64,000 bases of DNA from an uncultured Candidatus Saccharibacteria bacterium (GTDB lineage Bacteria > Patescibacteriota > Minisyncoccia > Phycocordibacterales > UBA9973). The notes under the pieces were generated by a model. That model did no database searches and was not told the DNA's origin. It saw only the letters and a list, made by a program, of their open reading frames with translations. The translations under genes were made by a program, and so were the position numbers. Where the stretch lies: assembly GCA_964456475.1 (NCBI GenBank), contig CAYVZI010000006.1:7074-71073 (forward strand). Direction: 5' to 3'. Of this stretch, positions 1-64,000 are shown one piece after another. How positions within the stretch are numbered: position 1 is the stretch's first letter; each line of letters starts with the position of its first letter.

Positions 1-102
1 CACTTTCTTTACCACCTTCTTTACGATCTTTTTTACTACTTTCTTGACTGGTTTCTTTGAAGGTTTTTTTACCATAGTTTTCTTTTTAATTATTTTTTTC
101 TT
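1..102 (-). CDS. Partial CDS running off the window edge, with a Lys-rich N-terminus (MAKKKIIKKKTMVKKPSKKPVKKVVKK...). It lies immediately downstream of dnaG, so it could be rpoD by operon context.
   Basis: Reverse-complement of 94-102 is ATGGCAAAG. The frame stays open to position 1. Identification rests on dnaG-rpoD synteny only. Confidence 0.25.
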
Positions 103-181
103 TGCCATAATTATTAGGTTCTAGATGATTAGGCTTTAGGATCTAGTTTTTGTTCCCCCTAGTTCCTAATGATCTAATTTC

Positions 182-1957
182 CTAGTTCTTATATCGACTG
201 TTTTTAATTGTATTCAAACGATTTGTTATCTTTTGTGATTCAATCAAAATTTCTTGCGTGTCATTCTCGTCCGTCATTCGAGCCATCAGTGCTTCGAGTT
301 GTCGACCAAGAACTTCTTCTTCGAGATTATTCAATAATTCTTCGCAATCAATCTTGAGTCGGTCGGAATCTGTATATAGCGATTCAGCTTCGAATATATA
401 CTCTTGACGTTTTTCTGCTGCGAGAGCATATACGGTCTGAAATCGGTCATCTCCTAGAATTTCAATCAATTTCTTTCGAATTACATCCGGATCAATCACG
501 GGAGGCGAAACATCTTCTTGCCACAAAAGTATTCCAAACAGTCGATTTTCGATTCGTGTTGTTCTTGAGTTGTCGGTGGGGGTTTCAATTTTTGCTGGTG
601 CTGGAGTCGCGGGTTTCATTTGTGGAGTTGGAATATCAGACATAAGTCGAATCAAATCTTCGGCGAGTGCTTCTTCGGGAATGCCAGTCTTTAGATGAAT
701 CTCTCGGATAAAATGTACGCGCTCGATCGCAGAAGGCATCACGGCAATATATGGAAGAATTCTATCACGAATCGCGCGCATGCGTGTGTGTTCGGAAAGT
801 TCGTGTTCGTCGAGAACTGAGAGATAGAAAAGTACGATATGCTGGGCTCCATCGATAATCTTTTTCCATTCCGTCGGACCGAGCGTACGAATCACATCGG
901 CAGGATCGAGATCTTTTGGAAGCTTCGCGACTTTGACATTCATACCAATACCAAGACCAATCTTTTCGGCACGGCCAGCGGCTTTCATTCCAGCTTTGTC
1001 GGCATCAAATGCAATGATGAGATTTTTGGAAAGCGCGTGCACTTGCCCGAGCCCGGTGAGAGCAGCTTTTTCATCTTCGGTTGTAAGCGTATCTCCGAGT
1101 GCTGTGCCACTTGAAGCAACAGTATTGGTAAATCCTGCTTGATGTGAAAGTACGAGATCCATCTGTCCTTCAACCAAGATTGCTTGATCGCGTTTGCGAA
1201 TTTCAAACTTGGCTTTGTCGAGCCCGAAAAGCACACTTCCCTTTTTAAAAATTGGAGTCTCGGGAGAGTTGATGTATTTGCCTTGCATTCCAGATCCGTC
1301 GTCGTGCAAAAGTCGTCCGGAAAATGCGATGATACGTGCGCCACTGTCTCCAATTGGAAACATTACGCGATCACGGAAACGGTCGTAAATTTCTCCACTT
1401 GGTTTGTCGTCCGGATGTTTTGCGAGACCTGAGAGCACGATTTCAGCGTCGGTAAATCCTGCCTTGCGAAGTGTGTCAGAAAGTTCGCGCCAACCTGCAG
1501 GTGCGTAGCCAATGCGAAAATCTTTCATCGTCTCTGGCTTTACGCCACGTTTTTCAATGTATGTTTTTGCTTCAGCGTTTTCGGAAAATTGCATTTCGTA
1601 AAAACGCGTTGCGTGTTCCATGAGTTCGTAGAGTCGGTCTTTTTGCGTTTTTTCTTTTGGATCAGTACCGCGGTATTGTTCGAGAGCCACGCCCGCGCGC
1701 TGTGCGAGTACTTGCAGTGCTCCTTTGAAATCAAGTCCTTCGAACTGCTCAACAAACGAGAAGATGTCGCCTTTTGCTCCGCACCCAAAACAGTAGTAAC
1801 TATTTCGGCCTGGCGAAACAAAGAATGACGGGGATTTCTCATTATGAAAAGGACAAACGGCTTTGTAGTTGCCGCCTGCCTTTTCAAGCTTGAGGTAGGA
1901 AGAAATAACATCAACGATGCTCAATTTTTCCTTAATTTGTTCAACGGATGATGACAT
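182..1957 (-). CDS. dnaG: DNA primase DnaG
   Basis: 591 aa. N-terminal CHC2 zinc finger (CPFHNEKSPSF...CFGCG), Toprim region (EGQMDLVL...AFDADKAG), 5' of rpoC/rpoB. Confidence 0.9.
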   Translation of the reverse strand: MSSSVEQIKEKLSIVDVISSYLKLEKAGGNYKAVCPFHNEKSPSFFVSPGRNSYYCFGCGAKGDIFSFVEQFEGLDFKGALQVLAQRAGVALEQYRGTDPKEKTQKDRLYELMEHATRFYEMQFSENAEAKTYIEKRGVKPETMKDFRIGYAPAGWRELSDTLRKAGFTDAEIVLSGLAKHPDDKPSGEIYDRFRDRVMFPIGDSGARIIAFSGRLLHDDGSGMQGKYINSPETPIFKKGSVLFGLDKAKFEIRKRDQAILVEGQMDLVLSHQAGFTNTVASSGTALGDTLTTEDEKAALTGLGQVHALSKNLIIAFDADKAGMKAAGRAEKIGLGIGMNVKVAKLPKDLDPADVIRTLGPTEWKKIIDGAQHIVLFYLSVLDEHELSEHTRMRAIRDRILPYIAVMPSAIERVHFIREIHLKTGIPEEALAEDLIRLMSDIPTPQMKPATPAPAKIETPTDNSRTTRIENRLFGILLWQEDVSPPVIDPDVIRKKLIEILGDDRFQTVYALAAEKRQEYIFEAESLYTDSDRLKIDCEELLNNLEEEVLGRQLEALMARMTDENDTQEILIESQKITNRLNTIKNSRYKN

Positions 1958-1970
1958 CTACGTGCGTTGT

Positions 1971-2133
1971 GTCATTCCGGACTAGATCCGGAATCCATTA
2001 GAATTAATGAACTTAAATACAAACCTGGATTCCTTACAGGAACGGTATACCTTTCACATTTTGATTACAAAACGTTCAAGGTCTTGCGGAACGGTTCCCG
2101 ACCCTTTCCTCACCCGGACGAGCCGGGAATGAC
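1971..2133. repeat. Family-1 palindromic element. A plus copy GTCATTCCGGACTAGATCCGGAATCCAT sits at 1971-1998. A partner in inverted orientation (CCCGGACGAGCCGGGAATGAC) sits at 2111-2133, with small TTCCT..AGGAA hairpins between them.
   Basis: 7-bp inverted arms around a 5-bp spacer. Same consensus as copies at 9401, 9458, 19447/19489, 25808/25854 and 50631. Confidence 0.8.
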
Positions 2134-2146
2134 AGATTTTGTACTT

Positions 2147-5100
2147 TTATTTTTCTTCTTCTGTTTTCTTTCCTTGTTCGTCGCGCTTGTCTACGAATCC
2201 TGTTCCAGCTGGAATGAGGCGTCCGATGATCACGTTTTCCTTAAGTCCACGAAGTGTGTCTACTCCACCGCGAATCGCGTTGGTGATGAGCACGCGGTTT
2301 GTGTTTTGGAATGAAGCAGCTGAGAGCCATGACTTGGTCGTAAGTGCAGTTTCTGAGATACCAAGTACGAGTGATTCTGCTGTTGCTTCTGTGAGACCCT
2401 TGATCTTAAGTGATGCGTTCTCATCGAGAAGCTCAACTGCTTCCACGATTTCGCTTGGAGAAAATCCTGATTCACCAGCATCCTTGATCTTGCGACGTGA
2501 GAACATTTGGCGAATGATGATTTCGATGTGCTTGCGAGAAATTGATGCACCCTGGAGTTCGTACACTTTGTTGATTTCGTGAATGATGTATTCTTCTGCA
2601 CGCTCGCGACCTCCGTATTTGAAGATCTCGGCAATATCTGCAGAACCGTCTGTCATAAGATCACCCTTCTTCACATTGTCGCCCTTGGCAACGATTGCCT
2701 GGCGGTGTGGTGGTACATCGTATGTAGTTTCGTTTGCTTTGCCATCCACCTTTGTATCATGAAGGACGACGATTGAGCGTTCTGTTGCGTTGATGCGGAT
2801 ATCGATGACAGTTCCATCATCATGCGCAACAACTGCAGGATTCTTTGGAAGTCGGCGTTCGAAGATTTCTTCGACACGTGGAAGACCAGCCGTAATGTCG
2901 ACACCTGCGAGACCTCCGGCGTGGAAGGTTCGAAGTGTGAGCTGTGTTCCTGGTTCACCGATCGCTTGTGCAGCAACGATTCCAACCGCTTCTCCAACCT
3001 TGACCAAATCATTGCGTCCCAAGTCGAGACCGTAACAACTCTGACAGATTCCATACACTGTCTTACAAGTGAGTGGTGAACGAACGAAAGCTTCTGTGAT
3101 TCCAGCTTGTTCGAGTTTGAGCGCTTCTTCTTTTGAGATGAGATATCCACGCTTGTGAATCACATTACCATCCTTGTCTTTGAGATCAGCTGCGAGGATG
3201 CGTCCGCGGATTGTCTTACTGATTGGAATTTCAATACCAAGAACATTGTCCTTGTGCATGAGTTTTCCTTCTTTTGTTCCACAATCTTCTTCAGTGATAA
3301 CCACATCTTGTGCAACGTCAACGAGACGGCGAGTGAGGTATCCAGCTTTCGCAGTGTTGAGCGCTGTGTCGGCAAGACCTTTACGTGATCCGTGAGTACA
3401 GATGAAGTATTCAATCGGAGAAAATCCTTCCTTGAACGATGGGATGATTGGGAAATCAATCGTGCGTCCAGATGGGTTCACGATCATACCTTTCATTCCG
3501 GCCATCTGCGTGAGGTTTGAAACCGATCCGCGGGCTTTTGAAGTAATCATGTCGCTCGCTGAACTTCCATCCACCATTGTTTCTGGAATGAGCTTTTCGA
3601 TATCCTTCTTTACACCTTCCCAGATTTCGAGAACCTTGCGGTAACGCTCTTCTTCAGAGAGGAGACCTTCACCGTATTGCTCTTCGACTTCTTTTTGTTT
3701 TGCGCGTCCAGCAGCAACCACTGCAGGCTTACCTTCTGGAACCTTGATGTTGTCGATTCCCCATGAGATACCTGACTTTGTTGAGTACGTAAATCCGAAA
3801 TTCTTGATCTTGTCGAGAAGATCCGGAGTCGCGTCAATGCCGTAGTGCATGATGAATTCATCCACAAGAGTATTCAATCGTGTCTGTCCGATGACTTCGT
3901 TCAAATATGGGAAGTCGTCTGGAAGAATTGAGTTGAAGAGGATTCGTCCTACAGTCGTCTCAAATGGCTTGCCTTCGAACTTTGCATATTTTTCTTTTTC
4001 AGTTCCAAGGATAGTCACCTTTGCGCGAAGTGCGAGCTCATCGAATGAGTACGCAGTGATCGCCTGGTTTGGGCTACCGAACATTTTGCCTTCACCCTTT
4101 TGGTTTGGCATAAGTTTTGTCATCCAGAAACATCCAAGTGCCATATCCATACGTGGAGATGTGATTGGGTCACCGTTCTGAGGTTTCAAGAGGTTCTTGT
4201 TTGAAGCCATGCGTTCCTCAGCTTCCTGTTGAGCAGGTTTTGAAAGTGGAACGTACACAGCCATCTGGTCTCCGTCGAAGTCGGCGTTGAACGCTGGACA
4301 GACGAGTGGGTGAACCTGGATCGCATTTCCTTCGATAAGGATCGGCTGGAAAGCCTGAATACCGAGACGGTGAAGCGTCGGTGCACGGTTGAGGAGCACG
4401 CGCTTGCCTTTGATTTCTTCTTCAAGGATTGCCCACACTTCTGGAATTCCATCTTCAATGAGACGGTTTGCTCCACGAATGTTGTATGCGAGTTCTTGTG
4501 CGATAAGTTTTGAAATCACGAATGGACGGAAGAGTTCGAGTGCCATGTGTTTTGGAAGTCCACACTGAGAAAGTTTGAGTGTAGGACCGACCACGATAAC
4601 AGAACGTCCAGAGTAGTCCACGCGCTTTCCAAGCAAGTTCTGACGGAAGAGACCTTGTTTTGATTTCAAGTTGTCTGAAAGAGATTTGAGTGCACGGCGC
4701 TGTGCCTGGTTCATCGCAACAGAGTCGTTCTGACGAGCGATTGAGTTGTCGATGAGAGCATCCACAGCTTCCTGCAAGATACGCTTTTCGTTACGCAAGA
4801 TCACGTCTGGCGCACCGATTTCCTTGAGCTTGCGGAGACGGTTGTTTCGGTTGATCACGCGACGGTAAAGGTCGTTGATGTCAGATGTCGCATGACGTCC
4901 TCCTTCAAGAGCCACCATTGGGCGAAGTGCCGGCGGGATGACTGGGATGACGGTGAGGAACATCCATTCTGGACGAATGCCTGAAGTGATCATCGAACGA
5001 ATAAGCGATAGGCGCTTTTCGAGCTTGTCCTTTTCAACAGCACTTGCCTTCTCAGATGCAGCTTCTGAAATTTCCTGAAGCTTTTTAAGATCAAGATTTT

Positions 5101-5770
5101 TCAATACAGAGTAGATCGCTTCGGCACCGATTGATGCTTCGAAACATGTTCCGTATTTGAGTGAGTAGCGGTGATATGCGATTTCGGTGAGCACTTTACC
5201 TTCGTAAATTTCGCCGATTTCTTTTTTCGCAGTCATCAAGAGTTCCTTGAGCTTGGTCTTTGTGTCTTCGTCTGCAGAAGATTTGACCTTGGTCTTGTAT
5301 TCATTTTCAAGACTCTTCAAGATCTTGTCTTTTTCTTCTTGATAGACCTTCATCACGATGTATCCGGCAAAGTAAATTACCTTTTCGAGATCAGTCGCAG
5401 TGATGTTGAGGAGAATACTCATGCGAGATGGAACACCACGCAAGAACCAGATATGCGCAACCGGAGTCGCGAGTTCGATGTGACCCATGCGTTCACGGCG
5501 AACGATTGAGCGAGTGACTTCAACTCCACATTTTTCACAAACGATATCCTTGTAGCGAATGCGTCGGTATTTTCCACAGTAACATTCGTAATCTTTTTCC
5601 GGCCCGAAGATGCGTTCGTCGAAGAGACCTCCACGTTCTGAGCGTCCGGTACGATAGTTGATTGTTTCAGGTTTTGTGACCTCACCGTATGACCAATCGC
5701 GGATGCGATCAGGACTTGCGAGTTTGAGCGAGATTGATTCGAAACCAGTGTTTGTATCAATTGTTTTCAT
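2147..5770 (-). CDS. rpoC: DNA-directed RNA polymerase subunit beta'
   Basis: 1207 aa. [11 protein letters not shown] catalytic motif, zinc-binding CxxC N-terminus, adjacent to rpoB. Confidence 0.95.
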
Positions 5771-5775
5771 ATTAA

Positions 5776-5810
5776 TTAGGGTTTAGGGATTAGGGGTAAG
5801 GGATTAGAAA
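5776..5810 (+). repeat. Telomere-like G-rich tract TTAGGGTTTAGGGATTAGGGGTAAGGGATTAG. It is a G-quadruplex motif: GGG-N4-GGG-N4-GGGG-N3-GGG.
   Basis: Read directly. Four G3+ runs with 3-4 nt loops in the 60-bp rpoB-rpoC spacer. Confidence 0.7.
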
Positions 5811-5829
5811 ATTCTAATTCAAACCAAAA

Positions 5830-8800
5830 CTATTCCTTATTAGCTTCATTAGTTTCTCGACCTGTGTACCCTTTCTGCAAATCAACATCGAGTGCAAGTC
5901 CTCGGAGGTAATTCAACATAACTGAGAATGATGCTGGTGTGTTTGGAACTGGGATTTCTTCGCCCTTGATGATCGCGTCGAATGCCTGTGAACGTCCCAT
6001 GATATCGTCAGATTTTACAGTGAGCATTTCGCGAAGTGTGTGCGATGCACCGTAACCTTCGAGAGCCCAGACTTCCATTTCTCCAAAACGCTGACCTCCA
6101 CCTTGAGCTTTACCTCCGAGTGGCTGTTGCGTGATGAGACTGTACGGACCAATCGAACGCATGTGAATCTTGTCTTCCACCATGTGGTGCAGTTTGAGCA
6201 TGTACATGATACCGACAGCTACATCTTGTTCGAATTTGTCTCCAGTACGTCCATCGTAAAGTGGAATAGATCCTGATTCTGGGAATCCAGCTTTGACGAG
6301 TTCTTCCTTGATTTCGAAATCGCGAGCTCCAGCAAATGGAGGTACGACTGCTTGGTAGCCGAGCGTGTTTGCCGCAAGACCCAAGTGCATTTCAAGAATC
6401 TGTCCGAGGTTCATACGAGATGGAACTCCAAGCGGTGTAAGGATCACGTCGACAGGAGTACCGTCCTGCATGAATGGCATTTCTTCTTGTGGAAGAATTG
6501 TTGAGATAACACCCTTGTTTCCGTGACGACCTGCGAGCTTATCACCCACAGACACGTTACGAAGCTGAGCAACTTCGATGACTACTTTCTTGATGATTCC
6601 TGATTCGAGCTGATGACCTTCGGCACGTGAAAAGATCTTCACGCCGATGATGCGTCCACGCTTTCCGTGTTCAAGACGAAGTGATGTGTCTTTCACATCG
6701 CGAGCCTTTTCCGCAAAGATAGATCGGAGCAAGCGCTCTTCTGGAGTAAGTTCTGTTTCGCCCTTTGGTGTGATCTTTCCAACAAGAATATCGTTCTCGC
6801 GGATTTCTGCACCGATGCGAATGATACCTTCTTCGTCGAGGTCTTTGAGTTTGACTTCACCGACGTTTGGAATATCGCGTGTAGTGATTTCTGGTCCGAG
6901 CTTTGTATCACGCACGACACAGATATATTCTTCCACATGAATCGATGTGAAGACTGAGTCTTTTACAAGACGGTCAGAAAGAATAATCGCATCTTCGTAG
7001 TTGCGTCCTGCCCATGACATAAATGCTACAAGCACGTTTTGTCCAAGCGCGATTTGTCCGTTGTCAGAAGATGACATGTCGGCAAGGAGTTGACCTTTCT
7101 TCACTTCCTGTCCTACAGAGACCACTGGTCGCTGATGGAATGAAGTAAAGTTGTTTGTACGTGAGAAGTTGATGAGTGTGTATTCCTTTGTTCCAGATTT
7201 GCCCTTGACCACGACTCGCTTTCCATCCATGTGAGTGACTGTTCCTGCTTCTTCAGCAAGTACGAGACGTCCAGAAAATGGAGCAGCCTTTTCTTCGATA
7301 CCGGTAGAGACGAGCGGAGCGTTTGGCACGAGACATGGAGTCGCCTGCTTCTGCATGTTTGATCCCATGAGTGCACGGTTCGCGTCATTGTGTTCAAGGA
7401 AAGGCACCATCGCAGTCGCGATTGAGAATGCCTGATATGGAACAACGTCGATGAAGTCGATTTCGTCGCGAGAGATGATACCTGGTTCTGTCTTGATACG
7501 AGCTTCAACTTCTGCATCGCGAAGCACACCCTTTTCATCTACTGGGTTTGCCGCGTGAGCGATGTTGTACTTTTCTTCTTCAAGCGCGTTTAGGTACACG
7601 ATTTCATTCGTGACTTTTCCTTTGACCACTTTCACGTATGGAGTTTCGATGATTCCGAAATCATTGATGCGTGCATATATAGAGAGGTGCAAGATAAGAC
7701 CGATGTTCGGACCTTCAGGAGTGTGGATCGGACAGACGCGACCGTAGTGAGAAGTGTGCACGTCACGCACTTCAAGACCTGCGCGTTCGCGTGTGAGACC
7801 GCCGGGTCCAAGAGCCGAAAGAATTCGGATGTGCTCGATTTCAGCCAAGAGGTTTTCCTGGTTCATAAATTGCGAGAGCTGGTTCGTGGTGAAGAATTCC
7901 TTGATACGAGCCTGCATCGGACGCTGGTTGATGATCTGGATCGGAAGTGCCGCCGCTGTATCTATAGTAGACATACGGTCTTGCACGTTACGCTTGATCT
8001 GAGTCATACCCACGCGGATTTTCTGCGCGAGAAGTTCTCCCACATAACGGACGCGACGCTGTGCAAGGTGGTCGATGTCGTCAGCCTTTGCTCCAGGTGT
8101 GTGCGTGAGTTCTACGATGTATTTTACAACTTGAATGAGGTCATCTTTTGAAATAGTTCGACGCTCAAGTTCCTTTTCGCCCATGTTGAGGTCGAAGCGC
8201 TTGTTGAATCGGAAACGTCCGACCGGTGAAAGGTCGTAGCGGTCTTTTGAAAAGAGTGCGGTGATAAATTCGCGTGCATTGTCTGCAGTCGCGAGATCAC
8301 CGTCACGAAGACGCTTGTACATTTCGATTGTTGCATCGCCAGGAGTCTTGGCAGTGTCTTTTGCAAGACATGTTGCAATGACGTTTGCTACGCGTTCGTC
8401 GTCGGCAAATGCAGCCTTGATTTCATCGTCAGTAGCCATTCCCATAGCACGAAGAAGAGACGTAATTGGGAATTTACGTTTTTTGTCGATACGCACGTAG
8501 ATCACGCCGTCAGCTTCAGCATCGATTTCAATCCAAACTCCGCGAGCTGGAATGATTTTTGCACCGAAATACATCTTGCCTTTGAGTTCGTTTTCTGTGA
8601 AGAAGATACCGAACGATCGTGCAAGCTGCGCGACGATAACGCGTTCAACACCGTTGATGATGAACGTACCGTGATTGGTCATGACTGGAATATCAGAAAG
8701 GAAGATTTCCTGTTCCTTTGCGACGCCACCGGCAAGCTTGTTCACAAGCTTCACGTTCACCTTAAGCGGTGCTTCGTAAGAAAGCTTGTTTTGCTTTGCA

Positions 8801-9111
8801 TGGAATTCATCACACTTCGGCTCGCCAAGCGAAAACGAAGTAAACTCAAGCTCGAATTTCTTGCCTGAGTAATCAGAAATAGGAGAAAATTCCTTAAAAA
8901 TTTCTCCGATGCCATTTTCGACCAAGTCTTTGAACGATTTGATTTGCATTTCCAGCAAATCAGGAAACTCTGCGAGTGATGCTTTGTACTTTTGGAAGTA
9001 CTTTTTTGGGCGGGGCCCGTTGGCATGTATCGACATATCGTTATTTTTAGAACACCCATATATAGTGCATTTCTTTGTTGCTTCGCTCGTTTGTTCCCGC
9101 AATGTACCCAA
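5830..9111 (-). CDS. rpoB: DNA-directed RNA polymerase subunit beta
   Basis: 1093 aa. Conserved beta-subunit blocks (GEMEVWALEGYGA, NMQRQAVPL-like region). Confidence 0.95.
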   Translation of the reverse strand: MGTLREQTSEATKKCTIYGCSKNNDMSIHANGPRPKKYFQKYKASLAEFPDLLEMQIKSFKDLVENGIGEIFKEFSPISDYSGKKFELEFTSFSLGEPKCDEFHAKQNKLSYEAPLKVNVKLVNKLAGGVAKEQEIFLSDIPVMTNHGTFIINGVERVIVAQLARSFGIFFTENELKGKMYFGAKIIPARGVWIEIDAEADGVIYVRIDKKRKFPITSLLRAMGMATDDEIKAAFADDERVANVIATCLAKDTAKTPGDATIEMYKRLRDGDLATADNAREFITALFSKDRYDLSPVGRFRFNKRFDLNMGEKELERRTISKDDLIQVVKYIVELTHTPGAKADDIDHLAQRRVRYVGELLAQKIRVGMTQIKRNVQDRMSTIDTAAALPIQIINQRPMQARIKEFFTTNQLSQFMNQENLLAEIEHIRILSALGPGGLTRERAGLEVRDVHTSHYGRVCPIHTPEGPNIGLILHLSIYARINDFGIIETPYVKVVKGKVTNEIVYLNALEEEKYNIAHAANPVDEKGVLRDAEVEARIKTEPGIISRDEIDFIDVVPYQAFSIATAMVPFLEHNDANRALMGSNMQKQATPCLVPNAPLVSTGIEEKAAPFSGRLVLAEEAGTVTHMDGKRVVVKGKSGTKEYTLINFSRTNNFTSFHQRPVVSVGQEVKKGQLLADMSSSDNGQIALGQNVLVAFMSWAGRNYEDAIILSDRLVKDSVFTSIHVEEYICVVRDTKLGPEITTRDIPNVGEVKLKDLDEEGIIRIGAEIRENDILVGKITPKGETELTPEERLLRSIFAEKARDVKDTSLRLEHGKRGRIIGVKIFSRAEGHQLESGIIKKVVIEVAQLRNVSVGDKLAGRHGNKGVISTILPQEEMPFMQDGTPVDVILTPLGVPSRMNLGQILEMHLGLAANTLGYQAVVPPFAGARDFEIKEELVKAGFPESGSIPLYDGRTGDKFEQDVAVGIMYMLKLHHMVEDKIHMRSIGPYSLITQQPLGGKAQGGGQRFGEMEVWALEGYGASHTLREMLTVKSDDIMGRSQAFDAIIKGEEIPVPNTPASFSVMLNYLRGLALDVDLQKGYTGRETNEANKE

Positions 9112-9400
9112 TGTACATTTTGGTCACAAGCCTCGCTCGCGCCTCGAACTGCATCTATCTATGTGTATTCTTTTTTATGGTTTCCAAAATAACAGATAAA
9201 GAAAGCAAAACCCATCTCTTTCGTTAGAGTTTGCTTTATCCGTCTTATATTTTTTTGACCGACAGCTTGGGGAGCTGTGTTTAGCTGCTAAAGGCTACGA
9301 ATAACAACTAAAACTCAATCAGTCCGTAGTGCAAATAGTCTACTTATTTTTCACCTTGTGTCAAGTGAAAAACGGGGCATTCTTCCCCTCCGCGTATCGT

Positions 9401-9484
9401 GTCATCCCGGACTTGATCCGGGATCCATTTTTTGGGCCTTTTTCCCCTCCTTTTCAGGTCATTCCCGGCCTGGCCGGGAAATCC
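9401..9484 (+). repeat. Two family-1 palindromic elements in tandem orientation: 9401-9428 GTCATCCCGGACTTGATCCGGGATCCAT and 9458-9484 GTCATTCCCGGCCTGGCCGGGAAATCC.
   Basis: Perfect 7-8 bp inverted arms. They generate the spurious ORF 9329-9535 (VIPDLIRDP / VIPGLAGKS). Confidence 0.8.
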
Positions 9485-9497
9485 AAGCCCCGAGTCC

Positions 9498-9532
9498 AAA
9501 CGGCTCATTTCCGCCCACTTGAGCCGTTTAAC
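9498..9532 (+). repeat. Family-2 hairpin element AAACGGCTCATTTCCGCCCACTTGAGCCGTTTAAC
   Basis: 10-bp stem AAACGGCTCA/TGAGCCGTTT with 12-nt loop. A near-identical copy is at 13523-13557 and a disrupted copy at 14834-14896. Confidence 0.8.
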
Positions 9533-9588
9533 TAAAAAGCCCTTAACCACTTTTCTGCTTTACTTTTTATCGCTGAATTTCTTTTCAA

Positions 9589-9620
9589 AGCTGACTATTT
9601 GGGACGAAGTTGGAACCCAT
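9589..9620 (+). repeat. Island direct repeat copy 1: AAGCTGACTATTTGGGACGAAGTTGGAACCC
   Basis: About 30-bp motif CAAGCTGnnnnnyTGGGACrAwGTTrGAAy. Also at 10508-10540 and 11275-11306, one copy at each gene boundary of the island. Confidence 0.7.
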
Positions 9621-9782
9621 TTGATTTAAAAGCCTCGTAATTCCAAGTTATCGAGATTCTACGGAGAATGTTGACATTCTATTTTATGAATGGTTAAGTA
9701 TACCTGAATCGAACGGCAACTGCCCAGTACCATTCCGTAAATGAGTGTCGTAAACTCGAACTTTCATTAAAAAATTAATAGA

Positions 9783-10454
9783 ATGGAAACAACAGCAAGT
9801 CTCGCGCAATTCCATAAACTTATGGGTCTTATTTTAAGTAAGTACCCTGAACTTGAAGGAAAGCTGGACAAACAAATGTTACAATTACTCATCAAAGACG
9901 ACTCGCGTCTCGCTCATGAGTTCACATTGTTTATTAACAATGGAGGAATGCACAACCTAAGTCACGTAATTAATTGTGACAAAACCCCAGAACTATTCCA
10001 TCCTGATGATGGTTATTATCTTAAGGGTCATCAAAAACATAGTCCGTTTGCCTGGAACCCAAATCAAATTGAGTTAATCCCTCTTTTTTCATTCTGGGAG
10101 GGATTAAATAATCAACAGGAATTTCAGAGTAACAGGATGCGGTATGAGTTTTTGAAAAAATACGATGCATGTAATGCAAACATTTCAGACTACCTCTACG
10201 AACACCCCTACTTGTTTCCAAGTAAATGGGATAATCATCTCCTTGTCTTTTTAGGTACGCAATATGGCAGGCTGTATGGAGGAAAAAAGAACAATGGTTG
10301 TTGGGTTAGATGTATTGGCAAAGATTATGATGGCAGGTTACCAGGGAGAGCACTGGCATACTTTAAAAATGTAACCTCACACTCTTTTAAATATCCCCTA
10401 GGGAATAAATTTAAAAATAATGATGTGATGGTTCCTGTTTTCAAAAAAATATAA
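9783..10454 (+). CDS. Hypothetical protein, island cargo, no recognisable domain
   Basis: 223-aa ORF, AT-rich. Followed by a hairpin terminator (CAGTGTGATC..GATCACACTG+T-run, 10459-10500). Confidence 0.5.
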   Translation: METTASLAQFHKLMGLILSKYPELEGKLDKQMLQLLIKDDSRLAHEFTLFINNGGMHNLSHVINCDKTPELFHPDDGYYLKGHQKHSPFAWNPNQIELIPLFSFWEGLNNQQEFQSNRMRYEFLKKYDACNANISDYLYEHPYLFPSKWDNHLLVFLGTQYGRLYGGKKNNGCWVRCIGKDYDGRLPGRALAYFKNVTSHSFKYPLGNKFKNNDVMVPVFKKI

Positions 10455-10507
10455 AACACCAAGACAAGCCAAACAGTGTGATCTCATTTGATCACACTGT
10501 TTTTATT

Positions 10508-10540
10508 TTAAATTCACAAGCTGACCGTCTGGGACGATGT
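10508..10540 (+). repeat. Island direct repeat copy 2: CAAGCTGACCGTCTGGGACGATGTTGGAACC
   Basis: See 9589-9620. Lies between convergent gene ends. Confidence 0.7.
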
Positions 10541-10570
10541 TGGAACCTTTTTAAACCAAAGACCTACGAC

Positions 10571-11212
10571 CTAACTCTGTTTACTCTTGTTTTCATCAGC
10601 CTTTTTATTAAACCTTTCTATTACATCACGAACAACATCTTCAGAGAACAAAGAACGCATATCCACTATATATCTATAGTCCTCTTTAATATACTCAGTT
10701 CCCTTATAGTTTTCTATATAAACTTCGACTCTCTCTCTTAGTAATTTTTTAATAACGCTCTCTGGCGCCGAAAAGAATCGCTGCTCATCCAAATATTTTT
10801 CTTCTTGAATAAGAGCATCTTCAGATAAAATCGTCGGATCTGTAACCCTTAATTCTATACCTCCAGGAATTCTATAAACTGGGATAACTTCGAAGCGCTC
10901 TACTTTCTTTATATTCAAAGTAAATTTCGGACGTTTGTGTCTTTTTAACATCGAGTAAGTTAGTGTCCAATTATCCCCATCCCATGCTCCATGCTTTTCT
11001 ACAAGATCCTTAAGTATTGGCTCAAGTTTCCAAAAATCCTCTTCCTGAACATAAATGTCTATATCTTGATTCTCTCTTATATATTTTCCATTTATCCCGG
11101 CTACTCCAACACCTCCAAATACCCAGTATTTGATTCCAGCATTAGAGATTGCGGGCAACACGTCTTCAAAAACCGGCCCTAAATGTTCATTGATTTTTTG
11201 TGTAGTTTCCAT
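10571..11212 (-). CDS. Nucleotidyltransferase-fold protein, Lnu(A)/LinA-ANT(2'')-like (NTase_2 family)
   Basis: 213 aa. YWVFGGVGVAGINGKYIRENQDIDIYV matches the Lnu/ANT(2'') hG[GS]...DxD pattern (compare LinA YWLDGGWGVDVL...RDIDI). It is co-directional with the OLD nuclease and 183 bp downstream of it. Confidence 0.6.
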   Translation of the reverse strand: METTQKINEHLGPVFEDVLPAISNAGIKYWVFGGVGVAGINGKYIRENQDIDIYVQEEDFWKLEPILKDLVEKHGAWDGDNWTLTYSMLKRHKRPKFTLNIKKVERFEVIPVYRIPGGIELRVTDPTILSEDALIQEEKYLDEQRFFSAPESVIKKLLRERVEVYIENYKGTEYIKEDYRYIVDMRSLFSEDVVRDVIERFNKKADENKSKQS

Positions 11213-11274
11213 TTTCTGAATAGTGATTTATTTCAAAAATAATACTTCTTAATAACTTAATTATACCAAACTTA

Positions 11275-11306
11275 CAAGCTGTGCAGTTTGGGACAAAGTT
11301 AGAATT
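11275..11306 (+). repeat. Island direct repeat copy 3: CAAGCTGTGCAGTTTGGGACAAAGTTAGAAT
   Basis: See 9589-9620. Lies between the OLD gene end and the NTase start. Confidence 0.65.
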
Positions 11307-11394
11307 TTATTTAGCCTATAATCATGTTCTCTTGGTAGCTTTATGCACCTCTGGTATCCCAAAGAATTAATTAAGGTTTCTTCATTTTAATCAG

Positions 11395-13338
11395 TTAAAC
11401 TTTTTCTTTCGCTGCAAGAACTTTTAATGTTTCGTTGACCTTATTAATATACGTATAATAGGTATCAGCTATATTTTCTATCGTCAAATTTGTGAGCAAA
11501 GCATCTTTTAATTCACCAATAAGTGCTTCCCCCTCAATCTGAGTAATTGAATTTCTTTTATACCAACCTCGGACGCTTTCAATACGGCCTTTTGCATCAT
11601 TAATATCAGCAGCTAAAAATTCTGGTTTTGAATTTTTATCAGTTGTATTTTTCAATTGTTGCAAGAAATAATTTTCTTCAAAGAAGTCTTCCGCTGTATA
11701 TACAGCGTTGAAACTAGGGTCGAAATCGTGATAGGTGTACCAAAAACCATAGCCTTTATTATTTTCATACTCACGTTTTTTGTCTTTAGCAATGGCATCC
11801 GCATCACTTAATATTAAGCAATTACGATTTCCTGCTTCAAACGCTGGTGTGATGTTTTGTATATGCTTAACACCCTGAGAATGACAGAATCCAAATTTTT
11901 CCAATTCTTTAAAAACTTTCTTTCTTGTAGGAAGAGTTGTTTTAGAGGCTCGAAAAAATAAATCTTTATCTCTCCATCCTTCGAATATAAGATTCCATTC
12001 TTTTAGATTTGAAAATATGGAGTAACCCAGAGATTTATATATAACCTCTTCATCTTGAATGTTTGAATCTCCCACTACTTCAAGTTTTGTAATTTCTTTT
12101 TTCTTTTTCACCAAGTAGTGTCGTGCTATAACTTTCTCGTCGATCATAAAAATCGAATGAGTAGAAAAGAGGACAACATTTGTTTGAGAAATTTTTAAAA
12201 GTTCGTCTCTCAAAAACCTTACTCCTGTTGGATGTAAACTTATCTCCGGTTCATCAATGATCAAAACGGAATTTTGTAGTGTGTTTATGTTGCTTTGAGT
12301 AGAGATAAGAAGCAAAAAAGTAATAAATCTCTTGAATCCGTCACTTCTTTGATTTAATTCATAATTATTGTCGGAATCTTTTACCGTAGCAACTATATCA
12401 GAACCGTCGGTTTTTAATTCAAAAGAAACTTCGGGATACTCCTCCCAAACTTGTTTGAAATACTCAGTATTTTTATCAGCAACCTTTCTGAGAAAATTTG
12501 ATAATCGAGTTTGAGAAATCCCCTTTGCTGTATTAACTTCATTAGCGATTCGTGCATTTTCTATGCCGGCAAGATTAAACATTCTTGCTAAAGGAATACA
12601 GGTTGTGGGGTCACTTATAAAACCATCCAAAGGTATTCTAGAAGGTAGTAAGTAAGATTCGTTGTACTCCCAATATATAACATCAGGTAACCACTCCTCT
12701 ACTTTTTCAATGTGAATATTCCCCAGCGTTTCTTGAATATCCGAGAGATCTTTAACATCCACTAAATAAGCTGGGTCAATAGGATTAAATTCATCTAAAT
12801 TAACAAATTGGTAGCCTGAAAGCTTAAACGTCTCCCCTGACTTCGAGACTACTTCATAGTCTCCGGGGCAAGTATCAGAAACTTTTTTCAAGTTATTTAA
12901 AACTTTGTATTCTTTTCCTAGAACAAAATAGCGTGCACTTCTTTTTTGTGTAAGTAAATCAATATGATAGACCGCCTCAATCCTTGTTTTACAAAAATCT
13001 TCAATATTCAGCCCCTTACCGTTGTGAGAAATAACAGGAACATCCTTTATAAAAAGAAAATTTTCTTTAAAGTCTGCCACAATCTCATCTAAGTCTCCCT
13101 TCTCAAAAGAAAAAATGAATTTTACGTAAGCGACACTAGGAACATCTTCGCTAGATAATACTTCTCGAACATATTTTTTTTCAACTTTCTGCGTTGCGTC
13201 TAGAAGTTTTACAGCTTTTAAAATATTACTCTTACCAGACTCATTTATTCCCACTAAAACACGACAGGTAGGATTAAATTCAACCGCCGCATCTTTTATA
13301 GATAAAAAATTCTTAATTTCGGCTTTTTTAAGCTTCAT
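11395..13338 (-). CDS. OLD-family ATP-dependent endonuclease (ABC-type ATPase + C-terminal Toprim), class-1 OLD or GajA-like
   Basis: 647 aa. Walker A GINESGKSNILKA at the N-terminus. Walker B/D-loop LIIDEPEISLHPTGVRFL. C-terminal Toprim signature IFEGWRDKDLF ... CLILSDADAIAKD (conserved E and DxD). Confidence 0.8.
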   Translation of the reverse strand: MKLKKAEIKNFLSIKDAAVEFNPTCRVLVGINESGKSNILKAVKLLDATQKVEKKYVREVLSSEDVPSVAYVKFIFSFEKGDLDEIVADFKENFLFIKDVPVISHNGKGLNIEDFCKTRIEAVYHIDLLTQKRSARYFVLGKEYKVLNNLKKVSDTCPGDYEVVSKSGETFKLSGYQFVNLDEFNPIDPAYLVDVKDLSDIQETLGNIHIEKVEEWLPDVIYWEYNESYLLPSRIPLDGFISDPTTCIPLARMFNLAGIENARIANEVNTAKGISQTRLSNFLRKVADKNTEYFKQVWEEYPEVSFELKTDGSDIVATVKDSDNNYELNQRSDGFKRFITFLLLISTQSNINTLQNSVLIIDEPEISLHPTGVRFLRDELLKISQTNVVLFSTHSIFMIDEKVIARHYLVKKKKEITKLEVVGDSNIQDEEVIYKSLGYSIFSNLKEWNLIFEGWRDKDLFFRASKTTLPTRKKVFKELEKFGFCHSQGVKHIQNITPAFEAGNRNCLILSDADAIAKDKKREYENNKGYGFWYTYHDFDPSFNAVYTAEDFFEENYFLQQLKNTTDKNSKPEFLAADINDAKGRIESVRGWYKRNSITQIEGEALIGELKDALLTNLTIENIADTYYTYINKVNETLKVLAAKEKV

Positions 13339-13522
13339 GCTGTTAAAAGTAGCATTTATTGATGAGGGTGTCTACAGCATCCAAAGGATCAATTTTGATC
13401 AAAAAAGTTAAAATATTTCTATAGGAAAAATGGGGTCAGGTACCATTCTTGAATTCGAACTTGATTGACACTCTAGCACCCCAAGCTTACTCCTCCCCTC
13501 CCAAAACGCAAATCCCAAACCC

Positions 13523-13557
13523 AAACGGCTCATTTCCGCCCATTTGAGCCGTTTGAC
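13523..13557 (+). repeat. Family-2 hairpin element AAACGGCTCATTTCCGCCCATTTGAGCCGTTTGAC
   Basis: Direct copy of 9498-9532. The two bracket the 9.5-13.5 kb island. Confidence 0.8.
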
Positions 13558-13680
13558 TACTTGACAATATATGAAAATGTTATAAGGTTTGCAAAAGACT
13601 AAATAAACAGCAAAGCGTCTAAGGAATTGGATTTTTTGCTGTTTATTTAGTTTTCACCATTTAAAAAATAATGTTAATTT

Positions 13681-14394
13681 ATGGGCAAATTGATCCGCAC
13701 CCAGGTCGTTTACGAACACAAGCCTGGTAACTTAAAACAGTCGGTTAAGCTTCGGCTCCCAATCATCATTCACTCCAGCAAAGCTGGCCCTGTAATTATT
13801 ATCAATTATCCGGGGTACAACGGAGACATTGATGGGTACAACATGAAGTACGCTGTTATGGCAACGCGCATGAGCGAACAAATTGGCACCGTGATCCGTA
13901 TTGGTAATCACCATCATTCAAACACCAATTACCAGGAAACAGTGCAGGATGATCTGCGTGCAATCGTTACGCATGCCTTAGAAAACGCAAAAGAGATATG
14001 CGGACACGAAAATCCTCATATTTACATAACTGCATTTTCTGCTGGTGCTTCTGCTGCCGCAGCTATCGCTCATGAGTTTCCTCAGGTAACAAAACTCCTG
14101 CTCATATCCCCCTCATTTGATGCGGGAGAAAGTGCAATACGGAGCGGCCTTGAAAAATACACCGGCGAAATACATATCCTGGCAGGAGCAAATGATGATG
14201 TTGTAGGACCAGAAGTAGCACCGCTTATGAATGGGATGGTAAAGCTAACTGCTTCACAAATGGTAATACTTCCAAAATGCGACCATCAGTTGCGTGGACG
14301 CACTAACGGATTGTATTTAAGCAACGCACCAGGCTGGGCGTTCTTAGGAAAGAAATTCCCCACTACCGACGACGGCATTGTGCTGTACGAGTAG
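13681..14394 (+). CDS. Alpha/beta-hydrolase fold protein (esterase/dienelactone-hydrolase-like)
   Basis: 237 aa. Nucleophile-elbow-like ITAFSAGAS, acid GANDD, C-terminal CDHQL histidine. Hairpin terminator at 14421-14452. Confidence 0.55.
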   Translation: MGKLIRTQVVYEHKPGNLKQSVKLRLPIIIHSSKAGPVIIINYPGYNGDIDGYNMKYAVMATRMSEQIGTVIRIGNHHHSNTNYQETVQDDLRAIVTHALENAKEICGHENPHIYITAFSAGASAAAAIAHEFPQVTKLLLISPSFDAGESAIRSGLEKYTGEIHILAGANDDVVGPEVAPLMNGMVKLTASQMVILPKCDHQLRGRTNGLYLSNAPGWAFLGKKFPTTDDGIVLYE

Positions 14395-14466
14395 TAAACA
14401 CTGTTTGCAAAAAAAATTCACGAGCCAAGAAATGGTTTTACCATTTCTTGGCTCATTTTATTTCTA

Positions 14467-15108
14467 CTAAATCTTAGTATACAAAACCCCTTTCCCCGTC
14501 TTGCCCGTTTGTTTAATTTTCCCCTCCTTCTCAAGAATCGAAAGATACCGCGTCGCTGTCGCGTCAGACACATGCAACAGTTTCTCAACGTCATCATTCG
14601 TCACGCTTGTTCGCTTCGCAAACAAACCCATAACTTTATCCAGCTTTTTCCTTTTCCTAAATTGAATTACACTTTGCGCCTTCACCAAAAGTTCCCTCAT
14701 CCCACTGCGCGGAGCAACTTGAACCGACGGAGGCACCGTGCCCGATTCTACTTTTGCAGAATTTGGGGAAGCCTCCGTCGGCTTCTGCAATTCTGGTTTT
14801 ACGGTCTCAGCAATCGACTCAGCCACAGGTGATAACGGCTCATTTCCGCCCACTGGGCCCGATCCCACTTCAGTGGGATTTAGGGTTTGAGCCGTTGTAC
14901 CCGATTCTACTTCTGCAGAATTTAAGGTTGGTTCCGGTACGGCTTCTACAGGAGCTGGAGTTGGTTCGATTGGAGCTTCTACAGGAGCAGGAGTCTCCAC
15001 CACAGGAGTCACAGTCTCGTCAGCAACAACAGGCTCAACTGGAGTCTCAATTGGAACCGTTTCTACAATAGGAGTTACCTCATCCGCCATATGCAAATAG
15101 TATATCAA
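14467..15108 (-). CDS. Pro/Val/Glu-rich low-complexity protein with a C-terminal winged-helix DNA-binding domain. It contains an internal ~50-bp direct duplication and an interrupted family-2 hairpin element.
   Basis: 213 aa. C-terminus VTNDDVEKLLHVSDATATRYLSILEKEGKIKQTGKTGKGVLY (wHTH). N-terminal PVE repeats. Family-2 copy at 14834-14896, read in-frame. Confidence 0.5.
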   Translation of the reverse strand: MIYYLHMADEVTPIVETVPIETPVEPVVADETVTPVVETPAPVEAPIEPTPAPVEAVPEPTLNSAEVESGTTAQTLNPTEVGSGPVGGNEPLSPVAESIAETVKPELQKPTEASPNSAKVESGTVPPSVQVAPRSGMRELLVKAQSVIQFRKRKKLDKVMGLFAKRTSVTNDDVEKLLHVSDATATRYLSILEKEGKIKQTGKTGKGVLYTKI

Positions 15109-15226
15109 AAAGGCTTATATTTGGTCTTTTTAACGGTACTTGACTTTAGTACTTAAAAGTAGTATAATATATAAGAAGATTGTTAACTCTGTGCTTACAA
15201 ACCAAGGGCACATTAAAAATTGAATT

Positions 15227-15775
15227 ATGAAGAAAATACTTTTTATTGCCTCGATTGTAGCTTCGGCTCTCGGGATGACATCATGCAACAACGATGAAAT
15301 CAAAAACGTAGGGCGCCCTTCCCCGATGCCATTCAATCATGGAATTGAACAGGCCGCACCAAAACCTGAACCACCGAAAGATACTATCCTCCGCAACGTA
15401 CCGCTCACAGAGCAGCAATTCAGGCGGATAGCCAACTACATCGAAAAACATGGTTTCGTCGTCGACCTTGGCCCAAATCGAATTAAATGTGGCCACCAGG
15501 TGACATTTTTTGATAAGGCAGGCAATCGCCACGCTATGATCTCCTGCAGAACAGGTGCAGATGGGCATCCGGCCATGAAAGGTACAGTGACTTCAATAAG
15601 TGTTTGGGCCTATTACGATGGGAAAAAAGACCAGGAACATTTCTTTGGTTATGATATCCGTCCTTCTGGAGCCAAAACATTTATTACTGAGGATGACTAC
15701 ATGGCCAAGCATATGAAAGCTGTGCAAAAAGGCGTTAATGATTTTTTGAACAAAGTCGAAAAATCCAAGAGCTGA
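15227..15775 (+). CDS. Putative secreted/lipoprotein, hypothetical
   Basis: 182 aa. N-terminus MKKILFIASIVASALGMTSC (signal peptide with Cys). Terminator hairpin at 15800-15832. Confidence 0.5.
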   Translation: MKKILFIASIVASALGMTSCNNDEIKNVGRPSPMPFNHGIEQAAPKPEPPKDTILRNVPLTEQQFRRIANYIEKHGFVVDLGPNRIKCGHQVTFFDKAGNRHAMISCRTGADGHPAMKGTVTSISVWAYYDGKKDQEHFFGYDIRPSGAKTFITEDDYMAKHMKAVQKGVNDFLNKVEKSKS

Positions 15776-15834
15776 TTAATTTCGGCAAAAAATTACAGAC
15801 GTGTTGATTGGAATTTTCCAATCAACACGTTTTT

Positions 15835-16149
15835 TTATTTCCCCTTCCCTGTCTCGATCACAATCGAAAACACAATTTTTTTCTTTGCAACGATATGTTC
15901 CTTCTTTCTTACTTCTGCCTTAAGCGGCAACAGATACGTTTCAGATTTTTTGTCTGGAAAAATCGAAGTATTCCAAGTTGTCTTGCCGAGCGTTACCGTT
16001 ACCGGAATAGATCCCCAACCCTTTTTGAGAGTGGCATACTTTTCTCGTATCTCTTTGGATTTTTTCTTATCAACATAGGCAAAATGCCATCCAGACATTC
16101 CCGGATACAGCACCACTTCTGATTTTATTGAGTACACACCTTTTTTCAT
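15835..16149 (-). CDS. DUF1905-family protein
   Basis: 104 aa. GWGSIPVTVTLGKTTWNTSIFP matches the DUF1905 core. Confidence 0.55.
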   Translation of the reverse strand: MKKGVYSIKSEVVLYPGMSGWHFAYVDKKKSKEIREKYATLKKGWGSIPVTVTLGKTTWNTSIFPDKKSETYLLPLKAEVRKKEHIVAKKKIVFSIVIETGKGK

Positions 16150-16173
16150 TACAGTCTTTAGGGTCTGTAAAGG

Positions 16174-16596
16174 TTATCTCCAAACTGCCACAATCGCTCC
16201 CATTGCCCCCATCGCAATAAGCAACCATCCTGATTCATATAGCCACAAGCCTGTCTTGCGTCCCATCCAAATCACTTCGATTGCTGAAGAAGTTACAAGG
16301 AAGAAAATCCATACAAACACTCCACAAAGCACACCTCCCCACACGCCCGAAATATTCACCGCTGATGAAGAGGATACAATTGTGAACATAACTGAGAGAC
16401 CGAGTGCTGTGACAAAATTGGTAAAGAGATTCCCAATCATCTGAGGAACCATGTCAGAAAGTTTTTCATTGCCAGTCGGTACAACATTAGCAAGCTTCAT
16501 CCAAAGCTTGCCGCCAATCGGACCATGGAACAAAAATCCAATAATAAACGCCACCACTGCTGCCACAAGCACCGCTATAAAATTGATTGAAATCAT
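16174..16596 (-). CDS. DUF1761-family membrane protein
   Basis: 140 aa, 4 TM segments. N-terminus MISINFIAVLVAAVVAFIIGFLFHGPIGGKLW is typical of DUF1761. Confidence 0.55.
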   Translation of the reverse strand: MISINFIAVLVAAVVAFIIGFLFHGPIGGKLWMKLANVVPTGNEKLSDMVPQMIGNLFTNFVTALGLSVMFTIVSSSSAVNISGVWGGVLCGVFVWIFFLVTSSAIEVIWMGRKTGLWLYESGWLLIAMGAMGAIVAVWR

Positions 16597-16706
16597 ATTG
16601 TTTTATTAGAATTCACACAAATGAAATGCACCAAATACGTGGATTCTAACTCTTACTAAATTTATAATTATGATATTGAGTGTACCATTTGGAATGAAAT
16701 AATTGA

Positions 16707-17549
16707 ATGACCAATCACGTCAGCAGATTGACTTATTTGCCAAAAAATTGTATTTTAAACACAACATCTTTAACAAATTTTAATGATGACCACAGCGAGT
16801 ACTGCTCTCTCCCTGCGGTCATCATTAAAAGTAAACATATGAACCTGGCACAATCTCATCGTGACAAAATCGGTGGGGCCCTGAACTTCCTCAAAAGAAG
16901 TAACGAGATTACATCATTCGAAATTGTAGATGATCCACATGATGATTTTTTTATCACATGTACAATTGTATTTACGTATAAACACAAGAAACTAGACGTG
17001 ACCGTGCTTATAGACTTACTGTCGTATGAAACAAGACGGCTCGGCAACATATTTTTTTGCAATCTTATTGAAAGACGCAAAAAAGGTGAGGAAGCAGAGC
17101 TCCGGATGTTTGCGATTCTACGCAGACTCATACAAAATCGAAAATTTGGGATCTGTAGTGTTTTCCGTGCGAGTGAATACCTAGACAACAAAATGAAGGC
17201 CGACTTAGTCTTCTTTGTTGATTGCAGTATTCCCCTCTTTGAGCCTTCGACGAAAGTGGAGCGTCTGATGATATATCTTCAAATAAAGTCTTCTGTAGAA
17301 AAGCAAGACATTCATAAAGTGAGATATCCAAACATTCCCTCTATCGTCATCAACCATGAAATAACAGATAGTACAATCATACAAGCAGTCAAAGAAATAA
17401 TTGAGACGATGTATATCATTTCCAAAGTAGAACCAGCAAAAGAGCTCGTCACACTTTCACTGAAGGATACTGGAAACTATGGGAAATCGACAGATCTACG
17501 ATACCTGAAAAGCGTACTCCAAAGCATGTATCAAAAAATTCACAAATAA
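16707..17549 (+). CDS. Hypothetical protein. The true start may be the internal Met MNLAQSHRDK.
   Basis: 280-aa ORF. Bidirectional terminator hairpin AAAGACCGCACGG-CATA-CCGTGCGGTCTTT at 17602-17633. Confidence 0.4.
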   Translation: MTNHVSRLTYLPKNCILNTTSLTNFNDDHSEYCSLPAVIIKSKHMNLAQSHRDKIGGALNFLKRSNEITSFEIVDDPHDDFFITCTIVFTYKHKKLDVTVLIDLLSYETRRLGNIFFCNLIERRKKGEEAELRMFAILRRLIQNRKFGICSVFRASEYLDNKMKADLVFFVDCSIPLFEPSTKVERLMIYLQIKSSVEKQDIHKVRYPNIPSIVINHEITDSTIIQAVKEIIETMYIISKVEPAKELVTLSLKDTGNYGKSTDLRYLKSVLQSMYQKIHK

Positions 17550-17673
17550 AACTCGGACACAATCCGGGTTTTTTTATTGCCACTATTACAAAGACCGCAC
17601 GGCATAGCCGTGCGGTCTTTGTGTTGGCGTATTAGTATTATCTACTTTCTACTACCTATTTTCTACTTTCTAA

Positions 17674-17931
17674 CTAGCTAAGGTGTACTGAAACGAGCTT
17701 TGTCATTTCAAACATTGTAACCTCTTTCTTTCCACCGAAAACTGGGAGGAGTTTGTCGTCAGCGATAATGTTACGCTTGTTCTTTGGATTCTGAAGATCG
17801 TGCTTCTTAATGTAAACCCAGATAGCCTTAACGACTTCTGAACGAGGCATTGGGCCTTTTCCAACGACTGCTTCGAGTTCTGCACTCAAAGTCATTGGCT
17901 TCATGAACGCTGATGTTTTTTTCTCTGCCAT
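17674..17931 (-). CDS. SWIB/MDM2 domain protein
   Basis: 85 aa. LSAELEAVVG...RSEVVKAIWVYIKKHDLQNPKNKRNIIADDKLLPVFGGKKEVTMFEMTKLVSVHL is the canonical SWIB fold signature. Confidence 0.85.
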   Translation of the reverse strand: MAEKKTSAFMKPMTLSAELEAVVGKGPMPRSEVVKAIWVYIKKHDLQNPKNKRNIIADDKLLPVFGGKKEVTMFEMTKLVSVHLS

Positions 17932-18099
17932 ATATTTTACGATTTGGTAAGGCCTTCACATACAAAGACCCTCTCTAATTAATAAATACGTATATATTCT
18001 ATTATATACCATAGAACCCGAATATGCCTATACCCCAGAGTGTACTATTGCCATAAGTCGTTCTGTGTCGTATAGTCAGTCCAAATAAAACCCTTTAAT

Positions 18100-18666
18100 A
18101 TGTCTATAATATTGATTCCCACAGATTGGAACGGCGCGTTCAAAGGAGAAGATCTTGCAAAGGTCAGAACTGACGCACGGAGGTACACCAACAATTTTGA
18201 CACAAAGAAAAAAGTCGTAGTTGTCACCGGATTTGAAAAAATGACTGAAACTGCAAAAATGATTATCAATAATGCAGTAGCAAAAGCAGAGTTCAAACAA
18301 TCAAGTGCATTCGATGCCCTCAAAAACGTTCCGGAACATCTCTTTAAGGACAAAGTATTCCGAAGTGACAAAGCAGAACTCACCGAAGGGATCCCTTTCT
18401 CCCCAGATAGAATTGAGAAGGAATACCAAAAAATAATAACATTGTACTCTAATTGTTGGGTAATAGTCATCAGCCACCCACTTACGACCGAGACTATTCT
18501 TCTCGAATACGTAAAAATGCACGCCATAGAAACCAAAGCTATTCCCAACTATGTCGCAATGCCGGGAGACACAATATTTCTAGGCAAAGAAAAAATTCTC
18601 GATAAGAAAAGATACGGAGGAAGAATAATTCCCCATTCACGGTTCAGAAACGATCATATTGATTAA
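18100..18666 (+). CDS. Hypothetical protein
   Basis: 188-aa ORF. Hairpin terminator AGCAGCGAC-TTA-GTCGCTG+T-run at 18670-18700. Confidence 0.4.
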   Translation: MSIILIPTDWNGAFKGEDLAKVRTDARRYTNNFDTKKKVVVVTGFEKMTETAKMIINNAVAKAEFKQSSAFDALKNVPEHLFKDKVFRSDKAELTEGIPFSPDRIEKEYQKIITLYSNCWVIVISHPLTTETILLEYVKMHAIETKAIPNYVAMPGDTIFLGKEKILDKKRYGGRIIPHSRFRNDHID

Positions 18667-18745
18667 CACAAAAAAGCAGCGACTTAGTCGCTGTTTTTCT
18701 TATTCTCATTTACCCTAAGCCAGTTTACTGGCCGGGCGATCAAAA

Positions 18746-19432
18746 TTACAATTTTGATTTAGCCTTCCACTCATCTATCTTCTTTGGATCACCAGAGAGA
18801 AGGACTGGCGGAACTTTATATTTTTTATTTTTGTATTCCAAAATTTCCGGTCGAGTATAAAATTCGCTTGATGAGACGCGCTCTTCTTCGAGTGAGTCAA
18901 ATTTGCCGAGCACACCAGGAATCTGACGCGAGATTGAATCGATCAACACCATAGCCGGCAATTCCCCACCCGTGAGCACATAGTCTCCGATTGAGATATC
19001 CTCTGCTTTCAAAATCTTCGCCACACGCGCATCAATCCCTTCATAGCGCCCACAGAGCATAATAATATCGGTGTATTTCTTGGCTGAAGTCTTAGCGTAT
19101 GCAGTCGTGAATTTTTCCCCACTTGGGCTAAAACTAATTATTTTTGTCTTTGTATTCTTTCGTTTGGCAATTTTCTTCACAACGCTTTCAACCGCCTTGA
19201 GCACAGGCTCTGCACGAATAATCATTCCTGGTCCGCCACCATACGGTTTGTCGTCGACAATGCGAGACACGTTCCCATCCGGCCAGACTTTCTTGAATTT
19301 ACCCGATACAAAATTGCGCGGGTTCGTAAACGTCACCTGAATCCGCTTTTCCTTGATCGCCCGCCCAATAATAGACTCCTTGAGATAGGAATCGAAACTT
19401 TCAGGAAATAATGTAATGATATGAAATCGCAT
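18746..19432 (-). CDS. trmD: tRNA (guanine37-N1)-methyltransferase
   Basis: 228 aa. DDKPYGGGPGMII, CGRYEGIDARV, VLTGGELPAMVLIDSISR motifs. Confidence 0.9.
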   Translation of the reverse strand: MRFHIITLFPESFDSYLKESIIGRAIKEKRIQVTFTNPRNFVSGKFKKVWPDGNVSRIVDDKPYGGGPGMIIRAEPVLKAVESVVKKIAKRKNTKTKIISFSPSGEKFTTAYAKTSAKKYTDIIMLCGRYEGIDARVAKILKAEDISIGDYVLTGGELPAMVLIDSISRQIPGVLGKFDSLEEERVSSSEFYTRPEILEYKNKKYKVPPVLLSGDPKKIDEWKAKSKL

Positions 19433-19446
19433 GAAATTTTTGTATT

Positions 19447-19515
19447 GTCATGCCGGACTACGATCCGGCATCCATTATGAATTTTTCGTGGATCCCGGAT
19501 CAAGTCCAGGATGAC
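19447..19515. repeat. Family-1 palindromic element pair (MITE-like): 19447-19475 GTCATGCCGGACTACGATCCGGCATCCAT and an inverted partner at 19489-19515.
   Basis: Two hairpins in opposite orientation, 13 bp apart, in the trmD/Nudix intergenic region. Confidence 0.8.
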
Positions 19516-19520
19516 ACAGT

Positions 19521-19985
19521 TTACTCTGGTTTGATATCTGAAGAAGCAATACTCTTGCCCTCATCAGCAAAATGAATATTGCCTGAAAACTTCTCTTCAC
19601 GCAAGAAGTACGGATACCAGAGCGGATCATCAATCCACATACTCTCAAACGGAGGCTTCTCGATATCAAACCATTCCGGTTTCATTTCTTCTGTCTCAAT
19701 CGGCTCCCCTTCAAATGAATCAACGCGATAAATAATCACTCGTTGATTGAACTCAGGCTTGTCATCAAAATAAAAATTGATACATCCGAGCTTGATGAGA
19801 TTTTGTTCTGGAACAATAATTCCGCTTTCTTCTTGAATTTCGCGAACAACGGCCTGCTCAGGAGATTCTCCTTCCTGTAATTTACCTCCGTACCCATTCC
19901 ACTTCCCTGCACCAAACCCCCGCTTCTTCATACCGAGCAAAATCTTTCCGTCTCTCACAAGAATGGCTAGAGTTACAATTCGCAT
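19521..19985 (-). CDS. Nudix hydrolase
   Basis: 154 aa. Nudix box GGKLQEGESPEQAVVREIQEESGI. Confidence 0.85.
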   Translation of the reverse strand: MRIVTLAILVRDGKILLGMKKRGFGAGKWNGYGGKLQEGESPEQAVVREIQEESGIIVPEQNLIKLGCINFYFDDKPEFNQRVIIYRVDSFEGEPIETEEMKPEWFDIEKPPFESMWIDDPLWYPYFLREEKFSGNIHFADEGKSIASSDIKPE

Positions 19986-19986
19986 A

Positions 19987-20664
19987 TTATTTATTCAAAA
20001 TATCACTCACAATTTTTCCATCTGCCATAGTGATTGTGCGATGTGCAAGCTTGGCATATTCCGGCTCGTGCGTGACCATCACGATGGTCTGGCCTTCTTT
20101 GTTCAAATCAATAAATGTCTGAATCACCTGATCTGAAGTTTCCGAATCGAGGTTAGCAGTCGGCTCGTCCGCAAAAATAATTTTTGGGCTATGCCCTATT
20201 GCGCGTGCAATTGCCACGCGCTGTTGCTGTCCACCGGAGAGTTGGCTTGGGAGATTATTCATGCGATCAAGAAGCCCAACACGCTCAAGTGCCTTTTTGG
20301 CTTTTCGCTCAGCCTCCGCCGTACTGTATCCCTGCATAAGAAGTGGTACAACAGTGTTTTCTAAGGCAGTCAAAGACGGCAAAATCGCATAGTCCTGAAA
20401 AATATATCCGAGATCATTGAGTCTTGTTATGGTACGTTCATTTTCTGATACTGGCACCATATCTACTCCATCTATCAAAACCTCGCCACCTGTCGGCAAA
20501 TCTAGCAGTCCAAGCTGATACAAGAGCGTTGATTTTCCAGAACCAGACTTCCCTGTCACCGTAAGAAACTGTCCTTCTGGCACAGAAAATGTAAGCGTAT
20601 CAAGCGCCACGATTTTCTGGTCACCACTCATAAATATTTTTGTTAGATTTTTTGCTTGGATCAT
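19987..20664 (-). CDS. ABC transporter ATP-binding protein (FtsE/LolD/MacB-type)
   Basis: 225 aa. Walker [12 protein letters not shown], signature [14 protein letters not shown], Walker B IIFADEPT. Confidence 0.9.
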
Positions 20665-20668
20665 GTTC

Positions 20669-20700
20669 TAGGGTTTAGGATTAAGGGATAAGGGAGGAGT
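20669..20700 (+). repeat. Telomere-like G-rich tract TAGGGTTTAGGATTAAGGGATAAGGGAGG
   Basis: Read directly, 5' of the ABC ATPase start. Followed by a perfect 16-bp-arm palindrome at 20703-20740 (AATACGCTATCGGCCA..TGGCCGATAGCGTATT). Confidence 0.6.
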
Positions 20701-20706
20701 AATACG

Positions 20707-21984
20707 CTATCGGCCAAGTATGGCCGATAGCGTATTCTGTCTAATAACAATCTTGGCTGGAATATATCCCGCAATCACCGTCGTAACAAGAAGGATAAGG
20801 CCTCGAATAAGCGTTCCCGAAAGTGTTGCAACGAGGATTCCATCAGAAAACGGGAAATCAATCGGATTCGCAGCAATAGCTGGTTTTATCAAACCGAAGA
20901 CAAGAATCATACCGAGAATAATACCAAGTGCCGCATAAATAAACGCCTGGTACATATATGAATAGAGAATCGCTTTACGATTGATACCAATTCCTTTCAA
21001 AATTCCAATATATCTTCGGCGTGTAATCGCGTTCACAAAAATCACAATAAAAATCGTAATCGATGCCACGATAAGTCCAATTCCAGAGATAGCGTTTCCG
21101 AGGATAGCAAAAGTGGTCTTGATGTCTTGCAAGAATTTTGGAAATGCTTCTTCAGCCGTTTGCACTCGAGCAAATTCTCCAACCCCACTGTCGATCAAAA
21201 ATTGCTTTGCAACGACAGGGTCTGCTCCCGGCAACAATTGAATCGCGATACTGGACGCGTTCAAATCTGTTCGCCCGGTCATCTTTCGCACTTCGCTTGC
21301 AAGTGCCACCACAGAAGTATCAAACTCATCCACTTTTGAAGAAAGAATTCCTTTCACATAGTATTCCTTAGAAACATTTCCCGAAGTTACGCGAATACGA
21401 GACCCAACAGAGACGTCTTTGAGCGTTTGAAATCCTGGAGCCTCAATCGGAGTAAATTCATACAACAAGTTTTTACCAATGAGAATGCTGTTCTGATCCT
21501 CTGGTGTAAGATACTCCCCCCGAATGACAAATTTTGAAACACCAGAAAATTGTTGTTCTTGCATCGGGTCAATTCCCAAGAAAGACGCTCCGGCGCCGTC
21601 GCGTTTTTCACCCGGGTTTATCGTCGAACGATAATTCGATTCCACACGTACAGAGCCACCGTAACGAACAGTGTGATATTTGTATCCAGGAATTGTAGTA
21701 ACAATTTTGGAAACCTCTTGCGTTTGATCAATAAATGAGCGATTCAAGAATGATGAGATCACAACATCACCAATAGCATACTTTTTCTGCGCATCTTCCG
21801 AACCTTGAATAAGACCGACAAGAATACCCGCCACAACAACGAGGTTGAGGAAGGTAAAAATCATCACGGCGACGATGAGCATCGTCGTCCATTTGTTTGC
21901 TTGCTTGATATCACGTCTAGCGAGATACCATCCCACTTTCACATTCTGCGAAAATGAATTTTCGATTCTGGTTCGTTCTGACAT
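20707..21984 (-). CDS. ABC transporter permease, FtsX/MacB-like
   Basis: 425 aa. N-terminal TM, large periplasmic loop, C-terminal 3-TM FtsX-like domain. Confidence 0.8.
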   Translation of the reverse strand: MSERTRIENSFSQNVKVGWYLARRDIKQANKWTTMLIVAVMIFTFLNLVVVAGILVGLIQGSEDAQKKYAIGDVVISSFLNRSFIDQTQEVSKIVTTIPGYKYHTVRYGGSVRVESNYRSTINPGEKRDGAGASFLGIDPMQEQQFSGVSKFVIRGEYLTPEDQNSILIGKNLLYEFTPIEAPGFQTLKDVSVGSRIRVTSGNVSKEYYVKGILSSKVDEFDTSVVALASEVRKMTGRTDLNASSIAIQLLPGADPVVAKQFLIDSGVGEFARVQTAEEAFPKFLQDIKTTFAILGNAISGIGLIVASITIFIVIFVNAITRRRYIGILKGIGINRKAILYSYMYQAFIYAALGIILGMILVFGLIKPAIAANPIDFPFSDGILVATLSGTLIRGLILLVTTVIAGYIPAKIVIRQNTLSAILGR

Positions 21985-22083
21985 TGTTTTGTATTGTATT
22001 TATTCCTCCCCTCATTTAGCAAAATGACCTACTGGGTTACTCGAGGGTGTGTGTTTTGTACCCAAAATGGTGGGGTGATGCAT

Positions 22084-22115
22084 TTTTCTAAACCCTATAC
22101 CCTAAACCCTAACCC
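22084..22115 (-). repeat. Telomere-like tract (minus sense GGGGTTAGGGTTTAGGGTATAGGGTTTAG), a G4 motif
   Basis: Plus strand reads CTAAACCCTATACCCTAAACCCTAACCCC. Lies between the adaptor and permease genes. Confidence 0.65.
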
Positions 22116-22125
22116 CTGTGGTCAT

Positions 22126-23583
22126 TTATTTTTCTCCCACTACAACCTTGTCGCCGACAGATAATCCACTGGTAACTTCTATCATATTTCCATCTCCAAG
22201 CGAGCCGGTCGTCACCTTTCGGTCTTCAAATTTTTTCTTTCTCTCGTCTGTCACAATACGGACATACGAGCCATCATCACGTACGAGTATTGCCGCCTTC
22301 GGTATTGAGAGTACGTTTGGACGAACCCACGCAAGAATAGTCATGTTTGCATTCATGCCTGGTCGAACCCCATGCACAATCGCATTGTCGATGTCTCCTT
22401 TGATTTTATAATTGACTACACCATCATCAGTCGTAGAAGATGGATCGATTGCAATCACTGTCCCAGAAAAAGTAGTGTCCGGACCAAATGCATCAAGTGT
22501 CATCAACACCTGCTGGCCAAGTGCAACCTTGGCAATGTTTGTTTCGTTGATATTTGCTTCCACATGCAGATTTTTTACATCTTGAACGACAACGGCAAGC
22601 TTCTGTGTGTCAGCACGCTCGCCCATTTTTACATCGATTCGAGTAACGGTTCCAGATGCAGGCGCTCGAAGAATTGTGTTTTCGTATACTGCCTGCGCTT
22701 GATCGATAGAGGCTTGAGCAGCCGCGAGGTCTGCAGGTCGCGCAGATGCTTTTTTCAAATTCAAATTTGCCTCAGCAGATGCAATTACACTATCACGGTC
22801 CTTCAATGCGTTTTGATAAGCGTTGTATGCAGTTAGATACGAAGTCGAAGAAGTGTTTGGCAAAGAAACAGTCCAGGTATTTTGAGTATTTGAATTATCT
22901 GAATCGAATTGGATATAGAGACCCTTCGTTCCAAGTGGAACTGGCTTGGTTATACTCGCCTGTCCTCCACCATTTTCAATCCCTGAGAAAGAAAAATACA
23001 TTCCTCCTCCATTTGTTGCGTAGGTTGAAATTTGGTACACACCTTCTGTAGTTCCAGAATACGCACCAGTGACAGTAGGTGTCGTTCCGGTAAAACCACC
23101 AGAACGTGTTGGGGTAAGATCATTATTGAGGAGTGCTCGATACGCATTTTCCACAAGGGTGTTCTGTACTTTTTTTGTATTATCGAGAGAAACTTGAGCA
23201 ACGGCAATTTCTTCATTAGAAGATCCATCGGCAACTTTCTGATAGTTTGCTTTTGCAAGAGAAAGAGCTGCATATTCATTACTGTTTCCAAGCATGGCGA
23301 GGATTTGTCCTTTTGAGACAGTATCTCCAACCGAGACCGGAATACTCTGCACAAGTCCGCTTGTAGAAAAAGAAAGATTGAGGTCTGTTTGTGCGGTGAC
23401 TTGTCCTGTAGCAAGTACGGTTTGTTTCAAATCACCTTGCACAACCGGTACAACAGTCACCGAACTCGGTGCAGTGTGAAAAATAAAATAGAGAACAACC
23501 ACAACGACAGCTCCGCCGAGTATCCAAAATCGCTTCGGATGAACATCATAATATTCTTTAATTTTTTGAAATGTGTTTTTCAT
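22126..23583 (-). CDS. Efflux-transporter periplasmic adaptor (HlyD/MacA membrane-fusion family)
   Basis: 485 aa. N-terminal TM anchor, lipoyl/beta-barrel-like repeats, C-terminus DKVVVGEK. In an operon with the ABC permease and ATPase. Confidence 0.7.
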   Translation of the reverse strand: MKNTFQKIKEYYDVHPKRFWILGGAVVVVVLYFIFHTAPSSVTVVPVVQGDLKQTVLATGQVTAQTDLNLSFSTSGLVQSIPVSVGDTVSKGQILAMLGNSNEYAALSLAKANYQKVADGSSNEEIAVAQVSLDNTKKVQNTLVENAYRALLNNDLTPTRSGGFTGTTPTVTGAYSGTTEGVYQISTYATNGGGMYFSFSGIENGGGQASITKPVPLGTKGLYIQFDSDNSNTQNTWTVSLPNTSSTSYLTAYNAYQNALKDRDSVIASAEANLNLKKASARPADLAAAQASIDQAQAVYENTILRAPASGTVTRIDVKMGERADTQKLAVVVQDVKNLHVEANINETNIAKVALGQQVLMTLDAFGPDTTFSGTVIAIDPSSTTDDGVVNYKIKGDIDNAIVHGVRPGMNANMTILAWVRPNVLSIPKAAILVRDDGSYVRIVTDERKKKFEDRKVTTGSLGDGNMIEVTSGLSVGDKVVVGEK

Positions 23584-23967
23584 AAGTACAGCTACTTTAC
23601 CATTTAAAGGTTTAAAAACAAAGGTTATAAAAAACGAACCCTTATCTTGTACTAAGATGTGGGTTCAATTTTATTTTCGTTCTTTTGTTGTAATTGTTGT
23701 AATTGTTGTAATTCTTTGATTTTTTGGCGAAGACGATTATTCATGTCTTTTTCATAAACTAAATCACTATACATATCCAAAACCGGATCGGATTCGAGAT
23801 TTTTAATATTCGTACCCATTGGCAAAAATGGTTCAAAAAATAAATAACACGCGCCAAATTTATATTTCTGCATAATAGTATGTTTTTTCTCATAGTATCA
23901 CACTATCTGAAACCTGTCCAAACAAAACAATTCCCACATCGTGGGAATTGTTTTGTTTGATTTTGTA

Positions 23968-24006
23968 TTTTTCTAGACCCTAGAACCTAGACCCTAGACC
24001 CTGCAT
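23968..24006 (-). repeat. G-rich TAGGGTCTAGGG repeat tract downstream of typA
   Basis: Plus strand is CTAGACCCTAGAACCTAGACCCTAGACCCTG. Minus sense is GGGTCTAGGGTCTAGGTTCTAGGGTCTAG. Confidence 0.6.
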
Positions 24007-24007
24007 T

Positions 24008-25795
24008 CTACTGGTTTCGTGAACCACGTGAACGTTCTGTCTCTGTAAGCAATTTTTTGCGGAGTCGCACAAAGTGCGGAGTGACCTCAAGATATTCGTC
24101 GTGGTTGATGATTTCAAGTCCACGTTCGATAGTGAGTTCCCAAGCAGGATTGAGATACATCGCTTCGTCGGTTCCAGATGAACGGACGTTTGAGAGCGCC
24201 TTTCCTTTGATTGGGTTTACCATCATGTCTTCACCCTTTGAAGTATTTCCCACAATCATTCCTTCATACACTTCAGTGTTGTGCACGATGTACATCGTAC
24301 CGCGATCCTGAAGATTCCAAATAGAGAATCCAGCAGCCGATCCCGAGATCATCGAGATCATCGCACCCACTTCCTTCTTCTTGATTTCGCCTGCCCATGG
24401 TTTGAAGCCGATTACGCGTGAAGCAAGAATTCCCTCTCCTTTTGTATCAATAACAAATTGGTTGCGGTATCCGAGAAGTCCGCGTGTTGGAATTTCGATG
24501 AGAATGCGAGTGATACCATCCTTTTCATGCATTGAAGTGAGAAGTCCGCGACGCTTTGTAAGTGTTTCAATTACTGCACCAGAAAATTCGGTTGGAACAT
24601 CGATAGTTGTTTCTTCATACGGCTCGCATTTTTCGCCATCGATTTCTTTGGTGATCGCTTTTGGCTGAGATACTTGCATTTCAAATCCTTCGCGACGCAT
24701 TTGTTCAAGAAGCACAGCCACGTGGAGTTCTCCACGTCCAGAAACCTGGAATGTCGCTTCAGAATCGAAGTCGACTTTGAGACCGACGTTCACCTGAAGT
24801 TCGCGTTCGAGACGTTCGCGGATTTGGCGTGAAGTGACGAATTTTCCATCGCGTCCTGCAAATGGTGAATCGTTCACGAGGAACGAGAGCGTGATTGTTG
24901 GTTCGTCGATGGTGATGGTTGGAAGTGCTTGCACACTGTTGTCGCTCGCAATTGTTTCTCCGATGTACACATCAGAAATTCCAGCAATAATTCCGATATC
25001 TCCAGAAACGAGTTCCGATACAGCTTCGCGTTTCTGTCCGATGAATGAAAACATCTTTGTGATTTTAGCTTGGCGAGTCTCTTCTCCGTGTTTTACGAAA
25101 ATAGTCGTTCCATCTTTGATTGTTCCGTCGTAGACACGCACGATAGCGAGACGTCCGAGGAATGAGTCATACGCGAGGTTGAAAGCCTGTGCACATGCTG
25201 GAGCATTCACATCACGAGTCGCAGATGGTACTTGTTCAAGCACCATATCGAGAAGCGGAGCGAGGTCTTTTGAATCATCAGTAAGTTCGCGCTTTGCGAT
25301 TCCCTGTCGTCCGATTGCGTAGATAGTTTTGAAATCGATTTGTTCGTCGTTGGCACCAAGTTCAAGGAAGAGCTCAAGCACTTGTTCGTGTACGTGTTCA
25401 GGATTTGCAGCCGGCTTGTCGATTTTGTTCACGACCACGATTGGTTTGAGACCGAGTTCGAGTGACTTTTTCAAAACGAAACGAGTCTGTGGCATCGGAC
25501 CTTCTTGCGCATCAACGATGAGAAGCACGGTGTCGATAGAGCGAAGAACGCGCTCCACTTCAGATCCGAAGTCGGCGTGTCCTGGTGTGTCCACGATGTT
25601 GATTTTCACTCCTTTATATGTGAGCGAACAGTTTTTTGAGTAAATGGTGATTCCACGTTCCTTTTCGAGATCGTTCGAATCCATCGAAGATGCAGTCTCA
25701 TCGACAGCTCCAGTAAACTTCAAAAGAGCATCAGTAAGAGTTGTCTTACCATGGTCAACGTGTGCGATGATTGCAATGTTTCGAATATCAGCCAT
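24008..25795 (-). CDS. typA: Translational GTPase TypA/BipA
   Basis: 595 aa. IRNIAIIAHVDHGKTTL G1 motif, DTPGHADF, NKIDK. EF-G-like domain order with a TypA C-terminus. Confidence 0.9.
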   Translation of the reverse strand: MADIRNIAIIAHVDHGKTTLTDALLKFTGAVDETASSMDSNDLEKERGITIYSKNCSLTYKGVKINIVDTPGHADFGSEVERVLRSIDTVLLIVDAQEGPMPQTRFVLKKSLELGLKPIVVVNKIDKPAANPEHVHEQVLELFLELGANDEQIDFKTIYAIGRQGIAKRELTDDSKDLAPLLDMVLEQVPSATRDVNAPACAQAFNLAYDSFLGRLAIVRVYDGTIKDGTTIFVKHGEETRQAKITKMFSFIGQKREAVSELVSGDIGIIAGISDVYIGETIASDNSVQALPTITIDEPTITLSFLVNDSPFAGRDGKFVTSRQIRERLERELQVNVGLKVDFDSEATFQVSGRGELHVAVLLEQMRREGFEMQVSQPKAITKEIDGEKCEPYEETTIDVPTEFSGAVIETLTKRRGLLTSMHEKDGITRILIEIPTRGLLGYRNQFVIDTKGEGILASRVIGFKPWAGEIKKKEVGAMISMISGSAAGFSIWNLQDRGTMYIVHNTEVYEGMIVGNTSKGEDMMVNPIKGKALSNVRSSGTDEAMYLNPAWELTIERGLEIINHDEYLEVTPHFVRLRKKLLTETERSRGSRNQ

Positions 25796-25807
25796 AAATG
25801 TTTCTGT

Positions 25808-25882
25808 GTCATCCCGGACTCCGATCCGGGATCCATGATTTTCTTAATTAGTAATGGATTCCGGCTCGTAGGCCGGAATGAC
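25808..25882. repeat. Family-1 palindromic element pair: 25808-25836 GTCATCCCGGACTCCGATCCGGGATCCAT and an inverted partner at 25854-25882 (ATGGATTCCGGCTCGTAGGCCGGAATGAC).
   Basis: MITE-like composite just upstream of typA. Confidence 0.8.
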
Positions 25883-26017
25883 AGCCCCTAGATAAAAATA
25901 AAGCCTCTAAACCGGTCGTACCGGTCGGGCGAACAAAATATCTCCGTTGCCGGAGATTTTGTTTTAGCCGCCAGGGCTAATTACCTTTTCAATATAACAC
26001 TATTTTTCAAAAAAGGC

Positions 26018-26046
26018 AATTAAAAAAAGCCCCGAAGGGCTTTTTT
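26018..26046. terminator. Rho-independent terminator hairpin AAAAAGCCCCGAAGGGGCTTTTTTT (bidirectional)
   Basis: GC stem GCCCC/GGGGC flanked by A- and T-runs. 3' of the KH-domain gene. Confidence 0.6.
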
Positions 26047-26050
26047 TAAT

Positions 26051-26362
26051 TTACATGTTCTTGAGGTCTTCCATCGCCTCGTCAAAACTCGCTTCAACAC
26101 CAGCTGCTTTCGTTCCGCCTTCTGGTTCGTTGATCTTGAGGTTTACGCGAGAGTTGTTCTTCATTCCAATGACACGGAGAAGAGTTCGGATTGCCTTAGC
26201 AGTGTTACCTTGGCGACCGATGATCTTACCCATGTCGGCTGGACTCACGGTGAGCTTTACGAGAACACCCATTTCGTCTACTGTTCGTTCGATTTTAACT
26301 TCGTTGGGATTGTCGACTAACGCCTTTACTACATACTCGAGAAACTGTGTATCTGAATCCAT
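26051..26362 (-). CDS. KH-domain RNA-binding protein (KhpA/YlqC-like)
   Basis: 103 aa. GKIIGRQGNTAKAIRTLL GxxG KH motif. Confidence 0.75.
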   Translation of the reverse strand: MDSDTQFLEYVVKALVDNPNEVKIERTVDEMGVLVKLTVSPADMGKIIGRQGNTAKAIRTLLRVIGMKNNSRVNLKINEPEGGTKAAGVEASFDEAMEDLKNM

Positions 26363-26521
26363 GATAATCTAACTGAATTAACTAAAATTTTCGTATAATA
26401 GAGCAATATTTTCGACAGTACTGCTTAGAACCAGTATACCGTCACTCCCAAATTCTTGCAAACAAAAGTATTGGAATGCAAAATTGAGCAAGCCCAGAGC
26501 TTGCTCAATTTAATAGAGTTA

Positions 26522-27256
26522 CTATTTACTTCCCTCAATCAAATCAAGAACATCCCGAGCTGAATTCTCACCGATAAACCGTTCAAACAAATGCAAGTTA
26601 TCAAGATTTCTCAAAATAAAAATAACTGACAAAATTGAGACAACAAACGCCGACTTGAGTAATGCCCCAAGAATAAATCCTTGTGAAGGAATGACGCTGA
26701 TGGCAGAGAGGAGGATAAGGACAAAGAAAAAGAGTAAAAACCACTGAAAACTAGGAATTCGTTCTTGGTACAGCATCACCATATTCTTTCGAAGTACCTG
26801 ACAATCAGACAATCCAGTCATGACTCGCCCCACAGCCTGGTTTCGAAGTGTCTCTTGCTTGTTGTTGCCAATATCCTCTTCCAGAATTTGATGAATAGAT
26901 GAAATAGTATTTGATTTGTTAATAAAATGATAATTCCAAGCTTTGTTGGCAAGGATGAGTGTATAGTGATTTTTTATTACAGCACCAATTTTTTCTTGAA
27001 TTTGTGGACTGATGTTTTGGGACGCGCGATAGATACTGGAAAGTTTCCCATCAAACGTACTGATTACCTCGCGAATTTTTGTATATCTATTCCCTTGTCG
27101 TGCAATAAAGAATCCAGTGAAAATTGAGAAAAAGAATGTCGTTATCGTGATGAAAATTTTATCTGTAGTGCTAAACCCCACATCGGTGGTGAAATAAAAA
27201 TACGTTAATCCAATAAATACAAGAAATAATAAAACCTGCGTTGTTCGGTTGTTCAT
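26522..27256 (-). CDS. Hypothetical membrane protein
   Basis: 244 aa, multiple TM helices. Confidence 0.45.
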   Translation of the reverse strand: MNNRTTQVLLFLVFIGLTYFYFTTDVGFSTTDKIFITITTFFFSIFTGFFIARQGNRYTKIREVISTFDGKLSSIYRASQNISPQIQEKIGAVIKNHYTLILANKAWNYHFINKSNTISSIHQILEEDIGNNKQETLRNQAVGRVMTGLSDCQVLRKNMVMLYQERIPSFQWFLLFFFVLILLSAISVIPSQGFILGALLKSAFVVSILSVIFILRNLDNLHLFERFIGENSARDVLDLIEGSK

Positions 27257-27372
27257 AGTTTGAATTTTATCATTCAGGATACAAAAGAGCGAGCGACTTT
27301 CGTCGCTCGCTCTTTTGTTGTATTTGTATAACTTTATGAACTTTACAAACTTTATGAACTTTCAACTTGCCG

Positions 27373-27678
27373 TTAGGCAGCCTTGAGTTCCTTTCGCTTC
27401 TTTGTAGGAGCTTTGCGAGAAAGGACGTTCTTCTTCTTTCCTTCGATGAGCTTCTTTGAAACAAGGAAGTTGTAAACAGTGTCAGATGGCTGTGCACCAA
27501 CGCTCATCCAGTGCTTTACGCGGTCTTCTTCGAGGGTTACGATTCCAGATTTAGGATTGTAAGCACCAAGGATTTCCTGGAATTTACCAGATTTTGCTGC
27601 GTTTTTGTGGTCAGTCAAAACGACGCGGAAATGCGCCTCGTTTTTGCGACCTATTCGTTGTAATCGGATCATTAACAT
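27373..27678 (-). CDS. rpsP: 30S ribosomal protein S16
   Basis: 101 aa. MLMIRLQRIGRKNEAHFRVVLTDHKNAAKSGKFQEILGAYNP is the bS16 signature. Confidence 0.9.
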   Translation of the reverse strand: MLMIRLQRIGRKNEAHFRVVLTDHKNAAKSGKFQEILGAYNPKSGIVTLEEDRVKHWMSVGAQPSDTVYNFLVSKKLIEGKKKNVLSRKAPTKKRKELKAA

Positions 27679-27724
27679 AAGTACTGCCTATACTAACAGA
27701 AAATATAAAAAAGGCAACTATTTC

Positions 27725-27835
27725 TTAATTTGTACCCAAATTGTAGAAATAGGCGTCCTCTGGCAGGGCAACTGTCTTCTTAAATTGTACCCAATTTGTA
27801 GAAGCAGGCGTCCCCTTGCGGGACAAGTTTCCCTT
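27725..27835 (+). repeat. Tandem direct repeat, 2 x ~55 bp, upstream of rpsP
   Basis: Units CTTAATTTGTACCCAAATTGTAGAAATAGGCGTCC... and TAAATTGTACCCAATTTGTAGAAGCAGGCGTCC.... Each ends in a short GC hairpin. Confidence 0.6.
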
Positions 27836-27926
27836 AAAAAATCATAAAACCAGCATTCTAAAAATAAACGCTTAAAAAAATAACAAAAGGCAGTAAAAAC
27901 TGCCTTTTTAATAAATGTTCCCTGCT

Positions 27927-28307
27927 TTATATCTTTTTTACCAAACCTTTCTTTAATAAAAAAAGCCTAATACTGTAAATTGAAAAAAGACAGAGTGCAG
28001 TCTCTATTGTAGTAGCAATCGCTACAAATTTGAATAAAGGAAAACCTGCGCCTTTAAAAAACGAGAAAAATATAGCTGCTATAGTAAGCACAATGGCAAA
28101 TAAGGAAATAACCGATGGAAAATATCCCAACAGGTCATATCTTTCCGTTTCGTCTTCAAGAAAGCCTCCGACTTTATCTTTAGAAATTTTTAACCAGAGC
28201 ATTTGTGTCATTCCGAAAAGTACCATTGAAAAGAGTGAGTCAGACACTGCAATACCAAGAGCCAAAAAAACTGCGGAGGCCGTAGATGAGCTTGCAAAAT
28301 TTTTCAT
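27927..28307 (-). CDS. Hypothetical small membrane protein
   Basis: 126 aa, 3-4 TM helices. Confidence 0.4.
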   Translation of the reverse strand: MKNFASSSTASAVFLALGIAVSDSLFSMVLFGMTQMLWLKISKDKVGGFLEDETERYDLLGYFPSVISLFAIVLTIAAIFFSFFKGAGFPLFKFVAIATTIETALCLFSIYSIRLFLLKKGLVKKI

Positions 28308-28439
28308 AATTGTTAATTGAGAGGTGAAAAGATATTTTGTTCACTCTATAACATCAGTGCAAAAAGTCAACTTAGTGTATAAAAAATTCCCGCTTGGAGT
28401 ACAAGCGGGAATAAGAATAAAAGATAAAAAGAAAAAGTC

Positions 28440-29216
28440 TTAGAAACTGACCTGACGAGGGCCGCCGTCGGGATCCTGGTAGCCGCGATAGCCGCGGTCG
28501 ATGCGGAACTTGCCAAGGCCGCGCCTGCACATGAACATCGCATAGCCGCCGGAATCGAGCGCGTGGAAACGCGTGAGTCCTTTTACATCATACATATTGC
28601 CGGTTTCGGTGCGATACCGGAATGCGGCAATCATGCCTTCGATCGGCACCATGTATTTGTTGCCATCCACAGAAAACATATCATAACTATCGTTAAAATG
28701 CTCCGCATCAGGCTCAGCTCCACCTTTGTGCAAAAAGCAATAATCACCTTTTGGACGATCCTGTTGCACTTTGATCGCCTTCGTAATACTGTTGTAGGCC
28801 TTGTATACTTTGTCTTCACCAAACTCCTTTTTGTAAGCTTCGAAGATTTTGTCTTCTGTAATACTCGCAGGTCGGAATTCAGGTATTTTCATGCCAGGAA
28901 TGTCGCTTGCAGGAATTGGAGACTTGCTCCAATCGATAGATTTTATACCAAAGTGTTTGACGTAAAACTTTTCGATTTTTTCCTTTTCACGTTTCCATAA
29001 ATCGGTTTTGATTTGAAGAATCCGCGTAACGACTTCTTCAATAATCTGCTTTGTCTCCTGACCCTGTTCAGAATCAGGAGAAGAAATCAACGACTGTATA
29101 AGGCTGTTGTCAGCCTGCCCGTCTATCAATTTCACAATTTGCAGTGCAATCTCGCCTGCATACCGCGTGCATTGTGCCGCGCTCTTGAACGTCTCAACTA
29201 CTTTTGCATCATCCAT
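28440..29216 (-). CDS. Hypothetical protein
   Basis: 258-aa ORF. Terminator hairpin TTCCCGCTTG-GAGTA-CAAGCGGGAA at 28398-28424 on its 3' side. Confidence 0.45.
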   Translation of the reverse strand: MDDAKVVETFKSAAQCTRYAGEIALQIVKLIDGQADNSLIQSLISSPDSEQGQETKQIIEEVVTRILQIKTDLWKREKEKIEKFYVKHFGIKSIDWSKSPIPASDIPGMKIPEFRPASITEDKIFEAYKKEFGEDKVYKAYNSITKAIKVQQDRPKGDYCFLHKGGAEPDAEHFNDSYDMFSVDGNKYMVPIEGMIAAFRYRTETGNMYDVKGLTRFHALDSGGYAMFMCRRGLGKFRIDRGYRGYQDPDGGPRQVSF

Positions 29217-29328
29217 GATTTAAAGCTTTTGATATGATTGTTAGAGAAAAAATTATCGTTTGTATTATATACCTATATTGACAAAAAGTCAATACCGTAT
29301 TGTATATTGATAAATAACCCATTAATCC

Positions 29329-30040
29329 ACATCTTGAGGTTTAACCTCAAGATGTGATAGTATTAACCATATGAGAAAAGCACCCCTGGTAGAGGAACAT
29401 TTTTACCATATATACAATCGAGGAGTAGATAAGCGTAAAGTCTTTGAAAGTAAAAAAGATTATTCGCGTTTTTTGTATAACCTATACCTTTCAAATTCTA
29501 CACAAGCTTTTAACTTGTCCGATCTAATCAAATATCAAGAATCTAAAGAATTGATATTTTCCCTGCCTCGCGAAGATGAATTGGTTTCAATTCATGCATA
29601 CAGTTTAATGCCGAACCATTTTCATTTGATTATTAGTCAAAAAAAGGAAAAAGGTATCAGTCTTTTCATGCAAAAGCTCACTACTGCATACACTATGTAT
29701 TTTAATAAGAAGAGCAATCGTTCAGGTTCTCTTTTTCAAGGAACTTTCAAATCTAAACATATCGCATCTGATGATTATCTTCGTTACCTATTTGCATACG
29801 TACATGCAAATTCCTTCTCAACAATCGAGGGAGAGATATCTGAAAAAAATATTGAAAAAGTTCTCAATTATGAATATTCAAGCATTCTCGATTATCAAGA
29901 CATTATTCGACCAGAAAATTCAATCGTGAGAACAGATTTTTTTGAAAAAGAATTTACGAATAAAGATGGTCTTATTGAACAATTAAAAGCATGGCTCTCT
30001 TACCATCAACATCCTGAGGTTAAACCTCAAGATATCCAAA
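29329..30040 (+). mobile_element. IS200/IS605-like or REP-associated HUH tyrosine transposase element: transposase gene flanked by imperfect palindromic hairpins
   Basis: 5' hairpin CACATCTTGAGGTT-AA-ACCTCAAGATGTG (29329-29357). Related 3' hairpin CCTGAGGTT-AA-ACCTCAAGA (30016-30037). Confidence 0.6.
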
Positions 30041-30063
30041 ATAATGGTATAGTAGGCGTATGA
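29371..30063 (+). CDS. Y1 HUH transposase (IS200-like TnpA / RAYT)
   Basis: 230 aa. HFYHIYNRG, HUH motif MPNHFHLI, GSLFQGTFKSKHI. Stop overlaps the RNase R start (ATGA). Confidence 0.7.
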   Translation: MRKAPLVEEHFYHIYNRGVDKRKVFESKKDYSRFLYNLYLSNSTQAFNLSDLIKYQESKELIFSLPREDELVSIHAYSLMPNHFHLIISQKKEKGISLFMQKLTTAYTMYFNKKSNRSGSLFQGTFKSKHIASDDYLRYLFAYVHANSFSTIEGEISEKNIEKVLNYEYSSILDYQDIIRPENSIVRTDFFEKEFTNKDGLIEQLKAWLSYHQHPEVKPQDIQNNGIVGV

Positions 30064-32126
30064 AAAAGCCTCACCGAAAGGGTCAGTCTCCAAAACGAGC
30101 CTCTGAACCAAAGAAATCCACTCCCCGCACCTCATTCAACAGAATGACCCTGGGAGCAGAAAAAAAGCCTAACGAGGGTAAATACATCGAAGGTACATTC
30201 CTCGTAATTGGACGCGGGGGTGGAGTCGTCAAATGTGCCGAATACAAAGACGGTATCCGCGTCTATGAAGAAAACGTAAACACGGCTCTTCATGGCGACG
30301 AAGTCAAAGTCAAAATCATTCAAAAGCGTCGCGAGGAAACCGTTGGCGCGATCAAAGAAATCGTACTTAGAACAAAAACCGATTTTACCGGCGTACTCGT
30401 CGAACAAAAAGGCAAATTCTTTTTGAAAGCATCTGATCCAAAAATGTATGCGCAAATTGAAGTAGACAAAAAAGGTCTCAGTTCCGCAATCGTCGGCAAG
30501 CGAGTATATGTGGCGATGAATCCATGGAACGATGCAAAGACTACCCCTACAGGCAAGGTCATCAAAGTGCTTGGAGTGCCAGGTGAACACGAAACCGAAA
30601 TGGAGGCCATCGCACTTGAACGCGGATTTACCGAAAACTTTCCCCAGGAAGTTCTTGCTGAAGCGAAGGCAATCAATGTTCGAGGAATCACACCAGACGA
30701 CCTCAAAGACCGCCGCGATTTCCGCAAGATTGTCACCTTCACCATCGACCCATATGATGCAAAAGACTTCGACGACGCCATCTCAGTAGAAAAGATGCCA
30801 AACGGCGACACAGAAATCGGGATTCATATCGCCGATGTTTCGCATTACGTACAACTCAAAACCGAACTCGATCGCGAAGCGCTTGAGCGCGGTACTTCCG
30901 TGTATCTCGTCGACCGTACAATCCCTATGCTTCCTCGAACACTCTCAGACGATCTCTGTTCCCTCCTTCCCCATGTCGATCGACTCACAATGAGTGCGGT
31001 TATCACATTTGGTGCTGATGGCACGGAAAAAGGTGCATGGTTTGGACCTACAATCATTCACTCAGCCGAGCGCTTCACGTATGAATCTGCACAAGAAGTG
31101 ATTGATGGTGCTTCACACAAATACAAAGACGAGCTCATGACGGCCGCGGGCATCGCGCGCGGCCTAGGCAAGGGTCGTGTCGCCGAAGGTGCATTGGTGC
31201 TTGAACAAGAAGAAGTCAAAGTCCTCATCGACGATCAAGGCCGTCCAACCAAAGTCGTCAAAAAAATCCGCACCGAAAGTCACACGCTCATCGAAGAGCT
31301 TATGCTTCTTGCCAATCGCCGAATCGCCGAATTTCTTGAGCGCGGTGGAAAAGCAAAAAAACCAAAAGGAAATATTCACGAACTCAAAAATGTTGATAGT
31401 GGCGAACACGCAGTCATCTACCGTATCCACGATCAACCAAGCGAAGAAAAAGCCGAAGATCTCGCCTTCTTCATGCGTTCAATCGGTCATCCACTCCCCG
31501 TTCGCAAAGACGGCTCACTCGACCCGAAAGCGATCGTCAAAGTTCTTGAAGGATTTGAAAATGGAGACCTCAAGCAGACAGTGCTCACCTTTGTGATTCG
31601 CAGTATGTCAAAGGCAATATATACGACAAAAAATATCGGTCACTATGGACTACAATTCGATCACTACACGCACTTCACTTCTCCAATTCGTCGCTATCCC
31701 GACCTGGTGATTCATCGCCTTCTTCGCTACGCGCTCGCAGGCAAACCAGCTCCGTCTGAAGCCCGCAAAACATATGAACGCATCGCACGACTTTGTTCAA
31801 TGGCCGAAATGCGCGCCGCCGATGCTGAACGTGAAAGTGTGAAGCTTAAACTTACCGAATACATGGCGACAAAGATCGGCCAGACAATTACCGGTATGAT
31901 TACCGGTGTCACTGAGTGGGGCTTATACGTGCGCGACAAAGAAACGACAGCCGAAGGTCTTGTCGGACTTCGCACAATGACGACCGAATCTTTCACACTC
32001 AATCCAAAACTCGCAACGATGACTGGATCAGTTTCTGGAAAAACATATCGCATTGGTGATACAATAATGGTGAAAGTCGTCAAAGCAGATCCAGAGAGAC
32101 GACAGATCGACTATGAATTAGCGTAA
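30060..32126 (+). CDS. rnr: Ribonuclease R (RNase II/RNB family exoribonuclease, VacB)
   Basis: 688 aa. RNB signature HYGLQFDHYTHFTSPIRRYPDLVIHR. Cold-shock-like N-terminus. C-terminal S1 domain. Confidence 0.85.
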   Translation: MKKPHRKGQSPKRASEPKKSTPRTSFNRMTLGAEKKPNEGKYIEGTFLVIGRGGGVVKCAEYKDGIRVYEENVNTALHGDEVKVKIIQKRREETVGAIKEIVLRTKTDFTGVLVEQKGKFFLKASDPKMYAQIEVDKKGLSSAIVGKRVYVAMNPWNDAKTTPTGKVIKVLGVPGEHETEMEAIALERGFTENFPQEVLAEAKAINVRGITPDDLKDRRDFRKIVTFTIDPYDAKDFDDAISVEKMPNGDTEIGIHIADVSHYVQLKTELDREALERGTSVYLVDRTIPMLPRTLSDDLCSLLPHVDRLTMSAVITFGADGTEKGAWFGPTIIHSAERFTYESAQEVIDGASHKYKDELMTAAGIARGLGKGRVAEGALVLEQEEVKVLIDDQGRPTKVVKKIRTESHTLIEELMLLANRRIAEFLERGGKAKKPKGNIHELKNVDSGEHAVIYRIHDQPSEEKAEDLAFFMRSIGHPLPVRKDGSLDPKAIVKVLEGFENGDLKQTVLTFVIRSMSKAIYTTKNIGHYGLQFDHYTHFTSPIRRYPDLVIHRLLRYALAGKPAPSEARKTYERIARLCSMAEMRAADAERESVKLKLTEYMATKIGQTITGMITGVTEWGLYVRDKETTAEGLVGLRTMTTESFTLNPKLATMTGSVSGKTYRIGDTIMVKVVKADPERRQIDYELA

Positions 32127-32140
32127 ACGCTAATTCATAG

Positions 32141-32292
32141 TCGAGTTCATCAAGTCTATAAAGTTTATAAAGTTAAAAGTCATACGAATGCAATTTCTTC
32201 CCCGCCTGTACACAGGAGGGGGTGGCCGGTACTCCGGACGGGGTGGTTCCTAAACTTTATAAACTTTACGAACTTTATAAACTTTTAACTTT
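32141..32292 (+). repeat. Family-3 A/T-rich AACTTTATAAACTT repeats in inverted orientation (32150-32180 vs 32251-32292) flanking a ~52-nt GC-rich structured core (32199-32250). The whole unit is MITE-like or a small structured RNA.
   Basis: AAGTTTATAAAGTT on the left and (AACTTTATAAACTT)x3 on the right. The core TTCCCCGCCTGTACACAGGAGGGGGTGGCCGGTACTCCGGACGGGGTGGTTCC has nested hairpins CCTGT/ACAGG and CCGG/CCGG. Confidence 0.55.
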
Positions 32293-32295
32293 TTT

Positions 32296-33336
32296 ATGTA
32301 TTCTCATAAAAATAACGACAAACAACTTCTATATTCCCTTATCTTCGTCGGACTTGTTGCCGGGCTTTTTGGACATTATTTTGAAACAGGCAAACTGAAT
32401 TTTGCTACAAACTCAAATCTCAATTCTGCTACGGCATTGCTTGCAACCGAACAGAATCTTACTTCCACAACACCATCTCTTCCGTTGATATCACTCGGCT
32501 TCGTCGGCGACATCATGCTTGATCGTGGAGTAAAGAAATCTGTTATGAACAACATGAGGGGCGACTATTCCAAACTTTTTGCAAACACCGAGTTCCTCAA
32601 AACTCCCGACATCATGTTTGCCAATCTCGAAGGCCCGGTATCAGATCAAGGCAAAGACAAAAGAAACCTCTACTCGTTCCGCATGGACCCAAAATCATTA
32701 ATTGCACTCAAAGATTCCGGCATCGACGTCGTTTCTTTTGCCAACAATCATGTAGGTGATTACGGCCGGCCGGCTTTTGAGGATACTCTCAAGCGACTTC
32801 GCGACACAGGTATTCTTTCTTGTGGTGCTGGAATGAACCGCGCCGAAGCGGAAACACCAGCCATCGTCGTGCAAAACAATTTCAAAGTCGGCTATTTGTG
32901 TTTTTCAGATGTCGGCCCCGCAGATATGGAAGCCACCGATTCAACGAGTGGAATTCTCTTGGCAAGCAATCCCCGCTTTGACGAAATAATCAAAAACGCC
33001 GCAACAAAAGTAGATGCGCTCATCGTATCATTCCATTTTGGAGAAGAATATGAACAGATTCACAATGGACCACAAGAAGCACTCGCAAAAAAAGCCATCA
33101 ATGATGGCGCTGTAATGATTGTCGGACATCATCCGCATGTTCCGCAAGATATTGCCTATTATGACGGCAAGCCAGTACTCTACAGTCTGGGCAATTTCAT
33201 CTTCGATCAGTATTTTTCAAAAGAAACAATGGGCGGATTATTCGTCACTGCAACTCTCATCGGCACCGAGGTCTCCAACGTAACCTCGCATCAAATCGTC
33301 CTTAACAAAAACTTCGTACCTCACTTAGCAAAGTGA
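32296..33336 (+). CDS. CapA/PgsA family poly-gamma-glutamate synthesis metallophosphatase
   Basis: 346 aa. GDIMLDRG, FANLEGP, FANNHVGDYG, GHHPHVPQ, LYSLGNFIFDQ motifs. Confidence 0.8.
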   Translation: MYSHKNNDKQLLYSLIFVGLVAGLFGHYFETGKLNFATNSNLNSATALLATEQNLTSTTPSLPLISLGFVGDIMLDRGVKKSVMNNMRGDYSKLFANTEFLKTPDIMFANLEGPVSDQGKDKRNLYSFRMDPKSLIALKDSGIDVVSFANNHVGDYGRPAFEDTLKRLRDTGILSCGAGMNRAEAETPAIVVQNNFKVGYLCFSDVGPADMEATDSTSGILLASNPRFDEIIKNAATKVDALIVSFHFGEEYEQIHNGPQEALAKKAINDGAVMIVGHHPHVPQDIAYYDGKPVLYSLGNFIFDQYFSKETMGGLFVTATLIGTEVSNVTSHQIVLNKNFVPHLAK

Positions 33337-33430
33337 CTCTTGGAGTATATTCAGCAGAATGACCCTGGGGGTATACTTAGCAAAGTGACTCTTGGAGCAT
33401 ATTCAGCAGAATGACTCTTGGAGCAGCTTG
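33323..33430 (+). repeat. Tandem direct repeat, 2 x ~53 bp, overlapping the capA stop
   Basis: Unit CTTAGCAAAGTGACTCTTGGAGyATATTCAGCAGAATGAC.... Confidence 0.6.
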
Positions 33431-33529
33431 GCAAAATAAAAGTAGCCAACCGATATGGCTGGCTACTTGATAGATGTTTATAGAACAATTAACTTTGAGT
33501 CCGACACGACCCAATAATTGCCTAAGGGG

Positions 33530-34624
33530 TTATGCTTCCCTACTGGTTCCTGGCTTTAAAACCTGGACATACAATTTGCTTGTACCTTCGCTTGTAATAT
33601 CAAGCGTAACATTCAAACCAACCTTACCGGCCACTACCTTGTCTACCATTGCAGGCAACTGAGCGATAGCCTCTTTCATGCTTTGATTAACATCTACTAC
33701 GACGTTCTCAGATGTTGTAGGTTGTTGTGCTTGTTCTTGCACTGGTGCAGTGTACATCGGCTGCACGTTAGGCGTTGGTGTAAATGTAATACCATCATTA
33801 GCAATACCGGCACCCATACGTATGTCATTCCCGCACTGCAGGATTGAAAATACATAACTTGGCTCGGTGGCGTCATCAACAAATACTGTGGCACGAATGC
33901 CAGGGATATTGTTGAGTACCATTTGCCTCGGATGATCCAAATAACCAACTTCCTTACGAACACCATGACTGTCTAACGTACCACGCTCAATCCTTTCAAT
34001 GCGCACATTGTGCATTGGGTACTGACGATGTGCATTTTGCATCATAATGTTATGCGCATTATCCTCGGTGATACCACTGGAATACATTGCAGGTCCTGCA
34101 GTTGCCGGATTATTTCTGCGTTCGGCTAGTTCTCTCTGTCTTCTATCAAATGCAATTTTTTCGTTCCACATCACATAAGAAAGTATTACAAGAACAACCA
34201 AAATAATGAGCCAGCCATACCATGGAACTCCGAAGAATGTACCATCGTGTTCCGACCTAACAACCGGTTTTACGATTACAACTTCCTTTTTCCTTTCTGG
34301 AGTTGTCTGCCCCAGAGTGTCATCATAGTTCACAACGAGCCCGTGAACAGATGGCATTGTTTCCAGCATGCGCCGTACGATACGGCACTGGAAATCTCCA
34401 GGCTCAACGATATAGGTTGTGTCGAACCCATCGCTAAACCTGAAACTGAGTACCTGCCCAGGCAAAATTTGGTTGGGATTTGAAATGCCGTGCAGTGCGT
34501 TCGCCTGCTTGGATTTCATAATCACGTTCCAAACTTCCTGTTCAGAAACTGTCTTTACTGTCTGACCGGACACAGTAACAACGGTCGCGATGAAGCTCGC
34601 AAGGGCTACAATGAGTTTCTTCAT
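33530..34624 (-). CDS. Hypothetical exported/membrane protein (signal peptide + central TM)
   Basis: 364 aa. MKKLIVALASFIATVVTVSG signal. TM WYGWLIILVVLVILSYVMW. Confidence 0.45.
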   Translation of the reverse strand: MKKLIVALASFIATVVTVSGQTVKTVSEQEVWNVIMKSKQANALHGISNPNQILPGQVLSFRFSDGFDTTYIVEPGDFQCRIVRRMLETMPSVHGLVVNYDDTLGQTTPERKKEVVIVKPVVRSEHDGTFFGVPWYGWLIILVVLVILSYVMWNEKIAFDRRQRELAERRNNPATAGPAMYSSGITEDNAHNIMMQNAHRQYPMHNVRIERIERGTLDSHGVRKEVGYLDHPRQMVLNNIPGIRATVFVDDATEPSYVFSILQCGNDIRMGAGIANDGITFTPTPNVQPMYTAPVQEQAQQPTTSENVVVDVNQSMKEAIAQLPAMVDKVVAGKVGLNVTLDITSEGTSKLYVQVLKPGTSREA

Positions 34625-34911
34625 TGCTTAGATATTTAATTGTGATGGCCTACTTTTGTGTATTGGGCTCAGCCGTGATCCCGTTCAGCGACCAAGCGTA
34701 TATCTTAGTCATTAAACGGGACCTACAATTAAACGGATTTCAAAGATCTCAACTACTTATATTATATCATATAATATACCATACTGTCAATAGCTATAAA
34801 AAGCCCTATTATAAGGGTTTACTAACGCAAGACTGCCCGCCAAAGGCGGGCAGTCTTGCAACTTTATGAACTATATAACTTTCAACTTTCAAAATAATTT
34901 TGTAACCAAAA

Positions 34912-37152
34912 TTATTTTGCAATCTGCACCGCCTCGTCAAATTTGATCGAAAGGAGTTTTGATGCCCCTTCGAGGCCCATAGTTACTCCATAGAGCACCT
35001 GGGCGCGGGACATGGTCTCGCGATTGTGTGTGACTACAATGAGCTTTGAATGCTTGGAAAGATGACTGAGCATGTCTCCATATTTGCGAGAGTTTGCTTC
35101 ATCGAGCGCTGCGTCAGTCTCGTCGAGCACGAGGAATGGCGGTGGATTCACCTGACTCATCGCAAAGAGTAGCGCGATCGAAATGAGTGAACGTTCCCCA
35201 CCGGAGAGCATCTGAAGATCGCGGACTTTTTTGTGCGGAAGGCTCACGTTGATTTCGATGCCATGTTCAAAAGGAAGAGTATCTTCATCTTCCAAATCTG
35301 ATGCAGTATCTTCTTCGTCCAATTCTTTAGGCTTCCTATGTTCTACAATGATTGAGAGGAATGCATTTCCCCCGCCGAACATGAGCTTGAAGAAGTCAGA
35401 AAATTGCACGTTAATCTTTTCAATTCCCTCTTTGAACGTGCGTTCGATTGTATCGCGAAGTTCATGAATGAGTTCACGAAGCGACGCCATTGATTCATCG
35501 ATATCAATGATTTCCTTTGCAAGGAATTCATCGCGCGCTTTTGTATCTTCGTATTCTTTGATTGTCTCAGAACCCGAAGCCGCACCGGCGTCTTCAAGCT
35601 TGATCTTAATGCGCTCAACTCGTCGATATAATGCCTCACGTTCTGCAACCAGATCTTCCGTATCAGCTTCCGCACTTTCTTTGTGAGAAATGATGATAGT
35701 ACCAAAGAGTGCTTGCGCCTCACGGAGCGACTCGTTAAAAATGGCATTTCGTCGTGCGAGATTTTCTCGGCGAAGTGCAAGTTCGCGAAGTGAACCTTCG
35801 AGCGTTGCTCGGCGAGTCGCTCCGGCATACGCACTGCGTTCTTCTTCACGAAGATTGCGTTCAATGACTGCGAGTTTTTCACGCACAGCCGAAACAGCAC
35901 TGCGTGCTTGCACGATAGCAGAATCAATCTCGGCGAGGCGCGCTTCACGCGCGCCTCGCTCACTTTCAATGCGAGCTCGCACATCAGACTGATCGACGAA
36001 TGCTTCTTTTGCGCCATCGAGTGATTGCACAAATTCTGAAATTTTGTATTTCATCGAAGAGAGCGTCGTGCGAACTTCCGAAAGAGACTCCACTGCTCCT
36101 ACACTTTCAATTGTAGAAATTATTTCTTCACAGATAGTCTGTACTTGTTCACGCGGCACGCTCGTCACCGCATGCGTCTCATGTACGACAGAGAGTGCAT
36201 CGAGCTTGCCTTCGATACGTCCAATCGCACGCGAAAGATCCTCACGCTCATGCGAGAGTTTTGATTGCGCTTCTTCAGCAGTGCGCAATTCGGCAAATGC
36301 TTGATTACGGGATTGATCGTGCTTGTTCCCTGTCTCTGCAGTCGAAATTTCTGGAATACTCGCGAGTTCATTTCGAATCGCGACTTCTTCTGTATGTAAT
36401 TCTTTTTCTTTATACGCAATGGCACTTGATTCGAGTGTCGCATATTCCTGAAACAGCGTTCCAAATTCGTTGCGCATCTCTTCCGTTTTTTGGATTTTTT
36501 CTACCTGCTTACTCAAGTAGGTCAAATGAGGAGCAAGTTCACGGCGAAGGGCCTGCACCTCTTTGAGATTGGCAGTTGTCTTTTCAAGTTTGCGCTCACT
36601 ATCGCGAATACGGATTTGATACACCTTGAGCCCGAGTGCATCTTCGATCATTCCACGACGGTCTTTTGCAGATGCAGTAAGGAGTCGATCAGCCTCGCCC
36701 TGAGAGATGATATGGTGTCCAGACGCGCCGATGTTCACCGAACCAAGAAGTTCATTGATATCTTTAAGACGCACGTTTGTTCCATTGATAAAATAGTTTG
36801 AACCAGTAGCTGTGACTTCGCGCGCAAGCGTAATCTCATCAAAGCCAAGTTCAGCTGCCGCACCAGAAGCACTCGAAAAGGCAAACTTACGATCAGCATT
36901 TTCAAAAGTAATCGCCACACGAGCCTTAGATCCAGCTGGCAGAAGCTTTGAACCTTTCCAAATCAAATCAGTTCCCCCTTTTCCACGAAGTGACTTCATC
37001 GATTGCTCACCAAGCACGTAGCGAATGGATTCCACCACATTAGACTTTCCCGAACCATTCGGGCCAACAATTGCAGTAATAGGCGTATCAAAAGACAACA
37101 CCGTCTTTTTCGCAAAGCTCTTAAAACCGCTGATTTCTATACTTTTTAGCAT
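34912..37152 (-). CDS. smc: SMC-family chromosome segregation ATPase (short form, 746 aa)
   Basis: N-terminus FKSFAKKTVLSFDTPITAIVGPNGSGKSNVVESIRYVLGEQSMKSLRG. C-terminal signature LSGGERSLISIALLFA plus Walker B LVLDETDAALD. Coiled-coil middle. Confidence 0.75.
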   Translation of the reverse strand: MLKSIEISGFKSFAKKTVLSFDTPITAIVGPNGSGKSNVVESIRYVLGEQSMKSLRGKGGTDLIWKGSKLLPAGSKARVAITFENADRKFAFSSASGAAAELGFDEITLAREVTATGSNYFINGTNVRLKDINELLGSVNIGASGHHIISQGEADRLLTASAKDRRGMIEDALGLKVYQIRIRDSERKLEKTTANLKEVQALRRELAPHLTYLSKQVEKIQKTEEMRNEFGTLFQEYATLESSAIAYKEKELHTEEVAIRNELASIPEISTAETGNKHDQSRNQAFAELRTAEEAQSKLSHEREDLSRAIGRIEGKLDALSVVHETHAVTSVPREQVQTICEEIISTIESVGAVESLSEVRTTLSSMKYKISEFVQSLDGAKEAFVDQSDVRARIESERGAREARLAEIDSAIVQARSAVSAVREKLAVIERNLREEERSAYAGATRRATLEGSLRELALRRENLARRNAIFNESLREAQALFGTIIISHKESAEADTEDLVAEREALYRRVERIKIKLEDAGAASGSETIKEYEDTKARDEFLAKEIIDIDESMASLRELIHELRDTIERTFKEGIEKINVQFSDFFKLMFGGGNAFLSIIVEHRKPKELDEEDTASDLEDEDTLPFEHGIEINVSLPHKKVRDLQMLSGGERSLISIALLFAMSQVNPPPFLVLDETDAALDEANSRKYGDMLSHLSKHSKLIVVTHNRETMSRAQVLYGVTMGLEGASKLLSIKFDEAVQIAK

Positions 37153-37197
37153 ACAATAAGAAGATTATACCATTTTCGAGTAATAAAAAAGAGCCGT

Positions 37198-37611
37198 TTA
37201 ATTAACAGCTCTTTTAATTTTCTCATCAAAAAAATCAATCAAAATACACATCAAGATTACAATATATGACAAGCCAAAGGAGACTATATCATTACTATCA
37301 TATACTCCAGGTGATATGTGATATTTTTGTAGTAATTCCGAAGCTACCCCTAACACGAGAAAGATTGTACCAAAAAACAAAAATCGTTCACGTACACTTG
37401 TTTTCCGAAACATTTTCTTTCTTCCAAAAAAAGATGTACAAAACACTGAATACAAAAACGGGTCAGTGCTATCATTAAAATAAGAAGACATGAGTGGCCA
37501 ACCTTTAGTCTGATGAAATATTTCGAGCAGCATGAATATAATTCGCAATACTGCAACTACACCAACGAGACCAAAAACGAATTTACGGAAGTTAGAATTA
37601 TTTTCTTGCAT
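37198..37611 (-). CDS. VanZ-like membrane protein
   Basis: 137 aa, 4 TM. ASELLQK...DSNDIVSFGLSY resembles the VanZ motif. Confidence 0.45.
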   Translation of the reverse strand: MQENNSNFRKFVFGLVGVVAVLRIIFMLLEIFHQTKGWPLMSSYFNDSTDPFLYSVFCTSFFGRKKMFRKTSVRERFLFFGTIFLVLGVASELLQKYHISPGVYDSNDIVSFGLSYIVILMCILIDFFDEKIKRAVN

Positions 37612-37664
37612 AGAACATGATTTTCATGAACTATACACCTTTCGTATTTTTTTGTATATCAGAG

Positions 37665-38375
37665 CTAATCCAACCACTTTTTGGCTTCAAGCGCATTACG
37701 TGCCGCATCCTGCTCTGCTTCCTGCTTTGAATGTCCTTTGCCTTCAGCGATTTTCTCCGCGCCGAAAAAGATTCCGATGGTGAAATTCTTGTCATGATCT
37801 GGACCGGTCTCACGAATCACTTTGTATGAAGGAGTGACGCCGACATACTCCTGGCATTTTTCCTGCACGAGTGATTTTGAGTCGCGCCACAATTTTTTCT
37901 TTACAATTTCAGCGGCGCGCTTGTGGAGGAATCGGTCAATAAACTTTTCCGTCACCACAAAACCTTGATCAAGGTACATTGCGCCAATAAGCGCTTCTAT
38001 CGCGTTTGCAAGAATATACAGTCGTGCTTTTCCGGTATCTTTAGCTTCCCCACGAGAAAGAAATAAATATTCATTCATGTTGATCTCGTTTGCGAATTCG
38101 GCCATCGTGTTGGCATTCACGAGCGCAGCACGATATGCAGTAAGCTCTCCCTCAGGAGAGTCAGTATATGTTTTGTATAAAAAGTCGGTCACTGCAAGCT
38201 CGAGAACGGCGTCTCCGAGGAATTCGAGACGCTCATTGTGCTCGAGTCCTTTGCTTGGATTTTCATTCAAATACGAACGGTGAATAAACGCTTGTGCAAG
38301 CAAGTCGCGATTTTTAAATGTTACGCCAATAGATTCTTCAAATGGAGCCCAGTCTCGAGAGATTTTTTCAGACAT
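37665..38375 (-). CDS. rnc: Ribonuclease III
   Basis: 236 aa. ERLEFLGDAVLELAVTDFLY signature. C-terminal dsRBD. Confidence 0.9.
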   Translation of the reverse strand: MSEKISRDWAPFEESIGVTFKNRDLLAQAFIHRSYLNENPSKGLEHNERLEFLGDAVLELAVTDFLYKTYTDSPEGELTAYRAALVNANTMAEFANEINMNEYLFLSRGEAKDTGKARLYILANAIEALIGAMYLDQGFVVTEKFIDRFLHKRAAEIVKKKLWRDSKSLVQEKCQEYVGVTPSYKVIRETGPDHDKNFTIGIFFGAEKIAEGKGHSKQEAEQDAARNALEAKKWLD

Positions 38376-38385
38376 AAGAATAAGT

Positions 38386-38470
38386 TAAAAGTTTATAAAG
38401 TTCTTAAAGTTTATAAAGTGAAATTCAACAATGCGTGCCTGTATAGACTTTATGAACTTTCAACTTTATA
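38386..38470 (+). repeat. Family-3 repeat pair: (AGTTTATAAAGT)x2 then the inverted (ACTTTATRAACTT)x2 around a 25-bp core
   Basis: Read directly, between rnc and the nusB-Nudix gene. Confidence 0.55.
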
Positions 38471-38481
38471 AACTTGATGAA

Positions 38482-39387
38482 CTATTGTGCTCCCGTCAAT
38501 TTCGAAATAGCAGTCGCCATGTATCCAGTCACGTCATCATACATTTTGAGTCCTGCCACTTCTGCCACAGTAAACCAGCGCACATCATCAAGTCCTCCAG
38601 AATCATTTTTAAGAGTTACAGGTACGTATGATGACTCACCAAGAAAGAATATGACATGCTTGCGAATCTTGCCTTTTGTCGGATGATTGGCAACATATTC
38701 ACTCTCACCAATCTTGTCCACAACTTGTATATCAAGATTTGTTTCTTCTTTTATTTCACGAACAGCCGCCTGTTCTGGAGTCTCTCCTTCCTCAACTCCT
38801 CCTTTAGAAAGGGTCCAATAGCCGAAAATATCATGCACAAGCGCAAAGTAGAGTTCATCACCGTTTCGTGCGTAGATAAGCGCTCCAGCTTTTTGCTCAA
38901 TCGGAAGCGTAGTGATGTCCACATCTTCGTTTTTCTTTTGACGCTTTGATTTCTGATCCTTACCTGGCTCGCCAATTTCTTTGTAGACAGCACCAAGCAC
39001 ACCGTTGATGAATCGTGATGAACTATCACCGCCGAATGTCTTTGCGAGTTCGATTGCTTCATTGATAGCAACTTTCGGTGGAACTTCGTTATGGTCACCA
39101 AAAAGGAGCTCGCCGAGACCCATGCGCAAAATATTGCGGTCTACGGCATTGATCTTTTCTACTGGCCATTCCGGTGCAGCCTTGGCAATGATTTGGTCGA
39201 TAATCTCTCGTTTGTCGATGACAAAACCGAGAATTTTCTTCATAAAAGCAATATCCTCATTTCCTGGTGCAAATTCCCCTTCGTTGCGTTCAAGCATAGA
39301 AGCAGTACCCTCTGTTGGATATTGTTTAAAATCCCACTCAAAGAGTGTTTGAAGAACTATTGATCTAGAAAGATGACGATTTGCCAT
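38482..39387 (-). CDS. nusB: NusB-Nudix fusion protein: N-terminal antitermination factor NusB fold fused to a C-terminal Nudix hydrolase
   Basis: 301 aa. N-terminus LQTLFEWDF...VDRNILRMGLGELLF...AINEAIELAKTFGGDSSSRFINGVLGAV (NusB). C-terminal Nudix box GGVEEGETPEQAAVREIKEETNL. Confidence 0.75.
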   Translation of the reverse strand: MANRHLSRSIVLQTLFEWDFKQYPTEGTASMLERNEGEFAPGNEDIAFMKKILGFVIDKREIIDQIIAKAAPEWPVEKINAVDRNILRMGLGELLFGDHNEVPPKVAINEAIELAKTFGGDSSSRFINGVLGAVYKEIGEPGKDQKSKRQKKNEDVDITTLPIEQKAGALIYARNGDELYFALVHDIFGYWTLSKGGVEEGETPEQAAVREIKEETNLDIQVVDKIGESEYVANHPTKGKIRKHVIFFLGESSYVPVTLKNDSGGLDDVRWFTVAEVAGLKMYDDVTGYMATAISKLTGAQ

Positions 39388-39486
39388 AAATAAAAGAACA
39401 CAGGAGAAACTCGAAACTCTAAGTTCTAAACTCTAATACAAAGTTACAATTGAGAACTTAAACTTGCACGGCGTTGTGCAGGCTGA

Positions 39487-39699
39487 TTATTTTGCGCTCT
39501 TCTTAGAAGCTTTTTTTGTAGCACCCTTCACGATATCAAGCACTTTTCGGCCACGGTAGTGACCGCACGCTGTACAAACAGTGTGTGGTGGACGAAGTGT
39601 TCCACAGTGTGAACACTTAGAAAACGCCGCGCCTTTGAGGGCGTGATGACTTCGGCGATTTGCCGTATGAGCACGTGTGTGACGCATTCGAACTACCAT
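39487..39699 (-). CDS. rpmF: 50S ribosomal protein L32
   Basis: 70 aa. [22 protein letters not shown]... with CxxC...CxxC zinc ribbon. Confidence 0.8.
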
Positions 39700-39750
39700 G
39701 CCGTGTATACTAGCAAAAAGCTATAAAAAAGCAAGGGTTTATAGAACTTC

Positions 39751-40386
39751 TTATTTTTTGACACCCTTTGTCTTCAAATCACCAAGGAAACTCATTCGAT
39801 GGATCGGCGTAACCCCATGTTTTTTGATAGCCAAATAGTGAGCCTCTGTGCCATAGCCTACATGTTGCTCAAATCCGTATTTCGGATAACGCTTCGCTAT
39901 CTTTGCCATATGCCGATCGCGTGTGACCTTGGCCACAATCGATGCGAGTGAAATTACTGATATTGTTTCGTCACCTTTGATGACTGTTTTCTGATTTTCA
40001 AACGAGGAAGGTGCATGAAGTGAACCATCAAGAAAAATCATATCAGTGGCTTCTATTTCCAAATCTTGGAGTGTAGCAAGAAGCGCTTTTTTTATAGAAT
40101 GAGAAATACCCTTACGATCGATTTCTCGAGCATCAATCATACATACAGAAAAAGCACACGCTCCTTCATTTTGCCAAGACTCAATTTGCTCAAACCATTT
40201 TTCACGTTGCTGTTTTGATAGTTGTTTGGAATCACGAAGTGGCAAAGTAAACCTACGCACTTTTGTCATAAATGATTTATCAAATATACAAAAAGCTCCA
40301 ACGGCTACCGGCCCGGCAATAGGCCCCCTCCCGACCTCGTCTATTCCGACAATTACTCCCATATTCCCAGTATAACAAAAGCCCAC
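39751..40386 (-). CDS. rnhB: Ribonuclease HII. The true start is probably the internal Met at about 40362.
   Basis: GIDEVGRGPIAGPVAVGA catalytic motif near the N-terminus. Confidence 0.85.
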   Translation of the reverse strand: MGFCYTGNMGVIVGIDEVGRGPIAGPVAVGAFCIFDKSFMTKVRRFTLPLRDSKQLSKQQREKWFEQIESWQNEGACAFSVCMIDAREIDRKGISHSIKKALLATLQDLEIEATDMIFLDGSLHAPSSFENQKTVIKGDETISVISLASIVAKVTRDRHMAKIAKRYPKYGFEQHVGYGTEAHYLAIKKHGVTPIHRMSFLGDLKTKGVKK

Positions 40387-40583
40387 AAAAATGTGGGCTT
40401 AAAAAATACCTTCATCAAACACTTCAACGGTACAATTCCTCCTTTGGCCGGAAAATAAAATTAAACAAAGCGCCAAAAAAGCAGGATGCATAATAAAAAA
40501 AGTAATCTTTTATCATAATGTGCGTTTTAGTTATCTTAACTCTACTCCTTCCTATTGAAGTGTCAACAAAAGATCACTCAGTT

Positions 40584-41024
40584 TTAAACAGTTTTTTGCA
40601 GACAATTTCTTTGATATACAGAAAAGATCATTGTCAGATAATCACGTACTACTGTCTGCACATTATTAATGTACGACAAATCCACAATATGCAAAACCGA
40701 GCCATCACTCTTTGAATGATAAATACGGATATGCACTCGTGCGTCAGGAAAAAAATCAAATTCAGCTACTCTATTTTTATAGACGTCACGAGATACATAC
40801 AATCGAAAACCTCCAACAAATACTTGTATTGGATCTTTTTTTCGACCAACAAAGTCAATTTTTGATAATTTAAACGTGTTCTGTTTTTTGACAAGTACTG
40901 TATCCGCGCAGAGCCATGCTTTTTTTACATAGGCAAGAAATTCTTTCTTTCTTTCATCTATTGACCGTGTCGAACTTATATAATTTTCCATGGTGACAAT
41001 TTTTCTTACTCTAAAGCAAATCAT
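40584..41024 (-). CDS. Hypothetical protein
   Basis: 146-aa ORF, no recognisable motif. Confidence 0.35.
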   Translation of the reverse strand: MICFRVRKIVTMENYISSTRSIDERKKEFLAYVKKAWLCADTVLVKKQNTFKLSKIDFVGRKKDPIQVFVGGFRLYVSRDVYKNRVAEFDFFPDARVHIRIYHSKSDGSVLHIVDLSYINNVQTVVRDYLTMIFSVYQRNCLQKTV

Positions 41025-41066
41025 TTTTTTGTCAAATGACGCTCGGCACTGCTATACTCCTTTTAC

Positions 41067-44000
41067 ATGTCTTCCAAATTCGTACATCTACACACCCATT
41101 CCCACTATTCCCTCCTTGATGGCCTGACCAAGCTTGAAGAAATGGTCGACATCGCCAAGAAGAACAACCAGACGGCAATCGCTCTCACCGACCACGGCAA
41201 CATGTACGGCGCAATCGAGTTCTACAAAATTGCCAAAAAAGCCGGCATCAAACCAATCATTGGAGTCGAAGCATACATGACTTCCGGCTCTCGTCTCGAA
41301 AAAAGTTCCGAGACTGGGCAGAAGCGCTATTATCACCTTATTCTTCTCGCAAAGAATCTACAGGGTTACAAAAACTTAATGCGTCTGGTAACAATAGCCA
41401 ACCTTGAAGGTTACTATTACAAACCTCGCATAGACAAAGAAATCCTCCGTCAATATCACGAAGGTATTATTGCTCTATCTGGTTGCATGGGTGGAGAACT
41501 TTCGCAGACACTTCTCGGAAACGATTTGGAAAAAGCAGACCTACTCGTCGCCGAATATCAAGACATTTTCGGCAAAGAAAATTATTTTATCGAAATTCAA
41601 GCACACCCTACAATAGAGCGTGATGCGGAACTCCGCGAAAAGCTTGTCACACTTGCAAAGAAGCACGACATCACCGTCGTTGCGACCCAAGATTCTCACT
41701 ATCCCTGCAAGGACGACCACGAGGCACACAACACACTTCTTCAAGTCAACACACAAGGCGATGGAGCAAACTCAGGAAAATTTGAATTTTCCAAAGACGA
41801 CTTTTCACTCATCGATGAGCGAACCGCGCTCGAATACTTCAGCGACGTACCGGAGTCTGTCACCAACACTTCCATCGTTGCCGACATGTGCGAGGATTAC
41901 GAAATCGAACTTGGTGTCGCCTACTTCCCCGACTTTCCACTTGAAAATGGCATAACATCTGACGAAAAACTCAAAGAACTCGCATACGAAGGATTCTCTT
42001 TCCGCGATCTTGAGCAATCGAAACCGTATATCGACCGTCTCGAATACGAACTCAGTGTCATCAAACAAAAAGGATACGCCGGGTATTTCTTGGTGGTGGG
42101 AGATCTCCTCCGCTTCGCGCGCGAAAATGGAATTCTCACAAACATTCGAGGATCGGTCGCGGGCTCGCTTACTACGTACCTCCTTGGTATTACCAACGTT
42201 GATCCACTCGTTTACAAACTCCCGTTCGAACGCTTCCTCAACCCCGAACGTCCTTCACTTCCCGATATCGATATGGACTACGCCGACAACAGACGTGGCG
42301 AAATGATTGAATACGCCAAACAGAAATACGGTGCCGATCGTGTTGCTCAAATCGGAACGTTTGGAACCATGATGGCCAAAGGTTCGGTCAAAGACGTTGC
42401 TCGTGCACTCGGCTATCCGTACGCAATTGGCGATCGACTCTCGGCAATGATTCCACTTGGCTCACAAGGAATGCCGATGACAATCAAGCACGCCATGGAA
42501 ATGGTGGATGAACTCACCGAAGCCTACAAAAAAGAACCAGACACTAAGCGCATCATTGATCTCGCAAAGAAATTGGAAGGCTGTGTTCGCCATGTCTCAG
42601 TCCATGCGGCCGGTGTGGTAATCGCACCAAAACCGCTCTACGAATTCTCACCGATTCAACTCGATCCAAAAGGCGGAAGTATCATCACGCAGTACGACAT
42701 GCACTACATCGAAGATGTGGGCTTACCAAAATTCGACTTCCTTGGAATTCGCAACCTTGCGATTCTTGCCGACGCCGTGCGTTTGGTAAAAATAATTCGC
42801 GACGTCGATGTAAACCTCGACCGTGTTCCACTCGAAGACAAGAAGACATTCGAAATGCTTGCCAAAGGCGAGACAATGGGACTCTTCCAGTTGAATGGAT
42901 CCGGTATGACCACGTACCTCAAACAATTGAAGCCGACGACGATTTTCGATATCAATGCGATGGTGGCACTCTATCGTCCAGGTCCGATGGAAATGATTCC
43001 CGAATATATCAAACGCAAACACGACAATTCACTCGTGCGATATCTCGATCCACGAATGCGCGATATTCTCGACCAATCATTCGGTGTTATCACCTACCAG
43101 GACGATGTCATGATGATTGCGATTAAGCTCGCCGGTTATTCATGGCTCGAAGCCGACAAACTCCGTAAGGCGATGGGAAAAAAGATTCCGGCCGAAATGC
43201 AGGCGCAAAAAGAAAAGTTGCTTGTCGGTTTCGTAGAAAACGGACTCTCAAAAGAAAAAGCTCAACAACTCTGGGAGCTCATTGAGCCATTCGCCGCGTA
43301 CGGATTCAACAAAGCACACGCAGCAAGCTACGGACGTGTGGCATACCAGACGGCCTACATGAAGGCCAACTTCCCTGTCGAATATATCTGCGCCATCCTC
43401 ACCGCGGAATCAGGTGATGTAGAAAAAGTTGCCGAAATCATCGCTGAAGCCGTGAAAATGGGTATCACTGTGCTTCCACCAGAAATCAACGCGAGTGAAC
43501 GCGACTTTACTGTGGTCAACAATTCAAACACTCCGGGCGAAGGCGTGATTCGTTTCGGCTTGCTTACGATCAAGAATTTCGGATCCGATATCGCCGACGC
43601 AATCATTGCAGAACGAAAAATGCACGGACCATTCAAATCTATTACCGAATTTCTTGAACGTATCACTCACAAAAATCTCAACAAAAAATCGCTCGAAGCA
43701 CTCGTAAAGTGTGGAGCGATGGACAATTTCGGTGAACGCGGAAAGCTTCTTGCCAACATGGAAACAATGCTCGCCTACAACAAAGAACGACAAAATGTCG
43801 GCTCACAAGTATCGCTCTTCGGCGAAATGCCTGAACAGCAAATCTCACTCACGCTCGCCGACGCACCCGAAGCTGAAAAGATTGAGAAACTCAAATGGGA
43901 AAAGGAGTTGCTTGGATTGTACGTATCCGGACACCCACTCGACCGTATCCGTGACCGTATCGAGAAGAACGGTATCACCATCAAGAAAATCCGTGAAGAA

Positions 44001-44255
44001 ATGCAATCCGGATTCCCGGCCACATTCGCCTGCATGATTGAAGAAGTCAAAGTGCACATCACCAAGACCAACGAACGCATGGCCTTCATCAAAGTCGGCG
44101 ACCTCACCGGCACAATTGAAGGTGTAGTGTTTACGAAGTCATTCGTCGAGCTCCAGCCAATACTCGTCGTTGATACGATTGTCGCAGTCCAAGCCCGCGT
44201 CAGCGAACGCAATGGGGAGAAAAGTCTCATCATCGAAAAAGCCAAAGCGGTATAA
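41067..44255 (+). CDS. dnaE: DNA polymerase III alpha subunit
   Basis: 1062 aa. PHP domain HLHTHSHYSLLDG, palm/fingers, C-terminal OB. Terminator hairpin ATACCCATGCCG-TTTCC-GGCATGGGTAT+T-run at 44263-44292. Confidence 0.9.
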   Translation: MSSKFVHLHTHSHYSLLDGLTKLEEMVDIAKKNNQTAIALTDHGNMYGAIEFYKIAKKAGIKPIIGVEAYMTSGSRLEKSSETGQKRYYHLILLAKNLQGYKNLMRLVTIANLEGYYYKPRIDKEILRQYHEGIIALSGCMGGELSQTLLGNDLEKADLLVAEYQDIFGKENYFIEIQAHPTIERDAELREKLVTLAKKHDITVVATQDSHYPCKDDHEAHNTLLQVNTQGDGANSGKFEFSKDDFSLIDERTALEYFSDVPESVTNTSIVADMCEDYEIELGVAYFPDFPLENGITSDEKLKELAYEGFSFRDLEQSKPYIDRLEYELSVIKQKGYAGYFLVVGDLLRFARENGILTNIRGSVAGSLTTYLLGITNVDPLVYKLPFERFLNPERPSLPDIDMDYADNRRGEMIEYAKQKYGADRVAQIGTFGTMMAKGSVKDVARALGYPYAIGDRLSAMIPLGSQGMPMTIKHAMEMVDELTEAYKKEPDTKRIIDLAKKLEGCVRHVSVHAAGVVIAPKPLYEFSPIQLDPKGGSIITQYDMHYIEDVGLPKFDFLGIRNLAILADAVRLVKIIRDVDVNLDRVPLEDKKTFEMLAKGETMGLFQLNGSGMTTYLKQLKPTTIFDINAMVALYRPGPMEMIPEYIKRKHDNSLVRYLDPRMRDILDQSFGVITYQDDVMMIAIKLAGYSWLEADKLRKAMGKKIPAEMQAQKEKLLVGFVENGLSKEKAQQLWELIEPFAAYGFNKAHAASYGRVAYQTAYMKANFPVEYICAILTAESGDVEKVAEIIAEAVKMGITVLPPEINASERDFTVVNNSNTPGEGVIRFGLLTIKNFGSDIADAIIAERKMHGPFKSITEFLERITHKNLNKKSLEALVKCGAMDNFGERGKLLANMETMLAYNKERQNVGSQVSLFGEMPEQQISLTLADAPEAEKIEKLKWEKELLGLYVSGHPLDRIRDRIEKNGITIKKIREEMQSGFPATFACMIEEVKVHITKTNERMAFIKVGDLTGTIEGVVFTKSFVELQPILVVDTIVAVQARVSERNGEKSLIIEKAKAV

Positions 44256-44287
44256 AAAATACCCATGCCGTTTCCGGCATGGGTATT

Positions 44288-44725
44288 TTAAAATCCAACT
44301 AATGAAACCCTTGGAAGGTCAACACCCTTTCGAGCAAAATCTAATACGTAATTCCTATCTTGTTCGTGGATAAGATTAGAGTATTGATAATAAATCTCTC
44401 TTCGTGCTGAAGGCACGAGATGTTTTTTGTGAAGTGCGGTAAAGATTGCTTTATGGCAAAGGGTCAATTCTTGTGTTTTACTCAAACACTCCGCGAGGGA
44501 TATCAAATCGTCACAAGTACAAAGATCGCTTGCAAGAAATCCCATAAAAGCATCGTACTGTTCTTCACCTTCTTTACTTAAAATTGTTCGAAACATTCGT
44601 TCACGCAAAGCAGAGATACTAACCTTTTCGATAAATGAAGCTTTCATTCGTTTTTCCATTCTTTGAAAATGAAGGAAGAAGTAAACAAGAATCATGCCGA
44701 GAATAACAACAATTGCTTTTTCCAT
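44288..44725 (-). CDS. Hypothetical protein with N-terminal TM helix
   Basis: 145-aa ORF. Confidence 0.35.
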   Translation of the reverse strand: MEKAIVVILGMILVYFFLHFQRMEKRMKASFIEKVSISALRERMFRTILSKEGEEQYDAFMGFLASDLCTCDDLISLAECLSKTQELTLCHKAIFTALHKKHLVPSARREIYYQYSNLIHEQDRNYVLDFARKGVDLPRVSLVGF

Positions 44726-44791
44726 AAGAATGATATTTTTAACACTATACGACAGCTTTTAAATTCAAGCAACAGGTGTTAGAATTGCCGT

Positions 44792-46540
44792 ATGAACCAA
44801 GAACAACTATCCCACAATCGCCACACCCTCGCCCACCTTTTGGCCCAAGCGGCAAAAGCACAATTCCCCGATGCCAAGCTCACCTTGGGGCCTGCTATCG
44901 ACAACGGTTTCTACTACGATATCGACTTTGGTGAGACCAAAATTGGTGATGACACCCTCAAAGATTTACAGACGTTCATGAGAAAGAATCTTTCGAAATG
45001 GACTGAATTCACCCATCGCGAAGTCACGGCTGACGAAGCAAAAGAAATCTTCGCCGATAACGAATACAAACTCGAACTCATCAACGAGATCACCGAACGC
45101 GGAGAAAAAATCACATTATACACTTGTGGTGGCTTTGAAGATCTTTGCCGTGGCGGTCATGCCGAAAATCCTGCAAAAGAAATCTCTGCCGACTCATTTA
45201 AACTCGATCGTGTAGCCGGCGCATACTGGCGCGGTGATGAGAAGAACAAAATGCTCACTCGCATTTACGGACTCGCATTCGCAACAGCCGAAGAACTGGA
45301 TGTTTATCTTACACAACGCGAAGAAGCCAAGAAACGCGACCACAAGAAACTCGGGATAGAACTCGACCTCTTTACCTTTTCAGAACTCGTTGGACCAGGT
45401 CTTCCCCTTTGGACTCCACGTGGAACAATCCTCCGACATACACTCGACAGTTATGTTTGGGAACTTCGCGAAGCACGCGGGTATGAACGAGTAGAAATTC
45501 CTCATGTCACAAAAAAAGATTTGTATGAAAAGAGTGGTCACTGGGAAAAATACAAAGATGATCTTTTCCGCATTACCACACGTGAAGGACACGAATTCGC
45601 AATGAAGCCAATGAACTGTCCTCACCACACTCAGATTTACGATCGCAAACAGTGGAGCTATCGAGAACTTCCTCAGCGATATGCCAATACCACAACCTGC
45701 TACCGTGACGAGCAATCAGGTGAACTCTCAGGACTCTCCCGTGTACGCGCCTTTGCACAAGACGATGCTCACGTATTCTGTCGTATGAGTGATGCCAAGG
45801 GTGAATTCATGAAGGTTTGGGATATTATCGAAACATTCTACAAGACATTTGGATTCGAACTCAAAGTTCGAATCTCAACACATGACCCAGAACATCCGGA
45901 AAAATATCTCGGAGACAAAGACCGCTGGGCAATGGCTGAATCAATGCTTGCTGAAATTGCACAAGAACGCGGAGTTCCAACAATTTCCGGAGTTGGCGAA
46001 GCAGCATTCTACGGACCCAAGCTCGACTTTATGGCCAACGATGCAATCGGCCGACAATGGCAAGTGGCTACAATTCAGCTCGACATGAACCAACCAGAGC
46101 GTTTTGATCTTACTTGTGTAAACGAAAAAGGCGAAAAGGAACGCATCGTGATGATTCACGCCGCAATCATGGGCTCACTTGAACGCTTCATGTCTATCAT
46201 GATCGAACATCTTGCCGGAAACTTCCCTGTTTGGCTTGCACCACAACAAATCACCATCGTTCCAGTCTTGGAAAATCACAATGACTATGCTTTTGAAATT
46301 TTGAATGTTCTCAAAGAGCACGGCATTCGTGCAAAAGTAGATGCGACAAATGAATCTCTTGGCAAACGCATTCGCGGAGCGAAAACAATGAAAATCCCAT
46401 ACGTCATCGTAGTTGGCGACAAAGAAAAAGATTCACAAACTCTCACCGTCGAAACTCGCGGTGACAAACTTGAAGGAATCACCCTCGAAGACTTTACAAA
46501 TCGGCTTCAAAATGAAATAGTGAATCGAATCTTAAATTAA
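44792..46540 (+). CDS. thrS: Threonyl-tRNA synthetase (short form lacking N-terminal TGS/editing extension)
   Basis: 582 aa. Class II core with HAAIMGSLERF motif 3 region. Anticodon-binding C-terminus. Confidence 0.85.
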   Translation: MNQEQLSHNRHTLAHLLAQAAKAQFPDAKLTLGPAIDNGFYYDIDFGETKIGDDTLKDLQTFMRKNLSKWTEFTHREVTADEAKEIFADNEYKLELINEITERGEKITLYTCGGFEDLCRGGHAENPAKEISADSFKLDRVAGAYWRGDEKNKMLTRIYGLAFATAEELDVYLTQREEAKKRDHKKLGIELDLFTFSELVGPGLPLWTPRGTILRHTLDSYVWELREARGYERVEIPHVTKKDLYEKSGHWEKYKDDLFRITTREGHEFAMKPMNCPHHTQIYDRKQWSYRELPQRYANTTTCYRDEQSGELSGLSRVRAFAQDDAHVFCRMSDAKGEFMKVWDIIETFYKTFGFELKVRISTHDPEHPEKYLGDKDRWAMAESMLAEIAQERGVPTISGVGEAAFYGPKLDFMANDAIGRQWQVATIQLDMNQPERFDLTCVNEKGEKERIVMIHAAIMGSLERFMSIMIEHLAGNFPVWLAPQQITIVPVLENHNDYAFEILNVLKEHGIRAKVDATNESLGKRIRGAKTMKIPYVIVVGDKEKDSQTLTVETRGDKLEGITLEDFTNRLQNEIVNRILN

Positions 46541-46546
46541 TACATT

Positions 46547-47074
46547 ATGAAAGTTGTTATCGCCTCACAAAGTCCAGTCAAAAAAGCTGCGGTCGAAAAG
46601 GCTTTCGACATGCTGTATCCAAACACTCAAATCGAATTTATTTGTACAAAAGCCGACTCTGGCGTCAGTGATCAACCGAACTCTGACAGCGAAACACGCG
46701 AGGGAGCACTTGGTCGAATCAAGCATGCCAAAGAACTCCAACCTGACGCAGAAATATATCTTGCGCTTGAAGGAGGAATATGTGAAATGTATGGTGATAT
46801 GCACTGTTTCGGTTGGGTAGTTGCAGAATCAAATGGTAAACAAGGCTTCGGAAGAACTTTCTCGTTTGTCATTCCTCCAGGTCTTCATAAGCTCATGATT
46901 GAGAAAGGTCTCGAGCAAAGTCACGCCACCGACGAATTCTTTGCGACAACGGGAACCAAGACAGGTAATGGCCTCATCGGTCCTCTTACAAACAACGCCG
47001 TAACATATACTGACTGGTATATCCATGCTGTAGTTTCTGCCCTAGTGCCGATTCTAAATTCAAAACTGTATTAA
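46547..47074 (+). CDS. Non-canonical purine NTP phosphatase, YjjX/ITPase family
   Basis: 175 aa. End-to-end similarity to E. coli YjjX (…GLIGPLTNNAVTYTDWYIHAVVSALVPILN). Terminator AAAAACCGCTC-GTAA-GAGCGGTTTTT at 47076-47100. Confidence 0.6.
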   Translation: MKVVIASQSPVKKAAVEKAFDMLYPNTQIEFICTKADSGVSDQPNSDSETREGALGRIKHAKELQPDAEIYLALEGGICEMYGDMHCFGWVVAESNGKQGFGRTFSFVIPPGLHKLMIEKGLEQSHATDEFFATTGTKTGNGLIGPLTNNAVTYTDWYIHAVVSALVPILNSKLY

Positions 47075-47119
47075 AAAACCGCTCGTAAGAGCGGTTTTTG
47101 CTTTGCTTTTTAACTTATT

Positions 47120-47584
47120 TTATTTCAGATAGACAATTTCAATTCCCAGCTTGAGCGCTTGATTATGTTCCCAACATGCACCGACTGAAGATTCCCAATC
47201 CGGCAAAAAATAAAATATTTTAATTAGACCAGTTTCAAACAATGGCTGATAAAAATCAGTAAGAAGCATTGTCGCATATTCTCCGTCCGGCACTTGGGCT
47301 TTAACTCGCCCCATTGGTTGCTCAAACGGCATTTGATCAAAAACATGTTTGCCTTCCGCCTGAAGGAAAACGATTGCCTCATTGAACGCGATAAGGTTCG
47401 CAAGTATTGATCCTCGTCCGCCCGTACTAATCGGTCCACACACTTGTCCGACTGGTTGTGGCATACGTTTCAGCACGCGAAGACCGATTGCCAGCATTTG
47501 AGGCATGTCTTCAGTCTGTTCGAGTTCAATCAAATCTTTCTCCGTCCAATATTGTCTTGTGTGGTTATTCAATTCCATAGGCAT
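47120..47584 (-). CDS. DUF4406 (nucleoside 2-deoxyribosyltransferase-like) protein
   Basis: 154 aa. PDWESSVGACWEHNQALKLGIEIVY matches the DUF4406 C-terminal motif. Confidence 0.45.
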   Translation of the reverse strand: MPMELNNHTRQYWTEKDLIELEQTEDMPQMLAIGLRVLKRMPQPVGQVCGPISTGGRGSILANLIAFNEAIVFLQAEGKHVFDQMPFEQPMGRVKAQVPDGEYATMLLTDFYQPLFETGLIKIFYFLPDWESSVGACWEHNQALKLGIEIVYLK

Positions 47585-48005
47585 ACTTCATACAAAAATC
47601 TTCGTCGGGGATAAGATCAAGTTTTAAGGCATCGAGAGGTGCAATCCATCGATACTCATCGTGTTCGCCGTCATTTATTACGACTGCTGGAAAAGCAGAA
47701 AAATCCATTTTGAAATAGTGATACACAAAATCATAATCAGGATATCGAACATAAAACGTCTGTATTTTTTGCAAAGAATCTTTTGGAAGCGTACAACTCG
47801 TCTCTTGAAGAACCTCTCGACAGACAGCTTGTACGATATCTCCATTATCTTCTTCGTCTACTTTGCCTGCAGGAATACCCCACGAACCGCCTTGCGGTTT
47901 GTGGGACTGTCGATGAAGGAGAAGAATTTTCCCGTCGCACTCAAGCAAACAACCAGCAACAATAAATTTTGGATTAAAATCTTGAGGTTGTTCGAGTGTA
48001 ACCAT
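47565..48005 (-). CDS. Nudix hydrolase
   Basis: 146 aa. GKVDEEDNGDIVQAVCREVLQETS Nudix box. Overlaps the downstream gene by 20 bp. Confidence 0.75.
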   Translation of the reverse strand: MVTLEQPQDFNPKFIVAGCLLECDGKILLLHRQSHKPQGGSWGIPAGKVDEEDNGDIVQAVCREVLQETSCTLPKDSLQKIQTFYVRYPDYDFVYHYFKMDFSAFPAVVINDGEHDEYRWIAPLDALKLDLIPDEDFCMKYAYGIE

Positions 48006-48145
48006 ATAATTGTATATATCATTAAAACTTTCAGAGATGGATGCAATTCAAGGCGTAAACGAAGTTCGTGACCAAAATGTACTGAGACGTACATTGCGGG
48101 AATGAACTGAGTGCAACAACGCGGAAGTGCGCCATCTATGAAGTT

Positions 48146-50215
48146 TTAAATATCGATGTCGGCGGTTTTGGCGTAAGTCTGGATAAAGCTCTTTCGTGGT
48201 GCAACTTCACTTCCCATCAACATATCAAACACTCGATCTGCTTCCGCTGCGTCTTCGATCATTACTTGTTTCAAGATACGACGACCCGGATCCATAGTTG
48301 TTTCCCAGAGTTCCTCTGAGTTCATTTCTCCGAGACCCTTATATCGCTGAATATGAATTTTTGGTGTCTTCTTTGCAGCGCCTTTTTCCTCTACCTCTTC
48401 AACGTCGCCTTCTTGTTCACCAGCTCCATCTGCTTCAGCACGAGCAATCATTTCATCAAGACTTTCATCGGTGTCCCCCACGATTTTGAGTTTTTCTTCA
48501 TCGGTATAACAGTAATGAATTTCTTTACCCTTCTTTATTTTATACAGTGGCGGTTGAGCAATGTAGATAAATCCTCCATCGATGAGTGGTCGGAAATAGC
48601 GATAGAAGAGCGTGAGGATGAGCGTACTGATGTGCGCGCCGTCCACGTCCGCATCTGTTGCAATAATGACTTTGTGGTAACGAAGTTTTGAAATATCAAA
48701 TGTGTCGCCAATCGCAGTACCGAGTGCCACCACAAGGTTTCGAATCTGTTCTGAGGCAAGCATTTTGTCGAGACGTGCACGTTCGATGTTGAGGATCTTT
48801 CCACGGAGTGGAAGAATCGCTTGAGTACGACGATCTCGTCCAGTCTTTGCAGTACCTCCCGCGGAATCTCCCTCCACAATGAAGATTTCTGATTCTTCAG
48901 CGCTCTTTGTCTGACAGTCGGCAAGCTTTCCCGGAAGTGTCATGCCTTCCATCGCGCCCTTGCGAAGGACTGAATCTTTTGCAGCTTTCGCAGCTTTGCG
49001 CGCGCGAACTGCGAGGATTACCTTGTTGATGATAGCCTTTGCCTCATCTGGATGCTCTTCAAGAAATGCTCCAAATGATTCGCCGAATACGGTCGCCACA
49101 GCTCCCTGCGCTTCAGGTGAACCGAGTTTTCCTTTGGTCTGTCCTTCGAATTGAATTTCGCGAAGTTTTACAGACACAACCACAGTGAGACCTTCGAGTA
49201 CGTCGTCTCCAGTAAATGCGCCGTCAGCTTCTTTGATAAATCCTTCTTTCTTCGCATAGTTATTGAGTGTGCGAGTGAGCGCCATCTTGAATCCGGTGAT
49301 ATGCGTTCCACCTTCCGGGTTATAGATATTGTTCGCGTACGCCACAATCTTTGCCGACATATCATCGGTATATTGCAACGCGAGTTCCACGAACACATTG
49401 TCTTGTTCCTTTTCAATATAGTAGATACTATCGTGGATCGGCTTCTGCGAAAGGTTGTAGTACTTTACAAGAGACACAAGTCCTCCTTCGAAATAGAATG
49501 AGTAGTTTGGAAAATCGAGTCCAAGCTCGCTGAACCAATACACATCCTCGAGCTTCACTTTACCTTCAAGACCTCGTGCATCAATACAACGAATACGCAA
49601 ACCCTTTACAAGATATGCCTGTCCGCGGAAATGGTTGACGATTGTCTCCCAAACGAATTGCAAATCTTTAAAAATTTCTACATCAGGTTCAAATGTCACG
49701 ATTGTTCCGTGGAGCTTTGAACTACCGATTTTTTTGACAGCAGCTTTTTTCTTTCCTTGTGAATATTCCTGCATGTGGATACCACCATCACGATGCACCA
49801 CGACTTGTGTGTAGATTGAAAGCGCGTTCACCACAGATGCTCCCACACCGTGAAGTCCTCCAGAAACTTTATATCCTTCTCCACCGAATTTTCCTCCAGC
49901 GTGAAGAGTAGTCATAACAGTTTCAAGTGCAGACACCTTTGTCTTTGAGTGAACGTCTACTGGAATTCCACGACCGTTGTCGGCGATGCGAATGCGATTA
50001 CCAGGAAGCAGCACTGCTTCAATTTCGTTTGCATATCCGCCCATGGCTTCATCGCGAGAGTTGTCGAAAATTTCCCACACCAAGTGGTGCAAGCCTTCGA
50101 TACCTGTTCCTCCGATGTACATTCCGGGACGCTTTCGTACCGGTTCGAGCCCTTCAAGGACTGAAATGTCTTCAGCACTATATGCTCCCTCTGCTCGTTT
50201 TTTTGTATCAGCCAT
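48146..50215 (-). CDS. gyrB: DNA gyrase/topoisomerase IV subunit B (type IIA topoisomerase ATPase subunit)
   Basis: 689 aa. GHKL ATPase, Toprim EGDSAGG, PLRGKILN. I chose gyrB over parE on the general expectation for reduced genomes, not from the sequence. Confidence 0.8.
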   Translation of the reverse strand: MADTKKRAEGAYSAEDISVLEGLEPVRKRPGMYIGGTGIEGLHHLVWEIFDNSRDEAMGGYANEIEAVLLPGNRIRIADNGRGIPVDVHSKTKVSALETVMTTLHAGGKFGGEGYKVSGGLHGVGASVVNALSIYTQVVVHRDGGIHMQEYSQGKKKAAVKKIGSSKLHGTIVTFEPDVEIFKDLQFVWETIVNHFRGQAYLVKGLRIRCIDARGLEGKVKLEDVYWFSELGLDFPNYSFYFEGGLVSLVKYYNLSQKPIHDSIYYIEKEQDNVFVELALQYTDDMSAKIVAYANNIYNPEGGTHITGFKMALTRTLNNYAKKEGFIKEADGAFTGDDVLEGLTVVVSVKLREIQFEGQTKGKLGSPEAQGAVATVFGESFGAFLEEHPDEAKAIINKVILAVRARKAAKAAKDSVLRKGAMEGMTLPGKLADCQTKSAEESEIFIVEGDSAGGTAKTGRDRRTQAILPLRGKILNIERARLDKMLASEQIRNLVVALGTAIGDTFDISKLRYHKVIIATDADVDGAHISTLILTLFYRYFRPLIDGGFIYIAQPPLYKIKKGKEIHYCYTDEEKLKIVGDTDESLDEMIARAEADGAGEQEGDVEEVEEKGAAKKTPKIHIQRYKGLGEMNSEELWETTMDPGRRILKQVMIEDAAEADRVFDMLMGSEVAPRKSFIQTYAKTADIDI

Positions 50216-50324
50216 GATTTTGAATAAAGATTAAAAAGCCCTTGTAATGTAAGGATAAAACACCTATTTCGTATAGGAGAATTATATCATATATTAGCTC
50301 GAAAAACGAGGGAAAAGCTAGAGT

Positions 50325-52169
50325 TTAACGCACCGTCCAGCCCTTATTTTGCAAGGCTTTTGTGATGTTTTCCATTACCCCGGTCACATCTGCATCAGCG
50401 AGCGTTCGTTCATGGGATTGGAATACAAGTCGGACCGCGAGAGATGTTTTTTCATCCTTAGTGAATTGATCAAAAAGTTGTGGTTCACGAATAAGGAGTG
50501 CCGTTCCCTCTTTTTTACAAAGGTCGATAAGTTCATCCGCATTTGTTCCTACTGGGACCCAAACTGCAACGTCGCGAGAAATAAATGGATACTGACTCCA
50601 TGGCGTGAATTTTTTATCTCTCACCACTATGTCATTCCGGACTTGATCCGGGATCCATGATGAAATTTCTTTCGTGAATTCTTCAAGCGTCGCTTCAACA
50701 ACCCCCTTCTTATCAGCATACGCAATATGAATTTCTTCCCTAAACGCGTTAGCGTCGGGCGATCCAGCTTCACTGGATTTAGCCACACCAGCTTCGGGAA
50801 ACACAGTCCCAATTTCAAAAATTTTTGTTTCGTCATTACCAAGTAGTGGTGCATTCAAGCGATTGAGTTCATATGAATCCTTGAGTCCGTCGGCAAGATT
50901 CGTTCGGAGAAATTCTTTGCCTTTTGCACCGCGCGAGACTTCCACCTTTCCCTTTTTGGTAAATGTATACGTCATCACTTCACTATAGCCATCGCTGAGC
51001 AACTTCTCGCGTGCTGCACTCACACGTGCTTGCGTATCATTTGCCTTCGATTCAAATGCAATTTTCGGAATAGTTGGAACTACTTTGTCATACCCCATAA
51101 TGCGTCCAATTTCTTCTACCATATCGTGAGGACCAGTGAGGTCGAGTCGCCATGCAGGTACGGTGATGCGAATCTGACTATTGTCGATTGCATATTCAAA
51201 TGCGTAGCGTTTCAAAATATCTTCAATATCAAGGAGTGAAATTTCCATACCAAGCTTCTTGCTTACATCACTCACAGAAAATTCCAAGGTTTGTACTTCT
51301 TGTGGACTCGGATACACGTCAACAACATCTTCAAACTGCGCCTCGGGACACATTTCGAGAATAAGCGCGGAAAGTTCGCGCATGGCATACGGAGCAAGTT
51401 CGGGTGTAAGATCATTTTCAAAACGCTTTGCCGCATCAGAAATAAGACCAAGGCGTCGCGCGGTGCGACGCACAGATGTAGGATCGAAGTTCGCCACCTC
51501 AAGTATGATCTCTGTTGTATCATCTGAAATTCCAGAATTCGTTCCACCTTTCACGCCGGCGATCGCGAGCGATTTCTGACCATCAGTGATCATCATGTCG
51601 ACCTCCTTGAGTTTGGCGACAATCTTTTCTCCTCCGACGGTTTCAAATTCCTCACCATCTTTTGCGGAACCAATCACAATTTTTTCTCCGGCGAGTTTCT
51701 TGAGGTCGAATGCGTGTGTTGGCTGACCAGTGTTCCAAAGCACGATGTTCGTTGCATCAACAATATTGTTAATTGATTTCTGTCCAATCGATTCAAGATG
51801 CTTCACTACCCATTCCGGAGAAGGACCAACCTTTACTCCTCGAACGATGCGTCCCATATAACGACGGCAAGCAGGATTTGCAATTTCAATCGCAAGATTT
51901 CCAGGCTTCGATTCAGGAATTTTATACATCGGCGTTGGATCAACGTATTTGATGCCAAGCTGACCCGAAAGTTCACGAGCAACACCAAGATGACCTAGCA
52001 AATCATGTGCTCGATTTGGAAGAATGTTCAAATCATAAAGTGTGTCTCCATCAGGAAGCGTATCAACCGACTCAACTTCGCAGAGATGCAGAGTAAAAAC
52101 ATCTGCCAGTTTTTCTGCAGTTGAAATTTCAGGAACATACCATTTGAGCCAGTTATATGAGATTTTCAT
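50325..52169 (-). CDS. pheT: Phenylalanyl-tRNA synthetase beta subunit (short form) carrying an in-frame family-1 palindromic element
   Basis: 614 aa. MKISYNWLKWYVPEI N-terminus. B3/4 and B5 domains. Residues SWIPDQVRNDIV are encoded by the repeat at 50631-50658. Confidence 0.85.
   Translation of the reverse strand: MKISYNWLKWYVPEISTAEKLADVFTLHLCEVESVDTLPDGDTLYDLNILPNRAHDLLGHLGVARELSGQLGIKYVDPTPMYKIPESKPGNLAIEIANPACRRYMGRIVRGVKVGPSPEWVVKHLESIGQKSINNIVDATNIVLWNTGQPTHAFDLKKLAGEKIVIGSAKDGEEFETVGGEKIVAKLKEVDMMITDGQKSLAIAGVKGGTNSGISDDTTEIILEVANFDPTSVRRTARRLGLISDAAKRFENDLTPELAPYAMRELSALILEMCPEAQFEDVVDVYPSPQEVQTLEFSVSDVSKKLGMEISLLDIEDILKRYAFEYAIDNSQIRITVPAWRLDLTGPHDMVEEIGRIMGYDKVVPTIPKIAFESKANDTQARVSAAREKLLSDGYSEVMTYTFTKKGKVEVSRGAKGKEFLRTNLADGLKDSYELNRLNAPLLGNDETKIFEIGTVFPEAGVAKSSEAGSPDANAFREEIHIAYADKKGVVEATLEEFTKEISSWIPDQVRNDIVVRDKKFTPWSQYPFISRDVAVWVPVGTNADELIDLCKKEGTALLIREPQLFDQFTKDEKTSLAVRLVFQSHERTLADADVTGVMENITKALQNKGWTVR
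50631..50658 (+). repeat. Family-1 palindromic element GTCATTCCGGACTTGATCCGGGATCCAT inside the pheT coding sequence (in-frame)
   Basis: Identical consensus to the intergenic copies. The reading frame is preserved. Confidence 0.8.
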
Positions 52170-52495
52170 TTTATTTTAGTTATTTTCTTTGTTACCGAAC
52201 CAACAAACAATCTAAATGCTGGGCGTTTTTCTTTCTCATAAATGTAAGGTATACCAAGGACTGATTTACATTTGTCACAAATTAATTGGGAAATCTCTTT
52301 AACTGTAAAACTTTCAAGTCCTGCCCACTTTTTTGAATTTGAAATTCTATCTAGATAAGTTCTTTTTAAAATACCTGGGCCGTCTTTTTGATATGAAAAA
52401 ATATAATTTCCACATTTTTCACAACAAATTTCAAGAAGTCTTGAATATCCACCACGTGTTTTTTTATATTTATCATTCTTAAAAACTTTTTTCAT
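52166..52495 (-). CDS. Small zinc-ribbon protein (CxxC...CxxC) inserted between pheS and pheT
   Basis: 109 aa. CCEKCGN...CDKCKS. Start overlaps the pheT... stop/start ATGA overlap at 52166-52169. Confidence 0.4.
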   Translation of the reverse strand: MKKVFKNDKYKKTRGGYSRLLEICCEKCGNYIFSYQKDGPGILKRTYLDRISNSKKWAGLESFTVKEISQLICDKCKSVLGIPYIYEKEKRPAFRLFVGSVTKKITKIK

Positions 52496-52498
52496 AAA

Positions 52499-53206
52499 TC
52501 AGAATTGATTGAGACGCAAATCACCTTGATAAAACAGTCGCACATCAGGAACATTCCATTTGATCATCGCAATGCGATCGAGTCCGCCTCCGAATGCAAA
52601 TCCTTGCACTTTCTCAGGATCAAATCCTGCATTTTTCAAAACTTGTGGATGCAACATTCCCCCTCCCATCATTTCTAGCCATTTGCCTTTGAATTTAGCA
52701 TGCACTTCCACTGACGGCTCTGTAAATGGAAAGAAGCTCGGGCGAAACTCAATTTCAGAATCTTCGCCAAGTAATGTTTTGTAAAGTTGAGTGAGCACAC
52801 CTTTCATATGAGCAAGTGTGATATTTTCTCCGATCATACATCCATCGATCTGGAAGAATTGCATCTCGTGCGTAATGTCTGTCGCTTCGTTGCGAAAAAC
52901 TTTTCCGATTGAAATGTATGCGGATGAAACGCGATTGGTTTTTGCAGACTGCTCGAGCATACGAGCAGTCACACTTGTCGCATGTGTTCGAAGTACTTGC
53001 CCTTCAGCGCCTTTGATCCAAAAAGTGTCTTGCATGTCGCGGGCTGGGTGGTCTTTTGCCACATTCAAAGCGTCGAAATTGTACCATTCAGTCTCAAGCT
53101 CGGGGCCGGTCGCAACCTCAAAGCCAAGGTCAGTAAAGACCTTGTATGCCTCATTTTGGAGCTGTGAGAGCGGGTGTTCAGTGCCTTGAATTGGTTGCTT
53201 TTCCAT
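52499..53206 (-). CDS. pheS: Phenylalanyl-tRNA synthetase alpha subunit (catalytic core only)
   Basis: 235 aa. FRPSFFPFTEPSVEV motif 2/3 region. GLDRIAM. Confidence 0.85.
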   Translation of the reverse strand: MEKQPIQGTEHPLSQLQNEAYKVFTDLGFEVATGPELETEWYNFDALNVAKDHPARDMQDTFWIKGAEGQVLRTHATSVTARMLEQSAKTNRVSSAYISIGKVFRNEATDITHEMQFFQIDGCMIGENITLAHMKGVLTQLYKTLLGEDSEIEFRPSFFPFTEPSVEVHAKFKGKWLEMMGGGMLHPQVLKNAGFDPEKVQGFAFGGGLDRIAMIKWNVPDVRLFYQGDLRLNQF

Positions 53207-53398
53207 AGTTCCATACTACAATAGAGGTCATGAAAAAGCTACGGATAATAACCTTTGTTTTGTTCGTTCTAACCCTTGCCACAGCCTTCTATTTAGGCTG
53301 GTCTGACAACGGCCCAAACCTCAACTTTTGGCCGTTTTTGAAATAATAAGTTTTGATTTTTTATATAATTGTGGTAATAATAGTGAAAATCATTTGCC

Positions 53399-53617
53399 AT
53401 GAAAGTATGTAGAGTTACCAGCGAAGTAGTTGACGGTAAGCTAAAGTTTACGATCGTCGAACCAGTTCATGAAGTTTCACTCAGTGAGATAATTAAAACC
53501 GAAGAATACCAAAGAGGGTTACGGAATATTGAATATATCAAAAAACTGACGAGCGACGTCCAAAGATATTACCCTCGCTCTCAACAAGGAATAAGATTAC
53601 ACGATGATTTTTCTTAA
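53399..53617 (+). CDS. Small hypothetical protein
   Basis: 72-aa ORF followed by hairpin AAGTTAAGCA-TT-TGCTTAACTT+T-run (53625-53660). Confidence 0.3.
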   Translation: MKVCRVTSEVVDGKLKFTIVEPVHEVSLSEIIKTEEYQRGLRNIEYIKKLTSDVQRYYPRSQQGIRLHDDFS

Positions 53618-53659
53618 TTAATCCTTAAAGCAAGAAGTTAAGCATTTGCTTAACTTTTT

Positions 53660-56600
53660 TTATTTATACAAAAGTTTCGCCTTTGCACAATATTCACACT
53701 CCTGATTTTTGCCATAGAGTTTGGCTTCGCATGGACGTTTGGTCCAGTCACCACTTCGAATAAACTCGTCGTAGTCAGCGATATCTTTTTTCAGCAACTC
53801 AATCTGATCACCATTGATTGAGGTTTGATAGATTGAGTCTTTATCTCCCGGTTTGCTTTCAATAAAAAGTAGTTTTGACGAACTCACTTCTGTTCCCTTC
53901 TCGGCGTTTTCGATAAGATATGTATACATTGCGAGCTGACGAAGAAGCGAACTCATTCTTCCTTCATCACCTTCGGATTTCTCAATAGCACTTTTTGTTT
54001 TTGCACTACCGGTTTTAAAATCGCTCACAATCACAACACGGTCTTCTTCGCGTTCTGTCATGTCGATTTTTCCATAGCACGTAAGATGCGGAAGTTTAGG
54101 ATCGCGATAGGTCACCGAGCGTTCGGATTGTGCATCTTCTGCAATCCCAGGAAGATACGTTTTGTTGAAATTATCCAAAATCTTTTTGGTTTCTTTTGCG
54201 ATTCGTTGCAACAATTTTTCGTCAGAAATATATTCTCGTTCCAAACAATTTTGAATTACAGAATCGAGAATTTTTGGCTGAATATCCTCGCGATTTTTGA
54301 GCATATATTCAATACCGGCATGCACAGCAGACCCGAGCAAAAGACTCTCCGTCTTTTGCTCGGGTAATTGCAACAAATTACGAAAATACCATTTCCACGG
54401 ACATTCAAAAAAGTTATTGAGTAGTGTCACAGTCACATTCACCTTTGGATATTCTTCAGCAACGACAGTCGTAAGTTCTTCCATACTACTTCCAGTTGGT
54501 GTTTCTTTTCGTTCTACAAACATTACTGGATTATCAGCCAGCAATTCTTTCTCTGTCTCTGCAAGTGTTTTACGGTCGACAAGAATATCGGGCAAGTCGG
54601 CAAGAATTCGCGCCGGCTCGAGCTCGGCTCCAGTATATGCATGACGTGGGTATGAGAGTGTACAAGTCTCCCGTGCGCGTGTGATAGCCACATAGAGCTC
54701 ACGACGAGCCACGATTTCGTTCTTGGCTTCTATGAGCGTGTCGACAGATTCCGGCAAGGTAAATCCGAGTCGGTGACCCTTCATGAGTGAAGCTTCATCG
54801 AGATGCGCAATGTAGACGTGTTTCCACTCCAAACCTTTTGATCCATGGAGTGTGAGTACTCGCACGCCGAGATCGGCCGAGAATACGGCAAGTGGAATTT
54901 CATGTCCATAGTCTTCGAGTCGGTCGAGATAGAGCAAAAATTCTTTGACCGTGAAGTACGCATTCTTTTCCATCTGTGCTTCGACAAGATGAATGAAAGT
55001 ACGAATGATTTCGACACGACGAATCAATCGCTCATGATCGGTCGGATTTTTGAAAAATAGTTCTTCACCGATTTCTTGAATCAAACTATGGAGTCCGAGA
55101 GTGCTCGAAACTTCTAAGAATCGTGATAGTTGTGCACCAAGCCCTGCAATTGAATCGGTCGGAAGTCGTGAAGCTCCATAGCTTGTGAGTGTTTCGAGCA
55201 TGAGCTTGCGGGTGCCAACTTCACGCAAAAATTTGTGTGTCGTAAGTGGCGGTATACCAATCGCTGGATCGAGCATGAGACTTGCGAGTGCCACATTGTC
55301 GTATGGATCGACGATCACTTTCAAAATATCGCGAATGGTTTTGGTCTCTGGTGCGGTAAAAAATGAGACTGTTCCAGATGCAGATACTGGAATTCCCTGA
55401 TCTTTGAGAATTGCGACCGCGCTACGAACATGGTGATTTTTGGGTACAAGAATTGCACATTCCTCCGGCGCAAAATTATTTTTTTGAATATCACGCGCGA
55501 TAGCAATGATTTCATCGCGAGGATAATCGCATTCGCGAATAAGTAATTTTTGCTCTTCTCCATTTGAATTACTCTTGAGTTTTCCTTCGGCGAGTTTACT
55601 CTTAAGGAGTGTATCGGCACTGTCGAGAATAGTTTGAGTCGAGCGATAGTTTTCGATGAGCGTAATTTCTTTTGCAGAACCGAACGAACTGCGAAATTTT
55701 GTAAAATGTTCAAACGAGCTACCAGCAAACCCGTAGATAAGCTGTCGGTCATCTCCCACCACAAAAATATTGGGTCGCTCCGTTCCCTTCCATACTGCTT
55801 CAAGAAACGCATTCTGCACACCAGAACTATCTTGATGTTCATCCACGAGTACATAGAGATATGCCTCGCGAATATCAGCACGCACATCTTCGGAGATTTG
55901 TGCGAGCTTCACCGCGTACGCAAGCACATCGTCATAGTCCATGAGTGCACGTTCGATTTTTGTCTGTTCGTACACTTCGTAAAATCGCACGACTTCACGC
56001 GTACGTTCGAGTGCTTCAATCTCCTTGATTGATTCCATCTTGAGTTCACCTTTGCGAGCACCGCGAGATGAAATATTGTCGGGATTACTTTTAATACGAT
56101 CGATTTCTTGATCGACCTGCTCGAGGAATTTTTCCGGAGTAAGTCCTTCGCGTTTGAGAAGCGAGACGAGCGATTTGAGATCGCCGAAATACCGCGCCAC
56201 ATCTCCGCGTGGACGAATGTACTGCCATTCATGTGTCTCGAGAATTTCATCCACAAGAGCAACGGCTTCGGTGTCAGCAATGAGCTCGGGTCGAGTTTCA
56301 AAATCGAGTAAGGCAAAATGCTTTTCGATGATATTGATTGCGAAACGGTGGAATGTGGCAATGTAAACTTCGCTCGCAGTTGCGCCAATGAGTTTGAGAA
56401 GGCGTTCGCGCATGGCGCTAACGCCTGCATTGGTGAATGTCAGACACAGCACTCCCGAGGCTGGCGTATCCGTCTTGTCCAAGATATTCGCAATACGAAG
56501 CGTAAGCACTTGCGTCTTCCCCGTTCCCGGCCCGGCCACCACCATTACTGGACCGTCCAAAGAATCCACCGCATCTTTCTGAGCAGGATTGAGTTTTTTG

Positions 56601-56674
56601 TATTCGGTTTCAAATTGTTGATTATGATTTTGCATGAGGGCCTTTTTCTGCAAGTTCAGCAAGAAATGATTCAA
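53660..56674 (-). CDS. UvrD/PcrA-family SF1 helicase fused to a C-terminal RecB-type (PD-(D/E)XK, Cys-cluster) nuclease; AddA/AddB-like
   Basis: 1004 aa. Walker A VVAGPGTGKTQVL. UvrD motifs. C-terminus CPWKWYF...CEAKLYGKNQECEYC. Confidence 0.75.
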   Translation of the reverse strand: MNHFLLNLQKKALMQNHNQQFETEYKKLNPAQKDAVDSLDGPVMVVAGPGTGKTQVLTLRIANILDKTDTPASGVLCLTFTNAGVSAMRERLLKLIGATASEVYIATFHRFAINIIEKHFALLDFETRPELIADTEAVALVDEILETHEWQYIRPRGDVARYFGDLKSLVSLLKREGLTPEKFLEQVDQEIDRIKSNPDNISSRGARKGELKMESIKEIEALERTREVVRFYEVYEQTKIERALMDYDDVLAYAVKLAQISEDVRADIREAYLYVLVDEHQDSSGVQNAFLEAVWKGTERPNIFVVGDDRQLIYGFAGSSFEHFTKFRSSFGSAKEITLIENYRSTQTILDSADTLLKSKLAEGKLKSNSNGEEQKLLIRECDYPRDEIIAIARDIQKNNFAPEECAILVPKNHHVRSAVAILKDQGIPVSASGTVSFFTAPETKTIRDILKVIVDPYDNVALASLMLDPAIGIPPLTTHKFLREVGTRKLMLETLTSYGASRLPTDSIAGLGAQLSRFLEVSSTLGLHSLIQEIGEELFFKNPTDHERLIRRVEIIRTFIHLVEAQMEKNAYFTVKEFLLYLDRLEDYGHEIPLAVFSADLGVRVLTLHGSKGLEWKHVYIAHLDEASLMKGHRLGFTLPESVDTLIEAKNEIVARRELYVAITRARETCTLSYPRHAYTGAELEPARILADLPDILVDRKTLAETEKELLADNPVMFVERKETPTGSSMEELTTVVAEEYPKVNVTVTLLNNFFECPWKWYFRNLLQLPEQKTESLLLGSAVHAGIEYMLKNREDIQPKILDSVIQNCLEREYISDEKLLQRIAKETKKILDNFNKTYLPGIAEDAQSERSVTYRDPKLPHLTCYGKIDMTEREEDRVVIVSDFKTGSAKTKSAIEKSEGDEGRMSSLLRQLAMYTYLIENAEKGTEVSSSKLLFIESKPGDKDSIYQTSINGDQIELLKKDIADYDEFIRSGDWTKRPCEAKLYGKNQECEYCAKAKLLYK

Positions 56675-57269
56675 TAAATTTATCCACGGTTTTTGTCATC
56701 AAAATCTTTTCTTCAATCTCTAAACCATCATAGATAACTGACCGGTCATCCTGCTCTTTTGTCATTAGTTTAATTTGTTCAACCAAATTCTCAGTTTTTT
56801 GAGAAAACACTCCGGGAAAATCATCAGAAATATATTCAAACTGGGCTGGTAGATTGAGAAATCTATTTTTCTTCAGTTTATTGTAATGATACATTTTCCA
56901 AAGTTCATCATATTTTTTTTGATTATCAGTATTCTCTGAATTTTTTGAAAGCTCCTTAAGTCTATTACCGTATTTATCCAATATGTACTTCATATCAGTA
57001 TGCATCGAGTAGACAATGATTGGATTTTTCCAATACTTAATCATTTCTTCAATAAACAATTCATTTCCCTTCAAATCAAGCAAAGAAAGCTGTTGTTCTA
57101 TCTCAGAAATCTTCTCAAGTGTTTCCTTTGGCATCTCAATACACTGCTCAATTTTCATCGGGTTTCCTTTGTCATCTAAAATATGCTGTGCGTCCAACTC
57201 CCGCTGCATAGCGATTTGCAATGGAGAAATTGGGTGTTCCTGTTGAGATGAAATTAGTATTGATTCCAT
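56622..57269 (-). CDS. Hypothetical protein
   Basis: 215-aa ORF, acidic/coiled-coil-like. Overlaps the helicase start by about 50 bp. Confidence 0.35.
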   Translation of the reverse strand: MESILISSQQEHPISPLQIAMQRELDAQHILDDKGNPMKIEQCIEMPKETLEKISEIEQQLSLLDLKGNELFIEEMIKYWKNPIIVYSMHTDMKYILDKYGNRLKELSKNSENTDNQKKYDELWKMYHYNKLKKNRFLNLPAQFEYISDDFPGVFSQKTENLVEQIKLMTKEQDDRSVIYDGLEIEEKILMTKTVDKFIESFLAELAEKGPHAKS

Positions 57270-57279
57270 ATGATTTTAA

Positions 57280-58581
57280 CTATGCAAGCAGAGCGTCCCC
57301 TATTTTATAAGCTTCTCCTGCTCCCATTGTAACAAATACATCATCAGTACCGAGATTTTGATTTTTGAAAAATGCTTCAGCTTCTTCAAAGCTCGCAAAC
57401 GCCTTTGTTCCAGGCACATTCTTCACCACTGCGTCTGCAAGAATTTCTGACGACACAGTCGGATCTGGTACTTCACGAGCAAAATAAATCGGCAAGAAAT
57501 ATACTGCGTCAGCCTCATTGAATGCAGTGGTAAATTCATCAAACAACGCTTTCGTGCGTGAATACAAATGGGGCTGGAATAAAACGATTATCTTTTTTGT
57601 TCCTTTTGGATAGAGTTCACGGAGTCCTTCCAAACTTGCACGAACCTCGGTGGGATTGTGCGCATAGTCATCGTATACGACCACGCCATTTTTTGTGGTT
57701 CCCTTATTTTCAAGCCGGCGCCAAGTGCCAGAAAATTGTGCGATTGCTTTCTCCGCTTCGTCACTTTCAATGCCAATATATTCCGCTACAGCAAGCGCAC
57801 AAGCGGCATCTTTGCGATTGTGAACTCCAGGCACGAGAAGGTGTGGAACTTTGTCCATGTATTTCGTCCAGTCGATTATTGTAATATTCAAATCCTTAAT
57901 CACGCGTTCTACAGATGGATCGTTTGGATCGCATACGATCGCGCTTCCCGTCTGCATCGCCATCTCGGTAAACGCATGCTCGATATCGGCAAGATCTTTG
58001 TAGTAGTCGAGATGGTCTTCATCAATGTTTGTGATCACCAAAACCTTTGGCTCGATATTAAGAAACGAACGCTCATACTCGCACGCTTCCACAACGAAGT
58101 AGTCACTCTTGCCTACGATAAAATTCGATTTATATTCTTTAATGAGACTGCCAACAATCACCGATGGATCCTTCTTCGCCTCGATCAAAATCTTAGCAAT
58201 CATCGCCGTCGTTGTCGTCTTGCCATGCGTACCCGAAACTGCAATTGTATATTTTCCCGCAGTCACGATATGGAGCATCTCAGGATAGCTCTTTGCAGGA
58301 ATTCCAGATAAGAAAATCTTCTCCATAAGCGCAGGGTCATAATGCTTGATGGCAATCGTATATACAATCAAATCTGCATCAGTCGGGATCAAGTCAAAAT
58401 TCTGCCCAACAGTGATATTTGCACCAAGTTCACTAAGCTCATGAGTAATTTCCCCACTCGACATATCAGAGCCATATATTTCCTTCCCTTCCAAAAGCAT
58501 CATGCGTGCAATCGCCGAAATACCGATACCTCCAATACCGACAAAAAAAACTTTTTTGATTTTTTGTAAATCTAAATCCAT
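57280..58581 (-). CDS. murC: UDP-N-acetylmuramate--L-alanine ligase
   Basis: 433 aa. VFFVGIGGIGISAIA N-terminal Rossmann, GTHGKTTTT P-loop. Confidence 0.9.
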   Translation of the reverse strand: MDLDLQKIKKVFFVGIGGIGISAIARMMLLEGKEIYGSDMSSGEITHELSELGANITVGQNFDLIPTDADLIVYTIAIKHYDPALMEKIFLSGIPAKSYPEMLHIVTAGKYTIAVSGTHGKTTTTAMIAKILIEAKKDPSVIVGSLIKEYKSNFIVGKSDYFVVEACEYERSFLNIEPKVLVITNIDEDHLDYYKDLADIEHAFTEMAMQTGSAIVCDPNDPSVERVIKDLNITIIDWTKYMDKVPHLLVPGVHNRKDAACALAVAEYIGIESDEAEKAIAQFSGTWRRLENKGTTKNGVVVYDDYAHNPTEVRASLEGLRELYPKGTKKIIVLFQPHLYSRTKALFDEFTTAFNEADAVYFLPIYFAREVPDPTVSSEILADAVVKNVPGTKAFASFEEAEAFFKNQNLGTDDVFVTMGAGEAYKIGDALLA

Positions 58582-59144
58582 AATTTTTTAATTAATTCTT
58601 CTTGAACTTTTTTAACATCTTCTTCAGAAGTAATAGTAAAAAATTCATCAAACTGAGCAGAGTCAGGGGGCTGCATTCGATTTCGTTGTTTAATAATTAA
58701 ATCTTTAAAATCTTTAGATAGCCGAAGAACATTCGTTGACCTACTGGATTTTTCGATTCTTTGAATGAGTAATTCTTCTGGAAAATCAAAATACACTCCT
58801 ATAACTCGATAGTTGAACTTTTTACATAATTCAAGCACTAACTCACGGCCCTTAATCCACATATTTGAATTAGAAAGAATAACTGGCTTTCCTAATGATA
58901 GAGCAAACTCAACAAACAGCAGGAAGGCTTGAAATTTTAATGCTATTTTTTCAAAAGTACCAGTATGTTCCTTGTCGTCATTTTCCCGCAATTTAGGAAA
59001 CTGTTCTTTCATGAAAAGTGCGATTGGGTCTGCTTCAAGCACAATAAGGTTTTGAACTTTGCCTTCTATTTCTTTGGCAAAAGTAGTTTTTCCAGAATGG
59101 GTTTTGCCTATTAGCATTATCAAGATTTTCTGTGAATTTTCCAT
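58572..59144 (-). CDS. P-loop NTPase/kinase-like protein (AAA_33/zeta-toxin-like fold) inserted between murD and murC
   Basis: 190 aa. Walker A LIGKTHSGKTTFAKEI. Confidence 0.5.
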   Translation of the reverse strand: MENSQKILIMLIGKTHSGKTTFAKEIEGKVQNLIVLEADPIALFMKEQFPKLRENDDKEHTGTFEKIALKFQAFLLFVEFALSLGKPVILSNSNMWIKGRELVLELCKKFNYRVIGVYFDFPEELLIQRIEKSSRSTNVLRLSKDFKDLIIKQRNRMQPPDSAQFDEFFTITSEEDVKKVQEELIKKLWI

Positions 59145-59145
59145 G

Positions 59146-60447
59146 CTATTTTATCTTCTTCACTAATTTCAAAAACTGATCGTTTCGATCATACTCGTTC
59201 ACAAACAATCCAAAGGATGCAAATGCTGGAGAAAAGAGCACGACATCACCTTTACTTGCCGAAGCAATCGCAGTATCGACTGCATCCTTCAAAGATTCGG
59301 CTCGGTAAAAATCTAGATTTTCAATCTTGTCAGTACCAGTTCCAGGAAGAAGAATAACCGTATGAGCATATGCTACTGCAGTTTTTAGAAGTTCGGCGGT
59401 ATCGAGATTTTTGTCTGCCCCACCCATGATAAGTACAATCTGCTTTTTTGGAAAAGATTTCAATCCGGCAATTGTAGCTTCCGGCGTGGTTGAATTGTTG
59501 TCGTTATAGATCTGTACTCCACGAACAGTTTTTACAAGCTGGAGTCGTCCTTCGACAGCTTTGAAGCTTTCTACTCCTTCTTTGATCTTGGCGAGTGGAA
59601 TCTTGAGTGCCTGCACTGCTTGTATCGCAAGTGCGATATTTGCGCGATTATGTTCTCCAGGAAGGGAGAGCTTCCAAGATTTTGGTACTTCTCCTTGCGA
59701 AATGATTTTTCCTTTAAATGACTTTGGAATTTTCTTAAGAACACTCTCGCCAGCAACGAGCACGTCACCGTTTCTTTGATATTTGAAAATGAATGCCTTG
59801 TCTGCAAAATAATCCTTGAGATTATTTTTGTAGTAATTCATATGATCCGGCATGAAGTTGGTAAACACGGAAACGTTTGGCGAAATTTTTTGTTCACCGA
59901 ATCCCTGGAGTTGCCAACTCGAAAGCTCGAGTACGACATAGTCGCCGGATTTAATTTTTGGCAAAAGTGAAAGTGTTGCCACTCCACGAATATTTCCGCC
60001 GAGATGTACGCGCTTTCCTGCTTTCTTCAGAATATGATAAATGAGTGATGTGACTGTGGTCTTTCCGCGAGTTCCCGTGATTCCAATTACTTTTACATTT
60101 TTTGGAAGAAGAGAAACGAGCAGTTCATCATCCATGCGAATCGGAATGTTATTTTTTCGCGCTTCAGTAATATAGATCGAATCAAGTGGCACACCCTGTG
60201 CCTTGAGCACCATGTCGCAATTTTGAAAATCACTCAAGTCGTGACGACCGAGTACAAATCGAACATTTTTGTATTTTTTAAGCTGTGCCACTGATGAAGC
60301 AAGCGCCTTGGCATCCTTAAGGTCTGTAACGGTCACCTGAGCTCCACAACGCGCCAAAAAAGCCGTATCACCGAGCCCTTTACCGAGAAGGCCAAGTCCG
60401 AGCACGGTCACCTTTTTGCCCTTAAAATAAGCTTTGTAGTCCTGCAT
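59146..60447 (-). CDS. murD: UDP-N-acetylmuramoyl-L-alanine--D-glutamate ligase
   Basis: 433 aa. GITGTRGKTTVTSL P-loop. Mur ligase middle and C-terminal domains. Confidence 0.9.
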   Translation of the reverse strand: MQDYKAYFKGKKVTVLGLGLLGKGLGDTAFLARCGAQVTVTDLKDAKALASSVAQLKKYKNVRFVLGRHDLSDFQNCDMVLKAQGVPLDSIYITEARKNNIPIRMDDELLVSLLPKNVKVIGITGTRGKTTVTSLIYHILKKAGKRVHLGGNIRGVATLSLLPKIKSGDYVVLELSSWQLQGFGEQKISPNVSVFTNFMPDHMNYYKNNLKDYFADKAFIFKYQRNGDVLVAGESVLKKIPKSFKGKIISQGEVPKSWKLSLPGEHNRANIALAIQAVQALKIPLAKIKEGVESFKAVEGRLQLVKTVRGVQIYNDNNSTTPEATIAGLKSFPKKQIVLIMGGADKNLDTAELLKTAVAYAHTVILLPGTGTDKIENLDFYRAESLKDAVDTAIASASKGDVVLFSPAFASFGLFVNEYDRNDQFLKLVKKIK

Positions 60448-60465
60448 AAAAACATCTTACCATAT

Positions 60466-61509
60466 TCACATTTTTTCTATGGTTTTTTTTAATTTATACC
60501 CATTTCCATGACTAAGCATTCCTTTATATGAAGCTAGCGATTCAGGTTTCCGATTTCTCGCCAAATTTTTCAACATTCTCCGTTTCGTTGCAGTTCGTAA
60601 AACTCGATGTTTTGAAAAATGAATCCAACCAAGAAAATCCACGCCTGATGCGAGGGTTTTGATGAATACCTTGTCTGGATGGAGAGAAAGTTTAAGCTTT
60701 GTTTCCAAAAATTCTGCAATTTTCGGTAGCAATTCTTCAATATATTTTTTGTTTTCGCTCAGAATCACAAAATCATCTGCATAACGAATGTAGTATTTGC
60801 ATTTCAGTTCTCGCTTCATGAATTGATCAAATTCATTCATATATACATTTACCAGAAGCTGGCTCGTCAAATTTCCGAGTGGAAGTCCAACACATTGCTT
60901 GCCTTTGGTTGAAAAACTATCAACTACTTGTCCGAATAACCACAAAATATCCGCGTCTTCAATATGTTTTGCTAGAATTTCTTTCAAAGCAGGATGGTCG
61001 ATATTGGCAAAAAATTTCCGTATATCACATTTCAATACCCAGCATGTACGAGTATTATTTTTTGAAACAATCCTGCCAAAATCTCGAAACCGATTGAGAG
61101 CCTTGTGCTGTCCTTTACACTTCCTGCAAGAAAATGAACTAACATCAAATTTGTAATCAAAATAGGGATACAACACTCTATGAATTGCGTGATGCACAAG
61201 TCTGTCTCTCACACTCGCCTTATGAATGTCTCTCGGTTTTGGGTCATTAATGCGAAATGCGGTATATCCTTGATGCACGTACGTTTTATTTTTTAACTCA
61301 CAAGAAAGGGTCATTAAATTATCAGACAGTTGCATCGTAAATTCACCCACATCCTTGCGTTTCTTTTTTCCACACAAAAACTCTCGCCAAGAAACGAGCA
61401 GATTTTCAAAAGATGCTATACTGGCAAAATCATGGCGCAAACTTACTCTCTCTCTCTCTCTCTCTCGAGAATGCAAGTGTAGTCCTGCGAGCCAAGGAAG
61501 CATTCGCAT
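60466..61509 (-). CDS. Diversity-generating retroelement reverse transcriptase. Start uncertain: the ORF is open to 61617; Met at 61509/61503.
   Basis: RT domain 1 YVHQGYTAFRINDPKPRDIHKASVRDRLVHHAI. YADD catalytic box (YYIRYADDFVIL). Motif 4 LGNLTSQ (DGR-type [ILV]GxxxSQ rather than QGxxxSP). No maturase or endonuclease domain. Confidence 0.85.
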   Translation of the reverse strand: MRMLPWLAGLHLHSRERERERVSLRHDFASIASFENLLVSWREFLCGKKKRKDVGEFTMQLSDNLMTLSCELKNKTYVHQGYTAFRINDPKPRDIHKASVRDRLVHHAIHRVLYPYFDYKFDVSSFSCRKCKGQHKALNRFRDFGRIVSKNNTRTCWVLKCDIRKFFANIDHPALKEILAKHIEDADILWLFGQVVDSFSTKGKQCVGLPLGNLTSQLLVNVYMNEFDQFMKRELKCKYYIRYADDFVILSENKKYIEELLPKIAEFLETKLKLSLHPDKVFIKTLASGVDFLGWIHFSKHRVLRTATKRRMLKNLARNRKPESLASYKGMLSHGNGYKLKKTIEKM

Positions 61510-61841
61510 TGTGGACAAACAATGTCGTTCCTCATATGCCTCGTACTTCAAGATACACGACCGGAGCGAGAATCGAAACGCATTTTTTAGATTTGCTCGA
61601 AGCCATATATCAAGCATATTACGCTCCGCTCGAAAGTAAAAGTCCGTTCATTGTGACCGCGATCAACAAAAATGACCTTGTAAAATATTTTCTGCAAATC
61701 GCGTGGGAAAATAAGCTCATTAAAGATAAGCCATATATTGAAATTTCAGAAAAAATCCAAGAAGTAGGTAGAATCCTCGGCGGTTGGAAAAATAAGGTAA
61801 ATGAAAAAATCACTCACTCAAAACAAAGCATGACCCGCTAA
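61413..61841 (+). CDS. avd: DGR accessory variability determinant (Avd), four-helix-bundle protein, divergent from the RT
   Basis: C-terminus EISEKIQEVGRILGGWKNKVNEK parallels Bordetella bAvd (…IAEVGRILGSWIARVNRK). N-terminal helices also similar. Followed by terminator CAAAGCATGACCCGC-TAA-GCGGGTCATGCTTTG (61822-61858). Confidence 0.7.
   Translation: MLYWQNHGANLLSLSLSLENASVVLRAKEAFALWTNNVVPHMPRTSRYTTGARIETHFLDLLEAIYQAYYAPLESKSPFIVTAINKNDLVKYFLQIAWENKLIKDKPYIEISEKIQEVGRILGGWKNKVNEKITHSKQSMTR
61444..61466. repeat. (CT)10-11 dinucleotide microsatellite at the divergent avd/RT 5' overlap
   Basis: ACTCTCTCTCTCTCTCTCTCTCG. Encodes LSLSLSL in the avd frame and RERERER in the RT frame. Confidence 0.9.
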
Positions 61842-61873
61842 CGCGGGTCATGCTTTGAACATATCTTCAGTTT

Positions 61874-61978
61874 CGAAAGAGAGGAACAGATTGCCCTTAT
61901 TCCACGTATTGTCGTCGAGCGAGTTCGCATTGAAGTTCCACTCGTCGTCGTTCCAGTTCAGGTTCACGGCGACCACTC
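61874..61978 (-). other. DGR template repeat (TR)
   Basis: 105 bp. Differs from the variable repeat at 19 positions, all at TR adenines in the sense strand. Rich in AAC codons when read as protein (NLNWNDDEWNFNANSLDDNTWNKGN). Confidence 0.85.
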
Positions 61979-62269
61979 TTGTGCAATACCCCATCTGTAC
62001 CACTGGATGATGAACTGCATCATTCCTGCATATGTATACCGTATATAAAATACGCGAGAGTATCACACCTACTGAATAATATATGTATGAGAATTTGTAT
62101 GTTGCGCTCATGCAAGAATATTCCTACACAATTCTAAACTATACAAATCCTTGATACTCGTTTCTAAGATTTGATTCCGGGAAATCTTGTAGTATCGTGC
62201 TTGAGTATATATAAAAAGAACCTAAGATTCAAAGAATCAAAGGTTCTATAATTTAGCCCAATAACAAAG

Positions 62270-62941
62270 CTACTTTTTAGTAGCGAAAGAGAGGAACAGA
62301 TCGCCCTTACACCACGTAAGGCCGCCGAGCGAGAACGCATAGAAGTACCACTCGCCGCCGCCCCAGCCCAGGCCCACGGCGACCACTCGGCCATCTGGAA
62401 GTTCTACGTGCATGACATACCATTCTTTTTTATTCAGTTTGTACCCACCCAAAAATTGTTCGGCGAGTTCTGGTTGAAAAATCAGAAGATACTTTAGACA
62501 ACAATATGTTTCAAAATCCATATTGCCTGGATTATCTGTAGCAGTCTGAATTTCAGAATCCTTCATGCTTTTTGGCAAACGATATTCGTTCGGCCTGCCA
62601 AGTTCACGAATAGCGATAAATTTTTTCAGATTTGGTATCACGCACAATTCTCTGTAATTATCACCGAAATAAAGTCTTTTGTCCCCAGTTTCGGCTCTAT
62701 GTTTAAATACATCTCCAAACACAAATCCATTTACCAATTGATAGGTGAGCTTACACCCGTTGTTAATCCATTTGATAAACTCAGACAAAAAATTTTCTTT
62801 GTCCGGCATATCAATAGCATCCTGAATTTTTTGACCGTCAATTTCCGAAATTTTCTTGCTCTTTTCGGTGAGCATAGTTACAAAAAGGTTACTAATCATC
62901 ATTAGCAACTGTCCGATTTGACCTAATGTTGTTGGCTTCAC
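62270..62941 (-). CDS. DGR target (variable) protein with C-terminal variable repeat
   Basis: 223 aa. VR 62284-62388 encodes RVVAVGLGWGGGEWYFYAFSLGGLTWCKGDLFLSF. This is the Gly/Tyr/Trp-rich pattern commonly reported for DGR target C-type-lectin-fold VRs. Confidence 0.8.
   Translation of the reverse strand: MKPTTLGQIGQLLMMISNLFVTMLTEKSKKISEIDGQKIQDAIDMPDKENFLSEFIKWINNGCKLTYQLVNGFVFGDVFKHRAETGDKRLYFGDNYRELCVIPNLKKFIAIRELGRPNEYRLPKSMKDSEIQTATDNPGNMDFETYCCLKYLLIFQPELAEQFLGGYKLNKKEWYVMHVELPDGRVVAVGLGWGGGEWYFYAFSLGGLTWCKGDLFLSFATKK
62284..62388 (-). other. DGR variable repeat (VR) at the 3' end of the target gene
   Basis: Matches the template repeat 86/105. Every mismatch is at a TR adenine. A hairpin CTACTAAAAAGTAG (plus 62270-62283) lies directly 3' of it. 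Confidence 0.85.
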
Positions 62942-62995
62942 GTTTTTGCCTCGCTATCGTCGCTCTGTTTAAGCTATTTTACGGGGACTTGTTTT

Positions 62996-63061
62996 ATTGG
63001 TTAGAAAAATCAAAAAATTCGATTCCTGACTCAAAACCTTTGATTTTTCTAACCATTTTTT
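62996..63061. repeat. Perfect 16-bp inverted repeat GGTTAGAAAAATCAAA...TTTGATTTTTCTAACC with a ~26-nt loop
   Basis: Read directly. Lies between the murI 3' end and the DGR target-gene start. Confidence 0.7.
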
Positions 63062-63148
63062 TTAAAGAAATTTATATACATATTATAGCATAGAATAGGT
63101 ATAAAAGTCAAGGTCGAAAAAGACCCCTCACACAAGGGTCTTTTTCGA

Positions 63149-63958
63149 CTATTTTTCAAGGGTCACTTTTTGGATTTTAATCTCCTTTCCAAACCATTTA
63201 TTAGCGAGTTTTTGGAGGACTGGTGTGATATCTGTCACATAAAAAGTTCGTGTTCCCTTCTTTGAAAGTTGTGATGCGATTTCGGGATGACGAATGAGAT
63301 ATTCCTTGGTCTTTTTAGGCACCACTGTATCTTGAGAAAGAATTACTACATCTTTTGGAAGCAATTTTTTGAATTCATTTTTTACAATTCCATAATGAGT
63401 GCAGCCGAGGAGTAATGCATCAATTTTTTTAGCATTGAAATGCTTGAGATAGTCGGAAAGCACTGGGCGCATGTGTGCGATATCACCTGACTCGATAAAA
63501 GGAACGAGGAGTGGAGTGGCGAGCGGAAAAATCTTTGATTTTTCCGCTCGCTTTTTGAATTCTCGTTCATACGCACCCGACGACACAGTAGCGCTCGTTG
63601 CAACTAATCCAACTCGAGCAAATTCAGCACTTGCTTCAGCCATCGGTACAATCATGCCAAGCACATTCCGACCAGGATATTTTTTGGGAATATATTTTTG
63701 TTGAAGCTCGCGCAATGCTTCAGCACTTGCCGTATTACACGCCACAATGACGAGCGCGCAATTTTGTGCAAACAAAAAGTCTACTCCCTCTTTGAGGAAC
63801 TCATAGATAGTCTCATGACTCCGTGATCCGTACGGTAGACGCTTCGTATCACCAAGATAGACATAGTCATACTCCGGCAGCGCTTTCGAAATAGCCGACA
63901 TAGTAAAAAGCCCGCCAAGCCCTGAATCAAACACCCCGATTTTTCCTTGTATTTTCAT
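63149..63958 (-). CDS. murI: Glutamate racemase
   Basis: 269 aa. IGVFDSGLGGL and VACNTAS catalytic Cys motifs. Confidence 0.9.
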   Translation of the reverse strand: MKIQGKIGVFDSGLGGLFTMSAISKALPEYDYVYLGDTKRLPYGSRSHETIYEFLKEGVDFLFAQNCALVIVACNTASAEALRELQQKYIPKKYPGRNVLGMIVPMAEASAEFARVGLVATSATVSSGAYEREFKKRAEKSKIFPLATPLLVPFIESGDIAHMRPVLSDYLKHFNAKKIDALLLGCTHYGIVKNEFKKLLPKDVVILSQDTVVPKKTKEYLIRHPEIASQLSKKGTRTFYVTDITPVLQKLANKWFGKEIKIQKVTLEK

Positions 63959-64000
63959 TCCTAATTCTTAATTCGTAATTCCTAATTTACATCTAGTCCC

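Follow-up and report, generated by a model that had tools for sequence, protein, structure and literature searches.

A 64-kb stretch of DNA (hereafter, the window) from a genome of the Patescibacteria (CPR) lineage carries a dispersed hairpin, here called Family-1, that is probably a population of CGTC-tagged repetitive extragenic palindromes (REPs) and thereby of the same hairpin class as the NTS or Ssn-related motif (SRM) of Chenal et al. The repeated hairpin is 28 bases long, and its unit can be written as (T)GTC–ATNCCGGA–loop of 5-6 nt–TCCGGNAT–CCAT. Family-1 is under selection, with strong covariation in its stem and an invariant tag and tail. Specifically, across 16 copies from the window and its relatives, 100% of the stem cells were paired, the first and second stem pairs were A-U and U-A in every copy, and double compensatory changes were present at five of the eight pairs, a level reached by none of 500 shuffles. 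In the same 16 copies, GTC and the C directly after the stem never varied, and GTCAT and TCCA were invariant in the alignment. Within the window, the 5' tag was TGTC in eight of nine copies and GGTC in one, and a CCA tail followed the stem in eight of nine, this tail being invariant in the alignment of window and relatives. As ssDNA, the hairpins fold at -7 to -9 kcal/mol (z about -3.5).

This anatomy differs in several respects from that given in an initial annotation of the window. The 3' arm of the consensus was written there as GTCCGGRAT, in place of ATCCGGRAT, and the literal consensus had zero matches in the window, even with three mismatches allowed; the corrected pattern, GTCATNCCGG-N6-9-CCGGNATCCA, had six exact matches, against 0.00 expected from 100 shuffles. 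The inverted repeat, given as 7 bp, is an 8-bp stem (ATNCCGGA/TCCGGNAT), while the 5-bp spacer holds for four copies, with loops of 6 nt in three others and of 3 nt in one, the copy at 9458.

A covariance-model search with filters off identified seven strong copies (45-55 bits), one moderate copy and one degenerate remnant, distributed over five loci, and no other Family-1 copies in the 64-kb window. A related hairpin was present at every position where one had been reported, and the density of about one locus per 10 kb was borne out (five loci in 48.7 kb). Three of the five loci have inverted pairs, one has a direct pair, and the last is a copy in frame within pheT. The window had no tRNA or Rfam matches, which means that the copies are not flanks of RNA genes, an alternative that the initial annotation had raised.

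In the rpoC-dnaG spacer, a plus-strand hairpin at 1970-1998 (TGTC-ATTCCGGA-ctaga-TCCGGAAT-CCAT; 51.7 bits; ssDNA fold -7.6 kcal/mol, z -3.8) sits upstream of dnaG (182-1957, minus strand), 12-13 nt from its start. The inverted partner claimed for it at 2111-2133 is a degenerate remnant only (2111-2134, minus strand; 8.8 bits, E about 5), directly following the rpoC stop, which retains TGTCATTCCCGG but has a weak fold, a stem down to about 5 bp and no CCA tail. The pair at 9401/9458, which lies upstream of rpoB (5830-9111, minus strand) at a distance of about 290 nt, is a direct tandem rather than an inverted one. Its first member, at 9400-9428 (plus strand; TGTC-ATCCCGGA-cttga-TCCGGGAT-CCAT; 52.9 bits), borders an island that is variable and low in GC, judging by composition, and its second, at 9457-9486 (plus strand; GGTC-ATTCCCGGCC-tg-GGCCGGGAAAT-CCAA), is the moderate copy, a variant with a differing stem and a short loop (9455-9489 in the covariance-model search; 19.9 bits, E 0.003).

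Next to trmD (18746-19432, minus strand), the proximal arm of an inverted dimer, at 19446-19475 (plus strand; TGTC-ATGCCGGA-ctacga-TCCGGCAT-CCAT; 48.1 bits), ends 13-14 nt before the start codon, and the second arm, at 19488-19516 (minus strand; TGTC-ATCCTGGA-cttga-TCCGGGAT-CCAC, with one G-T pair; 48.9 bits), starts 5 nt after the stop of a NUDIX gene (19521-19985, minus strand); as RNA, this dimer (19446-19516) could form a long hairpin of -40.7 kcal/mol. The typA leader holds a second dimer, whose proximal arm, at 25807-25836 (plus strand; TGTC-ATCCCGGA-ctccga-TCCGGGAT-CCAT; 54.5 bits), lies 12 nt before the typA start (24008-25795, minus strand) and is separated by 17 nt from the other arm, at 25854-25883 (minus strand; TGTC-ATTCCGGC-ctacga-GCCGGAAT-CCAT; 45.4 bits). 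Conserved in relatives, a promoter-like site (26019-25991, minus strand) lies upstream of this dimer. Finally, the intragenic hairpin at 50630-50658 (plus strand; TGTC-ATTCCGGA-cttga-TCCGGGAT-CCAT, with one T-G pair; 52.7 bits) is located in pheT (50325-52169), in the hypervariable linker that precedes the FDX-ACB domain, where its minus strand is translated in frame as W-I-P-D-Q-V-R-N-D. Thus, the inverted pairs of the initial annotation stand at 19447/19515 and 25808/25882, with spacers of 12-17 nt, whereas that at 1971/2133 is inverted over a spacer of 112 nt and has a decayed second arm.

Comparison with related loci revealed that occupancy differs in both directions. The typA leader, which holds a dimer in the window, is empty in L122, L123 and L124; at the NusB-rnc and SMC-downstream junctions, it is L122 that has copies and the window that has none; and the pheT linker holds a copy in the window, in P0121 and in L128 and lacks one in L129 and others. 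That close relatives have occupied and empty sites both ways indicates that the copies are independent, recently dynamic insertions, as the initial annotation had supposed. Its term "MITE-like" is loosely apt: the inverted arms are there, but the sole clean empty site, at typA, has no target-site duplication (GGGGCT|dimer|ACAGAA versus ACGG|ACATAT). Further dimers were present in L122, L123 and L117. Beyond these relatives, the same element was found at at least 120 genome loci from many phyla, including four matches in other CPR lineages, where it forms dimers or clusters. Complementary variable positions and palindromic interiors characterized 145 of 151 matches, many of them in inverted pairs, and one locus (L102) has the published hairpin-GIY-YIG-hairpin arrangement.

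Each unit is thus a short hairpin formed on ssDNA, in which the 5' (T)GTC tag and the CCA tail are unpaired, the stem has 8 bp and starts A-T, T-A, and the loop is 5-6 nt long. Units are dispersed singly or as tag-outward inverted dimers; they occupy leaders and short spacers of core genes and, in one case, a tolerant protein linker. By analogy with published systems, a mechanism can be proposed. GTC and the C that follows the stem, both invariant, may be the determinants read by a small GIY-YIG ssDNA endonuclease (Ssn), which would bind the hairpin on one strand only and cut just upstream of it. If the Ssn gene were itself, as is typical, bracketed by hairpins in the manner of a small insertion sequence, those dispersed elsewhere would be non-autonomous satellites of it. 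Their level of action would be DNA, with ssDNA being marked or cut in the course of uptake, replication or recombination. Most copies are located in transcribed leaders or intercistronic spacers and so must also appear in mRNA as stable hairpins, which we take to be a tolerated side effect and not the reason for their existence.

The literature pairs CGTC REPs with GIY-YIG Ssn nucleases, and a genome with an Ssn system has a small GIY-YIG gene with a single domain (cd10448), usually with the motif on its flanks (Chenal 2025, PMC11893778). No GIY-YIG or Ssn gene was found in the window, either by Pfam scans of essentially all ORFs of at least 100 aa, with inspection of small gap ORFs, or by single-sequence tblastn and a 106-sequence Ssn profile with all filters off, nor in about 150 kb of related CPR loci, the profile being a narrow one (Rhizobiaceae-type) and the search spanning the 64-kb window and related CPR loci. 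With no Ssn gene in the window, we infer from the analogy that the partner of Family-1 in this genome is an Ssn-type enzyme. The same result could be read as a sign that the copies are orphan relics, i.e., leftovers of a past expansion or horizontal acquisition in a reduced genome that lacks an active partner enzyme, maintained neutrally or through gene conversion between copies. Decay in the remnant at 2111-2134 and divergence of the copy at 9457-9486, degenerate tandem copies in L126, and the 19% of SRM-rich genomes for which the literature reports no detectable Ssn would all fit such relics. Nevertheless, we regard this reading as improbable, given that seven copies are near perfect, that their stems are 100% paired, and that the window represents about 6% of a genome estimated at roughly 1 Mb. 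Further, genomes whose TypA proteins are 94-95% identical differ in occupancy both ways, and this speaks for recent gain or loss.

The window does encode another candidate enzyme, a Y1_Tnp protein (29371-30063) with HUH and catalytic-tyrosine motifs, and the inverted doublets are similar to REPINs, such that this IS200-like tyrosine transposase might mobilize the hairpins and doublets as non-autonomous REPIN/RAYT elements. This idea is very improbable and largely refuted. The association with a RAYT gene, which the initial annotation had suggested checking, fails at the gene itself, where the closest Family-1 copies are 3.5 kb and 20 kb away, and among the relatives of the Y1 protein, where none of 80 loci (348 kb) holds a credible Family-1 hairpin. 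Instead, the Y1 gene is bracketed by a distinct palindrome (apex GAGGT-nnn-ACCTC; 29328-29356 and 30013-30031), which occurs nowhere else in the window, and the same palindrome type flanks its relatives on both sides. Conversely, L122 and L123 have Family-1 copies and lack a Y1 gene in the syntenic region examined. With the NCBIfam RAYT model, the Y1 protein reaches 41 bits, where the cutoff is 80, and CGTC REPs never flank tyrosine transposase genes (Di Nocera 2013, PMC3733652).

A role in RNA is similarly suggested by position, since most copies are transcribed, lying between or ahead of same-strand genes, and transcription has been argued for many REPs (Di Nocera, PMC3733652). Host RNA elements of this kind would act in mRNA on stability, on processing (e.g., by RNase III on the ~30-bp dimer stem) or on translation start. 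The outer end of the element is 12-15 nt from the start codons of dnaG, trmD and typA, and likewise of trmD in L123 and rnc in L122; dimers as RNA fold at -37 to -41 kcal/mol; and the typA dimer sits between the conserved promoter-like site and the AUG. We nonetheless consider such a role unlikely. The element is missing at the same essential genes of 94-95% identical relatives and is therefore dispensable, hairpins occur in both orientations, one copy is within the coding linker of pheT, and the published partner enzyme leaves RNA untouched (PMC11893778). What is invariant is the tag and the tail, both unpaired and on one strand, a pattern that fits DNA being recognized by a protein and not an RNA stem alone, and the 12-15 nt spacing could have arisen through insertion into spacers that were originally about 20 nt long (in L124, 7 nt separate the upstream stop from the trmD start). 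No T-tract is available for termination: on the coding (minus) strand, ACAG or ACAA follows the hairpins in place of a T-run, and an intrinsic terminator was rejected. No Shine-Dalgarno sequence was found ahead of dnaG, trmD, typA or rnc. A combined scenario has a similarly slim chance of being correct, namely, that the hairpins propagate without a canonical Ssn, by a different or externally supplied enzyme, and additionally serve, through co-option, as leader structures located 12-15 nt ahead of the dnaG, trmD, typA and rnc starts, kept by compensatory change even in pheT.

The reading of Family-1 as a CGTC-tagged REP population draws on its likeness to several known systems, and the analogy of the initial annotation to REP/BIME and Rickettsia palindromic elements was right in this regard and closer than had been supposed, as Rickettsia RPE-4/-6 have already been placed in the CGTC-tagged REP superfamily, of which Neisseria dRS3 is also a member (PMC3733652). 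REPIN-RAYT elements of Pseudomonas and the REP/BIME of Escherichia coli share with Family-1 short tagged hairpins, inverted doublets, intergenic location and dispersal within a genome, but they have a GTAG tag, where Family-1 has GTC (TGTC), and a cognate RAYT gene that has those REPs on its flanks, neither of which was found for Family-1. Rickettsia RPE-4/-6, whose sequences were compared by description only, occur in frame in protein-coding genes, as does the pheT copy, although that is the only intragenic Family-1 copy seen.

CGTC-tagged REPs as a superfamily are defined by a CGTC tag (often TGTC or CCTC), a stem of 8-9 bp with A-T at the first two positions, a loop of 4-5 nt and a short unpaired CCA tail, and they occur mostly as inverted dimers, with some intragenic (PMC3733652). 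Family-1 likewise has a C/TGTC tag, an AT-initiated 8-bp stem, a CCA tail, inverted dimers and an intragenic unit; its loops are 5-6 nt as opposed to the published 4-5 nt, and its host belongs to the Patescibacteria, which are not among the five host phyla given in Di Nocera 2013. The closest type is CGTC-2 (8-bp stem, 5-nt loop), an assignment made by published stem and loop lengths and not by consensus (PMC3733652). The published SRM string, HGTCWY N0-2 YYVSBRH N0-5 WNVSBRG N0-2 RNCYNB, is matched exactly by three of the nine window copies, and the others depart from it at one or two degenerate positions.

The most detailed parallel is with the Neisseria NTS, CGTCATTCCCGCGMAVGCGGGAATCYRG (Chenal et al. 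2025, PMC11893778). The NTS/SRM hairpin is the target of small GIY-YIG Ssn nucleases, which cleave it strand-specifically, as ssDNA, and do not cut dsDNA or RNA. For SsnA, the position that matters most to binding is the C immediately following the palindrome, and cleavage depends on the 3 nt preceding it; the mechanism by which SRM hairpins spread has, according to the discussion of that work, been demonstrated in no organism (PMC11893778). The Neisseria NTS has its ssnA partner, a gene absent from the 64-kb window of Family-1, and a role in natural transformation, which for Family-1 is a candidate role only. The stem core is CCCGCG in NTS and CCGG-based in Family-1. In both, copies adjoin genes that vary between strains, and NTS/dRS3 and Family-1 have the same architecture and identical outer parts, (C/T)GTCAT…stem…ATCC, with the positions critical to SsnA, the 3 nt upstream and the C after the stem, invariant in Family-1. 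This is a known cross-phylum repeat family, here in a Patescibacteria bacterium with a tiny genome.

Our results revealed that the Family-1 repeats of this window are a real feature and belong to an already described class. Read from the copies at their coordinates, the unit consists of (T)GTC, ATNCCGGA, a loop of 5-6 nt, TCCGGNAT, and CCAT. The consensus first proposed gave zero matches in the window as written, even with three mismatches allowed, and its 3' arm should read ATCCGGRAT, not GTCCGGRAT; the corrected pattern yielded six exact matches, against 0.00 expected from shuffles. Further, the stem is longer than the 7-bp inverted repeat of the initial annotation: folded as ssDNA, eight of nine sequences form an 8-bp hairpin (about -7 to -9 kcal/mol), while the copy inside pheT, with a T-G pair, folds at -5.2 kcal/mol and the 2133 remnant has a 5-bp stem only. 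A covariance model built from 16 clean copies (from the window and its relatives) and run with filters off over the whole window recovered seven strong copies (45-55 bits), a moderate one (9455-9489, 19.9 bits), and none besides these and the 2111-2133 remnant. Because the latter scores only 8.8 bits, the supposed inverted partner at 2111-2133 is a decayed remnant. The claim that copies often occur as inverted pairs stands for two tight dimers with outward tags (19446-19516 and 25807-25883) and for one loose pair with a decayed arm (1970-2134), but not for 9400-9486, which is a direct tandem; 50630-50658 is a single copy.

In all three singletons the + strand is the one that bears the tag, and most of the window has negative GC skew, although three copies are too small a sample for judging orientation relative to replication. 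Half-sites (TGTCATNCC) that lack the hairpin number six in addition to the real copies, against 1.8 expected. The orientation of G-T versus C-A mismatches, as a test of the folding strand, offered two cases in the window, which is too sparse, and six mismatched matches from the genome scan had no orientation bias. The suspicion that copies might be flanks of tRNA or other RNA genes found no footing, as a tRNA scan and an Rfam search (gathering threshold) returned no features in the window. A reading of the unit as a mini-ORF (ATG…TGA, minus strand) was dropped because several copies lose the frame through changes in loop length. At 9329-9550, each strand has a 68-aa ORF that simply translates the tandem hairpins (…RVIPDLIRDP…, …WIPDQVRDD…); annotation pipelines could list the two as hypothetical proteins, and knowledge of Family-1 prevents such spurious calls. 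The hairpin ATTCCCGCTTG… (28386-28412) resembles Family-1 but has neither tag nor tail; on the minus strand a T-run comes after it, and we read it as an ordinary terminator.

The copies lie within a run of core genes, mainly on the minus strand (dnaG, rpoC, rpoB, trmD, typA, S16, rnr, smc, rnc, nusB, rnhB, dnaE, thrS, gyrB, pheT, pheS, and mur ligases), whose TypA and PheT homologs place the host in the Patescibacteria; among named organisms, Candidatus Pacebacteria has the most similar TypA (89% identity). Specifically, they occupy the rpoC-dnaG and NUDIX-trmD spacers, the typA leader, the interior of pheT, and a site upstream of rpoB that borders a low-GC island; in the two spacers and the leader, 12-14 nt separate the start codon of the downstream gene from the nearest tag end. 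The island (9783-14394; 34-36% GC versus about 44% elsewhere) starts beside the tandem hairpins at 9400-9486 and encodes an OLD-family ATPase-Toprim protein (11395-13338; PADLOC Old, 99 bits), a nucleotidyltransferase (10571-11212), and an uncharacterized 223-aa protein; in two relatives (L124 and L125), the SWIB-rpoB gap is about 1.5 kb and holds none of these genes. Amid the mur genes, the interval 60466-62269 comprises a gene for a 383-aa reverse transcriptase (Pfam RVT_1, 80.8 bits; PADLOC generic RT, 175 bits) and, immediately upstream of the gene, a 650-nt stretch lacking a convincing ORF (61618-62269); the protein could be a retron-like or defense-type enzyme. The mur cluster of another comparison locus (L129) has a Cupin-like ORF and no reverse transcriptase. 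In the relative with 89% TypA identity (L124, 16114-16816; L125, 10178-10870), trmD is called in two pieces of 101 and 79 aa, for which a frameshift, an assembly error, or decay to a pseudogene could account.

Relatives with 94-95% identical TypA retain the same gene order with different hairpin occupancy, and close relatives form a compact natural set of sites with and without the hairpin. The typA leader holds a 75-bp dimer in the window and is empty or different in three close relatives (L122, L123, and L124). Conversely, L122 carries dimers at NusB-rnc and downstream of smc, where the window has none. The NUDIX-trmD spacer is occupied in both the window and L123, with differing stem variants and spacers, and has other content in L122, L124, and L126; the pheT linker is occupied in the window, a homolog (P0121), and a more distant locus (L128), and empty in L129 and most homologs. 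Occupancy differs both ways, and the copies are therefore independent insertions. On both sides of the typA-leader insertion, a promoter-like site, a small hairpin, and an ATCTA(C/G)GG stretch are kept, and no target duplication is visible there. Gene content also varies among relatives at the copy-bearing junctions KH-typA, NUDIX-trmD, and upstream of rpoB.

Compared with L122, L123, and L124, the typA leader is further extended by an insertion of about 62 nt (25900-25965), unrelated to Family-1 and containing a hairpin (AAAACAAAATCTCCG-GCAA-CGGAGATATTTTGTT) and a direct repeat (CGACCGGT). A second dispersed family comprises AAGTTYATA arrays with a 9-bp period (14 matches versus 0.23 expected), often as two inverted arrays within one intergenic region (27331-27361, 32152-32173, 32254-32284, 34861-34873, 38389-38419, and 38447-38475); such arrays lie at NusB-rnc and downstream of smc, where L122 has the hairpin dimers instead.

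The pheT copy sits in a hypervariable linker ahead of the FDX-ACB domain, reads in frame as WIPDQVRND, and is shared with a 96% identical homolog. A 69% identical PheT homolog (L128) carries a copy at the identical codon position, and its stem (ATCCTGAA/TTCAGGAT) is fully compensated. One occupied site lies in an essential aminoacyl-tRNA synthetase gene, where the stem has been remodeled through compensatory changes. The same gene has a 15-codon insertion at 50730-50780 (AGVAKSSEAGSPDAN), missing from eight aligned homologs, including one that is 96% identical; this insertion, which is not a Family-1 copy, includes at the DNA level a direct repeat that is imperfect (GAAGCTGGTGTGGC / GAAGCTGGATCGCC) as well as a short inverted repeat (ATCCAG/CTGGAT).

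An association with the Y1 transposase gene of the window (29371-30063), proposed as a RAYT link, did not hold up. The 230-aa, IS200-like protein has a Y1_Tnp domain (35 bits) with HUH and tyrosine motifs, scores 41 bits against the NCBI RAYT model (cutoff 80), and has a bracketing palindrome of its own (apex GAGGT-nnn-ACCTC; 29328-29356 and 30013-30031), of which the window has only these two copies. The first hairpin (29328-29356) reads CACATCTTGAGGT-tta-ACCTCAAGATGTG; the second, an imperfect copy at about 30008-30036, lies inside the 3' coding end of the gene, making 29328-30063 a self-contained hairpin-Y1-hairpin unit. The stop codon of the Y1 gene and the start codon of rnr overlap (ATGA). 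Relatives of the protein (39-59% identity) came from 80 loci in a metagenome scan, many of them flanked on both sides by RAGGT-nnn-ACCTY palindromes, and no credible Family-1 hairpin occurs in these 80 loci (348 kb). Family-1-bearing relatives, in turn, lack a Y1 gene beside rnr (L122, L123, and L126 have none there). Because of this distinct palindrome, the Family-1-free relative loci, and the Y1-less Family-1 relatives, the two systems are separate. Di Nocera et al. 2013 (PMC3733652) report that CGTC-tagged REPs, unlike GTAG REPs, never flank tyrosine transposase genes.

Scanning 596 Gb (one genome per species) with the corrected pattern yielded at least 120 loci, and the matches listed include Alpha-, Beta-, Gamma-, and Deltaproteobacteria, Chloroflexota, Planctomycetota, Bacteroidota, Ignavibacteria, Cloacimonadota, Campylobacterota, and four CPR lineages. 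With 18 fixed bases, some tens of chance matches are expected by rough estimate. Among the matches listed, however, the variable positions are complementary and the interior is palindromic in 145 of 151, and many are arranged as inverted pairs with 20-100 bp between the members; the cross-phylum matches are therefore the same element and not chance. The hairpin pattern is also common in IMG/VR, with at least 120 contig stretches classed as viral or prophage, some of which have pairs or as many as four copies (L203); these stretches may be host flanks, prophages, or true phage DNA. Their existence may help to explain the occurrence of such similar hairpins in distant phyla.

In our preferred reading, the Family-1 copies are recently dynamic, DNA-level hairpins of the CGTC/SRM class, most likely serviced by an Ssn-type nuclease (a small GIY-YIG ssDNA nuclease) whose gene lies in another part of the genome. 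A Pfam search of essentially all ORFs of at least 100 aa, inspection of small gap ORFs, a motif regex, tblastn, and a 106-sequence profile detected no GIY-YIG gene in the window, and none turned up in the related CPR loci; the same profile, which is narrow, had no match in 1.08 Mb of viral loci, which is uninformative. As the window covers little of the genome, we draw the Ssn step from the literature and the pattern of invariant positions. That the copies are leftovers without an active partner enzyme seems unlikely to us. Alternatively, the hairpins could act in mRNA, where the dimers would fold strongly in leaders, but Family-1 is dispensable in near-identical relatives, and we regard such an RNA role as a secondary and rather improbable possibility. 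CPR organisms are thought to depend on taken-up DNA. An Ssn gene in the full genome would make these organisms a minimal setting in which to study the system's role; a genome without one would challenge the idea that repeat maintenance requires Ssn.

The analogy to REP and Rickettsia palindromic elements in the initial annotation is borne out, as Family-1 falls in the class described by Di Nocera et al. 2013 (PMC3733652) as CGTC-tagged REPs, which have a CGTC (often TGTC) tag, an 8-9 bp stem with A-T pairs first, a 4-5 nt loop, and a CCA tail, occur mainly as inverted dimers, are sometimes intragenic, and include Rickettsia RPE-4/-6 and Neisseria dRS3. A full-text literature search with the peptide translations PAFAGMT, SRFRGND, and SGFRRND gave no match. 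Chenal et al. 2025 (PMC11893778) identified the hairpin (in Neisseria the NTS, CGTCATTCCCGCGMAVGCGGGAATCYRG; in generalized form the SRM) as the specific ssDNA target of SsnA, a 94-aa GIY-YIG nuclease whose gene the hairpins usually bracket and which does not act on dsDNA, RNA, or the opposite strand. This recently explained class now extends to the CPR, as the Patescibacteria are a new host group relative to both papers. In the 16-copy alignment, compensatory double changes affect five of eight stem pairs and all 128 of 128 cells are paired (0 of 500 shuffles were as good). SsnA binding depends most on the C after the stem and cleavage on the three bases before it (Chenal et al. 2025), and these flanks are exactly the positions that are invariant in the Family-1 alignment. 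Further, in a Ciceribacter locus (L102), two hairpins enclose a GIY-YIG gene of 95 aa (Pfam, 59.5 bits), the same order as published for ssnA.

What the first reader, a model, noticed from the sequence alone, without database searches (positions are those of the whole stretch)
9496..13560. Compact island upstream of rpoB: OLD-family ATPase/Toprim nuclease + Lnu/ANT(2'')-like nucleotidyltransferase + orphan gene, bracketed by hairpin repeats. Candidate (possibly new) defence module.
Seen: the 647-aa protein has a Walker A (GINESGKSN), a D-loop/Walker B (LIIDEPEISLHPTG), and a C-terminal Toprim signature (IFEGWRD ... ILSDADA). This is the architecture of OLD-family nucleases (P2 Old, Gabija GajA, PARIS AriA/B). 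Immediately downstream and co-directional is a 213-aa nucleotidyltransferase-fold protein (FGGVGVAGINGKY...DIDIY) of the LinA/ANT(2'') type. There is no UvrD-like helicase (so not Gabija) and no DUF4435 partner (so not classic PARIS). A convergent 223-aa orphan ORF completes the island. The whole ~4 kb is delimited by two direct copies of a 35-bp hairpin element (9498, 13523) and sits between rpoB and unrelated accessory genes. Inference: an OLD nuclease paired with a small NTase is not one of the named OLD classes I know. It could be a new two-gene anti-phage system, or a class-1 OLD next to a passenger resistance-type NTase.
Basis: partly seen in the sequence, partly recalled or inferred. 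Interest (0 to 1): 0.75.

Follow-up and report, generated by a model that had tools for sequence, protein, structure and literature searches.

The report
Stand-alone OLD nuclease, unrelated neighbours
The region holds a single-gene OLD-type anti-phage nuclease next to two unrelated accessory genes, in a repeat-punctuated swap-prone spot upstream of rpoB; it is not a new two-gene defence system.

Summary
The 647-aa protein is an OLD-family ABC-ATPase/Toprim nuclease. The 213-aa protein has a LnuA/ANT(2'')-type nucleotidyltransferase fold. The 223-aa ORF and the two hairpin copies are real.

The proposed OLD-NTase system is not supported.
- None of 80 distinct loci encoding relatives of this OLD carries the NTase or any other conserved partner.
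- Relatives of the NTase sit in at least seven other contexts without an OLD. One of these copies is 95.6% identical at the DNA level.
- A sibling strain is 96-97% identical across rpoB, ORF223 and the NTase. At the OLD position it carries a different, essentially unrelated OLD-family gene.

The OLD is therefore a swappable single-gene (Class 1-type) defence cassette. The NTase is an independent gene with its own promoter-like region. It scores about 25 bits against Lnu family cut-offs of 300 or more, so it is not a bona fide Lnu enzyme. ORF223 is not an orphan: it belongs to an uncharacterised family with 241 detectable relatives.

The bracketing hairpin belongs to a dispersed element family found in 13 unrelated metagenomic contexts. 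A second short motif, here called D2, follows individual genes and marks the strain breakpoint.

Verdict: a new member of a known kind, with moderate interest for the cassette-swapping architecture.

The parts
11395..13338 (-). OLD-A. A 647-aa OLD-family protein: N-terminal ABC ATPase (Walker A G30-K36, signature S332-G334, Walker B D362-E363, H-loop H394) and C-terminal Toprim (E453, D512xD514). Stand-alone, Class 1-type.
   Evidence: Pfam AAA_15 at 9e-22 and AAA_21 at 7e-18. PADLOC Old at 6.9e-29 and ATPase-Toprim_I-B at 4e-19. The motif residues are invariant in 27 homologues. The family profile hits GajA at 4e-12 and TsOLD 6p74 at 4.7e-10, and the alignment runs through the Toprim glutamate.
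11305..13479 (.). The strain-variable segment: the OLD-A gene with its own upstream and downstream non-coding DNA. It is absent from sibling contig L244, where a different OLD-family gene occupies the slot.
   Evidence: blastn of the window against L244 gives 97.0% identity over 9168-11304, then nothing until 13480-13542. The L244 gene at 3760-5622 shares only 29% identity over 84 aa with OLD-A, yet it is ATPase+Toprim by PADLOC and Pfam.
10571..11212 (-). 213-aa nucleotidyltransferase with a LnuA/ANT(2'')-like Pol-beta NTase fold. G33-G34 and D50xD52 are conserved. It has an extra C-terminal helical region. It is an independent gene.
   Evidence: Pfam Aminoglyc_resit at 1e-6, matching residues 17-72 only. 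NCBIfam Lnu models score 15-25 bits against cut-offs of 300-350. The AF2 model has pLDDT 89.6. Foldseek best hits are LnuA 4fo1 at 2e-7 and ANT(2'')-Ia, then FKRP and TM1012. Catalytic residues are invariant in 16 sequences.
11260..11281 (-). Conserved NTase upstream region with an extended -10-like element (TGGTATAAT at 11268-11260), 48 nt before the ATG. It travels with the NTase gene into other genomic contexts.
   Evidence: Sequence. blastn identity with L093/L094 (86%) and L242 (95.6%) covers the ORF plus about 70 nt upstream (to 11281) and stops there. Promoter function is inferred.
9783..10454 (+). 223-aa protein of an uncharacterised family with no Pfam model. The conserved core is residues ~60-190, with motifs HVIxCD, LNANxxDYL..P.LxPxxW and (F/L)xGTxY.
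9479..9534 (+). Left copy of the hairpin element (core 9498-9529: AAACGGCTCA-N12-TGAGCCGTTT).
   Evidence: It belongs to a dispersed family.
13504..13559 (+). Right copy of the hairpin element (core 13522-13555). Its left flank, 13480-13523, recurs twice in sibling contig L244, at cassette junctions.
14834..14896 (+). Long form of the hairpin element: the outer arms AACGGCTCA/TGAGCCGTT enclose an inner hairpin. It lies in frame inside the 213-aa HTH gene (14467..15108, -) and encodes TAQTLNPTEVGSGPVGGNEPL.
   Evidence: The same long form is intergenic in L244 at 5801-5863.
9583..9635 (-). D2a: a copy of the D2 motif (core GGTTCCAACTTCGTCCCAAA on the - strand).
   Evidence: nhmmer E=1e-11.
10511..10565 (-). 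D2b: a copy of the D2 motif starting 24 nt after the NTase stop, in the orientation of that gene.
   Evidence: nhmmer E=2.8e-13. Equivalent copies lie 3' of the NTase in L242, 3' of the OLD homologue in L006, and 3' of OLD-B in L244.
11270..11304 (-). D2c: a degenerate copy of the D2 motif between OLD-A and the NTase, at the exact point where similarity to the sibling strain ends.
   Evidence: nhmmer E=0.029, which is weak. It is syntenic with the perfect D2 at L244 3599-3618.
10471..10502 (.). Bidirectional terminator-like hairpin (13-bp stem, T-runs on both sides) between the convergent NTase and ORF223.

Best explanation
The stretch upstream of rpoB is a low-G+C patch of independently acquired single-gene cassettes. 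The genome is probably a Patescibacteria (CPR) genome. This is not one multi-gene system.

(1) The 647-aa protein is a stand-alone, Class 1-type OLD-family enzyme. An ABC ATPase senses or is licensed by an infection cue. It drives a C-terminal two-metal Toprim nuclease that nicks or degrades nucleic acid (phage or host DNA, or tRNA) to stop phage replication. It sits in a slot where different OLD-family genes replace one another between close strains.

(2) The 213-aa protein is a separate LnuA/ANT(2'')-fold nucleotidyltransferase with its own promoter-like region. It most likely adenylylates a small molecule, such as an antibiotic or xenobiotic hydroxyl.

(3) The 223-aa protein belongs to a third, uncharacterised family.

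Short conserved DNA elements sit at the cassette junctions: the 30-64-nt hairpin element, and the ~20-50-nt D2 motif found 3' of genes. They are the likely recombination points.

Shown: domain identities, lack of co-occurrence, strain-level replacement, and repeat positions. Inferred: anti-phage role, nuclease substrate, NTase substrate, and recombination at the repeats.
For: OLD identity:
- Pfam and PADLOC hits.
- Invariant Walker A/B, signature, H-loop, Toprim E and DxD in 27 homologues.
- The family profile matches GajA and TsOLD.

Stand-alone status:
- 162 relatives were confirmed in reference genomes and the best 80 were kept. They span Patescibacteria, Acidobacteriota, Proteobacteria, Planctomycetota, Clostridia and methanogens.
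- tblastn finds neither the NTase nor ORF223 in any of them.
- Neighbour clustering finds no conserved partner. The recurrent neighbours are serine recombinases (12 loci), type I R-M genes (about 9), Tyr integrases (6) and type II R-M genes.
- Only 20 of 71 loci have a tightly linked downstream gene, and those genes are all different.

NTase independence:
- Contexts of P0121 (94%), P0293 (>=90%), P0125/P0126 (83-85%), P0127 (57%) and P0132 (53%) all lack an OLD.
- DNA similarity is confined to the NTase ORF plus about 70 nt upstream.

Strain replacement:
- L244 is 96-97% identical over rpoB-ORF223-NTase but carries a different ATPase-Toprim gene.

Repeats at junctions.

Literature: Class 1 OLDs are defined as single genes (PMC10568477). 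They can defend alone, as shown by Vc OLD, a DNA nickase (PMC12392090), and by P2 Old, which cuts tRNA anticodon stems (PMC12445682).
Against: - No experiment was done. The anti-phage role of this OLD subfamily rests on homology and on defence-island or mobile-element context.
- Pfam's OLD-like_TOPRIM model does not hit OLD-A. The Toprim call rests on motifs, the PADLOC models and a profile alignment.
- In both strains of this lineage the NTase lies next to an OLD-family gene. A functional link could also explain that.
- D2c is weak (E=0.029).
- No recombinase was found in the window that could act on the repeats.
Confidence: 0.75

Rival explanations
1. OLD plus NTase form a new two-gene anti-phage system. 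The NTase acts as sensor, modifier or antitoxin partner of an OLD-type nuclease.
For: - The two genes are co-directional and 182 nt apart.
- In the sibling strain L244 the same NTase again lies next to an OLD-family ATPase-Toprim gene, though an unrelated one.
- NTase-fold proteins are partners in other conflict systems. MenT and CD-NTase appear as weak structural hits.
Against: - 0 of 80 OLD-A-family loci carry the NTase.
- At least 7 NTase contexts lack any OLD, including copies at 94-96% identity.
- The NTase carries its own conserved promoter-like region and its own 3' D2 motif.
- In L244 a hairpin and a D2 separate the two genes.
- The NTase has no PADLOC hit.
- Its best fold matches are small-molecule NTases, not MenT or CD-NTase.
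Confidence: 0.07
2. The whole ~4-kb block (ORF223, NTase and OLD) is one mobile island that integrated as a unit. The two hairpin copies are its attL and attR.
For: - A direct repeat of 56 nt at 84% identity brackets the block exactly.
- G+C is uniformly low inside the block.
- All three genes are present together in the window and in its exact Logan copy.
Against: - No integrase lies in or near the block.
- The hairpin occurs in 13 unrelated contexts, several of them inside coding sequence.
- A third, long-form copy lies outside the block.
- In L244 only the OLD part differs, while ORF223 and the NTase are retained at 97% identity.
- The NTase alone occurs elsewhere at 95.6% identity.
- Nested D2 repeats subdivide the block gene by gene.
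Confidence: 0.1
3. The OLD-family protein has a housekeeping role in DNA repair or the cell cycle rather than in defence, like the archaeal Cran1 class.
For: - A non-defence class of OLD ATPases has been described in archaea (PMC12796447).
- The gene sits next to core genes (rpoB/rpoC, dnaG).
Against: - It is replaced by an unrelated OLD gene in a strain that is 96-97% identical.
- Its distribution is patchy across phyla.
- It is often embedded in R-M operons or next to recombinases.
- It has low G+C.
Confidence: 0.05

Closest known systems
Class 1 OLD-family nucleases (P2 Old, Thermus scotoductus OLD 6P74, Vibrio cholerae Vc OLD, E. coli YbjD)
   Same: [quoted passage not shown]
- A single gene with no conserved partner.
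- Found in mobile or defence contexts.
- The best PADLOC model is 'Old'.
   Different: - Only remote sequence similarity: phmmer E about 1e-3 to 6P74, profile 4.7e-10.
- Longer (647 aa against 528-586), with about 130 residues after the DxD.
- It belongs to a large clade rich in Patescibacteria that shares its own invariant Cys/Trp positions.
- Activity is untested.
Gabija GajA (Class 2 OLD)
   Same: ATPase-Toprim architecture. GajA structures are the best profile hits in the PDB sequence search (4e-12).
   Different: No GajB/UvrD-like helicase is adjacent here, nor in 78 of 80 related loci.
PARIS AriA/AriB (Class 4) and HEC-01/HEC-04 ABC-ATPase/Toprim systems
   Same: The ATPase domain scores well against AriA and HEC-01A models. 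Like the HEC systems, relatives are often embedded in type I R-M operons (bioRxiv 10.1101/2024.01.29.577857).
   Different: Here ATPase and Toprim are fused in one protein. There is no separate DUF4435/Toprim gene.
LnuA / ANT(2'')-Ia antibiotic nucleotidyltransferases
   Same: The same Pol-beta NTase fold with GG...DxD. They are the top structural matches, with TM 0.50-0.69. Pfam Aminoglyc_resit matches the N-terminal 56 residues.
   Different: - 13-16% identity.
- NCBIfam Lnu scores are 15-25 bits against cut-offs of 300-350.
- About 50 extra C-terminal residues.
- Substrate unknown.
Defence hot spots and cassette arrays (P2/P4 hot spots, integron cassettes carrying defence genes, Acinetobacter pdif modules)
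   Same: - One chromosomal slot holds different defence genes in close strains.
- Single-gene units are bounded by short conserved repeats.
- Some units recur in other genomes.
   Different: - No integron integrase.
- The D2 motif is not an attC-like palindrome.
- Each unit seems to carry its own promoter.
- The host is a Patescibacteria-type genome.
- The recombination mechanism is unknown.

Membership tests
OLD-family nuclease | N-terminal ABC-type ATPase with Walker A, signature, Walker B and H-loop | tested here: met
   AAA_15 at 9e-22, AAA_21 at 7e-18, plus SMC_N/AAA_23 at the N-terminus. G30-K36, S332/G334, D362/E363 and H394 are invariant in 27 homologues.
OLD-family nuclease | C-terminal Toprim domain with a conserved glutamate and a DxD metal-binding motif | tested here: met
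   E453, G454, D512 and D514 are invariant. The PADLOC Old model aligns residues 319-523 to profile positions 244-457 of 578, and ATPase-Toprim_I-B aligns 324-551. The profile alignment to GajA includes the Toprim Glu. Caveat: Pfam OLD-like_TOPRIM gave no hit, and no structure model of this protein was made.
OLD-family nuclease | ATP-dependent or ATP-modulated nuclease activity | not testable with these tools
   Needs purified protein and DNA, plasmid or tRNA cleavage assays.
Class 1 OLD (single-gene) | Occurs as a single gene without a conserved partner | tested here: met
   80 distinct loci show no conserved neighbour family. The NTase and ORF223 are absent from all of them.
Class 1 OLD (single-gene) | Protects against phage on its own | not testable with these tools
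   Requires cloning and phage challenge.
Gabija (Class 2 OLD) | Adjacent UvrD/PcrA/Rep-like helicase (GajB) | tested here: not met
   No helicase lies within about 10 kb. A UvrD-like gene is near only 2 of 80 relatives, and on the opposite strand.
Retron-associated OLD (Class 3) | Adjacent reverse transcriptase and msr/msd non-coding RNA | tested here: not met
   There is no RT among the called genes and no Rfam hit in the window. NCBIfam retron_eff_Eco8 scores 54.8 bits against a cut-off of 250.
PARIS (Class 4) | Separate AriA ATPase and AriB DUF4435/Toprim genes | tested here: not met
   The ATPase and Toprim are fused, and there is no DUF4435 neighbour.
Lnu / ANT(2'') resistance nucleotidyltransferases | Scores above the curated family cut-offs | tested here: not met
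   NCBIfam Lnu(P/E/A/C/D/AN2) models score 14.9-24.9 bits against cut-offs of 300-350. Pfam PF10706 scores 29.4 against 21, but it matches only profile positions 4-59 of 149.
Lnu / ANT(2'') resistance nucleotidyltransferases | Pol-beta NTase fold with GG and DxD catalytic motifs | tested here: met
   The model has pLDDT 89.6. Foldseek matches LnuA at 2e-7 and ANT(2'')-Ia at 3e-7. G33, G34, D50 and D52 are invariant or nearly so.
Lnu / ANT(2'') resistance nucleotidyltransferases | Nucleotidylylates lincosamides or aminoglycosides and confers resistance | not testable with these tools
   Needs MIC and enzyme assays.
Integron-type cassette array | Integron integrase and attC-type palindromic sites at the 3' ends of cassettes | tested here: not met
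   tblastn with 12 recombinase queries finds no Tyr or Ser recombinase in the 64-kb window. The D2 motif lies 3' of genes but is not a palindrome.
REP / RAYT system | Short extragenic palindromes in many copies, with a cognate Y1 (IS200-like) transposase flanked by them | tested here: inconclusive
   The hairpin element is dispersed across 13 contexts, but the 64-kb window holds only 2 full copies and 1 long form. A Y1_Tnp gene lies at 29371-30063. It is flanked by a different hairpin, and no Y1 gene was seen in the other hairpin loci.

The most novel reading that the evidence does not exclude
The hairpin element and the D2 motif may be the recombination sites of an unrecognised cassette-exchange mechanism in Patescibacteria. 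It would resemble an integron in outcome but lack an integron integrase, and each cassette would carry its own promoter. This mechanism would shuffle single-gene defence and accessory cassettes, and would explain why two unrelated OLD nucleases occupy the same slot next to rpoB in strains that are 96-97% identical.
Probability: 0.17. Interest if true: 0.65.

Novelty: new member of a known kind. Interest (0 to 1): 0.33.

Why it matters
The proposed new OLD+NTase defence system can be dropped.

What remains is useful in smaller ways.
- It documents a large OLD clade, rich in Patescibacteria, that behaves as a stand-alone Class 1-type gene. Only a handful of Class 1 OLDs have been tested.
- It gives a clean natural example of one OLD gene being replaced by an unrelated OLD gene at the same locus in near-identical strains. 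The short conserved repeats at the junctions give a concrete handle for studying how ultra-small, recombinase-poor CPR genomes exchange defence genes.
- It defines two untested protein families worth a look: the NTase family (16 sequences aligned here) and the ORF223 family (241 relatives).

Tried and rejected
- **Genome scan with the single OLD protein.** It found no relative. Repeating it with the alignment worked.
- **Exact look-up of the flanking 237-aa hydrolase, to find an empty site.** The protein is not on record.
- **Viral-contig scan with the D2 core.** It returned 120 or more hits, almost all within one coding sequence (translating as ...VWDDVGTFDGRPW...; not annotated here) shared by one set of high-G+C contigs. 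I rejected these as coincidental.
- **Viral-contig scan with the hairpin element.** No hit.
- **Rfam scan of the window.** No family matched.
- **tRNA scan of the window.** None found, so there is no tRNA-type att site.
- **hhalign of the ORF223 family against the two genes that follow D2 motifs in L006.** No relation.
- **PHROGs.** It hit only OLD-like ATPase families of unknown function, and nothing for the NTase or ORF223.
- **tblastn of Ser and Tyr recombinases against the window.** Nothing.
- **The window's Y1 transposase against the hairpin-bearing loci.** Nothing.
- **A recurrent membrane-protein partner downstream of the OLD.** I considered and rejected this. Only 8 of 71 loci have one, and the proteins are unrelated to each other.

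Full report
**1. Observation**

The three ORFs are as described: 647 aa at 11395..13338 (-), 213 aa at 10571..11212 (-), and 223 aa at 9783..10454 (+).

The hairpin repeat is real. A 32-nt core lies at 9498-9529 and 13523-13554 with one mismatch. None of 100 shuffles gave two matches. The repeat extends to 56 nt at 84% identity. Both copies fold into a 10-11-bp stem with a 12-nt loop (z = -4.0 and -5.8).

G+C drops to 0.32-0.38 between 9500 and 13500, against 0.44-0.50 in the flanks. rpoB (5830..9111) and rpoC lie immediately to the left. The called genes on the right are a hydrolase-like protein, a low-complexity HTH protein and small genes of unknown function. No helicase, reverse transcriptase or DUF4435 gene is nearby. 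The window has no tRNA and no Rfam family.

**2. The 647-aa protein is an OLD-family enzyme**

- Pfam gives AAA_15 (9e-22) and AAA_21 (7e-18).
- PADLOC's best model is Old (6.9e-29), followed by AriA, HEC-01A and ATPase-Toprim_I-B.
- In an alignment with 26 homologues, these positions are invariant: Walker A (G30..K36), the signature S332/G334, Walker B D362-E363, the H-loop H394, the Toprim Glu E453 (with G454, W455, D457, K458), and D512xD514.
- A profile of that alignment hits GajA structures at 4e-12 and the Class 1 Thermus OLD (6P74) at 4.7e-10. The alignment runs through the Toprim glutamate.
- Pfam's small OLD-like_TOPRIM model does not hit, and I did not model this protein. The Toprim call therefore rests on motifs and profiles.

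**3. The OLD has no conserved partner**

The family is large. About 2000 hits were found, mostly 41-46% identical, and many are labelled Patescibacteria or Paceibacterota.

A scan of reference genomes with the alignment confirmed 162 relatives. The 80 kept came from very diverse phyla, including archaeal methanogens. tblastn with the NTase and with ORF223 found neither in any of these loci.

I called and clustered all neighbouring ORFs. The only recurrent neighbours were:
- serine recombinases (12 loci)
- type I R-M subunits, with the OLD embedded between hsdM/S and hsdR in several loci
- tyrosine integrases (6 loci)
- type II and IIG R-M genes

Only 20 of 71 loci have a tightly linked co-directional downstream gene. 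Those genes are unrelated to one another: membrane proteins, a SIR2_2 protein, methyltransferases and unknowns.

By the published scheme, where classes are defined by genetic context (PMC10568477), this is Class 1-type. It is not Gabija, retron or PARIS. Class 1 OLDs can defend alone. Vc OLD is a DNA nickase that blocks phage replication (PMC12392090). P2 Old cuts tRNA anticodon stems (PMC12445682).

**4. The NTase is an independent gene**

It matches Pfam Aminoglyc_resit only over residues 17-72 (1e-6). It scores 15-25 bits on NCBIfam Lnu models whose cut-offs are 300-350. It has no PADLOC or PHROG hit.

Fifteen relatives were found. G33-G34 and D50xD52 are conserved among them.

The AlphaFold model is confident (pLDDT 89.6). 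Its best structural matches are LnuA, ANT(2'')-Ia, FKRP and TM1012, at 13-18% identity. MenT and CD-NTases are much weaker hits.

The genomic contexts of relatives were examined at 94% (P0121), >=90% (P0293), 83-85% (P0125, P0126), 57% (P0127) and 53% (P0132) identity. All lack an OLD. Instead they hold GNAT, NUDIX, AAA_17, PNPOx, CYTH, EVE, GrpB and NTP_transf_2 genes.

DNA similarity to the close copies covers the ORF plus about 70 nt upstream and then stops. It is 86% to L093-L096 and 95.6% to L242. That upstream piece contains an extended -10-like TGGTATAAT, 48 nt before the ATG.

I infer a small-molecule nucleotidyltransferase, possibly antibiotic-modifying. The substrate is unknown.

**5. 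ORF223 is not an orphan**

The word-indexed search found only a 99% twin. An exhaustive phmmer search of 1.84 billion representatives found 241 proteins at E<=1e-3. They are typically about 190 aa, some contain 3-4 repeats of the domain, and they share a core at residues 60-190. None has a Pfam hit. The model (pLDDT 85.8) has no significant structural neighbour. Function is unknown.

**6. The decisive comparison: a sibling strain**

Contig L244 was found through a 90%-cluster member of ORF223. It is 95.8% identical to the window over 7561-9046 and 97.0% identical over 9168-11304. That span covers rpoB, the hairpin, D2a, ORF223, D2b, the NTase and its upstream region.

Similarity ends at window 11304. 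At that point L244 has, in order:
- a perfect D2 motif
- a hairpin copy
- a 620-aa gene (OLD-B) that shares only 29% identity over 84 residues with OLD-A

OLD-B is nevertheless an ABC ATPase plus Toprim. Its PADLOC hits are AriA at 9e-24, GajA models spanning residues 318-587, AriAB and Old. Pfam gives AAA_15/AAA_21 and a weak OLD-like_TOPRIM.

Beyond OLD-B, L244 has a 60-nt remnant of the HTH gene, a long-form hairpin element, a queuosine-salvage gene, and again the sequence that flanks the window's right hairpin.

So between near-identical strains the variable unit is the OLD gene alone (window about 11305-13479). The locus is a swap-prone slot for OLD-type genes.

That both alleles are OLD-family could hint at a link with the NTase. 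Given sections 3 and 4, I rate that at about 7%.

**7. The repeats**

*Hairpin element.* The 30-nt hairpin core has 25 exact matches in groundwater metagenomes. These fall into 13 different flanking contexts that are unrelated right up to the element's edges.

In five contexts the element lies in frame, encoding ETAQMGGNEPL/F, inside the Pro/Glu/Thr-rich N-terminal region of homologues of the window's HTH protein (14467..15108). In one context it is in frame on the other strand of a 571-aa ORF. The rest are intergenic.

The window's own HTH gene carries a 63-nt long form at 14834-14896, with the same outer arms enclosing an inner hairpin.

The hairpins are therefore members of a dispersed family, not island-specific att sites.

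*D2 motif.* A second element has the core GGTTCCAACWTCGTCCCAGA within about 50 conserved nt. It occurs:
- at window 9583-9635 and 10511-10565, and in degenerate form at 11270-11304
- three times in L244
- twice just downstream of genes in L006, the locus of the closest OLD-A homologue (61% identity)
- once after the NTase in L242

It always lies 3' of a gene and in that gene's orientation, except D2a (and its L244 equivalent), which lies upstream of and antisense to the inverted ORF223. It is absent from 1.3 Mb of other loci.

These positions fit single-gene cassettes joined at short conserved sites. No recombinase was found in the window. A Y1 (IS200-like) transposase gene lies at 29371-30063, but I could not link it to the elements.

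**8. Verdict**

The two-gene interpretation is not.

The OLD is a new member of a known kind. The cassette and hot-spot architecture, with its two short repeat families, is the most interesting residue. It is recorded as the novel case, with probability about 0.17.

Noticed in passing
window 9499-9528, 13524-13553, 14834-14896; loci L097-L121: A 30-nt palindromic element (AACGGCTCATTTCCGCCCAYTTGAGCCGTT) is exactly conserved in 13 unrelated groundwater-metagenome contexts. In five it lies in frame inside the low-complexity N-terminal region of homologues of the window's HTH protein, encoding ETAQMGGNEPL. A 63-nt long form with an inner hairpin also exists. It could be REP/RPE-like or a protein-binding site. 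I did not find it described in the papers I searched.
   Followed up: partly
window 9583-9635, 10511-10565, 11270-11304; L006 7974-8025 and 8797-8839; L242 7687-7739; L244 1896-1948, 2824-2878, 3583-3637: The D2 motif (core GGTTCCAACWTCGTCCCAGA) sits 3' of unrelated genes, in the orientation of the gene, except the copy upstream of the inverted ORF223. It also sits at the exact breakpoint between the two strains. It is more conserved (91% over 33 nt) than the neighbouring OLD genes (68% nt identity).
   Followed up: partly
L244 3760-5622 (-): The sibling strain carries a different OLD-family ATPase-Toprim gene (620 aa) in the same slot.
   Followed up: partly
window 29371-30063 (+): A 230-aa IS200-like Y1 transposase (RAYT-like) gene overlaps the start of an RNase R gene (30060-32126) by 4 nt. 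A 13-bp-stem hairpin at 29328-29356 precedes it.
   Followed up: partly
window 9404-9424 and 9461-9483; also about 19489-19517: G+C-rich palindromes lie in the rpoB-ORF223 intergenic region and produce spurious ORFs (translating as e.g. CHPGLDPGS). One of them recurs about 10 kb away at 96.6% identity over 29 nt.
   Followed up: no
loci L013, L036, L064, L065, L071, L073, L025, L052, L055: Relatives of OLD-A are embedded inside type I restriction-modification operons, between hsdM/hsdS and hsdR. This matches the 'defence genes embedded in defence systems' pattern.
   Followed up: partly
proteins P0138, P0140-P0142 (relatives of ORF223): Some members of the ORF223 family are 480-800 aa proteins with 3-4 tandem copies of the ~110-residue core domain. 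This suggests a modular binding domain.
   Followed up: no
window 34912-37152 (-): A 746-aa SMC_N/AAA_23/AAA_15 ATPase (short SMC- or RecN-like) lies elsewhere in the window. It was not examined.
   Followed up: no
L006 5478-7935: The closest OLD-A homologue (61% identity) is preceded, 23 nt upstream, by a DUF2726 (NERD-like) gene. It lies next to a Phage_CRI replication protein and a serine recombinase. This may be an integrated element carrying a DUF2726+OLD pair.
   Followed up: no

Follow-up and report, generated by a model that had tools for sequence, protein, structure and literature searches.

Given that one hairpin occurs at both ends of a low-GC island and, split in two, inside a nearby coding gene, the question arises whether it is a mobile element, a protein-binding site, an RNA motif or simply a piece of coding sequence. 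The locus lies in a 64,000-nt stretch of contig CAYVZI010000006.1 from an uncultured Candidatus Saccharibacteria bacterium, analysed over its full length and hereafter called the window. The genomes of Paceibacteria and other members of the Candidate Phyla Radiation (CPR) are tiny and encode few recognisable regulators, and experimental genetics hardly exists for these bacteria. A 30-bp candidate site inside a winged-helix (WH) gene, preserved letter for letter across genera, could be tested with one protein and one oligonucleotide, and would thus be a rare directly testable case, whether of a regulator and its site or of an in-frame palindromic element of a new kind.

Three copies of one palindrome

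The palindrome AAACGGCTCA-N12-TGAGCCGTTT is present in the window as two intact copies (A and B) and one split copy (C), and nowhere else (Table 1). The first-pass annotation had reported near-identical copies bracketing the island in the same orientation, which was confirmed by an exact pattern match of AAACGGCTCATTTCCGCCCAYTTGAGCCGTTT on the + strand at both sites, with 0 matches expected from shuffled sequences. Similarity between A and B extends over 56 nt (9479-9534 versus 13504-13559, 84%), and the folds of A, B and the composite of C are all far more stable than those of shuffled sequences, with z from -4.0 to -4.8. A covariance model (CM) built from 39 distinct copies and run across the whole window with filters off recovered A and B as the only intact copies, and the 16-mer GGCTCATTTCCGCCCA has three occurrences only. 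The same arrangement was found in the Logan assembly of run SRR12712864, possibly built from the same reads as the window's contig.

Copy A is located between the first island ORF and the rpoB promoter, about 140 nt upstream of the rpoB -35 element, and the repeat unit that it shares with B is 9479-9534. Copy B occupies the divergent intergenic region between a hydrolase gene (13681-14394, +) and the OLD-like ATPase gene, where a predicted promoter-like site (13594-13566, -) would place it at the 5′ end of the ATPase transcript. Copy C is an exact match to ACGGCTCA...TGAGCCGT across 14835-14895; its 5′ arm AACGGCTCAA (14887-14896, codons T-A-Q) is separated by module M2 from the loop and 3′ arm GTGGGCGGAAATGAGCCGTT (14834-14853, codons V-G-G-N-E-P-L), and its loop variant G is shared with copy A. 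An intrinsic terminator was rejected on three grounds: the loop measures 12 nt, only TTT follows the stem, and the hairpins are absent from the output of a terminator scan, though terminators at 14420-14456 and 10471-10502 were detected.

Table 1. Features of the locus, in window coordinates.
Feature	Position	Strand	Description
Other-family hairpin GGATCCCGGATCAAGTCCGGGATGACA	9400-9428	-	between copy A and rpoB promoter
Copy A	9498-9529	-	sense AAACGGCTCAAGTGGGCGGAAATGAGCCGTTT on - strand; fold z -4.05; CM 55.9 bits
Low-GC island	9535-13476	.	GC 34.5% (whole window, 42.7%); three ORFs
Island-internal repeat AAGCTGAC..TYTGGGACRAWGTTRGAACC	9588-9635 (+), 10518-10565, 11275-11304		separates the three ORFs
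Island ORF, unknown	9783-10454	+	
Island ORF, nucleotidyltransferase-like	10571-11212	-	
Island ORF, OLD/AAA_15-type ATPase	11395-13338	-	
G-rich tail 3′ of copy B	13477-13524	-	TTGGGTTTGGGATTTGCGTTTTGGGAGGGGAGGAGTAAGCTTGGGGTG
Copy B	13523-13554	-	AAACGGCTCAAATGGGCGGAAATGAGCCGTTT on - strand; z -4.80; CM 61.6 bits
WH gene, 207-aa protein	14467-15090	-	uncharacterised Paceibacteria winged-helix family
Module M3	14737-14769	-	SPNSAKVESGT; third 33-nt module copy
Copy C, in-gene, split	14834-14896	-	composite fold z -4.47
Module M2	14854-14886	-	TLNPTEVGSGP; 33-nt in-frame hairpin ATCCCACT-GA-AGTGGGAT
Module M1	14896-14928	-	TLNSAEVESGT; 33-nt in-frame hairpin directly 5′ of the T-A-Q arm

The palindrome inside the winged-helix gene

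The WH protein is disordered and P/E/V/T-rich over residues 1-128, followed by a long helix (130-159) and a winged helix-turn-helix (wHTH, 162-206), and this C-terminal domain is modelled by AF2 with pLDDT >90. Pfam returned weak FaeA/DUF977 matches, and a fold search returned generic wHTH matches, among them DNA-binding repressors and the RNA-binding protein eS25. The family comprises 745 clusters at 50% identity (E<=1e-10), and the recognition helix HVSDATATRYL is invariant in 14 of 14 aligned sequences. In most members the palindrome encodes T-A-Q-x4-E-P-L/F within the disordered N-terminal linker; the pattern T[AGD]Q-x4-EP[LIFMV] was detected in 176 of 262 family representatives, always with a gap of four residues.

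Conservation extends to the nucleotides. The arms ACGGCTCA and TGAGCCGT are invariant or nearly so among the 39 distinct copies and hardly vary even at synonymous positions; the codons of the wHTH domain, by contrast, vary freely, its invariant amino acids using 2.6-3.1 different codons per column (single-codon columns, 3/35). Orthologues L030, L032, L034 and L037, which were fetched through protein similarity only, carry ACGGCTCAA...GAGCCGTT; L031 keeps the 3′ arm with GCGACTCAA as its 5′ arm, and L035 is degenerate, with ACGACTCAA as its 5′ arm and without the 3′ arm. The distant orthologues L070 and L071 retain AACGGCTCA and TGAGCC[G/A]TT around the loops AATACCAGGAAA and AACACCAGTAAA, the half-site spacing staying constant at 12 even with a different loop; within the close group, the 12-nt loop is conserved as strongly as the arms, non-coding copies included. 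As these alignments indicate, the ancestral copy is the one inside the gene, shared across the family as a conserved coding motif that is also kept as a nucleotide palindrome. The first-pass annotation had read this copy as a mobile element that had landed in the gene, unless the repeats proved to be a conserved coding motif; for the in-gene copy they are exactly that, the family-wide TAQx4EPL.

The gene also carries its own repeat, the in-frame modules M1-M3 (TLN[SP]xxx[EG]SGx), whose stems covary (13 modules: 94.5% paired, compensatory pairs 5/7). M2, a third copy of this internal repeat at 63% identity, is present in L031, L035 and L037 and absent from L034 and most orthologues, and orthologues carry the unsplit form ACGGCTCAAATGGGCGGAAATGAGCCGT; among close orthologues, the palindromic 33-nt module is thus present or absent at an identical point inside the hairpin. 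A 30-bp insert with the inner palindrome CCCACT-TC-AGTGGG, interpreted as a second hairpin element nested in the first, had been described together with a ~50-bp internal duplication. The inner palindrome and the in-frame position within a Pro/Val/Glu-rich WH gene hold good, TLNPTEVGSGP between TAQ and VGGNEPL preserving the frame, and the insert measures 33 nt; the duplication exists at a size of 40 nt (80%, 14738-14777 versus 14897-14936). Nesting survives as presence or absence of a 33-nt module inside the hairpin, the nested palindrome being a diverged copy of the gene's own repeat instead of a member of the same element family.

Copies elsewhere, and the island beside rpoB

Identical copies lie 0.5-1.3 kb downstream of the WH gene, in intergenic DNA and in an adjacent structured RNA; now and then, an unrelated protein contains one in frame. 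Scanning of a genome collection (GTDB) identified 27 loci, with 1-3 exact copies per genome; all 19 CPR matches (16 loci) comprised the whole palindrome in unrelated flanks, and all 11 non-CPR matches were without the second arm. A metagenome scan returned 30 loci, 13 of them within the WH gene, and roughly half of the matches (~21/51) fall within a WH gene; the viral contigs scanned gave no match. In an unrelated ~240-aa family, two of 15 aligned members (L015, P0393) contain the module in frame at two different positions, the other 13 being without it. L018 has an in-frame copy within a 625-aa protein, and another ORF contains a copy in the opposite orientation, translated as TAHFRPFEP. Only the hairpin can be aligned between the pilB-pilC spacers of two genomes with PilB and PilC at 80% and 72% identity. 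Since identical copies occur in the gene, in RNA, in intergenic DNA and in unrelated proteins, the module gets copied around at low copy number, by a mechanism that is inferred. Mobility, as originally proposed, therefore concerns the new places (the ~240-aa family, the 625-aa protein and a flipped copy in the L041 RNA region), the in-gene copy being no insertion.

In relatives, a structured RNA region of ~640 nt adjoins the WH gene, with the hairpin as the apex of a long arm. The region has 24 compensatory pairs, and the covarying pairs just outside the hairpin suggest that it acts there as folded RNA. The invariant G-U pairs speak for the strand that runs in the same direction as the WH gene. 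In L041 the module sits at a different position of the region with its loop flipped. Rfam gave no match at the gathering score in the window or 13 loci, and relaxed cutoffs (E<=1, E<=10) brought up no meaningful hit; strongly covarying and without an Rfam family, the ~640-nt region is a candidate new large RNA.

Comparison with siblings bears on the island. For copy B plus tail, identity is 97% in L034 (76 nt aligned) and 89% in L037 (83 nt), against just 73-81% for the flanking genes; B is the copy common to these two siblings, and A is the second copy. In L034, the genes to either side of copy B and its tail are unrelated, and another hairpin stands one gene further on; the hairpins at 1986 and 2991 bracket that gene. 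In L031, a single short contig (6.2 kb) ending before rpoB itself, the interval from the WH gene to the rpoB leader contains a single hairpin and lacks the island; the 5′ flank of this hairpin is B-like and its 3′ side A-like, continuing into the leader, and the order, hairpin and then family-1, is that of the window (compare GGATCCCGGATCAAGTCCGGGATGACA in Table 1). No DNA homology to the island was found in L034, L037 or L031, and its internal repeat (3 matches versus 0.08 expected) belongs to this genome only, among 71 loci compared. In L058, the RNA region runs into the WH N-terminus through one hairpin, as would be expected from deletion between direct copies or, possibly, from an assembly chimera.

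In the closest rpoB relatives (89% aa), hairpin and WH gene are both missing and this place is occupied by quite different genes; the island is therefore part of a larger variable stretch (~9367-17673), and copy A was rejected as a conserved rpoB operator. In L070, L071, L031 and L032, the WH gene has restriction-modification, Abi or toxin-type genes as immediate neighbours, and the ORFs adjoining it in L024 and L011 look helicase- or restriction-like by eye only. No recombinase or integrase domain was found in the island or neighbouring ORFs, and no recombinase or transposase is tied to the hairpin. Earlier proposals that the hairpins mediate recombination of the island, and that siblings might show an empty site, are thus partly sustained: L031 offers a single hairpin without the island and L034 other cargo, against which stand the missing recombinase, the larger variable stretch and the closest rpoB relatives, devoid of hairpin and WH gene alike. 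The hairpin may mark gain or swap of defence-type genes beside core genes such as rpoB; if true, this would be a simple gene-flow mechanism in organisms thought to depend on DNA uptake.

Competing explanations and known systems

The reading that we prefer, at a little short of an even chance, is that the palindrome AACGGCTCA-N12-TGAGCCGTT is the signature cis-element and candidate protein-recognition site of the WH family, its direct copies doubling as recombination points of a cassette slot. The two half-sites at fixed 12-bp spacing would be recognised by a dimeric protein, most likely the WH protein encoded around the site, which may regulate itself from within its own gene, as parS lies inside parB, and act at a few further sites. 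New copies would arise by copy-and-paste or gene conversion, templated by the copy in the gene or by a sister copy, and the tolerated ones would be those landing in frame in disordered linkers. Derived variants are common to copies of one genome: G in window copies A and C, GGGGG in both copies of L031 and T in the L024/L057 lineage. As a by-product, direct copies would act as recombination points, and the DNA beside the WH gene would therefore be a cassette slot for foreign, often defence-type genes. The loop, as conserved as the arms in the close group, argues against a simple two-half-site operator, which needs no loop conservation; exact 30-nt copies in unrelated linkers argue against a binding-site origin and are typical of a selfish element; and the possible chimera L058 and the short contig L031 weaken the cassette-slot part.

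A purely selfish, low-copy palindromic element (RPE/REP-like; see below) is a doubtful but serious alternative, in which an enzyme acting on single-stranded hairpins would mobilise the module in trans, the WH copy being an old tolerated insertion and the island PATE-like cargo. It would account for the independent in-frame insertions at two sites of the ~240-aa family, the copies in the 625-aa protein and the TAHFRPFEP ORF, and the displaced, flipped module of L041. Both orientations occur in co-directional gene contexts (L003 and L007 one way; L005, L006 and L027 the other), and copies of one genome share variants. A Y1_Tnp / RAYT-like protein is encoded at 29371-30063, and the same-orientation hairpins at the island ends resemble IS200/IS605 ends. 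However, a neutral old insertion would lose its synonymous-site arms across 745 clusters at 50% identity, the copy number is 1-3 per genome and not tens or hundreds, and the Y1 gene has a different palindrome of its own at its flanks, with no Y1 gene near any other hairpin copy. Nor is there a consistent target-site duplication: flanks show variable palindromic extension, and GCCCCCA in L015, a possible 7-nt repeat, lies inside proline codons and is seen at no other locus. The viral contigs likewise lack the module.

We regard as unlikely the broader proposal that palindrome, WH protein and ~640-nt RNA form one previously unknown Paceibacteria system, in which a regulator or RNP would recognise a site in its own coding sequence and the site would be copied to new loci, recruiting genes to the regulator and creating a hairpin-delimited slot for defence cassettes exchanged between species sharing the identical 30-mer.

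More improbable is a module acting at the RNA level, a protein-binding stem-loop common to the WH mRNA, the ~640-nt RNA and some 5′ leaders, through which the WH protein would bind RNA and repress its own mRNA by mimicry, in ribosomal-protein style. The covarying pairs around the apex, the strand preference of the G-U pairs, loop conservation in the close group, the eS25 match beside DNA-binding repressors and the predicted transcript 5′ end at copy B are all consistent with it. Against it, the two orientations in co-directional contexts and the flipped L041 loop matter, a complement loop being a different RNA, and distant orthologues change the loop and keep the arms, which is more typical of half-site recognition on duplex DNA.

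Site-specific integration of the integron attC or att type, whereby the island entered as a circle with one hairpin and recombined with a chromosomal hairpin, is very improbable. Direct copies around a compositionally foreign island versus one copy without it in L031, the single gene between two L034 hairpins and the deletion-type L058 junction suit it, but neither the island nor the adjoining genes encode an integrase or recombinase, attC sites are much longer and less symmetric than the hairpin, a different repeat separates the three island ORFs, and the copies in the pilB-pilC spacer, linkers and RNA region are left unexplained. We give practically no weight to a coding motif alone, with intergenic copies as leftover WH-paralogue fragments and incidental symmetry: copy B in reverse complement does read S-Q-T-A-Q-M-G-G-N-E-P-F, near the orthologue QTAQMGGNEPL, but gene similarity ends at the palindrome with unrelated flanks in all contexts, and this reading is already contradicted because the same 30-mer occurs in non-coding RNA and housekeeping-operon spacers and frozen synonymous sites are confined to the arms.

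Among known systems, Rickettsia palindromic elements (RPEs) are likewise palindromic repeats in intergenic DNA, an RNA region and, in frame, unrelated genes, and the module occurs in unrelated ORFs as well as non-coding DNA and RNA; the likeness is one of description. RPEs inside unrelated protein-coding genes add a peptide segment, and R. conorii has 44 RPE insertions (PMC10969869). Unlike RPEs, which are ~100-150 bp long with tens of copies, the module has a 30-nt core (10 codons), 1-3 exact copies per genome and three copies in the 64-kb window; it is identical across genera and has a retained home copy in one gene family, under nucleotide-level selection. To our knowledge, no enzyme mobilising RPEs has been identified.

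REPs are extragenic, number hundreds of copies and flank their cognate RAYT gene. The module shares with REP/BIME and RAYT systems a 20-40-nt palindrome in a hairpin mosaic (two other hairpin types follow copy A) and a genome encoding a Y1_Tnp / RAYT-like protein; this class was rejected, the copy number being very low, copies lying inside genes (~21/51 matches in the WH gene) and ATCTTGAGGTTTAACCTCAAGAT, not the hairpin of copies A, B and C, flanking the Y1 gene. A MITE was rejected too, the whole unit being one stem-loop with no direct duplications at its flanks. With attC sites and IS200-IS605 ends (PATEs) the locus shares same-orientation hairpins, here A and B across 4 kb, that bracket promoterless-looking cassettes of foreign composition, and a single-copy 'empty' configuration in a sibling; it differs in the shorter, more symmetric hairpin, in having no integrase in the island or neighbouring ORFs and no transposase tied to the hairpin, and in a main site inside a conserved gene. 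An integron attC array was rejected: attC sites span 57-141 nt with R/L boxes and extrahelical bases, and here the unit is 30 nt, nearly symmetric and unaccompanied by a recombinase.

The last comparison is with parS within parB/spo0J, a binding site inside the gene of its own binding protein, and with CIRCE, a fixed-spacing inverted repeat. From these the module differs in a 12-bp spacer conserved among close relatives and in exact copies in unrelated linkers; we know of no such protein-binding sites that spread in this way. It shares with them a DNA-level palindrome of inverted half-sites at fixed spacing, conserved over large phylogenetic distances, few copies per genome and, as in parB, one copy inside the coding sequence of a putative DNA-binding protein.

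Hairpin copies in the window

The two same-orientation copies of the family-2 hairpin element (two arms and a 12-nt loop) that the first-pass annotation placed on either side of the low-GC island were confirmed as exact matches to the 32-nt pattern, with none expected in shuffles (copies A and B; Table). Their likeness spans 56 nt (9479-9534 versus 13504-13559, 84%), and every hairpin out-folded shuffled sequence (z -4.0 to -4.8). No further intact copy was found in the 64 kb by a covariance model (39 distinct copies, filters off). The third copy, C, is split within the gene for a 207-aa winged-helix protein (WH gene), with 45 nt between its arms, ACGGCTCA and TGAGCCGT. The in-frame split held up, with an insert of 33 nt instead of the 30 bp first given; the internal duplication of the gene is also real, although its extent differs from that reported (14738-14777 versus 14897-14936, 80% identity). 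The same arrangement was present in the Logan assembly of run SRR12712864, which may derive from the window contig's own reads.

The insert in copy C (TLNPTEVGSGP) is a third, more diverged copy of the WH gene's internal repeat and one of a set of in-frame modules of the form ACCCTAAA-stem-loop-stem-TCGGG (M modules). Among 13 modules drawn from five genomes, pairing held in 94.5% of cells, compared with 25-47% in slid controls; compensatory changes were observed in 5 of 7 stem pairs, and double-change cells numbered 21 versus 7.8 in shuffles. The insert module occupies the identical point, after CAA, in the window and in three relatives (L031, L035 and L037), and is missing from the closest orthologue (L034) and most others; within the window, no M module was found outside the WH gene. 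The nesting proposed earlier therefore stands as a structure, but its inner unit belongs to this gene-internal family and differs from the outer element.

The host is a member of the Candidate Phyla Radiation (CPR), and its proteins have their nearest named relatives in Paceibacterota, Nomurabacteria and Minisyncoccia. The 4-kb interval from A to B has a GC content of 34.5%, versus 42.7% for the whole window, and carries an ORF of unknown function together with two others, which encode a nucleotidyltransferase-like protein and an OLD/AAA_15-type ATPase that matches anti-phage models. An alpha/beta hydrolase gene and then the WH gene follow the island.

Several other repeats were noted. An island-internal repeat, placed like cassette boundaries between the ORFs, was absent elsewhere in the window and in the other loci compared. 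Of the family-1 hairpins, three are intergenic (dnaG/rpoC, upstream of rpoB, trmD/NUDIX) and one lies within the pheT ORF (50325-52169); the copy at 9404-9424 is terminator-like when read on the plus strand. G-rich telomere-like repeats occupy short intergenic spacers (rpoB/rpoC, ABC ATPase/FtsX) and resemble the conserved tail after copy B. A 9-nt periodic repeat with variants clusters at three intergenic places. The PGA_cap gene (32296-33336) has three tandem 26-nt units lying across its 3' end, and a 21-mer related to them lies within the start of the RNase R gene. The window also encodes a Y1_Tnp (IS200-like)/RAYT-like protein (Pfam, 35 bits; NCBIfam REP_Tyr_transpos, 41 bits, under that model's cut-off). 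A tie between this gene and the element was rejected, since its flanking palindrome is a different one, with no other occurrence in the window or in the comparison loci.

Coordinates of the features (positions in the window unless a comparison locus, L0xx, is named)
Feature	Position	Strand or orientation	Remark
rpoB	5830-9111	-	promoter-like site at 9364-9337
Hairpin copy A	9498-9529	+	intact
Hairpin copy B	13523-13554	+	intact
WH gene	14467-15090	-	carries copy C
Hairpin copy C	14835-14895		split
M modules	14896-14928, 14854-14886, 14737-14769		three copies in WH gene; the second splits copy C
Island-internal repeat AAGCTGAC..TYTGGGACRAWGTTRGAACC	9588-9635, 10518-10565, 11275-11304	same orientation	separates three island ORFs
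Family-1 hairpin GGATCCCGGATCAAGTCCGGGATGACA	1970-1996, 9400-9426, 19490-19516, 50630-50656		four copies
G-rich repeats TAGGGTTTAGGGATTAGGGG...GGGAGGAGTAA	5777-5810, 20669-20702, 13477-13524
9-nt periodic repeat AACTTTATAAACTTTACGAACT	27330-27368, 32144-32291, 38390-38483
26-nt units ACTTAGCAAAGTGACTCTTGGAGTAT / ATTCAGCAGAATGACCCTGGGGGTAT	33323-33421		tandem
21-mer	30134-30154
Y1/RAYT-like gene	29371-30063	+
Palindrome ATCTTGAGGTTTAACCTCAAGAT	29331-29353, 30011-30033		flanks Y1/RAYT-like gene
~640-nt region of relatives	L014:121-726, L022:5493-6131, L024:970-1583, L049:9868-10474, L057:8233-8853, L011:2-557, L041:11017-11648, L030:3250-3794	same strand as WH gene	non-coding

The in-gene copy and the winged-helix family

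On the coding strand, the element reads ACG GCT CAA / ATG GGC GGA AAT / GAG CCG TT, encoding T-A-Q, M-G-G-N and E-P-L. Among orthologues of the 207-aa protein, the Pro/Glu-rich N-terminal half aligns poorly except at this T-A-Q-x4-E-P-L motif, and four orthologues retrieved solely on protein similarity (L030, L032, L034, L037) have the palindrome at the DNA level. In the WH gene of L031 only the 3' arm survives, and in that of L035 the palindrome has degenerated, leaving no 3' arm and a 5' arm with a single mismatch. The family comprises 745 clusters at 50% identity (E<=1e-10); among the 262 representatives with a long N-terminus, 176 contain T[AGD]Q-x4-EP[LIFMV], with four residues between in every case, and those without it are mostly near-variants or truncated gene calls beginning at the loop ATG. 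Four family members (P0018, P0249, P0260, P0275) begin at this ATG (MGGNEPL.., MGRNEPL.., MAGNKPL..); they are either truncated contigs or gene calls, or a hint at an internal start site inside the palindrome.

The first-pass annotation had held that mobility would be contradicted if the repeats were a conserved coding motif. Given the family-wide motif in orthologues, the in-gene copy is such a motif, yet the conservation extends beyond the peptide to the nucleotide palindrome itself. The arm codons are nearly invariant across orthologues, unlike those of the C-terminal domain, where invariant amino acids use 2.6-3.1 different codons per column and a single codon occurs in only 3 of 35 columns. 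Moreover, two distant orthologues (~46-50% identity) retain AACGGCTCA and TGAGCC[G/A]TT around 12-nt loops that differ (AATACCAGGAAA, AACACCAGTAAA). The in-gene copy is the ancestral one.

In the AlphaFold model, residues 1-128 are disordered and are followed by a helix of 30 residues and a confidently predicted winged helix-turn-helix, which Foldseek matched to generic folds of this type (ArsR/CadC, MarR, ROK repressors, ribosomal protein eS25); Pfam, NCBIfam and PDB returned no informative family. The recognition helix, HVSDATATRYL, was invariant in an alignment of 14 sequences.

A candidate structured RNA and dispersed copies

In many relatives, a conserved non-coding region of ~640 nt lies just downstream of the WH gene; it is missing from the window. 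RNAalifold of eight versions gave 112 pairs, 24 with compensatory changes, including closing helices of 24 bp and 9 bp, and invariant G-U pairs favour the WH gene's strand. The element hairpin forms the apex of a long arm of this region, and the pairs immediately outside it covary; in L041, the arm lacks the hairpin, and a flipped copy is located ~200 nt beyond. At the Rfam gathering threshold, neither the window nor any of 13 loci had a match; permissive settings (to E<=10), applied to three loci and one region, also gave none, and no tRNA or tmRNA matched the region. RNase P RNA, suspected by eye from GGAAAAAGUCCG and GCAAGGCAAA-like strings, was rejected: the motifs come in the wrong order, the partner strand of the 24-bp closing helix accounts for one 'CR-I' string, and Rfam finds no RNase P. 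The region could represent a new large structured RNA in Paceibacteria.

Scanning a genome collection with an 18-mer query yielded 27 loci. In 16 CPR loci, each of the 19 matches comprised the whole palindrome; their flanks were unrelated, and a genome had 1-3 of them. Outside the CPR there were 11 matches, none with the second arm. Under stricter settings, 30 loci were recovered from metagenomes, and the 18-mer was not found in viral contigs. Besides the copy in the WH gene, a co-oriented copy lies 0.5-1.3 kb further downstream in L030, L031, L034 and L037. Other contexts are the pilB/pilC spacer, sites upstream of grpE-dnaK, rpsL and rpsS, in-frame positions in 242-aa and 625-aa proteins, and, with the orientation reversed, a 540-571-aa ORF. 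In one pair of genomes, PilB is 80% and PilC 72% identical, and nothing in the pilB-pilC spacer aligns except the hairpin. Among 15 aligned members of the 242-aa family, PTAQMGGNEPLP occurs in one, close to its C-terminus, and RTAQMGGNGPMAP in a second, within a different linker, and neither peptide is present in the other 13; these copies are sporadic acquisitions. Neither a family-wide target-site duplication nor a stem extension was found, with only modest extra pairing at the two positions outside the 10-bp stem.

Copies within a genome also resemble one another. In the window, A and C have a G in common where B has A; both L031 copies have GGGGG replacing GGAAA; and in the L024/L057 lineage, the WH gene copy and the RNA-region copy both have T. 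These shared derived substitutions in three lineages indicate that copies are templated on one another, or co-evolve.

Exchangeable cargo and a possible role of the palindrome

The closest rpoB relatives (89% amino acid identity; L068, L069) have the TrmD-SWIB ... rpoB-rpoC backbone in common with the window; from SWIB to rpoB they carry entirely different genes, with no WH gene and no hairpin, and the whole ~9367-17673 stretch is therefore variable. An exact empty site was sought in these two relatives, and no precise junction was obtained. Nevertheless, the single-copy, island-free configuration that the first-pass annotation suggested looking for was seen in L031, one short contig whose rpoB leader is 83% identical to the window's over 107 nt. 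Its order is WH gene, 110-aa gene, one hairpin, family-1 hairpin and rpoB promoter; the 5' flank of the hairpin, TGTCAAATAGGGGA, resembles that of B, TGTCAAGTAGTCAA, and the 3' side is collinear with that of A. The family-1 hairpin of L031 has the same position relative to the family-2 hairpin as in the window.

Identity between L034 and the window is 81% across the 182-aa and WH genes, after which L034 carries an unrelated 160-aa gene. Next comes copy B with its 48-nt G-rich tail, 97% identical over 76 nt; beyond it lie a 286-aa gene that is likewise unrelated and, where the contig ends, a further hairpin. Copy B and its tail are 89% identical in L037. At L058:551-832, a truncated WH gene (93 aa) stops right after the hairpin and is joined there, at a single hairpin, to the left part of the RNA region; this junction is exactly what loss of the DNA between two direct copies would leave, but it may also be an assembly chimera. 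The siblings' cargo genes gave no Pfam families explaining the system. The WH gene often edges clusters of restriction-modification, Abi, helicase or toxin-antitoxin genes (L070:5039-9110, L071:3492-9996, L031:2385-3766, L032:401-3917; RE_Bsp6I, DNA methylases, AbiTii, ResIII, SLFN_AlbA_2, Fic, SocA_Panacea), and its neighbourhood looks like a general defence-island hotspot. Direct copies beside the WH gene coincide with the borders of exchangeable cargo. Overall, the initial observation was confirmed, and its reading of the hairpins as mobile elements that may mediate recombination or insertion of the island was partly supported; the finding holds more interest than it first seemed to.

Collectively, the element is not a stray repeat but the conserved core of a gene family that is widespread and uncharacterised, and its neighbour is a candidate structured RNA unmatched in Rfam. 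Family-wide conservation of the arms at the nucleotide level, the fixed 12-nt spacing, low copy number and retention in housekeeping spacers argue that the palindrome is read by something, and the WH protein encoded around it would be the obvious candidate. A site within its own protein's gene has a known parallel in parS inside parB. Furthermore, the element recurs exactly in linkers of unrelated proteins, varies in its place within the RNA region, occurs in both orientations and has variants common to copies of one genome, all of which points to a copy-and-paste or conversion process. Rickettsia palindromic elements behave likewise (PMC10969869); compared with these, the element described here is a fifth of the size and has a far lower copy number.
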